Positions 1 to 44,291 of a stretch of DNA of 44,291 bases are shown here, piece by piece (positions within the stretch are counted from its first letter, which is position 1; the number at the start of each line of letters is the position of its first letter). The notes beneath the pieces are model-generated. The model made no database searches and was not told where the DNA came from. It saw nothing but the letters and a program-made list of their open reading frames with translations. Source of the stretch: a virus; the IMG/VR virus record IMGVR_UViG_3300000976_000022, positions 1 through 44,291 of that record. One strand, 5' to 3'. The position numbers and the translations under genes were made by a program.

Positions 1-49
1 TATCTTGGATAACAAAACCTTTTACAACGTTTTCACCTTCACTAGCAGC
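1..49. repeat. Terminal direct repeat (assembly overlap). Nt 1-49 are identical to nt 44243-44291, so the contig closes on itself.
   Basis: Read directly: tatcttggataacaaaaccttttacaacgttttcaccttcactagcagc occurs at both ends in the same orientation. An ORF reads through the joined ends without interruption. Confidence 0.95.
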
Positions 50-319
50 AGGTATTTCAACAGCAACCGGGGCTTCAAAAAATTCAGGGTTAGCTTCAAT
101 ATAAGCAACACCGCTTTTAGACGCCATAAAAGCAGGGTGGTTATTTGCATCAACCATTTCTTCATTACGCAATGCAAATTCATTAGTAAGAAGAATATCT
201 GTATCAGCATCATTTTCATAATGAACAATATTACCATTTTCTTCTGTTGATCCAGCGCAAGCGGCAAGCCCGGCAAGAATGGTATGGGCGGCTAGTGTCA
301 TAGCAATTTTAGTAGACAT
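1..319 (-). CDS. Lipoprotein, 5' part. The ATG is at 317-319. The ORF leaves the window at nt 1 and continues 44242 -> 43875, giving 228 aa in total.
   Basis: Manual minus-strand translation gives MSTKIAMTLAAHTILAGLAACAGSTEENGNIVHYEND... It has a short basic n-region, a hydrophobic h-region and the lipobox L-A-A-C. An AAGGA-containing RBS lies just upstream. The frame is continuous with ORF 43875..44102 across the junction. It is missing from the ORF track because it has no stop at this end of the window. Confidence 0.8.
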   Translation of the reverse strand, partial: MSTKIAMTLAAHTILAGLAACAGSTEENGNIVHYENDADTDILLTNEFALRNEEMVDANNHPAFMASKSGVAYIEANPEFFEAPVAVEIPAASEGENVVKGFVIQD

Positions 320-369
320 ATCTTTTCCTTATTTAAGATTAAAAGCTTCAGCGTGAAACTTGTACATTA

Positions 370-630
370 TTATCTAGTACAATCATAAACCCTTTGCAAG
401 TCTGTTTTTATACTTTTCTTCAAAATATTCATAAAATAGGTGTAATCAACTTTGCCGTTTACAATATCTAAAACACATAACCTATCAACAGAACCTAAAG
501 GGCCTACTGTAATAACGTCTATATGATTATTAGTATTATTACACCTTATATAAAGATGGGAAAAATCAGAAGCACGTTTAACAAATTCTTTTACATTAAT
601 TTTTGACATATCAACTAACCTTTTTAACAC
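370..630 (-). CDS. Hypothetical protein (86 aa)
   Basis: ORF on the leftward early coding strand between the ParB-like gene and the lipoprotein gene. No motif recognised. Confidence 0.6.
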   Translation of the reverse strand: MLKRLVDMSKINVKEFVKRASDFSHLYIRCNNTNNHIDVITVGPLGSVDRLCVLDIVNGKVDYTYFMNILKKSIKTDLQRVYDCTR

Positions 631-665
631 TTTATTAGGTATAAATGTTAAAGATTAATTAAACG

Positions 666-1040
666 TTAATCAGAAACGTCATATGTAGAAGAAGGTGCAG
701 GTAAATTAGAATAACCAAATCTTACAGCTTTTATTGTATCTTTACCAGATATTAAAGCTTTTGTCATTCTATGACGACCATCTAATATATAACCTTCAGG
801 GTGTAATATAATAGGGTATTTAAGATCAGCATCATTAACCTTTTTAACATGCGCTGCTATTGTTAAAAGATCATTACCGAAACTAACAGTATTGGCAAAA
901 GAAAAGCTTTTAATATCTAAATCAAATACTTCAAGCTCTTTAGCACATTCAACTAAATGCGCTATAGTCCATCTACTACCTTCATAACTAACATTTTGGT
1001 TTTTTAAACCATCCCATAAATTAGGTAATTCAATCGGCAT
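666..1040 (-). CDS. ParB/sulfiredoxin-like nuclease-domain protein (124 aa)
   Basis: KYPIILHPEGYILDGRHRMTKA matches the ParB N-terminal domain core (hydrophobic strand, G, then DGxHR). Its start overlaps the preceding small ORF. Confidence 0.6.
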   Translation of the reverse strand: MPIELPNLWDGLKNQNVSYEGSRWTIAHLVECAKELEVFDLDIKSFSFANTVSFGNDLLTIAAHVKKVNDADLKYPIILHPEGYILDGRHRMTKALISGKDTIKAVRFGYSNLPAPSSTYDVSD

Positions 1041-1194
1041 AATTAATCATCCTATAAGTTTGTTCTAAAGACCATTCTATACAGTCTTCAACAATATATT
1101 CTGGTTCTTCACCAGCTTCTAACCGTGCCCACAATACGGGATGCAGCGCCTTTGCAGCTTTCCATAAATAAGCATCACTAATCTTTAACGTCAT
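1030..1194 (-). CDS. Small ORF (54 aa), below the ORF-track length cutoff
   Basis: Manual translation gives MTLKISDAYLWKAAKALHPVLWARLEAGEEPEYIVEDCIEWSLEQTYRMINYAD. It has an ATGA start/stop overlap with 1191..1397, and its 3' end overlaps the ATG of 666..1040, filling an otherwise empty gap. Confidence 0.5.
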   Translation of the reverse strand: MTLKISDAYLWKAAKALHPVLWARLEAGEEPEYIVEDCIEWSLEQTYRMINYAD

Positions 1195-1397
1195 ATATCA
1201 GTAAATTCTTTATCAATAGTTGTATAATTACCACATGAAGGACATTTAATACTATCTTGCATATGTGCGTTATAACCAGAATTATGATATTTAGGTGTCC
1301 ATAATTGATGACTAACATCATCTTCTTCATAATGTAATAATACACCACAAATACAACATTCACATTCTAAAGGAATATTAACTATTGTAACAGTCAT
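1191..1397 (-). CDS. Small zinc-ribbon-like protein (68 aa)
   Basis: Cysteine clusters CECCIC and CPSC lie about 35 aa apart. The start codon overlaps the stop of the upstream gene at 1397. Confidence 0.6.
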   Translation of the reverse strand: MTVTIVNIPLECECCICGVLLHYEEDDVSHQLWTPKYHNSGYNAHMQDSIKCPSCGNYTTIDKEFTDI

Positions 1398-2278
1398 TAT
1401 TTCAATCCTTTAATAATCTTATCAAGTTGGTATTTATCCCATGCCGTTTCTTCTTCACGTTCACGCCATGCATTAGGTTCAATAGCTTCTTTAATATGAC
1501 CTTGAATTAAGTCAACTAAAACTTGTGGTTCAAGTGCATCCAATTCATATGCATCATTTCCATATAATTTAACAAACTTGGCGTGTCTGCTATCAGAAGC
1601 CTTAGCCCAAAACGGTTTAGGTTGATACTTTTTTATTTGATCTTGATTTAATGCAATACGTCTAAAATCAAATGTATCACCGTTACTTAAAAGGGTTAAA
1701 TAATCTTGTATAGATCGCGGTATATCCATACCACTAGGATCAAAATCACCCAAGTATAAATATATAACATCCCTACCTTGCGCCCTATTCCATCTTAAAC
1801 GCTTTGCTGCTTCATACATAGCTGAAACAGATACAAAACCCTTACAAGCAAAAAAGTTAACATCATAGTCAAAACAGGCTTTTTCTAAAACGCCTATCAA
1901 AGCGTCTTTTTCACACCATACTTCAAACCGTACATCTTGACCTTTCCACATATCTTTATTGTAGGTATGGTATAGGCGTGTAATAGCATCTTTAGGGCTG
2001 CTATAATTCTTACGCCCGGATAATGAACGCGCCCGGTCTTCTATCATATCCCAATCAATTAGACCTGCTAAACGGGCATTTTTAAGCAGTTCTGATAGCA
2101 TTTTATATGACTTTTGGCTACTCTCTACATAACCCCTAGAAAGAAATTGATAATAGATTTGACGCAAAGAAAGCCTATAACCTTGATTATAGTATTCTTG
2201 AACAATTTCACGTGCTTGTGTTATACGATCATGTGAAGCAGCATGAAAATTATTATCTTTAAACCATTCTAAAGCCAT
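1397..2278 (-). CDS. Stand-alone Spo11/topoisomerase VI-A-like protein (5Y-CAP winged helix + Toprim), 293 aa
   Basis: LSLRQIYYQ matches the catalytic-tyrosine motif R-x-I-Y-Y. VWCEKDALIGVL carries the Toprim Glu. YLGDFDPSGMDIPRSI carries the Toprim DxD-P-x-G. No GHKL ATPase (B subunit) occurs anywhere in the genome. Confidence 0.7.
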   Translation of the reverse strand: MALEWFKDNNFHAASHDRITQAREIVQEYYNQGYRLSLRQIYYQFLSRGYVESSQKSYKMLSELLKNARLAGLIDWDMIEDRARSLSGRKNYSSPKDAITRLYHTYNKDMWKGQDVRFEVWCEKDALIGVLEKACFDYDVNFFACKGFVSVSAMYEAAKRLRWNRAQGRDVIYLYLGDFDPSGMDIPRSIQDYLTLLSNGDTFDFRRIALNQDQIKKYQPKPFWAKASDSRHAKFVKLYGNDAYELDALEPQVLVDLIQGHIKEAIEPNAWREREEETAWDKYQLDKIIKGLK

Positions 2279-2478
2279 TATTCTTTATCTTCTAATTCAT
2301 TAGCTATTTGAAATAAATGTGATGATACTATATCACATTTACCCGCTAAGTTACGTATTTCTTCAGCACCATATCCGTTATCAGAATTACGAATATTTGT
2401 CAACAATTTAGAATTATCTAGCATATCTTTTTGAATACGCCCTAATCTAACTTTACCAGTATCTTTTATATTACTCAT
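2278..2478 (-). CDS. Hypothetical protein (66 aa)
   Basis: The ORF is coupled to both neighbours, sharing nt 2278 with the next start and overlapping the previous stop by 4 nt. Confidence 0.6.
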   Translation of the reverse strand: MSNIKDTGKVRLGRIQKDMLDNSKLLTNIRNSDNGYGAEEIRNLAGKCDIVSSHLFQIANELEDKE

Positions 2479-2711
2479 TTTATGCTAACCTTCCATCCTG
2501 TTTTTTTAGTATATTTAACAGACAATCTTTTACTATCACACGGTATTACATTATTAACTGCAACAGGTCTAGGATCAACCCAAAAATGAGTTTTAACCAT
2601 AACATAACCCTTAACACATGATTTACTATCTAATACTTCACAAGGCCATACATTACAACCGTTATAATAAAAGTGAGTACAATTACTACTATCAATAATC
2701 TTACCCATCAT
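2475..2711 (-). CDS. Hypothetical Cys-rich protein (78 aa)
   Basis: The ORF overlaps both neighbours. It contains six Cys residues (CTH..., GCNVWPC, SKSC, IPC). Confidence 0.6.
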   Translation of the reverse strand: MMGKIIDSSNCTHFYYNGCNVWPCEVLDSKSCVKGYVMVKTHFWVDPRPVAVNNVIPCDSKRLSVKYTKKTGWKVSIK

Positions 2712-2895
2712 CTTCTACCATATCAGCATAATATTCATCTGCTAAACTATTCATATCAAACCGGGTATTTAACAACGCCCATTTGATCCATTTAATATCA
2801 TTGTCAATAACCCATCTAACGGTTTTACCCTTATGTTTACCAAACCTAAGAGTATCGTATAAAGAGTATTTATAATAAGATACTTTATGTGACAT
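2701..2895 (-). CDS. Small protein with an FGKHKGKT...W..W motif (DUF3820-like)
   Basis: LRFGKHKGKTVRWVIDNDIKWIKW resembles the FGKYKGKT...YL.W signature of the small DUF3820-type domain. A second, weaker copy lies at 4825..5061. Confidence 0.4.
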   Translation of the reverse strand: MSHKVSYYKYSLYDTLRFGKHKGKTVRWVIDNDIKWIKWALLNTRFDMNSLADEYYADMVEDDG

Positions 2896-2901
2896 AACTA
2901 A

Positions 2902-3021
2902 TTACCTTTTATTATCAAACTTTTTAGCTTCTATAATGATTAATCTAATAACATGCAAGATTAAAGCTATTAATACACCCGGTACTATAGAATAATAAAA
3001 TATTTTTAATAAAATAATCAT
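2902..3021 (-). CDS. Small hydrophobic peptide (39 aa), below the ORF-track cutoff
   Basis: Manual translation gives MIILLKIFYYSIVPGVLIALILHVIRLIIIEAKKFDNKR, with one predicted TM helix. It has an ATGA overlap with the stop of the resolvase-like gene. Confidence 0.45.
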   Translation of the reverse strand: MIILLKIFYYSIVPGVLIALILHVIRLIIIEAKKFDNKR

Positions 3022-3488
3022 AATCCAACAGACCATAAAAAATGGTCATAATAAACTTCATAACATTTAAGAAATTCACGCTTAGATACAATAACAGGTG
3101 TTCTATAATTAACAGGTATAAAATTACTACCTGATTTTGCAAATGACTGCATTAAAACACCATTTAACATAACTTGCCATTGGTTACGCGCCGATCTGTA
3201 AAATAATAATGGTTCTTTGCCCACACTATTGGCTTGTTCAACAGCCTGTTTCCACCATTTAGGTAATAGCAGTTTTTCAGCAAACTTAACTTCAACACAA
3301 TATATGGGTATATCTATATCACCAGACTTATCACCGCTATATTGATCTAAATTACGGTACAGTGAATTAGATAAAGCTATTTGAGGGTTAACACCACGTT
3401 TTTTTTCAACTCTTTGCATAACCTCTTTAAATAAAGCTACAACTTCATTTTCACCGCGCTTACCTTTTGTTTGTGATTTCTTAGCCAT
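3018..3488 (-). CDS. PD-(D/E)xK nuclease, Hjc-like Holliday-junction-resolvase candidate (156 aa from the ATG at 3488)
   Basis: KGKRGENEVVALF ... GDIDIPIYCVEVK has the E...D...E-V-K arrangement of Hjc-type resolvases. I chose the start at MAKKSQTKGK rather than the longer track ORF. Confidence 0.55.
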   Translation of the reverse strand: MAKKSQTKGKRGENEVVALFKEVMQRVEKKRGVNPQIALSNSLYRNLDQYSGDKSGDIDIPIYCVEVKFAEKLLLPKWWKQAVEQANSVGKEPLLFYRSARNQWQVMLNGVLMQSFAKSGSNFIPVNYRTPVIVSKREFLKCYEVYYDHFLWSVGL

Positions 3489-3592
3489 AACTAAAACCCC
3501 CATATTGTTTAGCGCTTTTAAGAATATGAGCAATAACTTCTATTGTCCATCCATTACCAAGCATTTTATAACGTTTATATTATTAAATGACA

Positions 3593-3952
3593 CTAATTTA
3601 GCACCTTCATTACCTTTTCACGTTTACGTCTTAATATACGTCTATGCCAACTTAAAGCAAGAAGTATTTCAAGATGTATATCATTACACATTTTAGCATA
3701 ACCACCGCAAATATAATTATGAATATAACTATGACATTCATTACATAGTGTAATGCCGTTACTTATAGTAAATCTTAATTCAGGGAAGTATTTAGCACTT
3801 TTTATATGATGGGCATGACGATTTTTACGACTACCGCAACATTGGCATACTTTATCACGCCTAATAACATAAATTTTCCATAACCTATATAAGCGCGATT
3901 TGCGCCATAGTTTATCAAACTTTTCAGGAAATTGTTTTAAAAGATCATCCAT
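3593..3952 (-). CDS. HNH endonuclease (119 aa)
   Basis: CQCCGSRKNRHAHHIKS ... NGITLCNECHSYIH is the HNH beta-beta-alpha-Me motif with flanking CxxC pairs. Confidence 0.85.
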   Translation of the reverse strand: MDDLLKQFPEKFDKLWRKSRLYRLWKIYVIRRDKVCQCCGSRKNRHAHHIKSAKYFPELRFTISNGITLCNECHSYIHNYICGGYAKMCNDIHLEILLALSWHRRILRRKREKVMKVLN

Positions 3953-3982
3953 TAAACATACTCCACAAAGAATTTAGATGGA

Positions 3983-4011
3983 TCGTTATCATAGGCTTAT
4001 TTTTTGGTCAA
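3983..4011 (-). promoter_or_regulatory. Candidate sigma70-type promoter for the HNH operon segment (TTGACC - 17 nt - TAACGA)
   Basis: It aligns in register with the promoters at 8172 and 12872. All three share the same 53-54 nt distance from the -35 box to the ATG and the same leader ending cttgtGGAGt before the start codon. Confidence 0.45.
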
Positions 4012-4015
4012 GACC
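4006..4015 (-). repeat. GGTCTTGACC motif, copy a (exact)
   Basis: Read directly. Its TTGACC doubles as the -35 box of the promoter above. Confidence 0.9.
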
Positions 4016-4016
4016 T

Positions 4017-4070
4017 AAAAATAGAAAAACCCCGGCTGCTAAATTACATCATTGTAATAAGGAGCCGGGG
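4017..4070 (-). terminator. Rho-independent terminator (long compound hairpin plus U-tract)
   Basis: On the minus strand the outer stem is CCCCGGCU / AGCCGGGG and the inner stem is AUUACA / UGUAAU. The hairpin is followed by UUUUUCUAUUUUU. Confidence 0.7.
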
Positions 4071-4135
4071 TTAATTTGGGGGCTTTCTAACTCAAATGAA
4101 TTAGAAAACTGAATGTGCAAACGTGAATGGATGCA
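4022..4135 (-). ncRNA. Candidate phage small RNA (~110 nt) bounded by its own promoter and terminator
   Basis: There is no ORF on either strand. A TTGACA-16-TATTAA promoter lies upstream and a terminator downstream. An internal hairpin is UUUCUAAUUCAuuUGAGUUAGAAA. AUUCA occurs three times at roughly 15-nt spacing. Confidence 0.4.
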
Positions 4136-4141
4136 ACACCC

Positions 4142-4169
4142 TTAATATATAATAATTTATGGTTGTCAA
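4142..4169 (-). promoter_or_regulatory. Candidate sigma70-type promoter (TTGACA - 16 nt - TATTAA)
   Basis: Read directly on the minus strand. The -35 hexamer is perfect. Confidence 0.5.
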
Positions 4170-4172
4170 GGT

Positions 4173-4225
4173 GAAAACCCCATTAAATCGAGAGAGTTCA
4201 AGCACATTGATCTAATAGGGTTTTC
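4173..4225. other. Extended bipartite inverted repeat (8 + 8 bp stems, 19-nt apical loop) in the 3' UTR of gene 4254..4703
   Basis: GAAAACCC (4173-4180) pairs with GGGTTTTC (4218-4225). ATTAAATC (4182-4189) pairs with GATCTAAT (4209-4216) at 7 of 8 positions. Confidence 0.6.
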
Positions 4226-4253
4226 GGGGCGCGTCTATTATCTAGCAGATAAA

Positions 4254-4703
4254 TTATGTAGGATCAACTAAAATATAATGTTCTTTAGGTACTAATAATG
4301 TACTTGATACATATACAAAATTACGCCCGGTTTCCTGTAATTTTATATGACCTAATGCAGCATCAATAATAAATAATCTTGCATAATCGTTATCATAAAC
4401 ATGTAAGAAATTGTAAAAATTAGCAGCCTTATTTACAAGCTTTGAAACATCTACTGCTGTTTCACTCCACCCCCTAGTATTAGGATCACGAAAGTTAAAA
4501 TTAAGTTTAGCACCGGGAATAGTTAAATCATGGCCTGTTTCAATGATAGGTGTTGCAGCAGCAGTACCAGCTATATCAACATCTTCTACATGTTCATTTT
4601 CTATAATATAGCTAATTACAGGTAGTAATACAAGATCATCAAAAGATTTACCTTTTGTGTTATCTGTAGCTTCTTTTAATTGTTCTTCATATTTGGTACG
4701 CAT
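4254..4703 (-). CDS. Hypothetical protein (149 aa) in its own transcription unit
   Basis: The ORF has an upstream TTGACA promoter and an AGGGGAA RBS. It is followed by a structured non-coding region. No motif recognised. Confidence 0.7.
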   Translation of the reverse strand: MRTKYEEQLKEATDNTKGKSFDDLVLLPVISYIIENEHVEDVDIAGTAAATPIIETGHDLTIPGAKLNFNFRDPNTRGWSETAVDVSKLVNKAANFYNFLHVYDNDYARLFIIDAALGHIKLQETGRNFVYVSSTLLVPKEHYILVDPT

Positions 4704-4742
4704 GGTTAAATTCCCCTATAAAATGCAATTTAATAAGGAAAT

Positions 4743-4770
4743 TAATTACCCAAAACTTAAACAGTGTCAA
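4743..4770 (-). promoter_or_regulatory. Candidate promoter (TTGACA - 16 nt - TAATTA)
   Basis: Read directly on the minus strand, 61 nt upstream of the ATG at 4703. Confidence 0.4.
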
Positions 4771-4824
4771 GGTATTATATAATGATAACGCCGGGCATAT
4801 TCATTACACATTATTATATCTATA

Positions 4825-5061
4825 TTATAATAATGATCCTTTTCCACACCTATCTGTTACACGTTGTTTTTCATCTAATAAACTCCAATTTAACAACGTT
4901 AAAGCCTTACCGCTAAGTTTAATATATTTACGCTTATATATGTAAATTAAATACTTAGGATTATGTTTTATTATATAACCTATCGTGTACCCTTTATACA
5001 TACCTTGCGGCATTATAAAACGTTCTTGATAAGATGTTAAACCAGACCATTTAGAGGCCAT
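4825..5061 (-). CDS. Hypothetical protein (78 aa), weak DUF3820-like pattern
   Basis: MPQGMYKGYTIGYIIKHNPKYLIYIY loosely resembles the FGKYKGKT...YL.W signature. The start overlaps the upstream small ORF. Confidence 0.5.
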   Translation of the reverse strand: MASKWSGLTSYQERFIMPQGMYKGYTIGYIIKHNPKYLIYIYKRKYIKLSGKALTLLNWSLLDEKQRVTDRCGKGSLL

Positions 5062-5227
5062 AAGAACGCGATTTCATACGGCTTTTATTACCCCTTTTTC
5101 TACGTTTCTTGATATTTGATTTTGTACCCGGTTTACACTTTGGCGGGCTAGGATCGTTCATATCCCATCTTAGATTACATGTAGAACAATACATTTCATC
5201 AATTTGTTGTCTAGCATTACAAGCCAT
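5051..5227 (-). CDS. Small Cys-containing basic protein (58 aa), below the ORF-track cutoff
   Basis: Manual translation gives MACNARQQIDEMYCSTCNLRWDMNDPSPPKCKPGTKSNIKKRRKRGNKSRMKSRSYGL. It fills the 5062-5239 gap, and its stop overlaps the next start. Confidence 0.45.
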   Translation of the reverse strand: MACNARQQIDEMYCSTCNLRWDMNDPSPPKCKPGTKSNIKKRRKRGNKSRMKSRSYGL

Positions 5228-5239
5228 ATTACCTAGTCC

Positions 5240-5512
5240 TTACATAAAGTTAGCTGGATCGTAATCACCATATAAAAGGCTAAACGAAACAGGCATTGAA
5301 AGCACCATTACCATTATATCATTATATTTATGTTTATTTGTAAAATCAACTGCTTGTTTGCCAAATAGATGTATAGCAAATTCACGGTTAATATGTATTT
5401 CTTTCGGTCTTGGATAACTAGCCGGGTTAGTGGCTGCTGAAAGTATTATTTCATAGCTTTCTAATCGTGTAGGCGGCTCTACAACAACTAAACCATTTAT
5501 AACATCACTCAT
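5240..5512 (-). CDS. Hypothetical protein (90 aa)
   Basis: The ORF shares nt 5512 with the upstream stop (ATGA-type coupling). Confidence 0.6.
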   Translation of the reverse strand: MSDVINGLVVVEPPTRLESYEIILSAATNPASYPRPKEIHINREFAIHLFGKQAVDFTNKHKYNDIMVMVLSMPVSFSLLYGDYDPANFM

Positions 5513-5742
5513 TATAAAACCTTACATTCTCTATCTTTTAATAGATTGTTTTTCACCATTCTTACGGTTGATGTAGAAGAACGATTAACACCCATGTACG
5601 TACTCATTTTAATACCATTTTTCATATAAATTAATTCAGCATGACCGCCATGTGATTTATAATCCAATTTTACATATTCATAACCCGGCATATGCTTGAA
5701 CATTCGTTTAAGATCACGTCTTAATTTACCTTGACCTGCCAT
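5512..5742 (-). CDS. Hypothetical protein (76 aa)
   Basis: The ORF sits in a coupled chain. SHGGHAELIY...STVRMVKNNL has only a faint HicA/YcfA-like pattern, too weak to call. Confidence 0.6.
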   Translation of the reverse strand: MAGQGKLRRDLKRMFKHMPGYEYVKLDYKSHGGHAELIYMKNGIKMSTYMGVNRSSTSTVRMVKNNLLKDRECKVL

Positions 5743-5748
5743 AAATAA

Positions 5749-5856
5749 CTATTCTTGAAGCTTAAAATATAACCATATTAATAAACTAGCTGTTAGAGCA
5801 ACGCAACCTATAATTACATTAATAGCTTTCCATTGTTCAAATGTAATATCAAGCAT
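5749..5856 (-). CDS. Small membrane peptide (35 aa)
   Basis: The internal ATG of track ORF 5749..5961 gives MLDITFEQWKAINVIIGCVALTASLLIWLYFKLQE. This start overlaps the stop of 5849..6073. The longer form would overlap that gene by more than 100 nt. Confidence 0.4.
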   Translation of the reverse strand: MLDITFEQWKAINVIIGCVALTASLLIWLYFKLQE

Positions 5857-6073
5857 TTTTAAACCTCTTACGCTCTTTACGTTCACACCACGCCTTAGCT
5901 TGTTTAAGTGTTCTAAAGGGGTTTGATTGATCCTTAACGTGCCATTCTGTAGGATCGCCATATTGAGCTATAAATTCATTGTTTTTATATACAATAAAAT
6001 AATCTTCATTTTGGCTAACCCATCCATCATTAGCACCATGAATAGACCATTGTAATAATCGCTTTTTAGTCAT
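5849..6073 (-). CDS. Hypothetical protein (74 aa)
   Basis: The ORF shares nt 6073 with the upstream stop. Confidence 0.6.
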   Translation of the reverse strand: MTKKRLLQWSIHGANDGWVSQNEDYFIVYKNNEFIAQYGDPTEWHVKDQSNPFRTLKQAKAWCERKERKRFKNA

Positions 6074-6267
6074 TATTTATCCTTAACTTTTTTAATAACT
6101 TCATCAATATCTAAATCAGGATCATATGATATATTAGTATATTCATATTCATTTTTAAATACTACAATATACCAATCACCATCAATAAAAAAATCCTTAA
6201 ATTCATAACCGGGTATTCCATTAATGCGTTTTTGTAGATTTAATTCATACTCTCTTAAAGAAGTCAC
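6073..6267 (-). CDS. Hypothetical protein (64 aa, GTG start)
   Basis: The ORF lies on the coding strand. The first codon read from the sequence is GTG. Confidence 0.5.
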   Translation of the reverse strand: MTSLREYELNLQKRINGIPGYEFKDFFIDGDWYIVVFKNEYEYTNISYDPDLDIDEVIKKVKDK

Positions 6268-6269
6268 TT

Positions 6270-6419
6270 CTATAACCTATTCTTAATTGATGATAATAGC
6301 AAACGTATTTCTTCACTCTTATCATACTGTAATTTTAGACGCCATATAATAACGCCTAATAAAACAGCTATGATTAAGCATTTAATCAACATACCGGGAT
6401 GCAATTGTACTTCAATCAT
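6270..6419 (-). CDS. Small membrane peptide (49 aa), below the ORF-track cutoff
   Basis: Manual translation gives MIEVQLHPGMLIKCLIIAVLLGVIIWRLKLQYDKSEEIRLLLSSIKNRL. It has an ATGA overlap with the upstream stop at 6416. Confidence 0.45.
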   Translation of the reverse strand: MIEVQLHPGMLIKCLIIAVLLGVIIWRLKLQYDKSEEIRLLLSSIKNRL

Positions 6420-6661
6420 TGTATTTTATTCTTAACACTATCTTCTTCATAAATAGCCTTAATATCATTATTGGTTTTATGGTTCTGATCCATCATTTCC
6501 TTATAGGTTATAATATCCGATCTGTATAAAGCAGTATAAAAACCCCTAAAATATATCTCATATTCAGTAGATGGTTTATTTGTATAGATTGTTAAGATAG
6601 CACTATCTTTATAAAGCGCTTCCATTCTATTCCATTTCTTATTAAACTTAAATGTAACCAT
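6416..6661 (-). CDS. Hypothetical protein (81 aa from the internal ATG)
   Basis: A start at MVTFKFNKKW lies 1 nt after the stop of 6663..6971. The longer track ORF would overlap that gene by 110 nt. Confidence 0.55.
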   Translation of the reverse strand: MVTFKFNKKWNRMEALYKDSAILTIYTNKPSTEYEIYFRGFYTALYRSDIITYKEMMDQNHKTNNDIKAIYEEDSVKNKIQ

Positions 6662-6662
6662 T

Positions 6663-6971
6663 TTAATACGTCCTATGTTCATTGTTTGGATCACCGCCAT
6701 TACGCTTATATAAATAAATTGCTTCACTATGGCAATCATCGCTACATGTATAACCACATCCATGATCTTCATAACTATTATCTGAATATTCTTTTAATTC
6801 CATTTGCCCACAATATGCACATTCGCCAAAATCGTTATATTCATTACGGCAATCTTTAGAACAATAGTTTCCACCGCCATAAGTAATAACTTCATCGGGG
6901 CTTTCATAACCTTCTTCAAGAAAGTTAATATCACAATTTTCACATACTAATGAATTACACATTTTTTTCAC
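6663..6971 (-). CDS. Cys-rich protein with two tandem CxxC-x(20-23)-CxxxC modules (TRASH/FCS-type zinc-binding pattern), 102 aa
   Basis: Module 1 is CENC...(23 aa)...CSKDC. Module 2 is CAYC...(20 aa)...CSDDC. Confidence 0.5.
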   Translation of the reverse strand: MKKMCNSLVCENCDINFLEEGYESPDEVITYGGGNYCSKDCRNEYNDFGECAYCGQMELKEYSDNSYEDHGCGYTCSDDCHSEAIYLYKRNGGDPNNEHRTY

Positions 6972-7016
6972 TTCACAATAAGTTATACGAACAACATATA
7001 TTAATGTATATAGTTG

Positions 7017-7262
7017 TCAAGTACTAATTCGTTTTAAAATTTCCTTTTTCGCACTATCTAATGATTTACATTTAATAGGTTTTAAAACAACTCTAACACC
7101 GCTTTTTTTAGTATGTATTAAAAAAGCAAAATAAATAGGGTCTTTATCATATTTAGCAATATTAGCTAAATGGGTTTCTTTATAATTTATACCCGTATTA
7201 ACACGTTTGTATAAATGCCAACCTTTAACACCTTCAGCTTCACTTTCGCACCAATATAACAT
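7017..7262 (-). CDS. Hypothetical protein (81 aa)
   Basis: ORF on the coding strand. No motif recognised. Confidence 0.6.
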   Translation of the reverse strand: MLYWCESEAEGVKGWHLYKRVNTGINYKETHLANIAKYDKDPIYFAFLIHTKKSGVRVVLKPIKCKSLDSAKKEILKRIST

Positions 7263-7275
7263 TGTAACAACCTCT

Positions 7276-7464
7276 TTAAGATTTAGCTTTACTGATCATA
7301 ACAAGATTATCAGAACGTGGATCAATACCACTTATTAAACCTGATTTTTTACATTTAGCAGGTATAAAAAAATCGTCAATTTTACCAGCCTGTACAACAA
7401 ACTTTTGTATTGATCCATCTGAATAACGTATTCCGATAGTGTCACCTAATCTAGCTTTAAACAT
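7276..7464 (-). CDS. Hypothetical protein (62 aa), first gene of the leftward early operon
   Basis: AAGGAAG RBS lies 8 nt upstream of the ATG, and a promoter sits about 30 nt further upstream. Confidence 0.65.
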   Translation of the reverse strand: MFKARLGDTIGIRYSDGSIQKFVVQAGKIDDFFIPAKCKKSGLISGIDPRSDNLVMISKAKS

Positions 7465-7498
7465 TTATCTAACTTCCTTAATAACGTTTTCTATAACT

Positions 7499-7528
7499 AT
7501 TATATGACATAATAAAACAACGTTGTAA
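7499..7528 (-). promoter_or_regulatory. Leftward early promoter candidate (TTACAA - 18 nt - TATAAT)
   Basis: Read directly on the minus strand. The -10 hexamer is perfect, and the promoter is correctly placed before the first leftward gene. Confidence 0.55.
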
Positions 7529-7570
7529 AGAACTATTTTCATTATTTTATAGATTATTTTTGATCTTTTC

Positions 7571-7850
7571 CCCGGATGGGGTGTACACTCATTCATATAT
7601 ATAGAACATTTTCAATAATGTAATTGACTATTAATTAGTCGATAATTTAAGCAATATTTCAAATATTCTATACATATTCATCACTTTTACTATCATTTCT
7701 AATCGTTTAAATGATATTCATAGCTAAGTCATTGATAACAAACGATTATTTATAGTTTAACCTACTAAATACATTATTATATGATAGTAGTTTACATTAT
7801 GGTACATGTTCTAACTATCCGGGTGAGTGTACCACCATTTCAATAATGTA
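7571..7850 (+). repeat. Two diverged direct copies of a ~35-bp element (7571-7622 and 7819-7850)
   Basis: Copy 1 is cccggatggggtgtacac...cattttcaataatgta. Copy 2 is tccgggtgagtgtaccac-catttcaataatgta. Copy 1 carries an ~18-bp insertion. Confidence 0.75.
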
Positions 7851-7934
7851 TACAGGCGTCAAATAAGAACGTCACGACTAAGCTATTGATTTTAAAGGAT
7901 TAATTATTTTATGACGTTTTTATACGCAAAATAA

Positions 7935-7966
7935 GCTGCATTATTTTTTAATAGCGCTGCATTATT
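7935..7966 (+). repeat. Direct repeat GCTGCATTATT x2, 21 bp apart centre to centre, with a third TGCATTATT at 8109-8117
   Basis: Read directly. The second copy abuts a TTGACG hexamer at 7971-7976. Confidence 0.8.
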
Positions 7967-8062
7967 GATCTTGACGTAACGTGTGGTTAAAATTTAATGC
8001 ATATAAAGATAACGTTATATTTATGTAAGAAAGTCATGTAATTGTTCATGGTAACTTATTTG

Positions 8063-8099
8063 ATGATAGAATTGATGAATATTTGAATGATAGAAATTG
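8063..8099 (+). repeat. Direct repeat ATGATAGAA(A)TTG x2, with related ATGATAGTA at 7781-7789 (+) and 7688-7696 (-)
   Basis: Read directly. Four copies of ATGATAG(A/T)A lie within about 410 bp of non-coding DNA. Confidence 0.75.
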
Positions 8100-8171
8100 C
8101 TAAAAATTTGCATTATTCTGTAATGTTTAGCACGACGATAACAAAAATGCAGGGAAGTTAAAAATTAGTGC

Positions 8172-8200
8172 TTGACAATCATATATCAGTCATTTACTTA
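8172..8200 (+). promoter_or_regulatory. Rightward early promoter candidate (TTGACA - 17 nt - TACTTA)
   Basis: The -35 hexamer is perfect. It has the same architecture and leader (cttgtGGAGt) as the promoters at 12872 and 4011. Confidence 0.5.
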
Positions 8201-8231
8201 GGCTCTAAATTATTCTTGTGGAGTAAAGAAA

Positions 8232-8411
8232 ATGGCATTAATTGAACGTACCGAATATCACGTTATAGAGGGTGAAGATGAATATGGTGAAGCTGTTGCA
8301 TGGTGTAATAGTTTACAAGAAGCCAAAGATAAAATATATACAAAATATGGTGAAGGTCATATAATATGTAAAGTTACATATTTTTGTAAAGAATATGAAG
8401 TTGTGAGTTAA
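8232..8411 (+). CDS. Small protein (59 aa), below the ORF-track cutoff; first rightward gene
   Basis: Manual translation gives MALIERTEYHVIEGEDEYGEAVAWCNSLQEAKDKIYTKYGEGHIICKVTYFCKEYEVVS. A GGAG RBS lies 9 nt upstream. Confidence 0.6.
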   Translation: MALIERTEYHVIEGEDEYGEAVAWCNSLQEAKDKIYTKYGEGHIICKVTYFCKEYEVVS

Positions 8412-8414
8412 AGT

Positions 8415-8612
8415 ATGTCATATGATTTTGATATTTCTGATTTGAATAGAATAACAACCATAATTAAAAATCATCCTACTATGGTAGGTATTGATTATCG
8501 TTTTAAAGATATTCAAATAAGAATAACAGATTGTTCTACCTTTAAAGTTGTTAATTCTTATGGTGAATTTATGACTGAAAAAGAAATGCGTAAAATTGAT
8601 AGTGAGGGTTAA
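8415..8612 (+). CDS. Hypothetical protein (65 aa)
   Basis: ORF packed tightly in the rightward operon. Confidence 0.6.
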   Translation: MSYDFDISDLNRITTIIKNHPTMVGIDYRFKDIQIRITDCSTFKVVNSYGEFMTEKEMRKIDSEG

Positions 8613-8840
8613 ATGGCAGTCAATTGGCCTTATAAAAAACTAAGTATAGAGACTGATAACGGTATGATGTTTATAATAAAATGTCAATTATCTAGTCTTT
8701 TTGTTCAAGATGGTAATAAAAAAGGATTACCTAAAAAATGGACAAATGAATTTAAACAATCTTGCTTATTTAATGAACATAATGCAGATAAACTTATAGG
8801 ACGTTTAGTTAAAGCTTATCCGAAAGCGGTAGATCAATGA
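8613..8840 (+). CDS. Hypothetical protein (75 aa)
   Basis: The start directly abuts the previous stop. Confidence 0.6.
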   Translation: MAVNWPYKKLSIETDNGMMFIIKCQLSSLFVQDGNKKGLPKKWTNEFKQSCLFNEHNADKLIGRLVKAYPKAVDQ

Positions 8841-9076
8841 TAGTTAAACGTATATCATCACGTACATTTAATGCGCGTGTAATGGATGTTGCTAAGCAGG
8901 TTCTTGTAAGAAAGAATGAACAAGACCCTAAAGAAAACAGTATATTAATATATAGTGTTGGATCAGAACCGCATGATTGGGAAATAGCTTTAACCTTTGA
9001 AGAAATAGAGGTATTGCACAATCAAATGCAATTAGCTAAAGCAGCTAAGACTAATCAACCAACTTGGAGTAATTAA
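8837..9076 (+). CDS. Hypothetical protein (79 aa)
   Basis: ATGA overlap with the previous stop. Confidence 0.6.
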   Translation: MIVKRISSRTFNARVMDVAKQVLVRKNEQDPKENSILIYSVGSEPHDWEIALTFEEIEVLHNQMQLAKAAKTNQPTWSN

Positions 9077-9077
9077 A

Positions 9078-9338
9078 ATGACTGAAACACCAGTTATTGA
9101 ATTATATGTTATGATTAATAGTAAAGGTCATTTTGCTATTAAAAACGGGACTATAACACATACAGGGGATAAAACCGATTTAACATTTATTAGTGATATA
9201 AATAAAGCTGATTTATTTACATTTAGAGGTATAAATGAAGCTATGAAATATAAAAATTATAAATCAGTTGTAGGTCATTTAAGAGCTTATGAAAACCGTG
9301 TTGTTGATTTGGCTAAAGATATTAGGAAAAAAGATTAA
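9078..9338 (+). CDS. Hypothetical protein (86 aa)
   Basis: ORF packed tightly in the rightward operon. Confidence 0.6.
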   Translation: MTETPVIELYVMINSKGHFAIKNGTITHTGDKTDLTFISDINKADLFTFRGINEAMKYKNYKSVVGHLRAYENRVVDLAKDIRKKD

Positions 9339-9532
9339 TGAAAACTACAATAAAAAATAAATACATAGATATTGAAACTGGTGATGAATATTATGGTTAC
9401 AATACCATTGATGAAGAAACTAATAGAGTATCGTATAGGTATGAACCCATTAAACCCCGGTCTAAGCTTCAGGGGTTAATGTGGGCATTATGCGCCATGC
9501 TGATAGGTTTTATGCTTGTATATTTAATCTAA
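9338..9532 (+). CDS. Hypothetical protein with a C-terminal TM helix (64 aa)
   Basis: TAATG overlap with the previous stop. The C-terminus LQGLMWALCAMLIGFMLVYLI is hydrophobic. Confidence 0.6.
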   Translation: MKTTIKNKYIDIETGDEYYGYNTIDEETNRVSYRYEPIKPRSKLQGLMWALCAMLIGFMLVYLI

Positions 9533-9575
9533 ATCAAATACATTACATTAAATATTCCATTTAAGGGTGAATATT

Positions 9576-9896
9576 ATGATTAAATCGTTATCAAATATTT
9601 TTATTTTATTAGGTTTTACTAGTATATTTATTGATTTTATATTGTATTGTTTACGTGGTTATGGCTACGATATAGCGGGATGGGGATGGTGTTTGCTTTT
9701 AATATCTTGTTGTTTAACAATAATTTCTAATTCTATAAAACCATTAAAAAAAATTAATTTATTTACTAGTATTTTCATGCTTTCATTTATAATATATTTA
9801 ATGTTTAAATATACTAATAGTCCAGAATACTTAAAGAACGATCCTTATGGCGTTAGTCAATATAATCTTTGTTATAATGAATTAAATATTTGCTAA
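9576..9896 (+). CDS. Multi-pass membrane protein (106 aa from the ATG at 9576)
   Basis: There are three to four hydrophobic segments. An AAGGGTG RBS lies 8 nt before the ATG at 9576, whereas the track start at 9567 is a GTG. Confidence 0.6.
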   Translation: MIKSLSNIFILLGFTSIFIDFILYCLRGYGYDIAGWGWCLLLISCCLTIISNSIKPLKKINLFTSIFMLSFIIYLMFKYTNSPEYLKNDPYGVSQYNLCYNELNIC

Positions 9897-10213
9897 TTAT
9901 TTTTGTTTACATAATTATTATTATGCCCACAATGTATAGAACATTGATCTTCACCCATTTGTTCATAGGTCTTACGCCCGGCTGTAATCATTGCTTGCAT
10001 ATCTGCCATATAGGTTAGATATGCACTATCTATACTATCACGTAATGTTACAAGATCATCACAATTAGGTTTATGAAAAGCTGCTACACGGCGATAATGG
10101 TTTATAAGTGAATGTAGTTTTGCTTCACTAATTTGCATCTTTTCTATAAGCACACCTTGCTTACATTTTAATGACCATAATTCATCACTATCATTAGTAG
10201 GGTTATCAGACAT
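9893..10213 (-). CDS. Hypothetical protein (106 aa), last gene of the primase operon
   Basis: The ORF begins 2 nt after the primase-helicase stop. Its 3' end overlaps the convergent gene by 4 nt. Confidence 0.6.
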   Translation of the reverse strand: MSDNPTNDSDELWSLKCKQGVLIEKMQISEAKLHSLINHYRRVAAFHKPNCDDLVTLRDSIDSAYLTYMADMQAMITAGRKTYEQMGEDQCSIHCGHNNNYVNKNN

Positions 10214-10214
10214 A

Positions 10215-12590
10215 TTATTTACCTATTCCAAATACATAAGGCATTAAAACAACAAAACCTCGCCCATAGTATTTATATTTTTCACGTATATCATGTAATG
10301 GTAATTCTTGTAATGCGCCTTGTTGTACAAAAGCTTTAATAGTATTATCTAAAGCGTTTCTTGATCCCCTGTAATCATCCTTAAAGGCTATTTTTCTTTT
10401 AAGCTTAGTAAGTACATTAAACGGTATAACCTTATCATGATGCATTTCAGAATTGATTTTAGTACCATGAAATATTTCATCATCATTATGTAAATATTGA
10501 TATACAATAGATTTAAAATCTTCTTCTTGTTTTAATTCTCTATTTTGTATTCCAACACGACCTTTATCAAAACGATCTACAATATTTTTTATTTCTGATA
10601 GTATAACTTGTTTAGCCCAATTTACATTAGATAGGGTTACTTCAGGTGCTTTAGGGTTATCGCCAACTGCTAAAATACCAGCTAATTTTAATAGCTTTAA
10701 ATGCGCTCTATTCCATAGCTGCTTACTTGCATCTTCTTTATTTGTATTAACCTTTGCTGTACAATAGCGGCCAAACTCTTTTAAGGCTGCTTCAGCTTGT
10801 GGTTTGGATTTTATATTATAAGCTACATTTTGACTATTCAAATGAGTAGCAGTAGCTACAAACATCATAAGACTATTACGTAAATTATTATCAGGTTGTG
10901 CTTGTCTATTTTCGTTTAAATCTGGTACTTTTCCATTATATTCAATAACTAAAAAACGTGGTATAAAACCCTGTAAAATCATTTCTTCAGTTATATTACT
11001 ATAAAATGTTTCAGGTACACTTTCACCTAATATAGTTAAGGCCGGGCTATTTATAGCTGCTGTATTATTAGCTTTATCTGAATAAACTAAAGGACGTTTA
11101 ACTTCACCAAAACCAGACTTACCATAAAGATCAAGTAATTCAGCTTTTAATTGTATGTCTGAAGTTGATCTACGAATGTTTTCCATCTTAGCAAGACGTA
11201 AGCCAAATTCGCCAACAACAGATACTATAGAAGGTTGTCTTACCATCTGTTTAATAAGTGCCGATCCTGAAGAAAAATCACTTGGCCCTATATAGTCAAT
11301 TATTGTAGGGCAATTAGGCTGTATATTACTTGATAGGCGTGAAATACCACTAGCAATACTTTCTTTACCTGTACCTGTACCAGCCAATAATAAAATATAT
11401 TGATTAAGCCCTGTACCAGAAATATTATAAGCCCGGCCCGCAATACCAGCCATATAACCGATAGCGCCAGTTATGGCTATTTCTTTAATAGGTCGCGGTG
11501 AAGAATGATAGAAATACTTAGCTATTTCCCCGGTTAAACCGCTAGGCCATTGATCTAATTGATTATCTGAAATTTGCGCGGGGTGCGGGTTAGCAGCTAT
11601 AGCTTCAACAGCAATTGATACTTGTGGAGTGGCAACGCCGGGCGCTATAGCCGCTTCCCCCACACCTTGATTTTGCATAGCAGCTAACATATTCAAACGC
11701 AAGGCTTCAATGTCAACAGGGGGTAATTTTCTATCAAATGAGTATTGAACCATCTTGATTAGATAGTTATTACGTTGCGCTTTATCTCTTTTACCTAATT
11801 CACTGTATCTAAAACATCTTAATATTTGTGATATATTATCTGTATAGTAACTGATAATATTTATTAGTGCAAAATCTGCTTCACTTTGGCTTTGATAATA
11901 ATTAATCCAATTACCTTGAATTAGGTCTTTTGCTTTAGCCCCATTTTCGGCATTTACTATAGTATGATATAATTCATCATCTGTTAGTTTTTGTTCTAAA
12001 GAACCTTGAAATGAACCAGCCTCTATTATTTTTGGTTGCATTTCATCATATAGTATTTTTGTTAATTCTGTACGATCATTTATTTCAGTTTTATTACCGT
12101 ACACATTACCCGTCATAGTCATATAACGATTTGATGAATATAACTCTATTGATCCGCGTCTTCTACCGCTATCAAGATTAGGGGCTTTGCAAATGATATG
12201 CAAACCGTGGCCTGAAGGTGATACTTCAGAATAGCTATCAAAACTATCATATATTTTTTGTTGACGGTTTAATATTTCTAATTGATCTTCACGTGATAAG
12301 AAATCTTTTGGTTTATCAAAGTCAATAAATATATAAGGATCGTTAGCAGTAAGAACAAAACCAATGCCTGTATAATGACCTTGTTGATATACTTCCAAAG
12401 CTTCATCAAATGTAACCCAATTATCAGGTAATGTTACTGAAGCTTTTTTAGCTGTTAAAGGGTTATAAGGTATTTTGGTTTTTTTCCATACAGTTTCACC
12501 TTTAACAATTTCTTCAACGTATTCTTCACGCCATGTAATCCATTGGCGAAAGCTTTTCATTTCAATAGGTATATTATTAAAATTACTCAT
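10215..12590 (-). CDS. AEP primase-polymerase fused to a P-loop (SF3-like) helicase (791 aa)
   Basis: AEP motifs are present: YIFIDFDK (DxD), VSPSGHGLHIIC (SxSGxGxH) and IELYSSNRYMTMTG. A Walker A motif, LLLAGTGTGKES, lies in the C-terminal half. Confidence 0.8.
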   Translation of the reverse strand: MSNFNNIPIEMKSFRQWITWREEYVEEIVKGETVWKKTKIPYNPLTAKKASVTLPDNWVTFDEALEVYQQGHYTGIGFVLTANDPYIFIDFDKPKDFLSREDQLEILNRQQKIYDSFDSYSEVSPSGHGLHIICKAPNLDSGRRRGSIELYSSNRYMTMTGNVYGNKTEINDRTELTKILYDEMQPKIIEAGSFQGSLEQKLTDDELYHTIVNAENGAKAKDLIQGNWINYYQSQSEADFALINIISYYTDNISQILRCFRYSELGKRDKAQRNNYLIKMVQYSFDRKLPPVDIEALRLNMLAAMQNQGVGEAAIAPGVATPQVSIAVEAIAANPHPAQISDNQLDQWPSGLTGEIAKYFYHSSPRPIKEIAITGAIGYMAGIAGRAYNISGTGLNQYILLLAGTGTGKESIASGISRLSSNIQPNCPTIIDYIGPSDFSSGSALIKQMVRQPSIVSVVGEFGLRLAKMENIRRSTSDIQLKAELLDLYGKSGFGEVKRPLVYSDKANNTAAINSPALTILGESVPETFYSNITEEMILQGFIPRFLVIEYNGKVPDLNENRQAQPDNNLRNSLMMFVATATHLNSQNVAYNIKSKPQAEAALKEFGRYCTAKVNTNKEDASKQLWNRAHLKLLKLAGILAVGDNPKAPEVTLSNVNWAKQVILSEIKNIVDRFDKGRVGIQNRELKQEEDFKSIVYQYLHNDDEIFHGTKINSEMHHDKVIPFNVLTKLKRKIAFKDDYRGSRNALDNTIKAFVQQGALQELPLHDIREKYKYYGRGFVVLMPYVFGIGK

Positions 12591-12780
12591 CTAACAAAGC
12601 TTTACCTGTTAAATATTCATATAATTTTTGAACACTTGTTACACTAGGGTTTTTAGGTTTTTGATATAAAAAGGCTTCAAGCCAAGGTTCTGTTAATCCC
12701 GTTTTATCAGATATTACTTTTAAGCTTTCAGAACGATCTTTAAGTAATTCTAAAGTGCGTTCTCTTAAAGACACTGACAT
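12583..12780 (-). CDS. Small HTH (Cro/CI/XRE-like) DNA-binding protein (65 aa from the ATG at 12780)
   Basis: LKVISDKTGLTEPWLEAFLYQK has a helix-turn-helix pattern. The stop overlaps the primase start. The longer track ORF begins with a GTG. Confidence 0.55.
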   Translation of the reverse strand: MSVSLRERTLELLKDRSESLKVISDKTGLTEPWLEAFLYQKPKNPSVTSVQKLYEYLTGKALLDE

Positions 12781-12798
12781 AAAGGTTAATCCGGGGAA

Positions 12799-12812
12799 AC
12801 AAATTGATTTGT
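12799..12812. promoter_or_regulatory. Perfect 14-bp palindrome ACAAATTGATTTGT (operator candidate)
   Basis: Read directly, 19 nt upstream of the HTH gene ATG, inside the divergent promoter region. Confidence 0.5.
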
Positions 12813-12871
12813 AGGCATGGGATAACACAAAAATAATTCTTGTCTACTTATAATTTTATGTATTTTTTCAC

Positions 12872-12899
12872 TTGACCATAATTCTTATTATGATACTAA
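12872..12899 (+). promoter_or_regulatory. Rightward promoter candidate (TTGACC - 16 nt - TACTAA)
   Basis: It has the same architecture and cttgtGGAGt leader as the 8172 promoter, with 54 nt from the -35 box to the ATG. Confidence 0.5.
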
Positions 12900-12931
12900 G
12901 ACTACATAACTTAACTTGTGGAGTGAATAAA

Positions 12932-13351
12932 ATGACTGAAGCCCAAATTAAAAACCTTACCCTTGAAACGCTAATTGCAAAGCAACAAGAAGCAAAACAA
13001 AATCTTGACGCTTGGAAAGCATTAGAAAGTCAATACCGTGATGAAATTGCTAGACGTAAAATTGAAGAAGGTAAAACTGTTATTGGTACAAATAATTTTG
13101 ATCTAGGACGCGGCTATAAAGGTAAATTGGTTCGCAAAGAAACAATTACTGTAACTGGTACTAATGATGAAGTAACAGCACTTGAAGAGGCTTTAGGTGA
13201 TAACATTGCTAAAATGTTATTTACATGGTCTGTTAAAATGTCAAAAAGTATATATGATAAATTAGAACCAAAAGAAAAAACTATGGTAAATCGTGTGCTT
13301 ACTATTAAAGAAGCTAAGCCCACATTTAGCGTAACCGCCCCGAAAGCCTAG
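12932..13351 (+). CDS. Hypothetical protein (139 aa from the ATG at 12932), coiled-coil N-terminus
   Basis: A GGAG RBS lies 9 nt upstream of this ATG. The longer track ORF would start inside the promoter. Confidence 0.65.
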   Translation: MTEAQIKNLTLETLIAKQQEAKQNLDAWKALESQYRDEIARRKIEEGKTVIGTNNFDLGRGYKGKLVRKETITVTGTNDEVTALEEALGDNIAKMLFTWSVKMSKSIYDKLEPKEKTMVNRVLTIKEAKPTFSVTAPKA

Positions 13352-13352
13352 A

Positions 13353-13478
13353 ATGTATAAACAGTTCCTATTAAATACTATTTCTTTGGCTGCATTAAAT
13401 GCGGCCTTAGAACCTGCAACTTTTAAAACAGCATATGGTGAATATACAGAAGGTGCGGGTTATCCGTATTACATTTAA
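13353..13478 (+). CDS. Possible small ORF (41 aa)
   Basis: Manual translation gives MYKQFLLNTISLAALNAALEPATFKTAYGEYTEGAGYPYYI. It has a TAATG overlap with the next gene and fills the 13352-13477 gap. Confidence 0.3.
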   Translation: MYKQFLLNTISLAALNAALEPATFKTAYGEYTEGAGYPYYI

Positions 13479-14173
13479 TGGCTATTCAAATTGAAAGTAC
13501 AGCTAATGAAGGTTTAGACGGTGTTAAAATACTTGTTTATGGGCGTACGGGATCGCAAAAAACCCGGCTAATAGCAACTGCACCCCGCCCTATTATACTT
13601 TCAACAGATGGGGGTTTATTATCCTTAAAGGGTTTTAATCTACCAGTTATTAAGATTGAAGATTTAGCTGATTTTGAAGAAGCTTTTAATTATTTGGGTT
13701 CTGCTGAAAATATAAATAATTGGGACACTTTATGTTTAGATGATGCAAGCCAATTATCAAGAAATATAGTTTTAGGTTATTTAAGCGGTAAATCTAATGG
13801 CGGTAAAAAAGTTCATGGTCAACAAGCATACGGTTCTATGCAAATGGATATGGAAAAAATACTTAATAATTTATTAAGTATTAAAGGTAAACATGTTTAT
13901 GTTATAGCTAAACAAGATCGTGTTGAAGATAATTTAGGCATAGCTCAATATACAGCAAAATTTGAAGGTCAAAAACTTAGGGAATACATACCTTTTAAAT
14001 TTGATTTTTTCTTACATGCTTATACCGTACCTGATCCTAACGGGGGTAAATTCCCGTTATCCCAACTACGTACAGTTCAAGATGAACGCTATGATGCAAA
14101 AGATCGTACAGGCAAACTTGATACCGTAGAATTTGGTAATTTGAATAATCTTATTACTAAAGCCCTAACCTAA
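13478..14173 (+). CDS. Sak4-like RecA-fold ATPase (AAA_24-type single-strand annealing/recombination protein), 231 aa
   Basis: Walker A is ILVYGRTGSQKT and Walker B is TLCLDDASQL. Size and position before a DUF669-like gene are typical. Confidence 0.65.
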   Translation: MAIQIESTANEGLDGVKILVYGRTGSQKTRLIATAPRPIILSTDGGLLSLKGFNLPVIKIEDLADFEEAFNYLGSAENINNWDTLCLDDASQLSRNIVLGYLSGKSNGGKKVHGQQAYGSMQMDMEKILNNLLSIKGKHVYVIAKQDRVEDNLGIAQYTAKFEGQKLREYIPFKFDFFLHAYTVPDPNGGKFPLSQLRTVQDERYDAKDRTGKLDTVEFGNLNNLITKALT

Positions 14174-14199
14174 AACAGACTAACAAAAAGGAATTTATT

Positions 14200-14895
14200 A
14201 TGTCTAAAGGTGTTACTTTTGCATTTGATGCAACACAATTTGATCCCGCTACTGGTAGTGGTGATATTATACCAACAGGTGAATACAAATTAAGTATTAT
14301 TTCATCTGATCTAAAAAGCAATGATAAGGGTAATCAAATGATTATGCTTGGAATGAAGGTTTTAGAAGGCCCGGAAAAAGATAAAGTTATTTTTGAAAAT
14401 ATTAATGTTAAAAACGCTAATGCAACTGCTGTTGAAATTGGACAAGCTACGATGTCTGCTATTTCACATGTAACTGGTGTTTTAACTTTTCAAACAACTG
14501 CACAATTACACGGTAAGCCGTTTATGGCGCGTGTTGAACAAACAACATATAAAAATGATAAAGGTGAAGATAAGCCCACAAATAATATCAAAGCTTATAT
14601 GGATATTGGCGGTAATCCACCTGTACGCGGTCAAGCACCACAAGCCGGGCAACCTGCACCTGCTGTAGCTGTTGCACCTGTAGCGGCCCCGGTAGCAGCA
14701 CCAGCCCCTGCAATGTCTGGTACACCTCAAATACAAGGTACACCAGCAGCAGCCCCCGCACCAGCACCAGCAGCGCAACCGGGCGCATGGGGTGGTAACG
14801 CACCTGCTAACCCTGCACAAGCACCAGCCACAACACAAGCAGCGCCCGCACCTGTAGCTGGATTTGCTAACCCTAATGCAACACCACAAGCATAA
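14200..14895 (+). CDS. DUF669-like ssDNA-binding protein candidate with a long P/A/Q-rich C-terminal tail (231 aa)
   Basis: A globular N-terminal ~150 aa immediately follows the Sak4-like ATPase, which is the usual pairing. The C-terminal ~85 aa are low-complexity (PAPAVAVAPVAAPVAAPAPA...). Confidence 0.5.
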   Translation: MSKGVTFAFDATQFDPATGSGDIIPTGEYKLSIISSDLKSNDKGNQMIMLGMKVLEGPEKDKVIFENINVKNANATAVEIGQATMSAISHVTGVLTFQTTAQLHGKPFMARVEQTTYKNDKGEDKPTNNIKAYMDIGGNPPVRGQAPQAGQPAPAVAVAPVAAPVAAPAPAMSGTPQIQGTPAAAPAPAPAAQPGAWGGNAPANPAQAPATTQAAPAPVAGFANPNATPQA

Positions 14896-14944
14896 GGTCT
14901 TAATTTACGTTATAATTTCTTTCCCCTTTATAACGTTTTAACTT

Positions 14945-14974
14945 GGCGGGTTTTAATTAACCCGCCCTTTTTTA
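14945..14974 (+). terminator. Rho-independent terminator
   Basis: GGCGGGTT ttaatt AACCCGCC followed by CTTTTTT. Confidence 0.85.
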
Positions 14975-14983
14975 GGTTTTGTT

Positions 14984-16066
14984 ATGACTGTTTTAAATTT
15001 ACCAAATGGGATAAAAAATAAACAACGGCCTGTAAGGGATGATGATAAAATACGTACTGTTCTTACAAGATTAAATACAGCTTTAGATGAAGGGGTTATT
15101 GAAAAAAATAAACGTGAACCATACGGGCTTCACAAATTAGGCGTAGGTTCAATAGGTAAAGATTGTGAACGCCAATTATGGTATGATTTCAGGAAAGTTA
15201 AAACACCAGAACCTTTACCTGTTAATGTACTTGAAATATTTGAAAGCGGTAAAATATATGAAGACCGGGCTATTCAGTTATTTGAACAAGCTAACCAAGA
15301 GATATATTATGTTGATCCCGAAACTAAAGAAACTCTTTATTATATAAAAGATACTGATTTATATAGTGCTATTCCTGAAAGTAAAAAACTTATATGCACT
15401 CAAACTGTTGCAAGAGGTGAAGACGTTTCAGGGCAAAAAAAGCATGAATGTTTAGCAGCAGAACAAGGCGTTATTCCTAATTATCAAGGTAAACAATTTA
15501 AATCATCTTCTGAAATAGCACATCTTAGCGGACGTGTTGATATGTTTTGGAAGGTTCCCGATTATGAAGATTTTGTAATTGTGCTTGATCCCAAATCATT
15601 CAATTCTAAAAACTTTAAACAGTATAAAGATAAGGGTGTTAGGGTATCTAAACATGAATACTTTGTACAAGCTTCAAAATACGCTAAAGATTATGGTTTG
15701 AATTACGCGGGTATTGTGGGCTTCAATAAAGATAATGATGAACGTCATATAGAAATATGGCATGTTGATTATGATTATATTAAATCAATAGAAGATAAAG
15801 CTTTACGTATAATTAAAGCTAAAGAACCACCACAAAGAATAGCTAATAATAGCGCTGCTTTTAAATGTAAATGGTGTGATTATAATAAAGGTGATTATAG
15901 ATTATGTCATGAAGGTAAAGGTGATATAGCTATTAATTGCAGATCATGTAAGTTTGCAATAGCAACAGATAACGGTAAATGGTTTTGTGAACATAAAGAT
16001 GTTAATGCACAAATACCAGATGATTTTATTATGATAGGTTGCCAAGCACATAGTAGGATAGTTTAA
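14984..16066 (+). CDS. Cas4/RecB-like PD-(D/E)xK exonuclease with a Cys cluster (360 aa)
   Basis: The N-terminal Cys is in GKDCERQLWY. Other motifs are GRVDM, VLDPKSF (D-x-K) and YFVQASKY (QxxxY). The C-terminal cluster CKWCDYNKGDYRLC is followed by further CxxC pairs. Confidence 0.6.
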   Translation: MTVLNLPNGIKNKQRPVRDDDKIRTVLTRLNTALDEGVIEKNKREPYGLHKLGVGSIGKDCERQLWYDFRKVKTPEPLPVNVLEIFESGKIYEDRAIQLFEQANQEIYYVDPETKETLYYIKDTDLYSAIPESKKLICTQTVARGEDVSGQKKHECLAAEQGVIPNYQGKQFKSSSEIAHLSGRVDMFWKVPDYEDFVIVLDPKSFNSKNFKQYKDKGVRVSKHEYFVQASKYAKDYGLNYAGIVGFNKDNDERHIEIWHVDYDYIKSIEDKALRIIKAKEPPQRIANNSAAFKCKWCDYNKGDYRLCHEGKGDIAINCRSCKFAIATDNGKWFCEHKDVNAQIPDDFIMIGCQAHSRIV

Positions 16067-16070
16067 AATA

Positions 16071-16205
16071 ATGATTGAATTAATAAAAATATTAAGCGTG
16101 TTATTATACGCTATTAATATGGGTATGGCTGTATATTTTTATACTAAACGTAAATATAAAAAAAGTATAATTTGGTTATTATTTGCTATTATTATTGGTA
16201 AATAA
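16071..16205 (+). CDS. Small membrane peptide (44 aa), below the ORF-track cutoff
   Basis: Manual translation gives MIELIKILSVLLYAINMGMAVYFYTKRKYKKSIIWLLFAIIIGK. It fills the gap between the exonuclease and helicase genes. Confidence 0.45.
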   Translation: MIELIKILSVLLYAINMGMAVYFYTKRKYKKSIIWLLFAIIIGK

Positions 16206-16208
16206 TAA

Positions 16209-17921
16209 ATGTTCATACCCCGTTGCTATCAACAAGAAGCTATAGATGCTACAATTAGTTACTTAAATAACTATCGTGGTAATCCTATGATTTGCTTACC
16301 AACCGGTACAGGTAAATCTATAGTTATTGCTAAAATTTGCGAAGCACTAATTAAAGCAATGAGGTCTGCTAAAATTGGACATGGCCGAATTTTAAACCTT
16401 ACACACGTTAAAGAATTAGTTGAACAAAACGGTAAGAAGTTTGAAAAAGTATCAATAGAAATAACTGTTGGTTATTTTTGTACCGGGTTAAATAAAAGAG
16501 TTACAAGTGAACCTATAACATTTGGTTCTATTCAAAGTGTAACCAAGGCATTAGAATTATTTGATCCATTTGACGCTATACTTGTAGATGAATGTCATTT
16601 AATAAGCCCTAAAGATCAAACACAATATCAATTGGTATTTGCTCATTTTAAACAATTAAATTCATATTTAAGGGTTATAGGTTTAACAGCCACTCCTTAC
16701 CGTTTAGGTTCTGGTAACTTGATAGATAGTAGTATCTTTGATGATATAGTTTATGATAGAACCAAACGTGAAGATTTTATATGGTTTATTGAACAAGGTT
16801 ATTTAGCACCATTAAGACCTAAAAGACCTGAAACGTTTTTAGAAGTTGATGGTGTTCAAATAAGACAAGGTGACTATGTAAAAGGTCAATTAGAAAAAGC
16901 TGTTAACGTTCATTCTAAAACCGTAGCTGCTGTATCTGAAATGTGTCAATATGGATTTGATAGAAAATCATGGTTACTATTTGGATCAGGTAAAAATCAT
17001 GTTGAAGCTATAAACCGTGAATTAATTAATCAAGGTATTTCATCAACATTTGTTCATAGCGGCATAAGGAAAAAAGAAAGAAATAGCCGTTTAAAAGCTT
17101 ATTTAAAAGGTGAGTTTAGAGCAATGGTTAATATGGGTATTTTAACTACTGGTTTTGACCATCCACCATTAGACCTTATAGGCGTTTTACGGCCTACACA
17201 AAGCCCGGTCTTATGGGTACAAATGCTAGGGCGTGGTACGCGGCCTTGGGGTGGCGGTGAAATTGAAATTGATCCCGGTTTATTCGCTCTATGGCCCGGT
17301 ATAAAGACCGATTGCCTTGTAATGGACTTTGCCGGGAATACGGCCCGAATTGGCCCTATAAACGATCCTGTAAGGCCAAAACAGCGAAAAAAGGGCCAAG
17401 GGAAAGGGGATGGACTAACACACGCGCCTGTAAGGCTTTGTCCCGAATGTGACCATTATTCACACGCAACTAAACCTATATGTGATTATTGCGATTATGT
17501 TTTTCCTATAGAAGAAAAGATTGATGAAGAAGCAGATACACGTGAATTAATTACAAGGGAAAAACCAACAGAAGAACGCTATAAAGTTAGAAACGTATGG
17601 TATAGAAAAAATCAAGTAACTGGTAAATTGCCAACTTTAAGGGTTACTTATGTATGTGATAAATTACCAACAAATAACAAACTTAAAGTATCTGGTACAA
17701 AGAAGTTTTTAGAATGGGTTTGTTTAGAACATTTTGAAACAAGCGGTAAAGACGGTTTTGCAAGACGTGAAGCTAAAGAATGGTGGTATGAACGTTCACC
17801 AGAAGAACCACCTAAAACGATAGATGAAGCTTTAACAAAAACATCATCTTTACCTATACCTAAGTTTATTCATGTGATAACAAATCAAGAATACCCCAAA
17901 GTAACTAGATGCGAGTATTAA
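16209..17921 (+). CDS. SF2 DEAD/DEAH-box DNA helicase (570 aa)
   Basis: Motifs present: LPTGTGKS (Walker A), LVDECH (motif II), LTATPYR (motif III), QMLGRGTR (motif VI). A C-terminal zinc ribbon reads CPECDH...CDYCDY. Confidence 0.85.
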   Translation: MFIPRCYQQEAIDATISYLNNYRGNPMICLPTGTGKSIVIAKICEALIKAMRSAKIGHGRILNLTHVKELVEQNGKKFEKVSIEITVGYFCTGLNKRVTSEPITFGSIQSVTKALELFDPFDAILVDECHLISPKDQTQYQLVFAHFKQLNSYLRVIGLTATPYRLGSGNLIDSSIFDDIVYDRTKREDFIWFIEQGYLAPLRPKRPETFLEVDGVQIRQGDYVKGQLEKAVNVHSKTVAAVSEMCQYGFDRKSWLLFGSGKNHVEAINRELINQGISSTFVHSGIRKKERNSRLKAYLKGEFRAMVNMGILTTGFDHPPLDLIGVLRPTQSPVLWVQMLGRGTRPWGGGEIEIDPGLFALWPGIKTDCLVMDFAGNTARIGPINDPVRPKQRKKGQGKGDGLTHAPVRLCPECDHYSHATKPICDYCDYVFPIEEKIDEEADTRELITREKPTEERYKVRNVWYRKNQVTGKLPTLRVTYVCDKLPTNNKLKVSGTKKFLEWVCLEHFETSGKDGFARREAKEWWYERSPEEPPKTIDEALTKTSSLPIPKFIHVITNQEYPKVTRCEY

Positions 17922-17922
17922 T

Positions 17923-18123
17923 ATGTCAATAGATGAACGTGTTATTAAATGGCTTAAATCAAATGATGATTTAGAAATTAAAACTGCTTTAGATGAATAT
18001 AATAAAGCTTGGTTTGGGTTTATGAAAGCAGAACCACAAACACATAATGTTAAACAAATGCTAAAAAAGTATGCAATACTTAAAAGACTATTTCATACAA
18101 AAACAAACACACCCTATTTTTAA
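17923..18123 (+). CDS. Hypothetical protein (66 aa)
   Basis: ORF packed tightly between the helicase and clamp-like genes. Confidence 0.6.
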   Translation: MSIDERVIKWLKSNDDLEIKTALDEYNKAWFGFMKAEPQTHNVKQMLKKYAILKRLFHTKTNTPYF

Positions 18124-18134
18124 CAGTATTAATA

Positions 18135-19157
18135 ATGCCTAAACCAGTTAGTAGAAAAACAGCATTAATAGTTAATGCAATTAGATTTGTTAAAAAAGTC
18201 CATCCTAAACGGGCTAATTTATCAATATTAGAAAAGCATGTAAGATTACATAATGGCTTTGCTACCTGTTTTGATGGTGATATTGCTATGTCCCATCCAA
18301 TAGGTTTAGATTTAGAAGTATGCCCACAAACGCATGAATTATCAACAGCCCTTACTAAATGTGGTTCCGGGTTAACGTTTTCAACAACTAAAGCTGAAAG
18401 CCTTAGAATAGAAGGTAAAAAACAAACTGTTATTATGCAATGCGCTAACCCTTCTGCATTTGCTTTTGTTGAACCTGATCCACATACTTTAGCAGTCAAT
18501 GATTATATGATTGAAGCGCTTCAAAAAGTAGCTGTTATTGTAGATGATAAAAATGATAAAATTGTACTATCTAATGTATGTATTGACGGGCCTACTTGTT
18601 GTGGAGTTAACGCTAGTGTTATTTTACAATCATATCACGGTTTTAATATAGGTGAAAGAATACTTGTATCAAAGAAGGCTGTAAAAATATTAATAGATGT
18701 TGGTAAAAAACTTTCTATAACTCATATAGGACGCGGGCAAAACAGCCTAACTTTTTATTATGATAATGGTGCTTGGATTAAAATATATAACCCTGAAGAT
18801 AACTATCCTAATGTTAATGATTTTCTTAATATCAAGACTGATCTTAAACCTATTAATAGCGAGTTTTTTAAAGGTATAACACATGTACTACCTTTTTGTA
18901 ATTTCGGGGATGGTGTATATTTTAATGATGGTGTAGTGTATTCATGCAGCCATGAAGGAGAAGGTTCTAAATATAATATAGGTTCTTCTGAAGACGGTTT
19001 ATTTTATGGCTATAATATGCAATATTACGGGGGTGAATATTTTAAAGCAGTATCTAAGTATGTTGATAAAATAGATTTTACTTCCCATCCAACAGCTTGT
19101 TACATTGAAGGTAATAATTTTCGTGGTTTAATTCATAAGGTAACAGGTAGCTACTAA
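18135..19157 (+). CDS. DnaN-like sliding clamp candidate (340 aa)
   Basis: The length suits a three-domain beta clamp. EDNYPNVNDFL sits about two-thirds along, where E. coli DnaN has GRFPDYRRVL. The gene lies immediately upstream of the polymerase with an overlapping stop/start. Confidence 0.4.
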   Translation: MPKPVSRKTALIVNAIRFVKKVHPKRANLSILEKHVRLHNGFATCFDGDIAMSHPIGLDLEVCPQTHELSTALTKCGSGLTFSTTKAESLRIEGKKQTVIMQCANPSAFAFVEPDPHTLAVNDYMIEALQKVAVIVDDKNDKIVLSNVCIDGPTCCGVNASVILQSYHGFNIGERILVSKKAVKILIDVGKKLSITHIGRGQNSLTFYYDNGAWIKIYNPEDNYPNVNDFLNIKTDLKPINSEFFKGITHVLPFCNFGDGVYFNDGVVYSCSHEGEGSKYNIGSSEDGLFYGYNMQYYGGEYFKAVSKYVDKIDFTSHPTACYIEGNNFRGLIHKVTGSY

Positions 19158-21139
19158 TGTTTTTTGATGAAGATGCATTTAGAAAGAAAAGTAAACAACC
19201 TATAGCATTAAGCGGTGAACGTTATACAGCACCTATTTATGCAAACCCTATAATTGAATGGTTTACACAAGAAACGCTTACAGAAGAAATAGGCGGGCGT
19301 CTATCTTTTGATATGGAAACTTACCCTAACTATTATTGCGCCTGTTTCAAATCATTTAAAACAGGTAGAGTTTTAGCCCTAGAAGTAAGACGTGGTGAAA
19401 AAGCGCCTTATGATTTATTTCTATGGGTTATTCATAATTTTGAAATAGTAGGTTTTAATAATCATTGGTTTGATGATGTTCTAGTGTGGGCAATACTTAG
19501 TAATTTTGATGATACAGATGAATTATTTAAGGTAGTTAGTTATATAATTCCCGGTGGCGGTATGCAAGGCCCGCCCCCTTGGATAGTAGAAAAACATTTT
19601 GGATTTAAGATACAAGGGGGTAATTCTGTTGATCTTATTAATGTATGCCCCCTTAAGGCCAGTTTAAAGCTATATGGCGGGCGTTTACACTTTAAACGTA
19701 TGCAAGACCTTCCAATAAAACCGGGTACTGAATTAACACCACAACAGCAATATGATACATTAATATATTGTATAAATGATTTAGATGTAAATATTCATAT
19801 TTATAATAAACTTGTTAAACAGATAAATTTACGTACTCAAATGGGTGTACAATACGGTATTGATTTAAGATCAAAATCAGATGCACAAATTGCTGAATAT
19901 GTTATAAAAAGTGAAGTTGAAAAACTAATAGGGCGTAAAGTTTACCCGCCAACTATTGATGAAGGTGTTTGTTATGGTTATGATATACCTTCTTATCTAA
20001 CATATAATTTTCAACAATTAAATGAAGCATTAGAAGTTATTCGTAATGCTAGTTTTGAAATAGGATATTCAGGCCATATTCAAATGCCTGAAGAATTGAA
20101 AAACTATGTAATTGAAATAAATGATAAAAAATATAAACTAGGTATAGGTGGTTTACATAGTCAAGAAAGTAAAGTTAGTTATAACACTACTGAAGATATG
20201 TTAATTATAGATCGTGATGTAGCTAGTTATTATCCTGCTATAATATTAAATCAAAAATTATATCCTAAACAAATGGGTGAAGCTTTTCTTGATGTTTATA
20301 AAACTATTGTTGAAAGAAGATTAGCTGCTAAAGCTGCTAAAAATAAAGCTGTATCTGATAGTTTAAAAATTACTATTAACGGTACTTTTGGTAAATTTGG
20401 TAATAAATATTCTGCTGTATATAGCCCACAAATGGTAATTCAAATAACCTTAACGGGCCAGCTTTGTTTACTTATGCTTATTGATATGTTTGAAACAAAT
20501 GGTTTTGAAGTAGTATCGGCTAATACAGATGGTGTTGTAACTTTGGTTCCAACAGATCGTAAAGATGAATTTGATGATATATGTAAACAATGGGAAAATA
20601 TAACTAATTTTATAACTGAAGAAACTATGTATTCTGGTTATTATGGGCGTGATGTTAATAATTATATAGCTGTAAAAACTAACGGCAAAACTAAAGGAAA
20701 AGGTGCTTTTACTAATCCATTCTTTGATGATGAATGGAATTTTGCACTTCAGAAAAACCCCCAAAATAGTATATGTATTGAAGCAGCCATTAAATTAATA
20801 ACTGAAGAAATACCAATTGAAGATACAGTTAGGTCTTGCCAAGACATTAGAAAATTTGTAACAGTAAGAAATGTTACCGGGGGTGCATATAAAGATAATG
20901 TACTTATAGGTAAAAACATACGTTGGTATTATAAGAAGAATGAATTAGGATTTATTGAAACACCTAAAGGTAATATGGTTCCTAAGAGCCGGGGCGCTTG
21001 GCCTTTATTAGAATTACCAGATCAATTACCAGAAGATTTAGATTATCAATGGTATATACAAGAAACTAAATATATTCTTCTTGATGTTGGTTATTATAAT
21101 AGGCCCATAAAAAAGCTACCGTACAAGACGATAGCTTAG
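19157..21139 (+). CDS. Family-B DNA polymerase with 3'-5' exonuclease domain (660 aa)
   Basis: Exo I is FDMET, Exo II is NNHWFDD and Exo III is YCINDLD. Pol motif A is DRDVASYYPAII (DxxSLYPS-like). Motif B is KITINGTFGKFG (KxxxNSxYG-like). Motif C is SANTDGV (DTDS-like, with Asn in place of the first Asp). Confidence 0.75.
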   Translation: MFFDEDAFRKKSKQPIALSGERYTAPIYANPIIEWFTQETLTEEIGGRLSFDMETYPNYYCACFKSFKTGRVLALEVRRGEKAPYDLFLWVIHNFEIVGFNNHWFDDVLVWAILSNFDDTDELFKVVSYIIPGGGMQGPPPWIVEKHFGFKIQGGNSVDLINVCPLKASLKLYGGRLHFKRMQDLPIKPGTELTPQQQYDTLIYCINDLDVNIHIYNKLVKQINLRTQMGVQYGIDLRSKSDAQIAEYVIKSEVEKLIGRKVYPPTIDEGVCYGYDIPSYLTYNFQQLNEALEVIRNASFEIGYSGHIQMPEELKNYVIEINDKKYKLGIGGLHSQESKVSYNTTEDMLIIDRDVASYYPAIILNQKLYPKQMGEAFLDVYKTIVERRLAAKAAKNKAVSDSLKITINGTFGKFGNKYSAVYSPQMVIQITLTGQLCLLMLIDMFETNGFEVVSANTDGVVTLVPTDRKDEFDDICKQWENITNFITEETMYSGYYGRDVNNYIAVKTNGKTKGKGAFTNPFFDDEWNFALQKNPQNSICIEAAIKLITEEIPIEDTVRSCQDIRKFVTVRNVTGGAYKDNVLIGKNIRWYYKKNELGFIETPKGNMVPKSRGAWPLLELPDQLPEDLDYQWYIQETKYILLDVGYYNRPIKKLPYKTIA

Positions 21140-21207
21140 GTTTTCAAGTAATAACTAAAGAAGCTTTACGTTTTGATTTAGATGATGAAATACCTTTTTA
21201 ATTATTC

Positions 21208-21217
21208 GGACAAGACC
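21208..21217 (-). repeat. GGTCTTGACC motif, copy c (one mismatch: GGTCTTGtCC)
   Basis: Read directly. The flank tttGGTCTTGtCCGAATAAT is nearly identical to copy d. It begins 3 nt after the stop codon of the last late gene. Confidence 0.85.
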
Positions 21218-21220
21218 AAA

Positions 21221-22492
21221 TTAAAATGCTATTTTGAAATGTGGCAACCATCTTCTAATATCAAGCCTATTAGGATCAATAATAGAGCTATCTCTTATAT
21301 CCCCGGTTCCGCTATGAGGCGATGTTAATGAATTAGAAGCTCTATGTTCAAAAGCATAACTCACCTCTCTTTCGCCTTCCAAACCGTTTAGAAATCTGTC
21401 AAGTTCTAAAACAATATTTCTACCAGAAACAGTTATTGTATTAATATTATTTATACCGCTTTTATCTTTTACACTTAGCCCACAATCTGTAGTGTCCCAA
21501 AATGATTTATCAACAAGTAATGGTTCTACAAAATCACCTAAAAATTCTATAGTTATGGTTTTATCTACAATTTGTATATTTCTTGAAGGGTATGGTAAAC
21601 CGCTATCTAAACCATTTATAACTCTATTAAAAACATAACCTCTTAAAATACCCATATCGTTTTGACCTTTGGCATTAGTATGTATTTCATCTGATTTATG
21701 TTCAAAAGGGTAAATAGCAGATGTTATAAGTGAAACACCATCTTCATGTAAACGTAACTGATCTAAAGTAGCTGTAGCAGGTTTAAAAGTATCTATAAAA
21801 TCAGGATCAGGATTATTTTGCAAAGTGTTCCAAGATGTTTGATAACTTAATGATATTACATTTTCGGTTTGCCCGGTAATAGATTTTATAAAAGCTTCTT
21901 GTTCATGTATATTATTTTTACGTAAATTATAATAATCAAGTACACCTGCACCATTATTAGCTTCACCTTGCCTATCAGCAGTAATTAAATGAATATAGTT
22001 AACATTTCTATCAGTAGCAGTTTTATTAGAAGCTATTATATAAGGTTTAAAAACAGAATTATACCAATTATCATTAATATCAGTAATATCTTCTATACCT
22101 CCATCTATTAGTATTTGCGGTGAAGTATAACCAGAATTAAAATAACCTACGCCTTTACCCCCTACTGCAAAAATACCGTAAATGCAAAAATCATCAAATC
22201 CTAAATTTTGCAATAAATTAGCACCAGCAGTTAAACCGCTTTCACCATGATAGCTAAAAATACCAGTTTGTTTAGCCGTTTCTCTAAGTAATTCTAATTC
22301 TTCTAAAGGTTCATCACTTTGATTATGTAAAGGGCCGTTTAAAAACATAAGTGATTTTTCGGAACCATTTGATATATTATCTATTAAAATAGTTTCGTTA
22401 TTAACACGTTCTGCTGAAGTAGCGCCATTAGATTGTCCACCTATGGAAATACCATAAATAGTAGTTGGTATTTCAATATAAGAAAATGCCAT
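21221..22492 (-). CDS. SGNH-hydrolase, SASA/CE6-type O-acetylesterase-like tail protein (423 aa)
   Basis: Three catalytic blocks are present: ISIGGQSNGAT (GQSN serine block), ADRQGEANNG (QGE block) and KSDEIHTNAKG (DxxH block). It is the last gene of the tail-fibre cluster. Confidence 0.6.
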   Translation of the reverse strand: MAFSYIEIPTTIYGISIGGQSNGATSAERVNNETILIDNISNGSEKSLMFLNGPLHNQSDEPLEELELLRETAKQTGIFSYHGESGLTAGANLLQNLGFDDFCIYGIFAVGGKGVGYFNSGYTSPQILIDGGIEDITDINDNWYNSVFKPYIIASNKTATDRNVNYIHLITADRQGEANNGAGVLDYYNLRKNNIHEQEAFIKSITGQTENVISLSYQTSWNTLQNNPDPDFIDTFKPATATLDQLRLHEDGVSLITSAIYPFEHKSDEIHTNAKGQNDMGILRGYVFNRVINGLDSGLPYPSRNIQIVDKTITIEFLGDFVEPLLVDKSFWDTTDCGLSVKDKSGINNINTITVSGRNIVLELDRFLNGLEGEREVSYAFEHRASNSLTSPHSGTGDIRDSSIIDPNRLDIRRWLPHFKIAF

Positions 22493-22493
22493 T

Positions 22494-23816
22494 TTAAAAA
22501 GCCTCTACTATAACACTATTTTCATAACCAGAAGGCCCAAAATTATTATAAACAACTTTATTTGCACCTATAGGTAATGAAGATACTAAACTAATAGCTG
22601 TAATCAAATTACCATTATTATCTAATGTTTTACCATTACTATCAGTTGTACCAGTTCTACTATAATAAGATTGTGATGAAGAAGGTCTAAAAGTTTCACT
22701 TATAAGATCATTTTTTATTTTTCTTAGCCCTTTAATATAAGCTATCGGATCGTCACCACCAACTACCCCTAATTCTAATTTTACCCTATCAGAAATAAAT
22801 GTATCATTATCATTATCCCATCTAACATTTAAATTAACACCAGATGCATTTAAAGGCATATTAAAATATTTAGCTCTTATAGCATCTACAACATTTGTAT
22901 TTATCCATTGAATAGGGCTTAAATAATTACCGTTTATATCTATATAATGACCAAAAGCAGCAAATGAACCTGTACCAGACATTGTATAACTTTTACCCGC
23001 TTCTAAATATAGTGTAGGAACACCTGCGTATATAGATGTACCTCTATCATTTGTTTCTGTAGCCGTATGTTTAATATTACCAGTAACAGAATTTATATCT
23101 AATAAATTATCAGAATTAGATATATGATAAAAAATATCCTCATTATTAATTTGTATAAATTTTTCTATAACAGATATTAAAGCATTTTCATTTATAACAG
23201 CATTTGCGCTGTATTCAACATAAGGTTTTGTTCCTATTCCTTCAGATAGCATAATGTTACCATTAATAGTTCTATTAATATTATCTGTTTTACTATTCAA
23301 ATAAACTTTAATTTCATCACCCACATTTGGTGTTTTAAAATATCTTGAATTTGGAAATTCTGTAGGAGTAAAATTTAACCAATTTATAATAGTTTTAAGA
23401 CCATTTTCATCTTCCATATATCCATTATTAGAAGTTATTATTACACCCAGCCCTGAAAAAGTATAATAAGTATCAGGTTTAAGATATACTACATTTAATC
23501 CCGATACAGTATTTGCAGTAACAGGTATAGTATCATTTAAAAAATGAACCAAATCAAAACTAGCTGTATTTTGATCTATAAGATTATCATTATTTGTTTG
23601 ATATCTTATAATACTATCAAGTTTAGCATTAATAATAGCAGCAGCTTCAATACCTATATTTTTATTTGCTAGGTCATCTATAATTTTTGTTAATGTTGCT
23701 TTATCCCCACCCAATCTAGTAGTTAGAGAATTACCATTAGAATTTATAAATTTAGATAAACTTTCTAAATCTAAATTAGCATCTGCCAAATCTTGTATTG
23801 TAATAGGGTCAGTCAT
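22494..23816 (-). CDS. Tail fibre / receptor-binding protein candidate with an internal domain duplication (440 aa)
   Basis: It lies after the J-like protein. Two paralogous ~125-aa segments are visible: NDNLID...VVYLKPDTYYTFSGLG...INWLN...RYFKTP and SDNLLD...TLYLEAGKSYTMSGTG...IQWIN...KYFNMP. Confidence 0.5.
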   Translation of the reverse strand: MTDPITIQDLADANLDLESLSKFINSNGNSLTTRLGGDKATLTKIIDDLANKNIGIEAAAIINAKLDSIIRYQTNNDNLIDQNTASFDLVHFLNDTIPVTANTVSGLNVVYLKPDTYYTFSGLGVIITSNNGYMEDENGLKTIINWLNFTPTEFPNSRYFKTPNVGDEIKVYLNSKTDNINRTINGNIMLSEGIGTKPYVEYSANAVINENALISVIEKFIQINNEDIFYHISNSDNLLDINSVTGNIKHTATETNDRGTSIYAGVPTLYLEAGKSYTMSGTGSFAAFGHYIDINGNYLSPIQWINTNVVDAIRAKYFNMPLNASGVNLNVRWDNDNDTFISDRVKLELGVVGGDDPIAYIKGLRKIKNDLISETFRPSSSQSYYSRTGTTDSNGKTLDNNGNLITAISLVSSLPIGANKVVYNNFGPSGYENSVIVEAF

Positions 23817-23836
23817 TTAAAATTTCTTTCTATTTA

Positions 23837-23863
23837 TTATTTGATTTAAAATAAATCAAATAA
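23837..23863. repeat. Perfect 12-bp inverted repeat with a 3-nt spacer (TTATTTGATTTA aaa TAAATCAAATAA)
   Basis: Read directly in the 81-bp intergenic region between the J-like gene and the tail-fibre gene. Confidence 0.9.
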
Positions 23864-23897
23864 ATATATTTATCAAGGGTTTAACATAAAAAAATTA

Positions 23898-26800
23898 TTA
23901 AAAACTGGGATCGAATATCGGAGGTATGGGTTCTGTGGGTATATCAGATGTTGTAGGCGGTATAGGTTGATTTGGGTTACTTGTGGGTGTAGGTTCTGTA
24001 GAAGGCGTCATAACGTCTAATTCTGGTGCGTTATCGCTAACTAAGTCATTTGCGTAATATCTATTGTCATAATTAATAGCTGAAATTGTACTTGATAATG
24101 TTGACGATATTCTGTTTTCAACAACAATAAATTTATCACTATTCATTGTATCTTCTTTAGATATAATAAATGAAGATTTTGAATAATTTGTATCAGATGT
24201 TGATACAACATAAGTTAAAGGTGTATTTAATAATACGTAATTATCACCTAAATCAGATTGTGTAATTTGAACAATTTCAGTTGTTTTATTTATGTGTTGT
24301 ACAGCAATATAATATGTTTCATTATCTTGAAATTGTATAGATTGTGATAACTTTAAAGTTAGACCCTGTTGTTCTAATATTTCACCATCAAAAGTTATAG
24401 GTGTTGTATTATCTGAAACAATAATATTATCATTTCTTTTAACAATATTTCCTTCAGCGGTTGATGTAAATTCAGTTGATATATTAGAATATAATAATTT
24501 ATTCCAAATACGCCAAGCTATAACATAAGCTTGTCTTTCATTTCTAACTCCTATTGTTTTTATTTTTTTAGGATTACTTATATTATTATCTGGTACCTTT
24601 AATATCATTTCAGTATCATCTTTAGGAGATACAAAAGTTAATTCAACACCATCATAATTATTTTCTATACCAAATTTATAAGTACGTGTTTCACTTTTAG
24701 GTATTTTATTTCTATGACTAAAAACCATAGATGAGTTATTTTCTTGTTTTTCGAATAGCACTCTTATTTTATTCCACTGTCTAAAGGCAACGCAATTTAC
24801 AGCAGAACAAATAGTATTAACTGTTTCTTCAAATGAAACATTTTCATTATCAAAAGTATATGAGAATTCTACAAAATCAGAACCATCATAACTATTATCG
24901 TGTGTAAAATAACTTAATATTTCATCTCTTGTTTGATAAATATTTTGTACATCAATTTGATCTAAAGAACGCCTACCTATAAAATTATCTAAAGCAACAA
25001 ATGATAATATATCAGCAAAATCTTTTGTAGGTTGTAAATCATTTAAATCAAATGTATTATCGGATAATCTAACTGGAAGTTTTCTAGTTACTATTGCTGA
25101 TAATTTTCTATCTTTAATAGATAAAGCAGCCGGAGTATTTATAGTTTTGCTTCTTACTGTAGTAACATTACCAAAATGGGGCTGTGTCATTCTTTTTCGT
25201 GAATAAGATGATAACCACTTAACTTCATCAACAACAGTACCTTCAAATTCAAGATCAGCAGGAGTTATTCTTTGCGCCCTAATGCTACAACGACCTACAA
25301 AATTAATATTTGACGTTTTACCTATCCTATCTCTTTCTTCAGACGATCCATATAAAGTAATAGTTGATAAAATAACTGATCCATTAGCATTATCATTATT
25401 ATCTAAAGGTGTTATTTCTATCTGTATGCCCACACTAGCAGATATTTGTTTTTCACCATCATCTTTCCATAAACCTTGAAGTGCCACAAAATTATTAACT
25501 ATGTTATCACCCTCTTCTATAATAAATGGCCCCACCCATCCACCACCGTCAACAGATAAAGTAGGACTTATAAAATCACTTTGATTAGAAGGAAAATTTT
25601 GTAATATTTCCCATTCATTATTTATATTAGAGGGGTTAGATAAAGTTATTATAGAATTTGTTATATTCGTAATAGTGTATGATCCATTTAAATTAACGGA
25701 TATATCAGGTTGAATAACATCAATAGTTAAATCTTTAAAAGGTGTTTCAGAAGTATCGGGAAATGTTGAATTTATATTATTCCATTCAGAGTTTATAGAA
25801 AATGGATTAATTAAAGTTATAACTAAACCGTTTTCTGACACATTTGATATTTGATAAGTACCGTTAAGATTTAATACATTTGTATTAGCTGTTACGGTTG
25901 CCCTATCTGTTGAAGATGATGCTGATACTAAAATATCACCTGTTATAGAACCCCCTATAATAGCGCCTGTTTCTGTATCAATTTCAGGATTAAAGCCTAT
26001 AGTATTGTTTACAACAGGCACTACGGTTATTTGCACATCCGTAGTAGTAGATGTTGTTGTAAATATAGCTCTTGATAATTTTATAAAATCACCAGATTTT
26101 AAACCAGATATGGATGAAGTCATAATTATTGAATTTGATGAAAATTTACCTGATATTTGATAACTGTCCGATATTCCCTTTTTAGTAAAAGAAGCTCTTG
26201 TAACTTTTAATATTTGACCAATTTCAAAAGCTTGTGAAAAACTACTAAAAAAACCTGAAGAGGTATCACCAAAAAAACCATCTAAATTAGATGTTGTTTG
26301 ATTTGTTATTATTTCATTTGGATATTTAAATTTAATATTATTAAAGCCATTAATAACTTCACCTGCATTAGAAGGGTTTAATGTTTGGCCGTTAACACCA
26401 TTAAGTTTCTTATTTCTATAAATACCTTTATCTATCGGCAAACCTATTGATAATTGAGGGGTGAATGCAGAAAATTGTGCAGATGTATTAGGGGCATATA
26501 TTTCTACACTCGATCCGGGTATTGATTGAATTAATGTTTCACCATCACGAATTTTTTCAACAAGATATTCACCTCTACCGATACACATATCAGCTATTTC
26601 AACTTCATTTTCACCCTCAAACATAGTTATGGGGGGGCCAATAAGATCAGGATAATCTTTAACTTGCCCGAATATATCTTTAATTCTAGCATTAATTCTA
26701 GGTTGATTTGTTCTATTTGCTAAAGAGTTATTACTACTTGCAGCTTGATTATTTCTTAAATTTGGTACTTTTGGTAATAATAATAATGTAGATGCAACAG

Positions 26801-27107
26801 CAGCAATACCGACAACAACAGAAACAATTAATGATATTGGATCAGCAGGAAATATAATAAGAAAAATAACACTTTTGCTATTATTCATATAATCTATTTC
26901 TTCTTGACATTTTGGGGTTATGTCGCATTTATTATTTATGTAACCTTCATAAAATCTAGCAGTATGGGGTAAACCTCCTATAGCCGCACCATCACCATCT
27001 ATAGTAATTGGATATTTTTTTTCTACATATGAATGTATATTTTCAACCTCTAAAGTTTCCCATTTAGAAGCATCAAAAACATTATCACCTATTATTAAAG
27101 TTTGCAT
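23898..27107 (-). CDS. Central tail fibre / host-specificity protein (lambda J-like, with a gpI-like hydrophobic N-terminal segment), 1069 aa
   Basis: Size and position after the K-like peptidase fit. The N-terminal hydrophobic stretch is VIFLIIFPADPISLIVSVVVGIAAVASTLLLL. The C-terminus is P/T-rich. Confidence 0.65.
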   Translation of the reverse strand: MQTLIIGDNVFDASKWETLEVENIHSYVEKKYPITIDGDGAAIGGLPHTARFYEGYINNKCDITPKCQEEIDYMNNSKSVIFLIIFPADPISLIVSVVVGIAAVASTLLLLPKVPNLRNNQAASSNNSLANRTNQPRINARIKDIFGQVKDYPDLIGPPITMFEGENEVEIADMCIGRGEYLVEKIRDGETLIQSIPGSSVEIYAPNTSAQFSAFTPQLSIGLPIDKGIYRNKKLNGVNGQTLNPSNAGEVINGFNNIKFKYPNEIITNQTTSNLDGFFGDTSSGFFSSFSQAFEIGQILKVTRASFTKKGISDSYQISGKFSSNSIIMTSSISGLKSGDFIKLSRAIFTTTSTTTDVQITVVPVVNNTIGFNPEIDTETGAIIGGSITGDILVSASSSTDRATVTANTNVLNLNGTYQISNVSENGLVITLINPFSINSEWNNINSTFPDTSETPFKDLTIDVIQPDISVNLNGSYTITNITNSIITLSNPSNINNEWEILQNFPSNQSDFISPTLSVDGGGWVGPFIIEEGDNIVNNFVALQGLWKDDGEKQISASVGIQIEITPLDNNDNANGSVILSTITLYGSSEERDRIGKTSNINFVGRCSIRAQRITPADLEFEGTVVDEVKWLSSYSRKRMTQPHFGNVTTVRSKTINTPAALSIKDRKLSAIVTRKLPVRLSDNTFDLNDLQPTKDFADILSFVALDNFIGRRSLDQIDVQNIYQTRDEILSYFTHDNSYDGSDFVEFSYTFDNENVSFEETVNTICSAVNCVAFRQWNKIRVLFEKQENNSSMVFSHRNKIPKSETRTYKFGIENNYDGVELTFVSPKDDTEMILKVPDNNISNPKKIKTIGVRNERQAYVIAWRIWNKLLYSNISTEFTSTAEGNIVKRNDNIIVSDNTTPITFDGEILEQQGLTLKLSQSIQFQDNETYYIAVQHINKTTEIVQITQSDLGDNYVLLNTPLTYVVSTSDTNYSKSSFIISKEDTMNSDKFIVVENRISSTLSSTISAINYDNRYYANDLVSDNAPELDVMTPSTEPTPTSNPNQPIPPTTSDIPTEPIPPIFDPSF

Positions 27108-27472
27108 TTATAATACTCTAAAGTTTTAAAACCACGACTTGCATTTAATATATTTTCATAAGTGGGACCGCTTGTTTTCATAGATAATATTTTATTATCA
27201 TATAAAAAACCAACATGGGGTATTAATATTTTATGTTGCATTAATACAATAAGGCCATTTTCCTTATTACTTTTATGCACCTTTTGAAAAGTGTTAATTC
27301 TTTCTTCTGTAAATTGATCTTTTACATTCTGATTATCAATTAAAAATTTAGGTGTATAATCTGGTAAATTAATACCATGAAAATCTTTTACGCAATCTAT
27401 TAATAAGTGCCAACAATTATAATCATAAGGATGAAACTTTTTAAATAGGTATTTATCAACATCAAAGGTCAT
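27095..27472 (-). CDS. NlpC/P60-like tail tip protein (lambda gpK-like), 125 aa
   Basis: The catalytic Cys context is YDYNCWHLL and the His context is LIPHVGFLY. It sits between the L-like and J-like genes. Confidence 0.55.
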   Translation of the reverse strand: MTFDVDKYLFKKFHPYDYNCWHLLIDCVKDFHGINLPDYTPKFLIDNQNVKDQFTEERINTFQKVHKSNKENGLIVLMQHKILIPHVGFLYDNKILSMKTSGPTYENILNASRGFKTLEYYKCKL

Positions 27473-27987
27473 TATGTATAACCCCTTAAACCTTCAAAAC
27501 GTATAAGATCGAATATTTCACCAGTTGTTGTATTATTTATTGTTTCCGCTTCAGCTAACATACTTGTACCATCTTCACGTGATACAAATTGATTAGATAA
27601 TAAATTTACTGGCCCTTTTAAAATATTTACTAAATCATTACTTGCATAGGTTCTATAAATTATTGTGGGCTTAATTAAAAATCCATCATTTTCACGAACA
27701 CGTTTTAATTCCATAGGAAAAATTTCACCTAAAGTACCTAATGAAATATTTATACTTTGATCCAAATCGTCTTTAAAACCTAATATATCAAATATAATAG
27801 GACGGTATTCAAAATTTACAATTTTATTAGTTTCAATTGTAGCATTGATACCTTGCATATGATTTCTAACAAATCTATATACTTTACTAAAATTAGGATG
27901 ACTAATTTCAACAGTTTCAAGCTCTGCAATATTTCTATTACCGTTTAAATAAAATTGTATAGGTGTAATCATTTTATTAAAAATCAC
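27472..27987 (-). CDS. Minor tail protein (lambda gpL / DUF1833-like position), 171 aa
   Basis: Gene order is M-L-K-J downstream of the tape measure. The ...ISHPNF...YRFV... pattern is typical of this family. Confidence 0.45.
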   Translation of the reverse strand: MIFNKMITPIQFYLNGNRNIAELETVEISHPNFSKVYRFVRNHMQGINATIETNKIVNFEYRPIIFDILGFKDDLDQSINISLGTLGEIFPMELKRVRENDGFLIKPTIIYRTYASNDLVNILKGPVNLLSNQFVSREDGTSMLAEAETINNTTTGEIFDLIRFEGLRGYT

Positions 27988-28435
27988 CCATTAAATCAAA
28001 ATTAACAAATTTTTCAATAATATTAAATATTTTATTTTCATTATTATAATAATAAACAAAAGGTGACAATATTTTATAATTATCATCAATAACCCTAGGA
28101 TTTACTTCTATTTGAAAATCAATATAAGCAGTTAAACCTTCAAAATTGGCACTTAGTTCTGATACTATTTGAATTTGTTGACGTTCTACAATCCAACCAT
28201 CAACCATCATGTCATTAGTAAACGCATCGGAACCTTGATTAATTAAAACATTATAAAATGCCATAAACTCATTATATTGTTGCGGATTTAATTGCAAACT
28301 TGCTGTTGTTAATATAGGACTGCCCACAATATCCTTACGCACTTTAGATGATCCACCCCGGACTTTTTGAATGATTAAACCGTTTTGAAAAGTTAAAGCA
28401 TTACCTTCTATAATAGTAAATTTAAGATGTTCCAT
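27977..28435 (-). CDS. Minor/distal tail protein (gpM position), 152 aa
   Basis: It lies immediately downstream of the tape measure with shared stop/start nucleotides. The call is positional only. Confidence 0.35.
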   Translation of the reverse strand: MEHLKFTIIEGNALTFQNGLIIQKVRGGSSKVRKDIVGSPILTTASLQLNPQQYNEFMAFYNVLINQGSDAFTNDMMVDGWIVERQQIQIVSELSANFEGLTAYIDFQIEVNPRVIDDNYKILSPFVYYYNNENKIFNIIEKFVNFDLMGDF

Positions 28436-31293
28436 TATCCTAACCTTCTACCTGCGTTAGTATGGGCGCTTATACTTTTTGATATATCAGAATTAGGATT
28501 AGCAAGATCGTTTTTAAATTGTTTAGGTACTTGATCCTTAACAGCGTTACTAGCTGCTTCTTCAGCAATCAATCTAATAGTATTTTCATCTGTATATTCC
28601 ATACGCATAGGTACACCAGTTGCATTAACAAGTTTAAACTTATTTGTTATTTCTTGTTTAACTTGCGGTGCTTGTACATTTGGCGTATCAGATGGTAAAC
28701 GCCCCGTTCTATGAAGATTGTCTAAAGCAGGTCTATTAGCTGCTGTTGTTGCGGCATCAACAACAAATTCATTTTTATGAACAACCCCGGCTACTGCTGA
28801 ATTTTGACCATTTCCAGTAAAACCGCCCGTTCTAAATCCTGCACCACTAACTGCATTTAAATTTGATATTATACTAGCACCTTGTGCAGCAACAACACCA
28901 ACAGCAGCAATTTTTTGTGGTAATGTCAAGGCGCTAGGATCAGCTAACGCTTGTGATATTGCTTGTTGTATTTTGATAATACTATCAGCAATAGCAAATG
29001 CTTTAGAAGCAGCAAACATAACTCTATAAGCTGTACTTTGTTTACCTGCTATATCAGCAGTTATAGAAGCTAAACTATCACCTATGCCTATAGCACCAGC
29101 TAAAATAGCATTCTTTCTAGCGTTTTCTATAGCTATTATTTCTTGACTTGTTTGACGTTTTAAAGCTTTTTCACGTTCATCATATTGTTGTTCTGTTAAA
29201 AGCTTTTGTTCTCTATATTGCTGAAGTAATATAATTTTATTTTCTTGATCCAATTTTAATTGGTCAATTTCAGCATTATCTTTAAACGTACCGCCTAATG
29301 ATTTATCAAAATCACGAATACCTTGTGTACGATTATCATTAGCTGCATTTTTATCTAAACTCGCTTTAGTGTTTAATTCTTGAAGAAGTTTTACTTTTTC
29401 ATCAATATTTATTAAACCCGCTCTAAAAGCATCTTCTACAATATTACCAGCTATCAAAGTTGTTTGATCTATTTCAGAAATAACTTGATTATAAGCTGTA
29501 GCAGTATTTGTTAATGACGCTTTAATATCATTCAAATCTTGGACAAGGCCCGATTTTCCTATTGCTTCATTAAATTGATTTTGGCTTATATAACCTTTAT
29601 CCAAAGCTTCAGTTAAATTAAGTATAGATTGTGCATAATTAACAACAGGCCCGTTTATATCATCAATAACACCTTGAACTTGTTTAGCGCGTTCAAGATT
29701 AGCAACAGCGCTACCATAAGCATTAGCTAAACCATTAATTACAGCCGTTACACCGGGCGTAATTTTTATCTTCTTCTTTTTAGCTTCTACTATTAATTCA
29801 GTACGTTTTTGTGCTATAGCTAAAGCTTTACCATAATCATTATAAGTACCCGTTAAAGCTCTTATGTTAGCAGCTTGTTTATTTAATAATTCAGTTTGTG
29901 AAGTATCGTTTTTATCTAAACCAGTTAAAGCTTTAGATATGCGCTTTCTTGAATTTTCAACAGCTTTAATTGTAACACTATCAAAAAAAGCACCTGCAAA
30001 ATTTTTATTTTTAGCTTCATCAAAAATTGCTTTTAAATCAGCTTGTAAATTCTTTTCTGCATCTGTTAAATCAAAAGGCTTAGGTATTTCTATTTGAAAT
30101 GTATCAAATTCAAAATCCTTACCAGCTATTTTAGCTAACTTTTCAACTAATTCAACAGGTGCTTGTAGAATACGTAAAGCTAGATTTACAGTCTTTTCTA
30201 TAGAAGCAACAGTGAAGTTAGCCGTTAACTTAAGAACACTAGCTGTATCAGTTTGTAATAAACCCCATGCAGCTTTAATTACATTAATACCACCTACAAA
30301 ATTACCAACAAAGAAATTAACAACTTTACCTGTATTATCAATTATAAAATCATAACCTTGTTTAAAATAAGGTGCTATAGATTGTACTGTAGGCAAAAAG
30401 AAATTAGCTATCGCTTCACCGCCTACTTGCATAGTAGCTAATAATGTATCTGAAAAGTTAACACTTTCGCCTGTAGCTTTACTAATTTCACTACCGAATA
30501 CTTGAAAACCACCTGCAATAACACCAGCTATAGCTACTATCGGTAAGAAGGGTTTCACCATTTGAATAGCAGCGTTTCCTACCCCCTTCAGGATCGCTAT
30601 AACGCCTGTACCCGGCCCGAAAGCGCCTTGTATTTGCGCCCCTTGTTGAAGAAGCACTGTAAGCGGTTTTTGCCCGCCCTGAAGCCCTACAACAATATCT
30701 TGTACCTGAAATATCAAATTAGATGTTTGCGCTTGTGCTTGCCGGGCTGCTGCTGTAGCGGCCTTATATTTACGTGAACCTTCACCTGCTGTAGCCGCAA
30801 CACGTCTATTAGAAGCAGCTAAACTTTCATTAGAAGCTTCTAATTGGTTATTTTGTGATATGACAACAGCACTTGTTCTATTAACGCTTTTACGTGCTTT
30901 TTCTAAAGCTACTTCAGAACGGGTAACATCAACAGTTGCTTTTTGTGTACGTTTTTTAGCTAGTGATAAACGTTCTTCTGCAATATCTGCATTTGCTGTA
31001 GCTTTACGTAAACTTTGCCTAGCTGTAGCAATACGTATTTCTTGAAGCTCTAATTGATTAGCTGTTTTAATAGCTTTAATTTGTGTATTATCAAACTTTT
31101 TTAAACTACCATCATGTTTTTTTATAGACGCTGCTAATCTATTTTGTGCGTTTTCTGAATTTTTAAATGCATTATCTAAACGCTTTTGTGCGTTTTCCAA
31201 TGTACCAGATTTTTTAATAAGTTGATCTAACGCCTTATCAATATTTTGATCTATACGATCTACTATAACAATGTCAAAACGCTTTTCAGTCAT
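28435..31293 (-). CDS. Tail tape measure protein (952 aa)
   Basis: The largest alpha-helical ORF after the chaperone genes. It has a coiled-coil N-terminus, a central Gly/Ala-rich hydrophobic block and long heptad-like regions. Confidence 0.85.
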   Translation of the reverse strand: MTEKRFDIVIVDRIDQNIDKALDQLIKKSGTLENAQKRLDNAFKNSENAQNRLAASIKKHDGSLKKFDNTQIKAIKTANQLELQEIRIATARQSLRKATANADIAEERLSLAKKRTQKATVDVTRSEVALEKARKSVNRTSAVVISQNNQLEASNESLAASNRRVAATAGEGSRKYKAATAAARQAQAQTSNLIFQVQDIVVGLQGGQKPLTVLLQQGAQIQGAFGPGTGVIAILKGVGNAAIQMVKPFLPIVAIAGVIAGGFQVFGSEISKATGESVNFSDTLLATMQVGGEAIANFFLPTVQSIAPYFKQGYDFIIDNTGKVVNFFVGNFVGGINVIKAAWGLLQTDTASVLKLTANFTVASIEKTVNLALRILQAPVELVEKLAKIAGKDFEFDTFQIEIPKPFDLTDAEKNLQADLKAIFDEAKNKNFAGAFFDSVTIKAVENSRKRISKALTGLDKNDTSQTELLNKQAANIRALTGTYNDYGKALAIAQKRTELIVEAKKKKIKITPGVTAVINGLANAYGSAVANLERAKQVQGVIDDINGPVVNYAQSILNLTEALDKGYISQNQFNEAIGKSGLVQDLNDIKASLTNTATAYNQVISEIDQTTLIAGNIVEDAFRAGLINIDEKVKLLQELNTKASLDKNAANDNRTQGIRDFDKSLGGTFKDNAEIDQLKLDQENKIILLQQYREQKLLTEQQYDEREKALKRQTSQEIIAIENARKNAILAGAIGIGDSLASITADIAGKQSTAYRVMFAASKAFAIADSIIKIQQAISQALADPSALTLPQKIAAVGVVAAQGASIISNLNAVSGAGFRTGGFTGNGQNSAVAGVVHKNEFVVDAATTAANRPALDNLHRTGRLPSDTPNVQAPQVKQEITNKFKLVNATGVPMRMEYTDENTIRLIAEEAASNAVKDQVPKQFKNDLANPNSDISKSISAHTNAGRRLG

Positions 31294-31296
31294 TTA

Positions 31297-31743
31297 TTAA
31301 AAACTTATATCTGGTGCAAATTCAGCACTTAATTCAAAATTCTTACCGACTAAAACCATAGCTTCTATAAAGTTAGCTGCTGGTATAGTATCAGTACCGT
31401 CATTAACATATCCTATATACGGTGTTACATTTGATAGATATGTAATATCACCCTGCTTTTTTAATGTTAAAGCAAATTGTGCCCTGTTAATTGTTTCAAT
31501 AGCTGATCCATTTCTAGTAGTTCCACCTTTGCCCACAATATGCGCTGCTATATCTGAAGCATCACTTGGCGGTGTATTAAAATTAACTACAAAATTGGAT
31601 ATTAATTTAGATGTATCAGCAGGTGCATTATAAACACCATGTGTAACCATAGCCATTACAATGTCTTTAGAGGCTTCAACAGATATAAATTCAACTTGCC
31701 TTTTTATATCTCTAAAATGGTCTGCTAATTCACCCATTGACAC
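31297..31743 (-). CDS. HK97 gp10-like tail component (148 aa)
   Basis: NVTPYIGYVNDGT resembles the Y-x-x-x-V-E-x-G-T signature of the HK97 gp10 family. Confidence 0.4.
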   Translation of the reverse strand: MSMGELADHFRDIKRQVEFISVEASKDIVMAMVTHGVYNAPADTSKLISNFVVNFNTPPSDASDIAAHIVGKGGTTRNGSAIETINRAQFALTLKKQGDITYLSNVTPYIGYVNDGTDTIPAANFIEAMVLVGKNFELSAEFAPDISF

Positions 31744-32466
31744 TTTTTACATATAGATTATCTAACCTGTTTAATAAGTAAAATAACTCTAATCGTAATA
31801 CCCCTTTAAATTCATTTTCATTTGCATATGCTACTATTGAAGTATATGGTATATAACCAGTTATTTCACTTATTTGACGATCCTTAGTTAGTGTATTAAA
31901 TGCATCTAAAAAAGGTATTAAATCCTTACGTAATTTAGGTTCTATTAATTTGGTCTTGACCGATTTTCCTAGCATCTTAAATTGCCTAGCAATCGTAGGC
32001 GCATTAGGTGTTTCAACCCGGTATAATAAAACCCTTTCTAGTTTCCCAAAGCTTTATCCATTGCCTTTTTATCAAAACGGCTATTATCTAAAGCAGCGGC
32101 TAATACCTTATCATAAACCCTATATAAAGCCGGGTCTGACAACATTTCATAAACTGCTTCTTCAGTAAAAGGTATATTATTACCTTCATCATCTTTAACG
32201 TTTGACCATCCTTTAATCACATGCTTACATACAATTTTTAATTGTTCTTCTTTTTGGACTTCTAAAGGTGCATCACTAGGGTTTTCATATTTTTCTGCCA
32301 AATTCCTATTCATATTATCGCGGGCGCGTTGGTATTCAAGATTGCCATTATCCATTGAAGCAACAGTAAAGGTAATAGGTTCATCTTTTGATGTTTTACC
32401 TATAAATAATTCTTTACCGTTTTTAGTTGCTTCAAGATCAGCAGCGAATTGTTTTTTAAATGACAT
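31730..32466 (-). CDS. Tail assembly chaperone, long form (GT-like) produced by -1 frameshift at 32041-32047
   Basis: The -1 frame is open from the slippery site through track ORF 31730..31975: ...LERVLLYRVETPNAPTIARQFKMLGKSVKTK... Confidence 0.6.
31952..31961 (+). repeat. GGTCTTGACC motif, copy e (exact)
   Basis: Read directly as aatttGGTCTTGACCGAtttt. It lies antisense inside the frameshift extension of the chaperone gene. Confidence 0.9.
32038..32466 (-). CDS. Tail assembly chaperone, short form (G-like), 142 aa
   Basis: It lies between the tail tube and tape measure genes, is acidic, and ends at a slippery heptamer. Confidence 0.6.
   Translation of the reverse strand: MSFKKQFAADLEATKNGKELFIGKTSKDEPITFTVASMDNGNLEYQRARDNMNRNLAEKYENPSDAPLEVQKEEQLKIVCKHVIKGWSNVKDDEGNNIPFTEEAVYEMLSDPALYRVYDKVLAAALDNSRFDKKAMDKALGN
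32041..32047 (-). other. -1 programmed ribosomal frameshift slippery heptamer G_GGA_AAC
   Basis: The minus strand reads TTG GGA AAC TAG, an X_XXY_YYZ heptamer directly before the stop codon of the G-like ORF. Confidence 0.6.
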
Positions 32467-32494
32467 TTATCATATTCCTTTTTTAGCGTGTTAA

Positions 32495-32530
32495 TTAACC
32501 CTATTATATTATATTTTAAATTAGGGTTAA
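32495..32530 (-). other. 9-bp stem-loop (TTAACCCTA / TAGGGTTAA) after the tail tube gene
   Basis: Read directly in the intergenic region. There is no clear U-tract, so it is not called as a terminator. Confidence 0.5.
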
Positions 32531-32536
32531 GGGGTT

Positions 32537-33853
32537 TTAATTACAATCTGTTTCTGGTGAAGCACTATCTGGTAAACCATCAAAGAAAATCATACCAACA
32601 GTATAACCTTCAGAACATTCACTAGCCATAGCATCAAGAGGTATGGTTACTTCTTCATCTGCTGGAATATTATAAAGACCGTTACCATTCATAATATCGG
32701 GTACATCAAGAATATAAGCTGATCCCTTACGCGATGTAATAAGATGATAAGCTACATTAGCACCAGCCTTAACAAGATCATCTGTAGCAACAGTACTTAG
32801 ATATACATCAATTTTACCATCAACATCAAATGAACCAGTACTAACGCCAAACCCACCCGGTTTAGCTTTACCCGCATCGCGTGTATGACCTTTTTTAGCT
32901 TTAAGGTTATTGGAAATAGTAAATTCTGAAGTTGTTACAATACCAAAAATTTGATCTGTAATGGGTGCACCATCTTCATAGATAGTTATCATAGATTGAT
33001 AAACATCACTTGAAGTATTATAAGCATCTTCAGGTATATAATTAACTGTATTGGCTGCTGTTAAATCTGTATCATTTGGTATTTTCATATCACAAATAGC
33101 AATATAAGATAATTCACATGAAACTGGTTTTTCAGAAGGTGCATTAATTTTAAATTGTGTACCAACTAAACCTTCAACATGTTCTGATTGCGGCAATCCA
33201 TTATACATACCTAAAGTTCTTTTAAGTGTTAATGAATTTTCTTGAATAAGTGCAATATCTTTTTCATTACGAATAAATTTACCAATATGCATTTCAACAG
33301 CTATACCCGCCCCTGCATCTGCTGTTAAAGGCGTTGTAACACGATCTAGTACAATATTTGAAGTATCTGTAACTTCTTTAATACGCCCAAAAAATTCTTT
33401 AGCTAGGCGTTTTAAAGGATCGTCACTAAAACATGCAATCCAATTACCCGGTACAAAACCATTAGCTTCAGTAAAATCTGTTGATGCAGCAGCCGTAACA
33501 GTAACAATATTATCTGCTGCAACAGCTATTGAAATATCACCTGCTGGAAAATCAATTTTTGAATTAGCGCGGGCGCGATAATCAGCAAAAAGAAAACTCT
33601 TTAAAGATAGCTGATTATTAGTAGGGCGCATTTTATTATTCCACCCGGCTAAATAATCAAACCCTGAAATAGTAGGGCGTGAATTTTGTCTACTGGCGCT
33701 ATGGCGTTTGTTACGTTCAACGTTAACCTTACCGCCTGTTTCACCCCATGTTTCAACATCTAATTCATGCCATGTAGGGGTCGCTGGAAGTACGCCAATC
33801 GTATCTTCTTCTGCAATATAACCGCCTACACTTGATCCTGATACAGTGTCCAT
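32537..33853 (-). CDS. Major tail (tube) protein candidate, large form (438 aa)
   Basis: It lies directly upstream of the G/GT chaperone genes and is followed by a stem-loop. Its size is comparable to duplicated-domain tube proteins. Confidence 0.5.
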   Translation of the reverse strand: MDTVSGSSVGGYIAEEDTIGVLPATPTWHELDVETWGETGGKVNVERNKRHSASRQNSRPTISGFDYLAGWNNKMRPTNNQLSLKSFLFADYRARANSKIDFPAGDISIAVAADNIVTVTAAASTDFTEANGFVPGNWIACFSDDPLKRLAKEFFGRIKEVTDTSNIVLDRVTTPLTADAGAGIAVEMHIGKFIRNEKDIALIQENSLTLKRTLGMYNGLPQSEHVEGLVGTQFKINAPSEKPVSCELSYIAICDMKIPNDTDLTAANTVNYIPEDAYNTSSDVYQSMITIYEDGAPITDQIFGIVTTSEFTISNNLKAKKGHTRDAGKAKPGGFGVSTGSFDVDGKIDVYLSTVATDDLVKAGANVAYHLITSRKGSAYILDVPDIMNGNGLYNIPADEEVTIPLDAMASECSEGYTVGMIFFDGLPDSASPETDCN

Positions 33854-33854
33854 T

Positions 33855-34400
33855 TTAGTCTCCTACTTCTGCTTCTAAATACCTATACTCAATAATCGTT
33901 TTGAACCTATATGAATTTTCAGTAGGATCAAGAGGCATACTAATAGCTGATTTGAAATATAGACTGCCATAAATTCTTTTACCGCGAAAGCGATTTCTTA
34001 TTATTTGCGCCATTAGTTCCATTTGCGGCCCGGCTTCTGCTTTATCCGGGGATTTAGGCGCAAACCATTCAACACTTAACATACCAGTTTCGTAATATGC
34101 ATTACTACTTGTTTTATGGCCTAATTTTTTATTTTCAATAGGTTGCATTTGAACACGCACCCAATGTAAAGCATTATTAGGTTTACCGTCTTTTTCAATA
34201 ACGTTTTCTGTAACGTCTGTACCGCCATAATCATAAGTTACTGTTTCTGGCGTTTCTTGATTATAAAAAGGTTCATTGTAAGGCCATTTAATAAAAGGAA
34301 TATAACCTAAAACATCTTCACTATTTGTACGCAACACTTTAAGAAAATGCTGATACATTTTATCACGTGCTTGTTCATATGTTAAAGCATCATTAGACAT
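33855..34400 (-). CDS. Tail terminator / tail completion candidate (181 aa)
   Basis: Positional call: it lies immediately upstream of the tube gene. Confidence 0.35.
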   Translation of the reverse strand: MSNDALTYEQARDKMYQHFLKVLRTNSEDVLGYIPFIKWPYNEPFYNQETPETVTYDYGGTDVTENVIEKDGKPNNALHWVRVQMQPIENKKLGHKTSSNAYYETGMLSVEWFAPKSPDKAEAGPQMELMAQIIRNRFRGKRIYGSLYFKSAISMPLDPTENSYRFKTIIEYRYLEAEVGD

Positions 34401-34834
34401 TATTTAAAAGCCATTATATAAACTACATCTACGCTATCTGGTGAAATAGGATCACACATAACTACATCTAATTTTGTACCATCCGATTTAACAATATAAT
34501 CTTTTAACTTAGGTGTAAATTCTTGTGTTGCCATTAAACCCATTATTGAACCACTAGGTATATCAGAACGTGCTTCATAACCTATTGATTTAAATATAGA
34601 ACCAGATGAAGCTAAAGGTAAAAATACTATATCAACTATATGAGGTTTAATACTATCTGTATCGCTATCTGTGGGCTTAATAGCTCTTCTTAGCCAAGGT
34701 TTATCATTTGCTTCATTAGTAACTGGTACAGCATCTTTTATAACACTACCTGTTACAAACCATTTAACGTTATTATCACCATCTTCTTTAATAACTTCTT
34801 TAGCAAAATCTATTTCATCTTGAAATTTGCCCAC
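34400..34834 (-). CDS. Neck / head-closure candidate (144 aa)
   Basis: Positional call: it lies between the adaptor and the terminator candidate. Confidence 0.3.
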   Translation of the reverse strand: MGKFQDEIDFAKEVIKEDGDNNVKWFVTGSVIKDAVPVTNEANDKPWLRRAIKPTDSDTDSIKPHIVDIVFLPLASSGSIFKSIGYEARSDIPSGSIMGLMATQEFTPKLKDYIVKSDGTKLDVVMCDPISPDSVDVVYIMAFK

Positions 34835-34836
34835 AA

Positions 34837-35343
34837 TTACCCCCTATCGGATATTAGAGATAACCCGCCCGAAATACTAGAAGATAACAAAGGGCCAAGT
34901 AACCCGGCAAGCTTATTACCGAATTTATTTAATGAACCTTCTTCACGGCTTCTTTGTTTGAATTTTCTTGTTATAGGGCCAAGCGTTCTTTCAGTTAAAA
35001 AACTATCACTTGTATCATCTTCTAAAGACAAACCCCTTAAACTTTGATAAGACAATTCTAATTGCGCTTGAATAAATACTTGCGGTATTTCTGTTGTACC
35101 GTAATTGGGATGCTCTAAACGAGGAAAAGGTATAAAATTATTTGTATAAGCTTTTTTACCAATATATTGATCTATAAAACTTATTAAAACATCCATAGCT
35201 TTAATAGCAGCTATTGTTGCTTTTTCTTCATCAACACCAGTAATACCGCGCAAAATAGCATAATCAATAACTTGTTGTGCGGTAACTACTGAATTAGAAT
35301 TTTCAACCCCTGTACCGTCTTCAATAGTAACCGCAATAGGCAT
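34837..35343 (-). CDS. Head-tail adaptor (gp6-like connector) candidate (168 aa)
   Basis: GVENSNSVVTAQQVIDYAILRG resembles the N-terminal ...NSY.s..eAd.Y... pattern of gp6-like adaptors. It is the first connector gene after the capsid region. Confidence 0.45.
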   Translation of the reverse strand: MPIAVTIEDGTGVENSNSVVTAQQVIDYAILRGITGVDEEKATIAAIKAMDVLISFIDQYIGKKAYTNNFIPFPRLEHPNYGTTEIPQVFIQAQLELSYQSLRGLSLEDDTSDSFLTERTLGPITRKFKQRSREEGSLNKFGNKLAGLLGPLLSSSISGGLSLISDRG

Positions 35344-35363
35344 TATTATTTACCTTTAAATTA

Positions 35364-35373
35364 GGTCAAGACC
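35364..35373 (-). repeat. GGTCTTGACC motif, copy b (exact)
   Basis: Read directly as aaatttGGTCTTGACCtaattt. It forms the 3' arm of the hairpin AGGTCAA(12 nt)TTGACCT at 35363-35388, which overlaps the stop codon of gene 35379..36164. Confidence 0.9.
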
Positions 35374-35378
35374 AAATT

Positions 35379-36164
35379 TTATTGACCTGTAGAAAATCCT
35401 GTAGGCGCTGGTGCAACTGGTGCAACTTCAGGGCCGGGATTAGTAAACTCGTAAGCTTGCGCTTCTGGTGTAGCAGCCCATGATTGACCAGCAGGAGTAG
35501 TAAGCCATGCTTGGCCTTCTGGTGAAGCCAAATGGTTATTCATATCAATAACGCTTTGGTTCTTATCAAGAATGGTAACATTACCTATTTCAAATTCACG
35601 TACAGCATCTTCAGGATGAATACTTTTACGTTCACCCTTAGCTGTAAATTCATAACTGCGTTCATTATTAGCGCCGTAAGGTTGCCCGGTTGCGGGCCAA
35701 ATTTCGTTATGATTATTACAAGCAACTTGCGCTTCACAATAAACGCTTTCACCATCACCATAACCATAATCAATTAGGCTAAATTCTTTTTTAGAACCAT
35801 CAACTTTTTCTGGTTCTTTATCAGTTGAAACACCGCCAGCATTAGCATTAGCTATAGAAGCAGCCGTTTCATTTTCCACCTGAAACTTTTTAGCAACTGT
35901 CATACCATCTTCATAATGATCTGCATAGTTTTCAGGAATATTATTAACTGAAACTTCTTCATTAGTTTCAGGATCAATATAAGTATAAGAACCAGATACA
36001 CCATTACATTCATTTGCATCTTCTTTAAGCTTTGAACGATCTGTTAAACCAGCGTTACGAAAACCAACCTGTACACCCATTTCTGAAAGCTTATTTGCTT
36101 CTTCACGGTCAAATACTGTAGGGGCCATAGCCGCAATAAAAAATAGAATAAATGGTTTTTTCAT
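35379..36164 (-). CDS. Exported protein of unknown function with an N-terminal signal peptide (261 aa)
   Basis: MKKPFILFFIAAMAPTVF has an n-region, an h-region and an A-x-A site. The C-terminus carries P(E/A)GQ(A/S)W repeats. The gene is bracketed by a terminator upstream and motif copy b downstream. Confidence 0.5.
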   Translation of the reverse strand: MKKPFILFFIAAMAPTVFDREEANKLSEMGVQVGFRNAGLTDRSKLKEDANECNGVSGSYTYIDPETNEEVSVNNIPENYADHYEDGMTVAKKFQVENETAASIANANAGGVSTDKEPEKVDGSKKEFSLIDYGYGDGESVYCEAQVACNNHNEIWPATGQPYGANNERSYEFTAKGERKSIHPEDAVREFEIGNVTILDKNQSVIDMNNHLASPEGQAWLTTPAGQSWAATPEAQAYEFTNPGPEVAPVAPAPTGFSTGQ

Positions 36165-36183
36165 CTTTAGGTTCCTTACCTGT

Positions 36184-36209
36184 TAAAAGAACCGGGCCTA
36201 GACCCGGTT
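36184..36209 (-). terminator. Rho-independent terminator after the major capsid gene
   Basis: On the minus strand AACCGGG ucuagg CCCGGUU is followed by CUUUU. Confidence 0.6.
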
Positions 36210-36234
36210 AAGTTTCACGCTAAATTGTAATTAC

Positions 36235-37239
36235 TTAGGCTACCGCTTTAGTTTTAAGAAGAACACCTGCTGTAACTTTAGTATCGTGTGCGTTAGTGTC
36301 CCAATTAGTAGCAGTACCAATTGCAGCCCCATTAGGCGTTTTACCACCGTTTGTACGATCCCATTCTGTATTTTTAACACCTACATTAAAAGTCCATTCG
36401 GATTGAATAGTACGTTTAATATTTTCGTTACCGTTGCTTTCATCAAGGTTCTGATAAAAATCACCGTTATCTTCAACACGTACAGCACCGGGTACAAGCC
36501 CCATAATGTTATAAGTATCGGGATTACCCGCATCAGTTTCAACAAGTGAAGGGCTATCAAGTACAACAAAGATACGGCCTAACGGATCGCGCATAACCGC
36601 AACATCACCAATAACATAAAGACGTTCTGCATTAGCTAAATTATCATCAAGATAATCATACATACTTGTAGAGTGCATAACCCATGCAGCAATACGTGAA
36701 CCTTTATCACCAAACGGCCTTACAGCGCGATTTAAAGCACGTGGGGTAACATTTTTATTAGTTTCCCCTGTAAGGTCTGTAATCGGATCAATAAGCCCTG
36801 AAGTAGCTACACCAGCGCTTACACCAGTAATAGCAGAACGCGCAGCTAGAATTGCTGTATTAATCATATCCTGCATCATAGCAACGGCTAGTTGTTTAGC
36901 ATAAACAGTACCGCCCAATTTAGGGTTTTGTTGAATATATGTAAACATTTGTTGATCAATACGTACAGGTGGAGTACCACGCGGGCATTTAACAGAAGCT
37001 TCAATAAGGTGTCTTAATTGTTCTTCAGTAACCGTACCATCTGCATAAGGATTACGTTCACGAATAAGGTTAGCAAGAGTGCCAAAAGAAGCTTTAATAT
37101 CAAAATCGCCAACATTCTTTTTAGGTACTAAAATCATAGTACCGTTTGAAGCGGCATTAAATTTATCAACTTCTTGTTGAATGATTTGCGTAGCTGTTGT
37201 GTACGCTTGGTTATTAAAAATTTCAAAGTTAGTAAGCAT
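36235..37239 (-). CDS. Major capsid protein (334 aa)
   Basis: It follows the scaffold gene, is a typical size, and is followed by a terminator as is common for highly expressed capsid genes. The call rests on position and size. Confidence 0.7.
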   Translation of the reverse strand: MLTNFEIFNNQAYTTATQIIQQEVDKFNAASNGTMILVPKKNVGDFDIKASFGTLANLIRERNPYADGTVTEEQLRHLIEASVKCPRGTPPVRIDQQMFTYIQQNPKLGGTVYAKQLAVAMMQDMINTAILAARSAITGVSAGVATSGLIDPITDLTGETNKNVTPRALNRAVRPFGDKGSRIAAWVMHSTSMYDYLDDNLANAERLYVIGDVAVMRDPLGRIFVVLDSPSLVETDAGNPDTYNIMGLVPGAVRVEDNGDFYQNLDESNGNENIKRTIQSEWTFNVGVKNTEWDRTNGGKTPNGAAIGTATNWDTNAHDTKVTAGVLLKTKAVA

Positions 37240-37267
37240 TTCAAGCTATCCTATTTTAAGCGTTTGT

Positions 37268-38011
37268 TTACTCTACTTTAAATTCGGTTGCTGCCAGCAA
37301 ATCTTCATCTGACATTTCAAGTAAACTTTGATCTGATTTTTTACCGGGGGTTTTTACTTCACCGGGTTTACCAATCGTTTCGGTACTACCGCTCGCCTTT
37401 GACCCTGCCAATATGCTTGAATATTCTTTGTTGTCAAGCAATTCTTTTTCAAAATCGGCTAAACTTGCTGCTGAAGGTGAACCGTCACTATGGCTAATTC
37501 TAATAAGGTCTTCAGTAGCACCTTCAGGGCGTTCTAAAGACATACGGCTAAGAAGATCAGCAACAAAAGCCTTCTTAGTAAATGCAGGTGTATCTTTTTT
37601 AAGAAGTTTATCAGCTAATTCATTAGCTTTACCTTTTAATGTTGTTTCAGATTTATATGTACTAAATTCACCTTTAGCTGCTTCAATTTCTTTATCTTTA
37701 TCAGCAAGTTTAGCGTCATATTCTTTACGCAATGCAGCTAATTTACTTTCATCTGGTTCTTTAGAAACAGCTAAATCATATTTCTTTTGAAGATCATCTT
37801 TTTCAGTTTTAAGAGTATTCAAATCAGAAACGGCTTTAGCGGCCTTTGCAACTTCAGCATCTTTAGCTGTTTTTAGTGCTTGAACATCCGGGTGAAATTC
37901 AACACCTTTTACATCAAGACTAAACTTACCATCTTTTGCAACATATTCTTTTTTTACGTCTTCTGGTAAAGCGTCATAAGTTACTTGTTCAATAATATAA
38001 TTTAAGGCCAT
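37268..38011 (-). CDS. Scaffolding protein (247 aa)
   Basis: It lies between the portal and capsid genes. It is strongly helical and rich in A, K, E and D, with coiled-coil composition. Confidence 0.6.
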   Translation of the reverse strand: MALNYIIEQVTYDALPEDVKKEYVAKDGKFSLDVKGVEFHPDVQALKTAKDAEVAKAAKAVSDLNTLKTEKDDLQKKYDLAVSKEPDESKLAALRKEYDAKLADKDKEIEAAKGEFSTYKSETTLKGKANELADKLLKKDTPAFTKKAFVADLLSRMSLERPEGATEDLIRISHSDGSPSAASLADFEKELLDNKEYSSILAGSKASGSTETIGKPGEVKTPGKKSDQSLLEMSDEDLLAATEFKVE

Positions 38012-38046
38012 TTTTATAGTTTCCTTTTAGCGTTTTATACCCACAA

Positions 38047-39657
38047 TTAGGCTTTGTTATCGCCCTTTTTAGGGGCTGGTTTTTTGTCCTTTTTAGGATC
38101 AATTTTTTTATCATCATTATCAAAATTAGATGATTTAGCTTGCATTAAATCCATAGCTGCTTTTTGTTTATCTTCAAGCATTTTATCAATTTTAACTTTA
38201 GCTTCTTCATCATCTTCAATAGCTATACCCGCTTTACGTAATTTAAAACGTAATTCTTCCCATGTAATACCAGTTTTTTCATAAAGTTCTAACCATATGC
38301 GTATATCTTCAGCACTAATATTATTAACATCAAAATCAGTATTAATTACAAAAGCTTCAGAATTATTTTCACGGATTAAAGCCATATTCATAAAACGTGC
38401 ATGACGATTAATTATCTTAGCGTATGTTTCAGATACGTTTTTAGCTATAGTTGCTAATTCACTATTTTCAGAAACGTTATCATTTTTTGCTTCTGTTGCG
38501 GTACGTTGTACTTCACGATCTTCAACCATTTTAGCGCCAATAGCTTTAGCCTGTTTTTCCTTATGTTTCATGGCTTCAAAGATCATTGTATTTTCAGTTG
38601 CTTGAAGAAGCCCGGCTTGTGCGTTTTCAGGTAAAGGTACAGCCCGGCGTGAACCTAAAAGAACACGCCCTTTAAATACTTCTTTAACCCATGTTTCAGT
38701 TAATCCGCTATACCACGGCGTAGGTTGACCAAGAATAAAACAAGCTTCTTCATAATCAGCGCTATTATGATAATGTGCAAAATTAATATCAACCAAATCT
38801 TCAATAGGGGGTTTATTAGGTAAATGATTATTATCTTCAGCACCTATAATATCAAAAGGTATATGATCTAATATTTGACCATCTGCACCACTAATATAAT
38901 CAGGCCCGCTATATATTTCAAATTGGATATTATTACCTTTTCTGTAAACGGTTACTGAATATTGCCAAGCATCGTTTAATTCTAATACAACCCATTCGTT
39001 TTCTAATTTGAGTTCAAAACCATCATCTTCAGATACATATTTTCTTACAAAAACAACCTTACTTAATACTGATTTTGCACCGCGTTTAGTTATACGCCAA
39101 TTTATAAAATGTTTAGCTTTAATTAATGTTGTAACGGCTCTTATTTCACCACTTTCATTATCAGCTTTAGATACTTCTTTAACTTTACCTTCTTCATCTG
39201 TAACTTTAGGGTAATCAGTCCATAAGCATACGCGACCATCACGAATAACACGATTAGAAGCTTGTTTAGATTGTTGAATAATACCCGAAGCTTGACCATC
39301 AATATCAAAATTTAAATAGTCAAGCACTTCAGGAAATTCTTCATCTTGTGCTGGATTGCGTAAAAATAATTGCCCCTCTAAACCCTTAACAGTATTACCA
39401 GCTAAATTATAAAATAAAGCCCTTTGTTTATATGCTTTATAACGTTTAGTAGCGTCTTCTTTTTCGCCGGGTGTCATATCAACAGTAATAGGCGTAGGAT
39501 GGGGTAAGTATTCTTCACCCTTACTTTTAACTTGTGTTTGACCTAATAAACAATCATCAATTCTTTCATAAATAGGGCGTAAACGTTCAACTTCTTTACG
39601 CACATAATCAACTTGCGGGCCTGAAGTATTTCCATCTGTTGTAACTACTGTGGGCAT
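38047..39657 (-). CDS. Portal protein (536 aa)
   Basis: It lies immediately downstream of the large terminase, sharing nucleotide 39657. It is a typical size and has a K/D-rich C-terminal tail. Confidence 0.75.
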   Translation of the reverse strand: MPTVVTTDGNTSGPQVDYVRKEVERLRPIYERIDDCLLGQTQVKSKGEEYLPHPTPITVDMTPGEKEDATKRYKAYKQRALFYNLAGNTVKGLEGQLFLRNPAQDEEFPEVLDYLNFDIDGQASGIIQQSKQASNRVIRDGRVCLWTDYPKVTDEEGKVKEVSKADNESGEIRAVTTLIKAKHFINWRITKRGAKSVLSKVVFVRKYVSEDDGFELKLENEWVVLELNDAWQYSVTVYRKGNNIQFEIYSGPDYISGADGQILDHIPFDIIGAEDNNHLPNKPPIEDLVDINFAHYHNSADYEEACFILGQPTPWYSGLTETWVKEVFKGRVLLGSRRAVPLPENAQAGLLQATENTMIFEAMKHKEKQAKAIGAKMVEDREVQRTATEAKNDNVSENSELATIAKNVSETYAKIINRHARFMNMALIRENNSEAFVINTDFDVNNISAEDIRIWLELYEKTGITWEELRFKLRKAGIAIEDDEEAKVKIDKMLEDKQKAAMDLMQAKSSNFDNDDKKIDPKKDKKPAPKKGDNKA

Positions 39658-41303
39658 TATCTAAACCATTCCATTATTAAAGGTGCTTTTGGTAATCTTG
39701 TTCCATCCATTAAGATCATATATCTTATCATATCGTAAATATGGTCTTCTTGGTCTGTATCAACATCTTGTGGATTAGTATCATCACGTGCCATAGTTGG
39801 CAAGACTTCAATAGTAGCTTGGCAATTATCCATAACATAAAAACCCCGCCCTTCATGCTCTAAGCTTGCCTGAAGACGATCCCGTAATAATTGAAGCCCT
39901 ACTTCACGTGAACCTTTAGACTTATCAGAAGCTATAAAATCAATACCATGATCTGACATAGTTTTAGCTAAGGTATCAACCCCCTGTTGAAGCATTTGCG
40001 TTATTTGATTATCTGCTGGCCCGGCGTAAGGTTCTTTCTTAATCCATCCAAACATTTTTAAAGCACGTTCTATTTTACCCATACCTAAAGAAACATCTTT
40101 AGCTGATAATTTTAAACCCTTATTTGATCCTATTTCTTTAGTACCATACCATTCAGCTAATTGTATTATTGATCCTGCTTGTGGTGTCCATTTAGCACCC
40201 CCACGTAATTCAACTTCTTCACCGTTAGCTATAGTGAATAAACCATATGAAAAAGGATGGGTAGAACCCCAATCAAAAGCACGATATACAGGCCAATTTT
40301 CAGGTACTTTAAAACGTGGTATTACATGGCAATCACGTTTCCATAAATCATCTAACGCCCCACCCGCCATTACATCCCATGAACCTAATAACCAAGCTGC
40401 ACGTAAATTAGGGTCTTTAATAGAATTAAGTTGTGCAACGTATTTAGGATCAAGATAAGGGTTTTCTTTATACGATCCGAATATAGCAATTTGCGTTAAT
40501 TCTATTTCTTCTTCTTGTCTGGTTTGTGGATTAAATATAGTTTGTTTACGTTTAACCATAACACCACTTGGCGCTACATTAATAAAACGTCTTTTAACCC
40601 AATTATGGCCCGGCCCTGAAGGGTTAGTTGTAGAAAATACTTCTAACGGTATAGACGGTAAGGGTTTTCCATTTGCAGTTAAATATTTAACTGATCCATC
40701 TTCATTAATTACAAATTCACCAGTTGTAGTAGTAGCTTTAGGCGTATGTTCTTCTTGTTTAAATGATGAACGATTAGTAGACAAAAGCTTATCATGTAAA
40801 TCAGGGTTAGGATGTTTAGTTAATTCATTAAAACCTATAAATGGGTATTCGTGACCATGAAAATTTTCATAATGATCTAATGTTTTAGCATGACGTAAAA
40901 GCAATTCTTCACCAGTAGGCCAAACAAACTTATATTCACTATGGCTACTTAAAAATTTACAACCATCATCAAAAGACAATAAAAAACGCTTACCTTGTGC
41001 AACAATATCATTAAGGTTTTTAAATTCACGATCAAATATAACACCGCGCCAGAATGAACCATAACCTTTGCCCACATTTCTACGAAAGCGCATTATTTGT
41101 GTTATAGTTTTACCCGGCCCCCTAGCACCATGATAAAGGGTATATTGCGCCCGCGTATCTAAAGCATAAGCTTGTGATGAATTAGGTATAGGTTTAAATA
41201 CAACTTTTGAAGGTTCTATTTCATCCGGGTTAGGCGGTGTAAATAAAGGGCTTTCAACAGCACTATCTATTTTAAGATCAGCTAAATCAAATAATAATGA
41301 CAT
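39657..41303 (-). CDS. terL: Terminase large subunit (548 aa)
   Basis: Walker A is YHGARGPGKT and Walker B is YPFIGFNELT. A C-terminal nuclease-type domain is present, and the portal gene lies directly downstream. Confidence 0.85.
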   Translation of the reverse strand: MSLLFDLADLKIDSAVESPLFTPPNPDEIEPSKVVFKPIPNSSQAYALDTRAQYTLYHGARGPGKTITQIMRFRRNVGKGYGSFWRGVIFDREFKNLNDIVAQGKRFLLSFDDGCKFLSSHSEYKFVWPTGEELLLRHAKTLDHYENFHGHEYPFIGFNELTKHPNPDLHDKLLSTNRSSFKQEEHTPKATTTTGEFVINEDGSVKYLTANGKPLPSIPLEVFSTTNPSGPGHNWVKRRFINVAPSGVMVKRKQTIFNPQTRQEEEIELTQIAIFGSYKENPYLDPKYVAQLNSIKDPNLRAAWLLGSWDVMAGGALDDLWKRDCHVIPRFKVPENWPVYRAFDWGSTHPFSYGLFTIANGEEVELRGGAKWTPQAGSIIQLAEWYGTKEIGSNKGLKLSAKDVSLGMGKIERALKMFGWIKKEPYAGPADNQITQMLQQGVDTLAKTMSDHGIDFIASDKSKGSREVGLQLLRDRLQASLEHEGRGFYVMDNCQATIEVLPTMARDDTNPQDVDTDQEDHIYDMIRYMILMDGTRLPKAPLIMEWFR

Positions 41304-41306
41304 AGG

Positions 41307-41831
41307 CTAAAGCCCGCCATTTCTTAACCTTTTCTGTTGCGCTTCTAAACCTGCTGCATGTTGTTCATTTGTACCAAAATCTTGTACTAATAGCACTTTT
41401 GATTGATCTACATATTGGTTATTATTTTGCGTGACAGAATTATCATTTATATTATTTATTATTTTAGTTTTACTTGATCCCTTACCTTCTAAGAAACCAC
41501 GTATTTTAGCATAATCCATTAATGCTTTACGTTTTACATCATGGTCAAAAGCTGTACGGGATAATTGATATAAATCTTGTGCTGTTTCTTCAGCAGTAGG
41601 TAAAAAATAATCATGCCCGAAAGTATCAATTAATTCTTTTCTTAATGTTATTATTTTTTGTGAAGTAGGCCATTCCATACTTACTTCTAATTGTTTTTCA
41701 TCATTATCAGGATAAAGCATTTTTGCTAATTCCATTGATGAATACTTACCCGATAGCATACCAGCCGCAAAATTGCGTTGTAGATCAAGTTCTACTTCAT
41801 CAATATCTTCTATTACAGCAAATCCAGTCAT
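41307..41831 (-). CDS. Terminase small subunit candidate (174 aa)
   Basis: Positional call only: it lies directly upstream of terL. Confidence 0.4.
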   Translation of the reverse strand: MTGFAVIEDIDEVELDLQRNFAAGMLSGKYSSMELAKMLYPDNDEKQLEVSMEWPTSQKIITLRKELIDTFGHDYFLPTAEETAQDLYQLSRTAFDHDVKRKALMDYAKIRGFLEGKGSSKTKIINNINDNSVTQNNNQYVDQSKVLLVQDFGTNEQHAAGLEAQQKRLRNGGL

Positions 41832-41837
41832 TGTTTA

Positions 41838-42191
41838 TTATTTTTCTACTATATCAAAGAAACCTGCTTTATACCAAGTTGTTTCATTTTTATCTGTAAC
41901 ATAAAATGAACGTCTTGCAAACACATATAGTTTTAATTTGTTACCTTCTAAATCTTTACCCTTAATAATTGTATCAGTTTTAGAAGGGCATAGGTTTTCA
42001 TAATCTTTTGTTTTATTTGGACAAAATAAAGGAATATAATTATCAATATTTTTACCTAATAAAGAACCTTTCATTATACGATCTGCTTTAGGGCTGCTAA
42101 TGATAACTATATTATTATTATCAATAGCTATAAAAGGCGCTGTAGCTAAAACATAAGCTTCAATAAAAGGTAAATCTTGAAGGTTAAACAT
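41838..42191 (-). CDS. Hypothetical protein (117 aa)
   Basis: ORF between the lysis cassette and the terminase genes. No motif recognised. Confidence 0.6.
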   Translation of the reverse strand: MFNLQDLPFIEAYVLATAPFIAIDNNNIVIISSPKADRIMKGSLLGKNIDNYIPLFCPNKTKDYENLCPSKTDTIIKGKDLEGNKLKLYVFARRSFYVTDKNETTWYKAGFFDIVEK

Positions 42192-42195
42192 TAGT

Positions 42196-42471
42196 TTATT
42201 CTCCTAACGCCAAATCTAAACGTTTCTTTTTAAATGCTCGCCATTCTTCTAATTCCATTCTTACGTTTTCCATCTCTTTTCTAAGGGCTTCTGCTTCAGT
42301 CTTAAATTTAGCTGTTTCAACTTCAGCATTTTTAACCATATTAGCAACCTTACCAGTTACTATAAAACCCATATGATATAACCATGATGCAATAGCAAAA
42401 CCTAATATTACACCACCCCATGAATAAGGATTTGAACCTATTTCAATTAGTATTTCAGTAAAACTAGCCAT
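42196..42471 (-). CDS. Membrane-anchored coiled-coil protein (91 aa); i-spanin-like or holin/antiholin-like
   Basis: A single TM segment, WGGVILGFAIASWLYHMGFIV, is followed by a charged helical tail (KFKTEAEALRKEMENVRMELEEWRAFKKK). Confidence 0.45.
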   Translation of the reverse strand: MASFTEILIEIGSNPYSWGGVILGFAIASWLYHMGFIVTGKVANMVKNAEVETAKFKTEAEALRKEMENVRMELEEWRAFKKKRLDLALGE

Positions 42472-42475
42472 AACT

Positions 42476-42718
42476 TTATTCTTCTAAACAGATGTTATTA
42501 CAATAACAATTAGCTTTAGCGTTATGAATAACTATTTCACGGCGCGTTTCTATAGTATCTTTTCTTGAATATGAAATTTGTTTTAAAAGACCACTTTCAC
42601 AAACTTTATTATGATTTTTAGTCTCTAAGGTTTGGGTCTTGGTCGTCTGGCAACCCGTCAAGATCATCAAAGTGCTTACCAGCAACAACGCCCGATTTAA
42701 TAGCCTTATCTGTTTCAT
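42476..42718 (-). CDS. Lipoprotein (80 aa from the ATG at 42718); o-spanin-like
   Basis: MKQIRLLNRALLLVSTLMILTGC has a signal peptide with the lipobox L-T-G-C. An AAAGGG RBS lies upstream. Its 5' part overlaps the preceding ORF out of frame. Confidence 0.6.
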   Translation of the reverse strand: MKQIRLLNRALLLVSTLMILTGCQTTKTQTLETKNHNKVCESGLLKQISYSRKDTIETRREIVIHNAKANCYCNNICLEE

Positions 42719-42851
42719 CTGAAGCCCTTTCAAGACTATCTATAATAATTTTAGCAGCCCCGGCTTCCATCATTCTTTTATCACGCATGTAACCAGCAAT
42801 AGAAGATAGCAGTTGTAGGGCGAGTTTAAAAGTTTTAAGCCCGCCCAACAT
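42618..42851 (-). CDS. Hypothetical lysis-cassette protein (77 aa) overlapped at its 3' end by the lipoprotein gene
   Basis: The ATG lies 2 nt after the stop of the holin-like ORF. The N-terminus is amphipathic and the tail acidic. Confidence 0.5.
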   Translation of the reverse strand: MLGGLKTFKLALQLLSSIAGYMRDKRMMEAGAAKIIIDSLERASDETDKAIKSGVVAGKHFDDLDGLPDDQDPNLRD

Positions 42852-42853
42852 TA

Positions 42854-43021
42854 TTAACTACCTGTATCAGTTTTAATACCACTACGTAAAAACGCACCAG
42901 TAAGCAAAGTGAAAACAGTCTGTAGTGTTTGGCCTAGTTCTACATCACCGCTTAAATAAGCGCCAACAGCAGTAACAATACCAACAACAACAGTAATATA
43001 AGTTTTTTTACCTTGTAGCAT
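42854..43021 (-). CDS. Holin-like small membrane protein (55 aa), below the ORF-track cutoff
   Basis: Manual translation gives MLQGKKTYITVVVGIVTAVGAYLSGDVELGQTLQTVFTLLTGAFLRSGIKTDTGS, with two hydrophobic segments. An AAGGA RBS is present. It lies directly after the endolysin gene. Confidence 0.45.
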   Translation of the reverse strand: MLQGKKTYITVVVGIVTAVGAYLSGDVELGQTLQTVFTLLTGAFLRSGIKTDTGS

Positions 43022-43032
43022 GATAACAATCC

Positions 43033-43800
43033 TTATCTTTCATTGCTTGATAATTTTGGTCTTGACCGAATAATAGGTAAACTATCAAAGCCTATTGTAT
43101 TCGGGATTTTTGCAGATTTCGGATAACGAAACGCTACAAATCTTTTTACCTCAAAAGAGGCTTCAGAAACTTTATTTTTTTGATTACCGCCAATACCAAC
43201 TATATTTCCATCTTCATCGCGCCCGGTAATAAATATAACGTGACCTTTACCGTTACCCGGATTACCCCTAGATAATACACCTATAGCGCCTAAACACGGT
43301 TCATTTATATCAACACCATAACTATCATAAGAACGCGCCCTTGCTGATCTGGTAGAAGATATACCACATTCTTCTAATACACTACCCACAAAAGCAGCAC
43401 ACCACGGCGTTTCATCATCTGCAAACCAAGGGCTAAATATACGGGCAAACATATTAACTATTAAAGGATTGTGTTTTGATCCTGCTATTTCAGAAGCCCC
43501 TATATAGGTAGAAGCTACACGTAACCATACAGGTATGTTAGAACGTGTATATAGTCCATCTGATCCGTTTTTTAACTTAACAACCATCTTACGTTCAATA
43601 TTATCTTTGAACAAAGCAGCAAGGGTAAGCGGGCCTAAATACGGTCTAGCTTTATAACCAATAGACTTTTTAAATTTGATAATAGCCTTCTTGGTATTAG
43701 GGCCATTGATACCATCAATAACACCTTTGTAAAAACCTTTAGAGCTTAAAGCCTTTTGTATCTGTATCATGTTGTATGCCATAGGTTGCAATATGCACAT
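43033..43800 (-). CDS. Endolysin: peptidoglycan-binding domain plus TIGR02594/CHAP-NlpC-P60-like peptidase (255 aa; start uncertain among M1/M7/M11)
   Basis: IQKALSSKGFYKGVIDGINGPNTKKAI has the PG_binding_1 pattern. DETPWCAAFV ... KGHVIFI ... GGNQKNKV gives the Cys, His and GGNQ signature. Confidence 0.7.
   Translation of the reverse strand: MCILQPMAYNMIQIQKALSSKGFYKGVIDGINGPNTKKAIIKFKKSIGYKARPYLGPLTLAALFKDNIERKMVVKLKNGSDGLYTRSNIPVWLRVASTYIGASEIAGSKHNPLIVNMFARIFSPWFADDETPWCAAFVGSVLEECGISSTRSARARSYDSYGVDINEPCLGAIGVLSRGNPGNGKGHVIFITGRDEDGNIVGIGGNQKNKVSEASFEVKRFVAFRYPKSAKIPNTIGFDSLPIIRSRPKLSSNER
43058..43067 (+). repeat. GGTCTTGACC motif, copy d (exact)
   Basis: Read directly as attttGGTCTTGACCGAATAAT. 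It lies antisense inside the 3' end of the endolysin gene. Confidence 0.9.
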
Positions 43801-43818
43801 ATATAAAGAATACGCAAC

Positions 43819-43848
43819 AAAAAAAAGCCCGGCATATTAAACCGGGCT
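43819..43848 (-). terminator. Strong rho-independent terminator ending the leftward early transcript
   Basis: On the minus strand AGCCCGG uuuaauaug CCGGGCU is followed by UUUUUUUU. Confidence 0.85.
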
Positions 43849-43874
43849 TCAATTAAATGCGAAAGGGTTAAGAT

Positions 43875-44291
43875 TTAAGCAGCAGGTGCTTCTTTAGCTT
43901 TCTTTGCAGCAGCCGCTTTTGCACGACGATCTGCAATTTTTTGTAGTTGGACTTCACGCGGTTCTACTTCAACACGTGTAATCATAGAACCTTCTAACCC
44001 GCTTGTTTCATCAAGCACAACACGCGCTTGTTTAAACTTGCGTGTAGCTACACCTTCTTCATCTTTATATTGACGGTTAGCAGCGCTAACAGCAGATTGC
44101 ATAGTTTTCCAAGGTTCATTGTTAGGTTCTTCTTCACCGTTAACACCTTTCCAACCAACAGGGATTGAAAAACCTTGACCTACTTGCAGTTGTCCAAACG
44201 GGTATTTAGAAGATCGTGTACGTGTTGATGGTAGTTTTACATTATCTTGGATAACAAAACCTTTTACAACGTTTTCACCTTCACTAGCAGC
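43875..44291 (-). CDS. Lipoprotein, 3' part (continuation of the ORF starting at nt 319; nt 44243-44291 duplicate nt 1-49)
   Basis: The frame is open from the window end to the TAA at 43875. The track lists only the internal-Met fragment 43875..44102. The C-terminus is ...RRAKAAAAKKAKEAPAA. Confidence 0.8.
   Translation of the reverse strand, partial: AASEGENVVKGFVIQDNVKLPSTRTRSSKYPFGQLQVGQGFSIPVGWKGVNGEEEPNNEPWKTMQSAVSAANRQYKDEEGVATRKFKQARVVLDETSGLEGSMITRVEVEPREVQLQKIADRRAKAAAAKKAKEAPAA
44243..44291. repeat. Second copy of the 49-nt terminal overlap
   Basis: Identical to nt 1-49. Confidence 0.95.

Follow-up and report, generated by a model that had tools for sequence, protein, structure and literature searches.

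Is the topoisomerase VI A-subunit-like gene of this phage the centre of a conserved cassette of coupled genes, as an earlier reading proposed, or one gene among others in an ordinary operon? Viral stand-alone homologues of the type IIB A subunit are known as Mini-A, or Topo mini-A (Takahashi, Da Cunha, Forterre et al., NAR Genom Bioinform 2(1):lqz021; PMC7671362). Examples are the 'DNA topoisomerase' of Pseudomonas phage NP1/PaMx25 and proteins of Listeria and Salmonella Chi-like phages (PMC7671362). The window, the whole stretch of 44,291 nt that was analysed, is a complete genome in circular assembly, its exact 49-bp terminal direct repeat being the assembly overlap, and is that of a siphovirus-type phage of about 44.2 kb. 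It encodes virion and lysis proteins (terminase, portal, Gp13-like capsid, tail tube, tape measure, tail fibre, endolysin) and replication proteins (primase-polymerase, Cas4-like nuclease, helicase, clamp-like factor, DNA polymerase); a tRNA search of the window found none. The genes in question are listed below, from upstream to downstream.

3018..3533, minus strand: PDDEXK_15 putative endonuclease (PF24608, E 1.8e-11)
2701..2895, minus strand: ExoX-like C-terminal domain protein, 64 aa (PF20600, E 2.4e-7, 30.4 bits)
2475..2711, minus strand: Cys-rich protein, 78 aa, a lineage backbone neighbour
2278..2478, minus strand: orphan ORF, 66 aa (p66), directly upstream of Mini-A with a TAATG junction
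1397..2278, minus strand: Mini-A, 293 aa, a winged-helix 5Y-CAP domain followed by a Toprim domain
1191..1397, minus strand: zinc-ribbon-like protein, 68 aa (Zn68), CxCCxC ... CxxC, directly downstream of Mini-A with a TAATG junction
1030..1194, minus strand: p54, 54 aa, a lineage backbone neighbour
666..1040, minus strand: ParB/sulfiredoxin-fold protein, 124 aa, motif PIILHPEGYILDGRHR (phrog_17560, E 8.7e-17)

From 2895 to 666 this is a chain of seven ORFs, each with an ATG start, whose ends had been described as overlapping or touching throughout; read from the sequence, they overlap at 6/6 junctions.

2711/2701, minus strand: 11-nt overlap, ATGATGGGTAA
2478/2475, minus strand: ATGA
2278, minus strand: TAATG
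1397, minus strand: TAATG
1194/1191, minus strand: ATGA
1040/1030, minus strand: 11-nt overlap

The chain belongs to a leftward operon, which begins at the divergent intergenic region 7465-8231 and continues into the genes for lysis and packaging. Scans of positions 1-8400 for sigma-70 promoters and terminators gave no sites above the shuffled-sequence level. Tight packing is found genome-wide, with 21 of 62 same-strand junctions overlapping and 34 of 62 at <=5 nt. Shuffling produces a run of at least six overlapping junctions in 3.7% of cases, and under the '<=5 nt' criterion the same run is expected by chance (54% of shuffles), so that the coupling of the chain exceeds chance only marginally. 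A comparable tightly packed run lies at 27095-31975. The local genes are indeed co-translated; what is disputed is only that this indicates shared function.

The 293-aa protein matches phrog_6247 'DNA topoisomerase' over residues 4-290 of 293 (E 1.6e-96) and is 41.9% identical (95% coverage, E 5e-65) to the protein of Pseudomonas phage NP1, a named Mini-A representative in Fig. 2 of Takahashi et al. (PMC7671362). Homologues were found in 78 GenBank phage records, many annotated 'DNA topoisomerase'. Clustering at 50% identity divides the family into about 7,400 clusters. It has members in phages of Pseudomonas, Salmonella, Listeria, Xylella and cyanobacteria, and keeps ~40-50% identity among phages of Firmicutes, Actinobacteria, Proteobacteria, Cyanobacteria and Bacteroidetes. 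The three hallmarks on which the original prediction was built (LRQIYYQ, WCEKDA and GDFDPSG) are all present, and with the C-terminal box they place the key residues as follows.

2164-2162, minus strand: R39 (LRQIYYQ), of the R-x-x-Y-Y motif
2152-2150, minus strand: Y43 (LRQIYYQ), putative catalytic Tyr, of the R39-Q-I-Y42-Y43 motif
1912-1910, minus strand: E123 (WCEKDA), the Toprim Glu
1747-1745, minus strand: D178 (GDFDPSG), of the Toprim DxDxxG
1741-1739, minus strand: D180 (GDFDPSG), of the Toprim DxDxxG
1546-1544, minus strand: E245 (AYELDAL, residues 243-249), of the C-terminal T2BI box with the xWELDAL signature

Across 44 diverse homologues R39, Y43, E123, K124, D178, D180, P181, S182 and G183 are invariant, as are E245, L246, D247 and L249 of the AYELDAL box, while Y42 is conserved in at least 90%; the family alignment has 48 invariant columns in all. 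This protein differs from typical Mini-A only in lineage-specific changes at nearly invariant positions, carrying F for H179, C for I122 and Y for W244, a position at least 90% conserved among the 44, and shares all three changes with the homologue P0003. In another homologue, P0199, an intein is inserted beside the Toprim Glu.

The GHKL family has no match in this complete genome among all ORFs of at least 300 aa and part of those of 100-260 aa; every ORF of at least 300 aa was assigned to another family, save one of 440 aa among the tail genes. These results support the view that Mini-A is a stand-alone relative of Topo VI-A and Spo11, an A subunit only, with its catalytic residues intact. 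On this the original prediction, which mentioned such relatives under the name 'Mini-A', was right, as it was on the missing GHKL partner. Searches of Pfam, NCBIfam and PDB sequences with the single protein (phmmer, hmmsearch) gave no match to Top6A, and a PDB search with a profile of the 44 Mini-A sequences found nothing. Since sequence-only searches show no link, membership in the Topo VI-A superfamily rests on fold, motifs and published analysis.

The fold comes from an AF2 model (pLDDT 89) with an N-terminal helical and winged-helix part followed by an alpha/beta Toprim part. In a Foldseek search of the PDB, the best four matches were Methanosarcina mazei Top6A chains (E 3e-6 to 2e-4, prob 1.0); the Top6A matches were chains A and C of 9o8p, 9o0g and 9o7o, of 358-360 residues, with ~310 aligned columns. 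TM-scores were low (about 0.35, rmsd 16-18 A), which we take to reflect a difference in domain orientation. A Foldseek search of the BFVD viral models was uninformative. In Top6A an 'electrostatic clasp' restrains the catalytic tyrosine, Y106, by way of R102-E342, and the E342Q mutant is cleavage-prone. The invariant Arg39 and Glu245 of Mini-A correspond to this pair, and retention of the clasp suggests that cutting by Mini-A is probably gated and probably reversible, not constitutive. Topo VI A subunits are not known to cut DNA unless the B subunit and ATP are present, so that a stand-alone Mini-A would need another route to clasp release.

Whether the neighbouring genes supply partners was judged from other Mini-A loci. 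None of the six neighbours (0/6) was found beside Mini-A in 80 diverse IMG/VR loci and three cultured-phage loci, a comparison that used simple ORF calls with BLAST and phmmer and could miss very divergent small homologues. Among 282 neighbour proteins from about 80 loci no family was matched by more than five and no Pfam family recurred; the genes present there include helicases, ThyX, AAA_24, RecT, ligase, prim-pol, DUF669, methylases and recombinases. The idea of a conserved small partner upstream (the 'excisionase' of LWP01, gp52 of PaMx25) was considered and rejected, there being no recurring family among 32 small upstream ORFs. A distant DNA search with positions 1-8000 against GenBank phages gave a sole match of 55 nt, to Pelagibacter phage methylase genes.

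The closest relative, L001 (77% identity), lacks three of the six neighbours, namely the 66-aa, zinc-ribbon and ParB-like genes. A sister phage, L086, retains PDDEXK, ExoX_C, Cys-rich, p54, ParB-like and p86 genes in synteny and has a methyltransferase (234 aa, phrog_757) in the Mini-A slot; Mini-A was not seen within the 20 kb examined, and the genome plan is otherwise alike. The slot protein was also tried as a divergent Mini-A and rejected (hhalign probability 0.1%). The backbone PDDEXK_15, ExoX_C, Cys-rich, variable slot, p54, p86, DUF7303 and endolysin is thus kept in sister phages with or without Mini-A, and the exchange of Mini-A for a methyltransferase shows that Mini-A is dispensable for such a genome plan. 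The PDDEXK_15 gene, which lay outside the chain as first drawn, is the upstream anchor of this backbone, with homologues 70-72% identical in L001 and L086 and the same Pfam family in L087.

The 64-aa protein, initially labelled 'DUF3820-like', scores above the PF20600 cut-off of 26.5 bits; its homologues follow PDDEXK_15 in L001 (63%) and in L086 (53%), where the slot is without Mini-A, and it is a backbone gene of the lineage, not Mini-A-specific. The 78-aa Cys-rich protein, without a match in Pfam, PHROG or NCBIfam, has weak homologues at the same position in L001 (27%, E 2e-6) and L086 (37%, E 2e-15). Neither those three collections nor 88 related loci hold a match to the 66-aa orphan, whose slot in L001 is taken by an unrelated 85-aa DUF3297 protein. 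Zn68 matches phrog_2834 (E 4.8e-5) and, at E 0.054 only, Pfam Zn_ribbon_Com; L001, L086 and L087 lack it and have an Rv2179c-like 3'-5' exonuclease in its slot. Homologues of p54 occur in L001 (76%), L086 (73%, without Mini-A) and L087 (46%).

The 124-aa protein had been taken for a ParB-like nuclease domain. It has no sequence match in Pfam (PF02195, E <=1), NCBIfam or the PDB. Its motif ILDGRHR, of the DGxHR type, is invariant in three homologues, and the best Foldseek matches of its AF2 model (pLDDT 75.5) are nearly all ParB-N, Noc, KorB, Srx and SbnI (top E 2.8e-3, prob 1.0). The model thus supports a ParB fold, as predicted, and not nuclease activity. L086 carries a homologue (57%) without having Mini-A, and L001 and L087, which do have Mini-A, lack the gene.

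With neighbours that vary freely among relatives, an outcome which the original prediction had itself named as refuting it, and packing that is genome-wide, the part of that prediction that finds no support is the cassette built around Mini-A with stoichiometric co-expression. We have little doubt of the two conclusions taken jointly, that the 293-aa protein is an ordinary Mini-A, of a previously described and very common phage family, and that the six flanking ORFs are interchangeable, tightly packed operon genes and no dedicated module.

What Mini-A does was sought in the literature from 2020 to 2026, where no biochemical activity was found for any Mini-A; reviews up to December 2024 call its function unexplored. 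The overall explanation that we consider likely is an ordinary Mini-A in an ordinary operon, which would act on the phage's own DNA. In PaMx25 it directly precedes genes for Sak4-like/AAA_24, DUF669, Cas4-like exonuclease and helicase, a set that lies at 13478-17921 in the window. Constant placement among replication, recombination and nucleotide-metabolism genes, together with very high conservation across phyla, points to a housekeeping role on phage DNA and not to a host-specific weapon. We infer a dimeric state, reversible cleavage and a substrate along the following lines. Mini-A would probably work alone, as a homodimer. Its Tyr43, held in position by Arg39, would make the attack on the DNA backbone, and E123, D178 and D180 from the Toprim fold of the partner subunit would bind Mg2+; the product would be a 5'-phosphotyrosyl intermediate of the kind formed by Topo VI and Spo11. 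The role itself, which we propose only tentatively and would not bet on at even odds, may be transient breakage and reunion, or the making of recombinogenic breaks, during phage replication or concatemer processing.

A bolder form of this proposal, which we consider improbable, makes Mini-A a self-sufficient viral counterpart of Spo11 whose programmed protein-linked breaks launch recombination-dependent phage replication. In a dimer free of the B subunit, the shape of the DNA might then release the clasp, or a small zinc-ribbon or DNA-binding partner that is interchangeable might do so; the Cys-rich tails fused to 4/271 homologues would be partners of this kind. The ends might be processed by the phage Sak4/AAA_24, DUF669 and Cas4-like exonuclease proteins.

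Equally improbable is a replication initiator, comparable to the HUH endonucleases, whose site-specific nick or break at an origin would prime rolling-circle or break-induced replication. Such a role was proposed for skuldviruses of Asgard archaea, which lack other replication proteins (bioRxiv 10.1101/2021.07.29.453957), and it would suit a catalytic Tyr with a metal site, as in other initiator nickases, and a gene located in replication modules. This phage and most Mini-A phages, however, already encode prim-pol, helicase, polymerase and clamp-like factor, and the sister phage L086, which shows no Mini-A over the 20 kb examined, speaks against an initiator that is essential. Neither iterons nor an origin-like site was found beside the Mini-A gene, and no convincing iterons were found in the two divergent intergenic regions.

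The dispensability of Mini-A in sister phage L086 is typical of accessory genes, and so would fit an offensive or anti-defence protein that cuts host DNA or serves as decoy or competitor against defences built on Toprim, such as Wadjet JetD or Gabija. This we regard as very unlikely. Distant kinship to the JetD Toprim, one homologue with the UniRef name 'DUF2399 domain-containing' and a marginal match of Mini-A to PADLOC JetD3 (E 0.017, 12.5 bits, 18 residues only) speak for it. Yet identity of ~40-50% across phyla and the 48 invariant columns do not resemble anti-defence proteins that evolve fast and are host-specific; a decoy could do without the full catalytic site and the clasp that Mini-A retains; and in PaMx25, Pam3 and a Brevundimonas phage Mini-A stands among replication genes, not in blocks for early host takeover.

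Least probable, and already largely refuted by the comparative data, is a functional stoichiometric module of the seven ORFs in which small partners replace the B subunit or cooperate with Mini-A: the unbroken run of overlaps is in its favour, as is the weak 'Rosetta-stone' hint of a zinc-ribbon partner given by Cys-rich (multi-CxxC) C-terminal extensions in 4/271 Mini-A homologues and by small CxxC ORFs beside Mini-A in 6/86 loci, the 68-aa ORF of the window included, but Zn68 has no detectable similarity to those fused tails (phmmer E 0.5), so that homology between them was rejected.

Returning to the preferred reading, an ordinary Mini-A acting on phage DNA, the interest lies in a very large family that bears on the origin of type IIB topoisomerases and Spo11. 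If Mini-A does cut and rejoin DNA without an ATPase partner, it would be a minimal type IIB enzyme and would add a new step to phage replication or recombination. The window adds little beyond the cultured Mini-A phages (NP1, PaMx25, the Chi-like phages and LWP01). Its contribution is a negative result on conserved partner genes, the natural methyltransferase swap, and the invariance in Mini-A of the Arg-Glu pair that forms the cleavage clasp of Topo VI.

Among known systems, JetD/MksG of Wadjet and other Toprim defence nucleases share Toprim DxD chemistry and a distantly Topo VI-A-like architecture with Mini-A; Mini-A is phage-encoded and not in a defence island, the window has no JetABC or SMC-like genes, and with only the marginal 18-residue match we do not count it as JetD/MksG. 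Nor does it appear to be part of a Topo VI holoenzyme (A2B2), since the ORFs searched gave no GHKL match and the Top6B-binding N-terminus is absent. Top6A (archaea, plants; M. mazei 9o8p, 9o0g) has the same winged-helix 5Y-CAP and Toprim arrangement and gives the top Foldseek match, the only one that is significant. Its R102/Y106 correspond to R39/Y43, and its acidic tetrad E202/D254/D256/E342 to E123/D178/D180/E245. Mini-A differs from it in being about 70 residues shorter, without the N-terminal Top6B-binding segment, which is missing from all Mini-A proteins (PMC7671362), and in showing neither a sequence-level HMM match nor a detected GHKL/transducer partner, so that ATP-driven strand passage is not expected. 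Spo11 is likewise an A-subunit homologue with the same Tyr/Toprim chemistry, and since mouse SPO11 alone makes covalent double-strand breaks in vitro (PMC11922746) it provides a precedent for B-independent cutting, although Spo11 is eukaryotic, acts together with TOP6BL and accessory factors in vivo and is single-turnover. The closest likeness is to Mini-A itself: 293 aa against about 300 aa, a viral genome in which no Bergerat/GHKL-fold B subunit was found in the ORFs searched, and the full set of RxxYY ([Y/F]-Y), Toprim E, DxDxxG and C-terminal xWELDAL box. In its local gene neighbours it differs, as all Mini-A loci do from one another. Identity to the members from cultured phages is 38-43% over >90% of the length, and in published trees Mini-A forms a separate clade (PMC7671362).

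The 293-aa protein encoded at 1397-2278 on the minus strand is a member of the Mini-A family, stand-alone relatives of the Topo VI A subunit (Top6A) and Spo11. Takahashi et al. described this family, with phage NP1 among its representatives, as lacking a B subunit, confined to viruses and carrying the signatures RxxY/FY, Toprim E, DxDxxG and a C-terminal xWELDAL 'T2BI' box (PMC7671362). The window protein satisfies each sequence criterion (R39-Q-I-Y-Y43, E123, D178-F-D180-P-S-G and A-Y-E245-L-D-A-L), and contains all three motifs of the original prediction (LRQIYYQ, WCEKDA and GDFDPSG). Seven of the eight membership features, all but clade placement, were tested and all seven were found. Sequence searches of Pfam, NCBIfam and PDB gave no match, and in PHROGs the protein matched phrog_6247 'DNA topoisomerase' over its full length (E 1.6e-96). 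Its AlphaFold model (pLDDT 89) was used in a structure search, where the only significant PDB matches were M. mazei Top6A chains (E 3e-6 to 2e-4, probability 1.0, ~310 aligned columns) rather than an unrelated fold; Top6A is chains A and C of the matched structures (PMC13040014). The TM-score to Top6A is low (~0.35), in our reading because the two domains are oriented differently. A JetD identity was rejected, the PADLOC match being marginal.

The family is large: an indexed search gave 2,116 clusters at 90% identity, and an exhaustive one 7,394 clusters at 50% identity with E <=1e-3 (4,256 of them at E <=1e-10), and more than 564 IMG/VR stretches encode Mini-A. Homologues at 38-43% identity were found by tblastn in 78 GenBank phage records, including Pseudomonas NP1/PaMx25, Salmonella Chi-like phages, Listeria LWP01, and Xylella, Brevundimonas and Pseudanabaena (Pam3) phages. 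The protein is unusually well conserved between phages of five bacterial phyla. When 44 diverse homologues were aligned, 48 columns were invariant, with R39, Y43, E123, D178, D180 and E245 among them. The only peculiarities of the window's Mini-A are its local gene set and three lineage-specific substitutions at positions with >=90% conservation in the family, all common to a 53% identical homologue (P0003): H179F within DxD (1744-1742), W244Y in the WELDAL box (1549-1547) and I122C before the Toprim Glu (1915-1913).

Mini-A lies in a chain of seven minus-strand ORFs, each with an ATG start, that the original prediction had read as a translationally coupled cassette. The ORFs and every claimed junction were borne out on reading the reverse strand.

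Seven-ORF chain and its upstream genes
PDDEXK_15 endonuclease, upstream of the chain
3593-3952, minus strand, HNH endonuclease (PF01844), upstream of the chain
2701-2895, minus strand, ExoX_C; 11-nt overlap with Cys78
2475-2711, minus strand, Cys78; ATGA junction with p66
2278-2478, minus strand, p66; TAATG junction with Mini-A
1397-2278, minus strand, Mini-A; TAATG junction with Zn68
1191-1397, minus strand, Zn68; ATGA junction with p54
1030-1194, minus strand, p54; 11-nt overlap with ParB124
666-1040, minus strand, ParB124

Overlap between adjacent genes is commonplace in this genome, where 21 of 62 same-strand junctions overlap and 34 lie at 5 nt or less; the shuffle probability of the six-junction run is 0.037 by strict overlap and 0.54 by the '5 nt or less' criterion. 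The local genes are probably co-translated, which here is ordinary phage gene packing and no evidence of shared function. A strongly hydrophobic 44-aa ORF (2902-3036, minus strand) fills the 122-nt 'gap' that separates PDDEXK_15 from ExoX_C, overlapping the PDDEXK stop and ending 6 nt before the ExoX_C start; if real, it extends the overlapping chain upstream of the seven genes.

Among the neighbours, the 64-aa protein predicted as DUF3820-like has an ExoX-like_C domain (PF20600), close to that name. The 124-aa 'ParB-like nuclease' does have a ParB/sulfiredoxin fold, with no Pfam ParB match; its nuclease activity is putative. Zn68 matches only a PHROG of unknown function, and p66 is an orphan. 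The HNH gene lacks an equivalent at the syntenic site of the closest relative (L001) and of a sister phage (L086), adjoins an unusually long non-coding gap of 301 nt (3953-4253), and may be a mobile homing-endonuclease insertion.

The neighbourhood was compared across 80 IMG/VR loci, taken with 6-kb flanks and carrying a 39-49% identical Mini-A, together with three loci from cultured phages and the nearest relatives in metagenomes. By tblastn and phmmer, the window's six neighbours were absent beside Mini-A in all these loci but that of the nearest relative. Genes beside Mini-A were called with a simple ORF rule, and small homologues that have diverged strongly may escape BLAST and phmmer. All-against-all clustering of four genes on each side of Mini-A left 653 proteins in 600 clusters, and in a Pfam census of 282 neighbour proteins, which listed the 25 commonest families of each scan, none of the families listed was matched by more than five; they include helicases, ThyX, AAA_24, RecT, ligase, prim-pol, DUF669, methylases, recombinases and, twice, ParB_N. 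Four phages of the same lineage allow a closer comparison.

Gene order in four phages of the lineage
Window: PDDEXK_15, 44 aa, ExoX_C, Cys78, p66, Mini-A, Zn68, p54, ParB124, p86, DUF7303, endolysin
L001 (Mini-A 77% identical): PDDEXK_15, 74 aa, ExoX_C, Cys-rich, DUF3297, Mini-A, Rv2179c-like exonuclease, 67 aa, 109 aa, p54, 80 aa, p86, DUF7303, endolysin
L087 (further relative, Mini-A 53% identical): PDDEXK_15, 145 aa, N6/N4 methylase, Mini-A, exonuclease, p54, 81 aa, p86
L086: PDDEXK_15, ExoX_C, Cys-rich, 234-aa DNA methyltransferase, exonuclease, p54, ParB-like, p86, DUF7303, endolysin

The backbone is the same whether Mini-A is present or absent. p66 and Zn68 occur only in the window, and the ParB-like gene (57% identical between L086 and the window) and Mini-A each occur without the other. 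The neighbouring genes thus vary freely among related phages, and with no recurrence in the 80 + 3 loci and tight packing found genome-wide, there is no dedicated cassette around Mini-A.

In L086 (Logan SRR18245250_1264; 20 kb of the 43.6-kb contig examined) the Mini-A slot is occupied at 8550-9254 by the methyltransferase, which matches phrog_757 (E 8e-23); as a Mini-A relative it was rejected, hhalign giving no similarity. In L087 the methylase (3364-4125) lies immediately upstream of Mini-A. Accessory genes for DNA metabolism, namely Mini-A, methylase, Rv2179c-like exonuclease, Zn ribbon and ParB-like, appear to replace one another in the slot bounded by the Cys-rich gene and p54.

Small CxxC ORFs adjoin Mini-A in 6 of 86 loci: Zn68 in the window, L013 and L045 at +1, and L027, L038 and L070 at -1. 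Cys-rich, multi-CxxC C-terminal extensions occur in 4 of 271 homologues (P0011, P0165, P0173 and P0188), with no detectable sequence similarity to the small ORFs, and further homologues have Lys/Arg-rich tails. This hints, weakly, at a Zn-ribbon companion that recurs. ThyX adjoins or lies near Mini-A in three unrelated cultured phage groups, and several Mini-A phages carry DNA-hypermodification genes: Queuovirinae, Pam3 with aGPT-Pplase2, SPN19 with PAPS reductase and deoxyribosyltransferase, and IMG/VR loci with QueC/PTPS (loci cited for the two: Brevundimonas phage Delta, L089; Salmonella SPN19, L005; PaMx25, L004; Pam3, L088; IMG/VR loci). ThyX lies no more than three genes from Mini-A in only 3 of ~80 metagenomic loci, so any link to ThyX or hypermodification would be tentative.

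An exact 49-bp direct repeat at the ends (1-49 and 44243-44291) indicates a circular assembly of a complete genome. A survey of its large ORFs found a siphovirus-type phage with portal, Gp13-like capsid, tail tube, tape measure and tail proteins, and no match to a GHKL ATPase; every ORF of at least 300 aa was assigned except one of 440 aa among the tail genes.

Other features of the window
10215-12590, NrS-1-like primase-polymerase
13478-14173, AAA_24 (Sak4-like)
14200-14895, DUF669
14984-16066, Cas4-like nuclease
16209-17921, helicase
18135-19157, clamp-like factor
19157-21139, DNA polymerase
39657-41303, TerL
43875-44291 joined to 1-319, minus strand, 228-aa DUF7303-family gene spanning the window ends

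The DUF7303 gene, between the p86 and endolysin genes, is 80% identical to L001 12660-13352. A 767-bp AT-rich region separating divergent operons (7465-8231), with a 49-nt imperfect inverted repeat (7583-7631/7784-7832, 76% complementary) and a palindrome (8003-8024), is a candidate regulatory or origin region. A 55-nt stretch (3516-3570) matches DNA methylase genes of Pelagibacter phages HTVC309P and HTVC134P at 85% identity, and in L001 a gene for a 100-aa DNA_methylase fragment lies upstream of the PDDEXK gene. Taken with a GC content of ~32%, these observations could be a hint of either a marine, SAR11-type host or a methylase that has decayed.

The catalytic Tyr, guiding Arg and Toprim acidic residues are invariant in the 44-homologue alignment. 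Inteins are usually found in the conserved active sites of enzymes of DNA metabolism, and the 712-aa homologue P0199 has one (Hint and LAGLIDADG domains) at about residue 120, adjoining the Toprim Glu (EVWxEKD). From these two observations on sequence, the enzyme chemistry of Mini-A is almost certainly in use. In Topo VI, a 2026 cryo-EM study described an acidic tetrad (E202/D254/D256/E342), an R102-E342 'electrostatic clasp' that keeps Y106 off the metal site, and a cleavage-prone E342Q mutant. The six Mini-A counterparts (R39, Y43, E123, D178, D180 and E245, equivalences resting on motif order and the published alignment) are all invariant, so cleavage would be expected to be gated as in Topo VI, not constitutive. 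Cutting without a B subunit has precedent, since mouse SPO11 alone makes covalent double-strand breaks in vitro (PMC11922746).

The surroundings of Mini-A always concern phage DNA replication or recombination, or nucleotide metabolism. It is directly followed in PaMx25 by Sak4-like/AAA_24, DUF669, Cas4-like exonuclease and helicase genes (4861-8831), and the same four-gene set lies at 13478-17921 in the window (E 1e-19 to 1e-28 for the first three; helicase matched by annotation only). The two phages share this recombination/replication module, though Mini-A in the window is ~11 kb from it. Taken together, residue and clasp conservation, the SPO11 precedent, gene context and five-phylum conservation favour a stand-alone and probably dimeric enzyme that would act on the phage's own DNA, either by breakage and reunion or by forming breaks. 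A replication-initiator nickase, as proposed for Asgard skuldviruses, is less likely, as is a host-attack or anti-defence factor: the window phage has a full replication set, the syntenic region of L086 lacks Mini-A, and the conservation pattern is unlike that of arms-race genes.

No published Mini-A activity was found, and reviews to December 2024 call the topic unexplored; what Mini-A does is no more testable at this locus than in the cultured phages. What the locus contributes is a negative result on partner genes, a natural Mini-A/methyltransferase swap and the idea of a clasp mutant. The Mini-A family was already known and the window adds one more member; lacking both a B subunit and the B-binding segment, Mini-A is distinct from the Topo VI holoenzyme.

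Follow-up and report, generated by a model that had tools for sequence, protein, structure and literature searches.

The question raised by this locus is what reads a short GC-rich palindrome that recurs around the genome of an uncultured phage. The window, meaning the whole stretch of 44,291 nucleotides that was analysed, is a circular ~44.2-kb siphovirus contig. The core 10-mer, written as GGTCTTGACC or GGTCAAGACC depending on the strand, is present in four exact copies, at 4006-4015(-), 31952-31961(+), 35364-35373(-) and 43058-43067(+), and in one copy with a single mismatch (GGTCTTGTCC, 21208-21217(-)). The claim in a preliminary description that this number exceeds chance was borne out: none of 100 dinucleotide-preserving shuffles contains any exact copy, and when up to one mismatch is allowed, six matches are observed against 0.52 expected. 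The sixth match, GGTTTTGACC at 17151-17160(+), had been overlooked in that description, but its list of five copies stands, as this match lies in the helicase gene, is coding-conserved in all relatives, lacks the motif flanks and is not counted. The motif is strongly over-represented relative to chance in every genome examined.

The complete element spans ~22 bp and reads AATTn-GGTC-(TT/AA)-GACC-nAATT. It is extended to this length because the flanking positions are self-complementary, positions ±2 to ±5 being so in 67-87% of 15 sites compared with ~27% at random positions; the flank conservation described earlier is thereby upheld. The central dinucleotide is always TT or AA, with AT and TA never found. 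A T(-1)/G(+1) asymmetry is linked to the TT strand, resulting in a wobble pair on that strand only. The copies, an adjoining terminator and two weaker candidates are as follows.

4000..4021, minus strand: site A, core GGTCTTGACC at 4015-4006, with AT-rich self-complementary flanks.
4030..4070, minus strand: intrinsic terminator hairpin (CCCCGGCT...AGCCGGGG), identified from sequence and MFE fold.
21202..21223, minus strand: site B, core GGTCTTGTCC (one mismatch) at 21217-21208.
31946..31967, plus strand: site C, core 31952-31961, antisense in the tail-assembly-chaperone frameshift extension, in the window genome only.
35358..35379, minus strand: site D, core 35373-35364, intergenic between a 261-aa gene and the head-tail adaptor gene.
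43052..43073, plus strand: site E, core 43058-43067, antisense in the last ~12 endolysin codons, ~37 nt before the next gene start.
16371..16392, plus strand: possible weak site H, GGACATGGCC with motif-like flanks in the helicase gene.
29535..29556, plus strand: possible degenerate site T, GGACAAGGCC in the tape-measure gene.

Non-coding DNA makes up 5.8% of the genome and holds three of the five copies; the contexts given previously (three copies at gene boundaries, two antisense in late genes) are all as described. Site A starts right after the T-run (4029-4016) of the terminator, with the start of an HNH gene 53 nt downstream. Site B occupies the 19 nt that separate the stop of the DNA-polymerase gene, after frameshift correction (21199-21201), from the tail-fibre stop (21221-21223), and begins 3 nt past the latter. 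Site D is found 5 nt past the 261-aa gene's stop (35379-35381), and the adaptor gene starts 20 nt beyond the site (35343). With respect to the weaker candidates, site H has a PWM score of 17.8 against a background of at most 9, and two related genomes keep GGTCATGGCC there, which could be mere coding conservation; site T scores 9.1, with syntenic near-motifs GGACTAGACC and GGACAAGACT in those two relatives (R1 and R2, respectively).

The comparison set consisted of the window genome (W), three related genomes (R1, R2 and R3) and one fragment (L331). The preliminary description had proposed looking for conservation at syntenic positions, and R1 and R2 indeed keep the same motif at syntenic places. 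Four loci recur between genomes: A and a further locus, J1, both directly behind intrinsic terminators; B in a convergent gap; and D at a head/connector gene boundary. At A and J1, the motif adjoins the terminator T-run in all five intact cases as well as in the L331 variant, and in W the J1 terminator and motif have been lost together. Site A has exact syntenic counterparts in R1 (7423) and R2 (32214), and the L331 copy carries a 5-nt duplication. In the alignment of this locus, only the T-run, the motif and a Shine-Dalgarno box are conserved. The terminators in R1, R2 and L331 have the same layout with different stem sequences, and the gene that follows occupies a variable slot (HNH, C5-methyltransferase or Cys-rich ORF). 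Terminator stem and flanks have diverged past blastn alignment while the 10-mer is intact, a pattern that points to purifying selection on the motif. Site B likewise has exact syntenic copies in R1 (23132) and R2 (6205), with AGGCAAGCCT at the same place in R3 (15933), so that the 17-19-nt convergent gap of the DNA-polymerase and late operons is filled in all four genomes. Several distant relatives carry a canonical terminator at this spot, directly 3' of the DNA-polymerase gene.

The remaining copies show how the element is gained and altered. At syntenic site D, the centre is flipped to AA in gene sense in R1, and R2 has a 3-nt centre, GGTCTTTGACC; together with the 7-nt centre of L331 site A, this is a case of intact arms around an altered spacer. 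Alignment of site C with R1, R2 and R3 reveals equal length and no indel, and the substitutions that made the motif include an amino-acid change. At the orthologous position of site E, again with no indel, R2 has GGATAAGTCT and R1 has GGACTAGACC. Copies C and E were therefore created within coding sequence by point substitutions that also changed amino acids, which argues for selection for the sites and not for insertion of a mobile element. A mobile miniature palindromic element (REP/MITE-like) was rejected since occupied and empty orthologous sites are equal in length. The REP/BIME elements of enterobacteria are lineage-specific imperfect palindromes found at operon 3' ends and convergent junctions in both orientations; they are 35-40 nt long, chromosomal, present in hundreds of copies and spread by RAYT transposases. 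In contrast, some copies in this phage are intragenic, copies come from point substitution, and no transposase is present.

In W, R1 and R2, which share ~65-80% nucleotide identity, the arms are identical in all copies, within and between genomes. The more distant R3 has no GGTC/GACC-type copy, yet it carries five exact copies of AGGC-(TT/AA)-GCCT, in which pairs 1-10 and 3-8 are swapped compensatorily relative to W and the C-WW-G centre is retained. Of these copies, one occupies the syntenic position of site B, and three others are found within ~130-470 bp of where C, D and E lie in W. Arms that are the same within a genome and switched together in R3 fit co-evolution of the site with a specific reader and do not fit a generic hairpin. 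As the sister lineage has the same layout with other arms, the ~22-bp site, in about five copies mostly at transcription-unit ends, is probably the target of a sequence-specific factor.

The reading that is tentatively preferred, although held with less than even confidence, is that the motif is operator-like and bound by a dimeric DNA-binding protein, which would form a barrier or insulator at transcription-unit ends. Among the four options of the preliminary description, an operator and a protein-dependent barrier are favoured by the dyad symmetry, the identical arms, their joint switch and the placement at terminators and convergent junctions, and the promoter option is disfavoured. An operator of a dimeric HTH regulator is expected to be a two-fold symmetric site of ~14-22 bp with conserved half-sites; in keeping with this, the arms of the motif are invariant within a lineage and its flanks are symmetric in composition. 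The TT strand is co-directional with the transcript ending there at A, J1 and B in all genomes, and it runs antisense at C and E, at site D of R1 and at three of the R3 sites. With about half of the copies antisense to local genes, and with the TT/AA flip at syntenic D, the data point to orientation-tolerant recognition of the duplex. In the proposed mechanism, a dimeric sequence-specific protein, probably phage-encoded, would bind the dyad-symmetric site and act as an orientation-tolerant RNA polymerase barrier or insulator. This barrier would be placed right behind leaky intrinsic terminators (site A, and J1 in relatives), in the 17-19-nt gap, devoid of a terminator, that separates the converging replication and late operons (site B), and at a few positions within the long late operon (E, D and C). 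Several observations count against this reading. Four of the five R3 sites are well within genes and not at unit ends, and none of the copies coincides with a recognisable promoter region. The altered spacers with intact arms (R2 site D, L331 site A) would be tolerated better by a hairpin than by a dimer, and there is modest base-pair covariation in the flanks beyond composition, with 7-11 of 500 shuffles reaching the observed values. The T(-1)/G(+1) asymmetry, with its wobble pair on one strand, also counts against this reading.

The sole recognisable candidate for a sequence-specific DNA-binding protein is a small product of the primase operon, whose link to the motif we infer.

12583..12780, minus strand: XRE-type helix-turn-helix protein of 65 aa, first gene of the primase operon.

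This protein matches PHROG 9425 ('transcriptional repressor', E 3.6e-4) and gives weak PDB sequence matches to XRE/SinR. Its AlphaFold model has a pLDDT of 84, and Foldseek (probability ~1.0, TM 0.65-0.68) matches the fold to SinR, DdrO, AcrIIA15-NTD and C-proteins. XRE-type HTH proteins bind compact palindromes as dimers. Orthologues are present in R1 and R3, so W, R1 and R3 share a conserved gene; the W and R1 proteins differ in their putative recognition helix, though both genomes carry the same motif. No motif copy lies near the protein's own gene, and another perfect palindrome, ACAAATTGATTTGT, is located 19 nt upstream of its start. The preliminary description had named a phage HTH protein and ParB-like proteins as possible binders. 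The former has a counterpart in this small protein; for the latter, no ParB/KorB domain was found in any scanned ORF (Pfam, PHROG) or in the relatives' precomputed Pfam lists, which rules against a ParB/KorB-type parS or OB site.

Dispersed operators that stop elongation or silence at a distance have precedents in the L5 stoperators (PMC9283540) and the KorB OB sites (PMC11790492). In the stoperators of cluster A mycobacteriophages (L5, Bxb1, TipsytheTRex), bound repressor halts transcription elongation, and from one sublineage to another the sequence of the site evolves in step with the specificity of the repressor (PMC9283540; PMC6550527). The element studied here resembles them in being a short lineage-specific site in dispersed copies, largely in short intergenic gaps. 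However, stoperators are 13-bp, asymmetric, monomer-bound sites, strictly oriented with transcription and present in more than 20 copies per genome, whereas this motif is palindromic, mixed in the orientation of its TT strand and limited to 4-5 copies, so that a strict stoperator type was rejected. Moreover, stoperator phages are temperate with a known immunity repressor, and neither an integrase nor an immunity repressor was seen in this phage. The conserved inverted repeats (CIRs) of phiC31 are reportedly bound by the c-gene repressor (Ingham et al. 1994; Wilson et al. 1995) and are 17 bp long, with ~18 copies concentrated in the early region of a temperate phage. Like the present motif, the CIRs are highly conserved palindromes repeated in intergenic regions round a siphovirus genome, often beside terminators or promoters. 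The KorB OB site (TTTAGCGGCTAAA) of the IncP-1 plasmid RK2 is dispersed over a ~60-kb replicon and read by a dimeric global regulator (PMC11790492). It shares with the present motif a palindrome with an AT-rich outer and a GC-rich inner part, and some copies that are promoter-distant or intragenic. KorB is nevertheless a ParB-family CTP-dependent sliding clamp working with KorA, a family with no detected member in this phage.

A rather unlikely alternative, though the strongest of the remaining ones, is that the motif acts as a single-stranded hairpin (RNA, ssDNA or cruciform), with a GGUC/GACC stem, additional AU pairs, a UU loop and a CUUG context. Such a hairpin would be read by a sequence-specific RNA- or hairpin-binding factor or nuclease in 3'-end formation, processing, mRNA stability or translational control of the next gene. 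In most sites the motif folds into the apex of a hairpin, and its TT strand gives the more stable fold at 11 of 15 sites and is never clearly weaker; at A, J1 and B, that strand runs with the transcript that stops there, in all genomes. Flank complementarity amounts to 4.5 of 8 positions against 2.2 expected, and pairing and covariation go beyond column shuffles (reached in 0/500 when the helix is taken as a whole and in 7-11/500 when only the flanks are), but much of the whole-helix signal stems from one clade-level event. The compensatory arm changes in R3 and the spacer-length variants with intact arms also suit a hairpin. On the other hand, independent hairpins would drift, and the arms are identical in every copy of three diverged genomes; moreover, some conserved sites carry arm variants that are uncompensated (GGAC at W site B, R1 site E, sites T and H). 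Any plausible transcript would read approximately half of the copies in antisense, sense-orientation folds at C and E reach just -1.9 and -2.5 kcal/mol, and copies behind terminators would rarely be transcribed. Furthermore, no U-tract follows the stem, and an Rfam search gave no match. The lambda-type nut boxB is an identical short stem-loop repeated in a phage that varies between relatives along with its cognate protein. It works in sense RNA only, just downstream of early promoters and in two copies, unlike the present motif, which is mixed in orientation and sited at unit ends.

It is quite improbable that the motif serves as an initiation or loading site for the phage NrS-1-type primase-polymerase/helicase (791 aa), with the GC palindrome amid AT-rich, easily melted flanks forming a minimal bidirectional start in several copies. 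Homology to the NrS-1 prim-pol extends over the N-terminal 270 aa, comprising Prim/Pol and the helix-bundle domain (29% identity, E 5e-27). The NrS-1 enzyme requires a template sequence of 8 nt, which is unusually long and is rare in the NrS-1 genome (PMC7102993). This sequence is given as TTTGGTTA (PMC8718748) and is similar to the TTTGGTC found at the motif's left edge. The loose tie of the sites to genes, their strand polarity (TT, T/G) and the AT-rich flanks would also fit. However, the likeness extends to just 6 of 8 bases in AT-rich DNA, and a short GTG(A/G) is enough for priming (PMC8718748). W and R3 differ in their motif arms, yet their helix-bundle domains are well conserved, as is that of a Paracoccus phage without the motif. 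In addition, the reported NrS-1 site lies within an iteron cluster beside the prim-pol gene, while the iteron- and inverted-repeat-rich non-coding region of the window (7465-8231) contains no motif.

A site-specific nicking or cutting target, producing fixed virion-DNA nicks or recombination-seeding breaks, is very unlikely. This reading would explain sites at mosaic module boundaries, in that W/R1/R2 nucleotide homology ends at B and begins at J1 and a variable gene slot follows A; module boundaries are operon ends anyway, and site D is inside an uninterrupted homology block. The non-palindromic TT/AA centre with its ±1 polarity could define one strand, and the phage encodes an HNH endonuclease, a PDDEXK/RusA-like nuclease, a Cas4-like exonuclease and a Sak4-like ATPase. 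Nevertheless, the HNH gene, next to site A in W, is absent from the motif-bearing R1 and R2, and half-sites elsewhere in the genome are not avoided.

The least credible reading takes the copies as sigma-70-type promoters (middle, late or antisense), as the preliminary description had suggested from TTGACC as a -35 box: this hexamer fits the consensus at 5/6 positions, a genuine promoter in the same phage reads TTGAC(C/G/T)-N16/17-TAnnnT, site D reads TTGACC-16-AATAAT and site A is placed where transcription might restart past a terminator, but an acceptable -10 (16-18 bp from the -35) exists at site D only, with none at a fixed distance or conserved among orthologous copies of A, B and J1, the orientation at syntenic D is reversed in R1, transcription started at B, J1, C and E would head into antisense DNA, the R3 version is TTGCCT, and promoter-like matches in the window are not above shuffles.

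Intrinsic (Rho-independent) terminators have a GC-rich stem of at least 5 bp, a 3-8-nt loop and a U-tract directly after it. The motif stem is 4 bp long (up to 8-9 with AU pairs), with fold energies of -2 to -8 kcal/mol. This candidate was rejected, as a terminator scan called none of the five copies and the sequence after the stem is A-rich, not T-rich. The genuine terminators in the window look unlike the motif.

The dispersed motif reported in the preliminary description is confirmed. Exact matches to the 10-mer GGTCTTGACC (reverse complement GGTCAAGACC) stand at four positions in the window, far above chance as had been claimed: none of 100 dinucleotide-preserving shuffles contained any copy. 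The fifth copy, described as carrying one mismatch, reads GGTCTTGTCC, and matches with at most one mismatch total six, compared with 0.52 expected. The remaining match, at 17151(+) (GGTTTTGACC) in the interior of the helicase gene, is not counted as a copy because it shows coding conservation in all relatives, without the motif flanks. The copies are designated as follows:

4006, minus strand: site A, exact
21208, minus strand: site B, one mismatch
31952, plus strand: site C, exact
35364, minus strand: site D, exact
43058, plus strand: site E, exact

The flanks had also been said to be conserved, and this holds: positions ±2 to ±5 consist of A and T only and complement each other in 67-87% of sites, compared with about 27% for random positions. 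Consequently, the element is about 22 bp long, with the form AATTn-GGTC-WW-GACC-nAATT. Two length variants in relatives apart (listed below), the centre between the arms is TT or AA only, and the strands are named after it. The gene contexts described for the copies, three at gene boundaries and two inside late coding regions, are correct, and three of the five lie within the non-coding 5.8% of the genome (binomial P ~0.002 by our own calculation). Searching the literature for the 10-mer brought up nothing beyond primers and similar entries, and avoidance of half-sites was tested and is absent. The 46-nt similarity between D and E that extends past the motif was discounted, since coding sequence explains it best; GCCTATTG represents the first adaptor codons in D and endolysin codons in E. 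A different 8-bp palindrome, AAAGCTTT, occupies 11 window positions (e.g. 754, 12549, 29162, 32048) against 2.95 expected, a number reached in 0 of 100 shuffles, and the related contig R3 has 13; this excess may be driven by codon usage.

The first 49 nt of the window (1-49) recur as its last 49 (44243-44291); this terminal duplication shows that the contig is circular, with a length of 44,242 bp. It is a siphovirus genome of 32% GC, the phage appears lytic, and neither tRNAs nor Rfam matches were found. The DUF7303 gene (228 aa) spans the circle junction (43875..319). The genes are organized in four blocks:

7464 through 1/44242 to 21221, leftward: long block with early, then lysis, terminase, portal, head and tail genes
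8232-9896, rightward: short early block
12828-9893, leftward: primase operon
12872-21201, rightward: replication operon

Megablast of the window against INPHARED phages gave no match, and a near cultured relative is absent. The closest cultured phages by protein are siphoviruses of Proteobacteria of about 42 kb: TerL is 61.6% identical to that of Paracoccus phage vB_PmaS-R3, and the best portal matches (41-44% identity) belong to several phages, among them those of Stenotrophomonas and Pseudomonas and the Paracoccus phage itself. Scanning IMG/VR with the portal protein alone yielded no relative. Related contigs were found via portal, DNA-polymerase and PDDEXK homologues:

R1: SRR27418475_2836, 42,624 bp, complete and circular, portal identity 84%; copies A 7423, J1 (a further recurrent locus) 12070, B 23132, D 35939, and a degenerate E (GGACTAGACC)
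R2: SRR18245250_1264, 43,605 bp, 2,185 nt missing, portal identity 75%; copies A 32214, J1 38757, B 6205, D 19483 (3-nt centre, GGTCAAAGACC)
R3: JGI Ga0209187_1001064, 36,005 bp, 3.9 kb missing, portal identity 59%; no GGTC..GACC copy, five exact copies of AGGC(AA/TT)GCCT
L331: ENA fragment, 4.8 kb, portal identity not given; copy A with a 5-nt duplication (GGTCTTGTCTTGACC)

A check at syntenic positions showed that A, B and D are kept in R1 and R2, and the per-genome motif counts exceed every shuffle. In R3, one copy occupies the syntenic B position, one lies in the AAA_24 gene, and three lie about 130-470 bp from the window positions of C, D and E. Compared with GGTC/GACC, the arms in R3 differ at pairs 1-10 (G-C to A-T) and 3-8 (T-A to G-C) but retain the C-WW-G centre and, in the flanks, T(-2)/A(+2). 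Two near-copies with motif-like flanks, GGACATGGCC at 16377-16386 in the helicase gene and GGACAAGGCC at 29541-29550 in the tape-measure gene, also keep their position in R1 and R2; these could be weak sites, or coding conservation alone could account for them.

The motif is not family-wide. An IMG/VR scan with the 14-mer ATTTGGTCTTGACC gave single matches only, apparently random, and 80 IMG/VR loci with DNA polymerases 41-48% identical, together with Paracoccus phage vB_PmaS-R3, contain no equivalent motif; what look like repeats in these are promoter-like boxes or tandem repeats within coding sequence. For the polymerase tail LDDEIPF*, a degenerate DNA pattern matched more than 120 contigs because it fits the common SSB-type acidic tail, and none of these contigs has the motif. 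The distant IMG/VR relative L168 carries GTGTTGTACAAC...TGTACAAT three times (6988, 11758, 13258), once directly after the DNA-polymerase gene, and similar TTGTAC...GTTGTACAAT boxes stand behind the polymerase gene in L170, L174, L192, L193 and L195; boxes of this type look like lineage-specific promoters. The motif is a sharp clade marker for this phage, as well as a defined bait for its reading factor.

The recurrent loci share a clear architecture. At A and J1, a strong intrinsic terminator precedes the motif, which begins 0-2 nt past the T-run in each of the five intact cases as well as in the L331 variant; its TT strand is co-directional with the incoming transcript. The terminator stems vary in sequence among genomes, and the alignable parts of locus A are limited to the T-run, the 10-mer and a downstream Shine-Dalgarno box (TGTGGAGT). 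In the window, both the motif and the terminator of J1 are gone. In each of the four genomes, site B fills the 17-19 nt that separate the stop codons of the DNA-polymerase gene and the last late gene, with no terminator on either side; several distant relatives have a canonical terminator at exactly this position. Site D lies between a 261-aa head-region gene and the adaptor gene in the window, R1 and R2, and its centre in gene sense is TT, AA and TTT, respectively.

Several features surround these loci. Upstream of A, the 300-nt non-coding gap 3953-4253(-) holds a strong promoter-like TTGACA (4169-4164)-N17-TATTAA, followed by a transcript region of about 110 nt that ends in the terminator 4070-4030. 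This layout is common to R1, R2 and L331 and has no Rfam match; the transcript could be a small RNA or an attenuator leader. The gene slot directly after A is variable (window 3593-3952; L329 9325-10000; L331 610-1530; L123 ~1600-1770): the window has an HNH endonuclease here, R2 a small Cys-rich ORF, and L331 and R1 a C5 DNA methyltransferase, intact (306 aa) in L331 and split between two 100-aa ORFs in R1; every variant is preceded by the conserved Shine-Dalgarno box. Next to B (21104-21204 region), the window DNA-polymerase ORF stops at 21139, 22 codons short of R1 and R2. Owing to a 1-nt shift in the A-run 21109-21114, the conserved tail SLGFQV..FDLDDEIPF* (stop 21199-21201), which mimics the SSB acidic C-terminal tip, lies in a different frame; the shift may reflect a sequencing error, a genuine mutation or programmed slippage. 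On the other side, no nucleotide homology links the tail-fibre module 21226-24015 (423-aa and 440-aa genes) to R1, R2 or R3, where three shorter genes stand instead, and the replacement starts exactly at site B. At D, TTGACCT (right arm and flank) can pair with AGGTCAA across the stop region of the 261-aa gene (35373-35395(-)), which yields an alternative stem of 7 bp closing a 12-nt loop; this is the MFE structure predicted, at about -7 kcal/mol.

Copies C and E are found only in the window, in coding DNA. Aligned to their "empty" orthologues, they have the same length and several substitutions, amino-acid changes among them, which indicates that copies arise by point mutation under selection and not by insertion. 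A mobile element is thus ruled out.

The main rival to recognition of the duplex is a hairpin. The motif does fold at the apex, with the TT strand favoured, the T(-1)/G(+1) asymmetry allows a wobble pair on the TT strand only, and the arms are intact in two spacer-length variants. Flank cells are paired in 64.7% of cases against 56.8 ± 3.5 (matched by 11 of 500 column shuffles) and the covariation score is matched by 7 of 500, a modest excess over column composition of a kind that related sequences can give without any structure. However, the GGTC/GACC arms do not vary, either within a genome or from one to another of three diverged genomes, all R3 sites switched arms together, conserved sites tolerate uncompensated GGAC variants, the copies lie in mixed orientation to transcription, and the flank consensus is symmetric. 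Duplex recognition is preferred because arm invariance weighs more.

Among the roles offered in the preliminary description, operator and protein-dependent barrier are favoured and promoter is rejected, with nick or packaging sites as a further candidate role. That a dimeric protein uses the palindrome as operator or barrier is a reading we place somewhat below even probability. Such a protein would block or stall RNA polymerase escaping the A and J1 terminators, and at B it would do so from both sides. The pairs insulated would be the early unit and the middle and late genes, the rightward early unit and the converging primase operon, and the replication and late operons; copies E, D and C, inside the late operon, might grade or time expression. 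A broader and rather unlikely proposal is that the lytic lineage has its own minimal boundary-element system, in which one small protein and a 22-bp palindrome back up or replace terminators (including at the terminator-less 17-nt convergent junction) and partition the compact genome into transcription domains. Between sister lineages, protein and site would have shifted specificity as a unit from GGTC to AGGC, and sites would have been lost and made anew through point mutation at approximately the same genomic stations.

Dispersed operator systems are known chiefly from a few temperate phages and plasmids. The motif is best classed as a variant of this type and not as a member of any of the three families compared here, since it fails on the defining features of each. 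The proposed mode is like that of the CIR operators of phiC31. It is also like that of the stoperators of cluster A mycobacteriophages (PMC9283540) and the KorB OB sites of RK2 (PMC11790492). If true, the system would differ from known dispersed operators in that the phage is apparently lytic, uncultured and low in GC, and in that the palindromic site is coupled to terminators and convergent junctions; it would show how a compact phage genome can keep converging operons insulated where a classical terminator is lacking. The cleanly switched arms of R3 would represent a natural experiment in the joint specificity change of a DNA element and the factor that recognizes it.

In Pfam and PHROG scans covering about 45 ORFs, no ParB, recombinase or integrase turned up, and the only HTH was a 65-aa XRE-type protein encoded by the first gene of the primase operon (PHROG 9425, E 3.6e-4), the sole DNA-binding candidate reader. 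XRE-class proteins bind compact palindromes as dimers, and controller-protein C-boxes have the form GACT-N3-AGTC. The AlphaFold model (pLDDT 84) matches SinR, DdrO, the AcrIIA15 N-terminal domain and R-M controller proteins with a Foldseek probability of ~1.0, and the protein is conserved in R1 and R3. Against this candidate, there is no motif copy near its gene, a different perfect 14-bp palindrome (ACAAATTGATTTGT, 12799-12812) lies 19 nt upstream of its start, and the putative recognition helix is unlike between the window and R1. The 14-bp palindrome, ACAA-N6-TTGT, resembles the phage 434 operator, is not conserved in R1, and may be the protein's own operator. The HNH gene next to A is absent from R1 and R2. 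A 293-aa "topoisomerase" PHROG protein was rejected as reader, having no Pfam or PDB match and being absent from R2. A structure model of a 79-aa conserved early protein gave no meaningful fold match.

A possible alternative reader is the 791-aa primase (10215-12590, minus strand), a prim-pol of the type found in the deep-sea vent phage NrS-1 (N-terminal 270 aa, 29% identity, E 5e-27). It is considered because the NrS-1 enzyme depends on a long recognition sequence in the template (PMC7102993; PMC8718748). However, the helix-bundle domain of the 791-aa protein is well preserved between the window and R3 despite the different arms, and the reported NrS-1 site lies in an iteron cluster, unlike the present motif. 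A separate family-B-like DNA polymerase and a processivity factor are also encoded.

The promoter reading, suggested by the TTGACC within the motif, does not hold: no -10 element stands at a fixed distance, none is conserved among orthologues, orientation flips at D, and promoter-like matches are not above shuffles. A true phage promoter, TTGACC-N16/17-TAnnnT, lies at 12868-12905 and is conserved in R1 and R3. A canonical terminator is rejected on the short stem, the absence of a U-tract after it and the weak folding, and a serine-recombinase crossover site was dropped, the recombinase gene being absent.

The largest non-coding stretch, 7465-8231, separates the divergent early blocks and contains no motif copy. 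It holds a 49-nt inverted repeat (7583-7631 / 7784-7832), the direct repeat GCTGCATTATT and other repeats, and the cumulative GC-skew minimum falls there. This stretch is likely the origin or an early control region.
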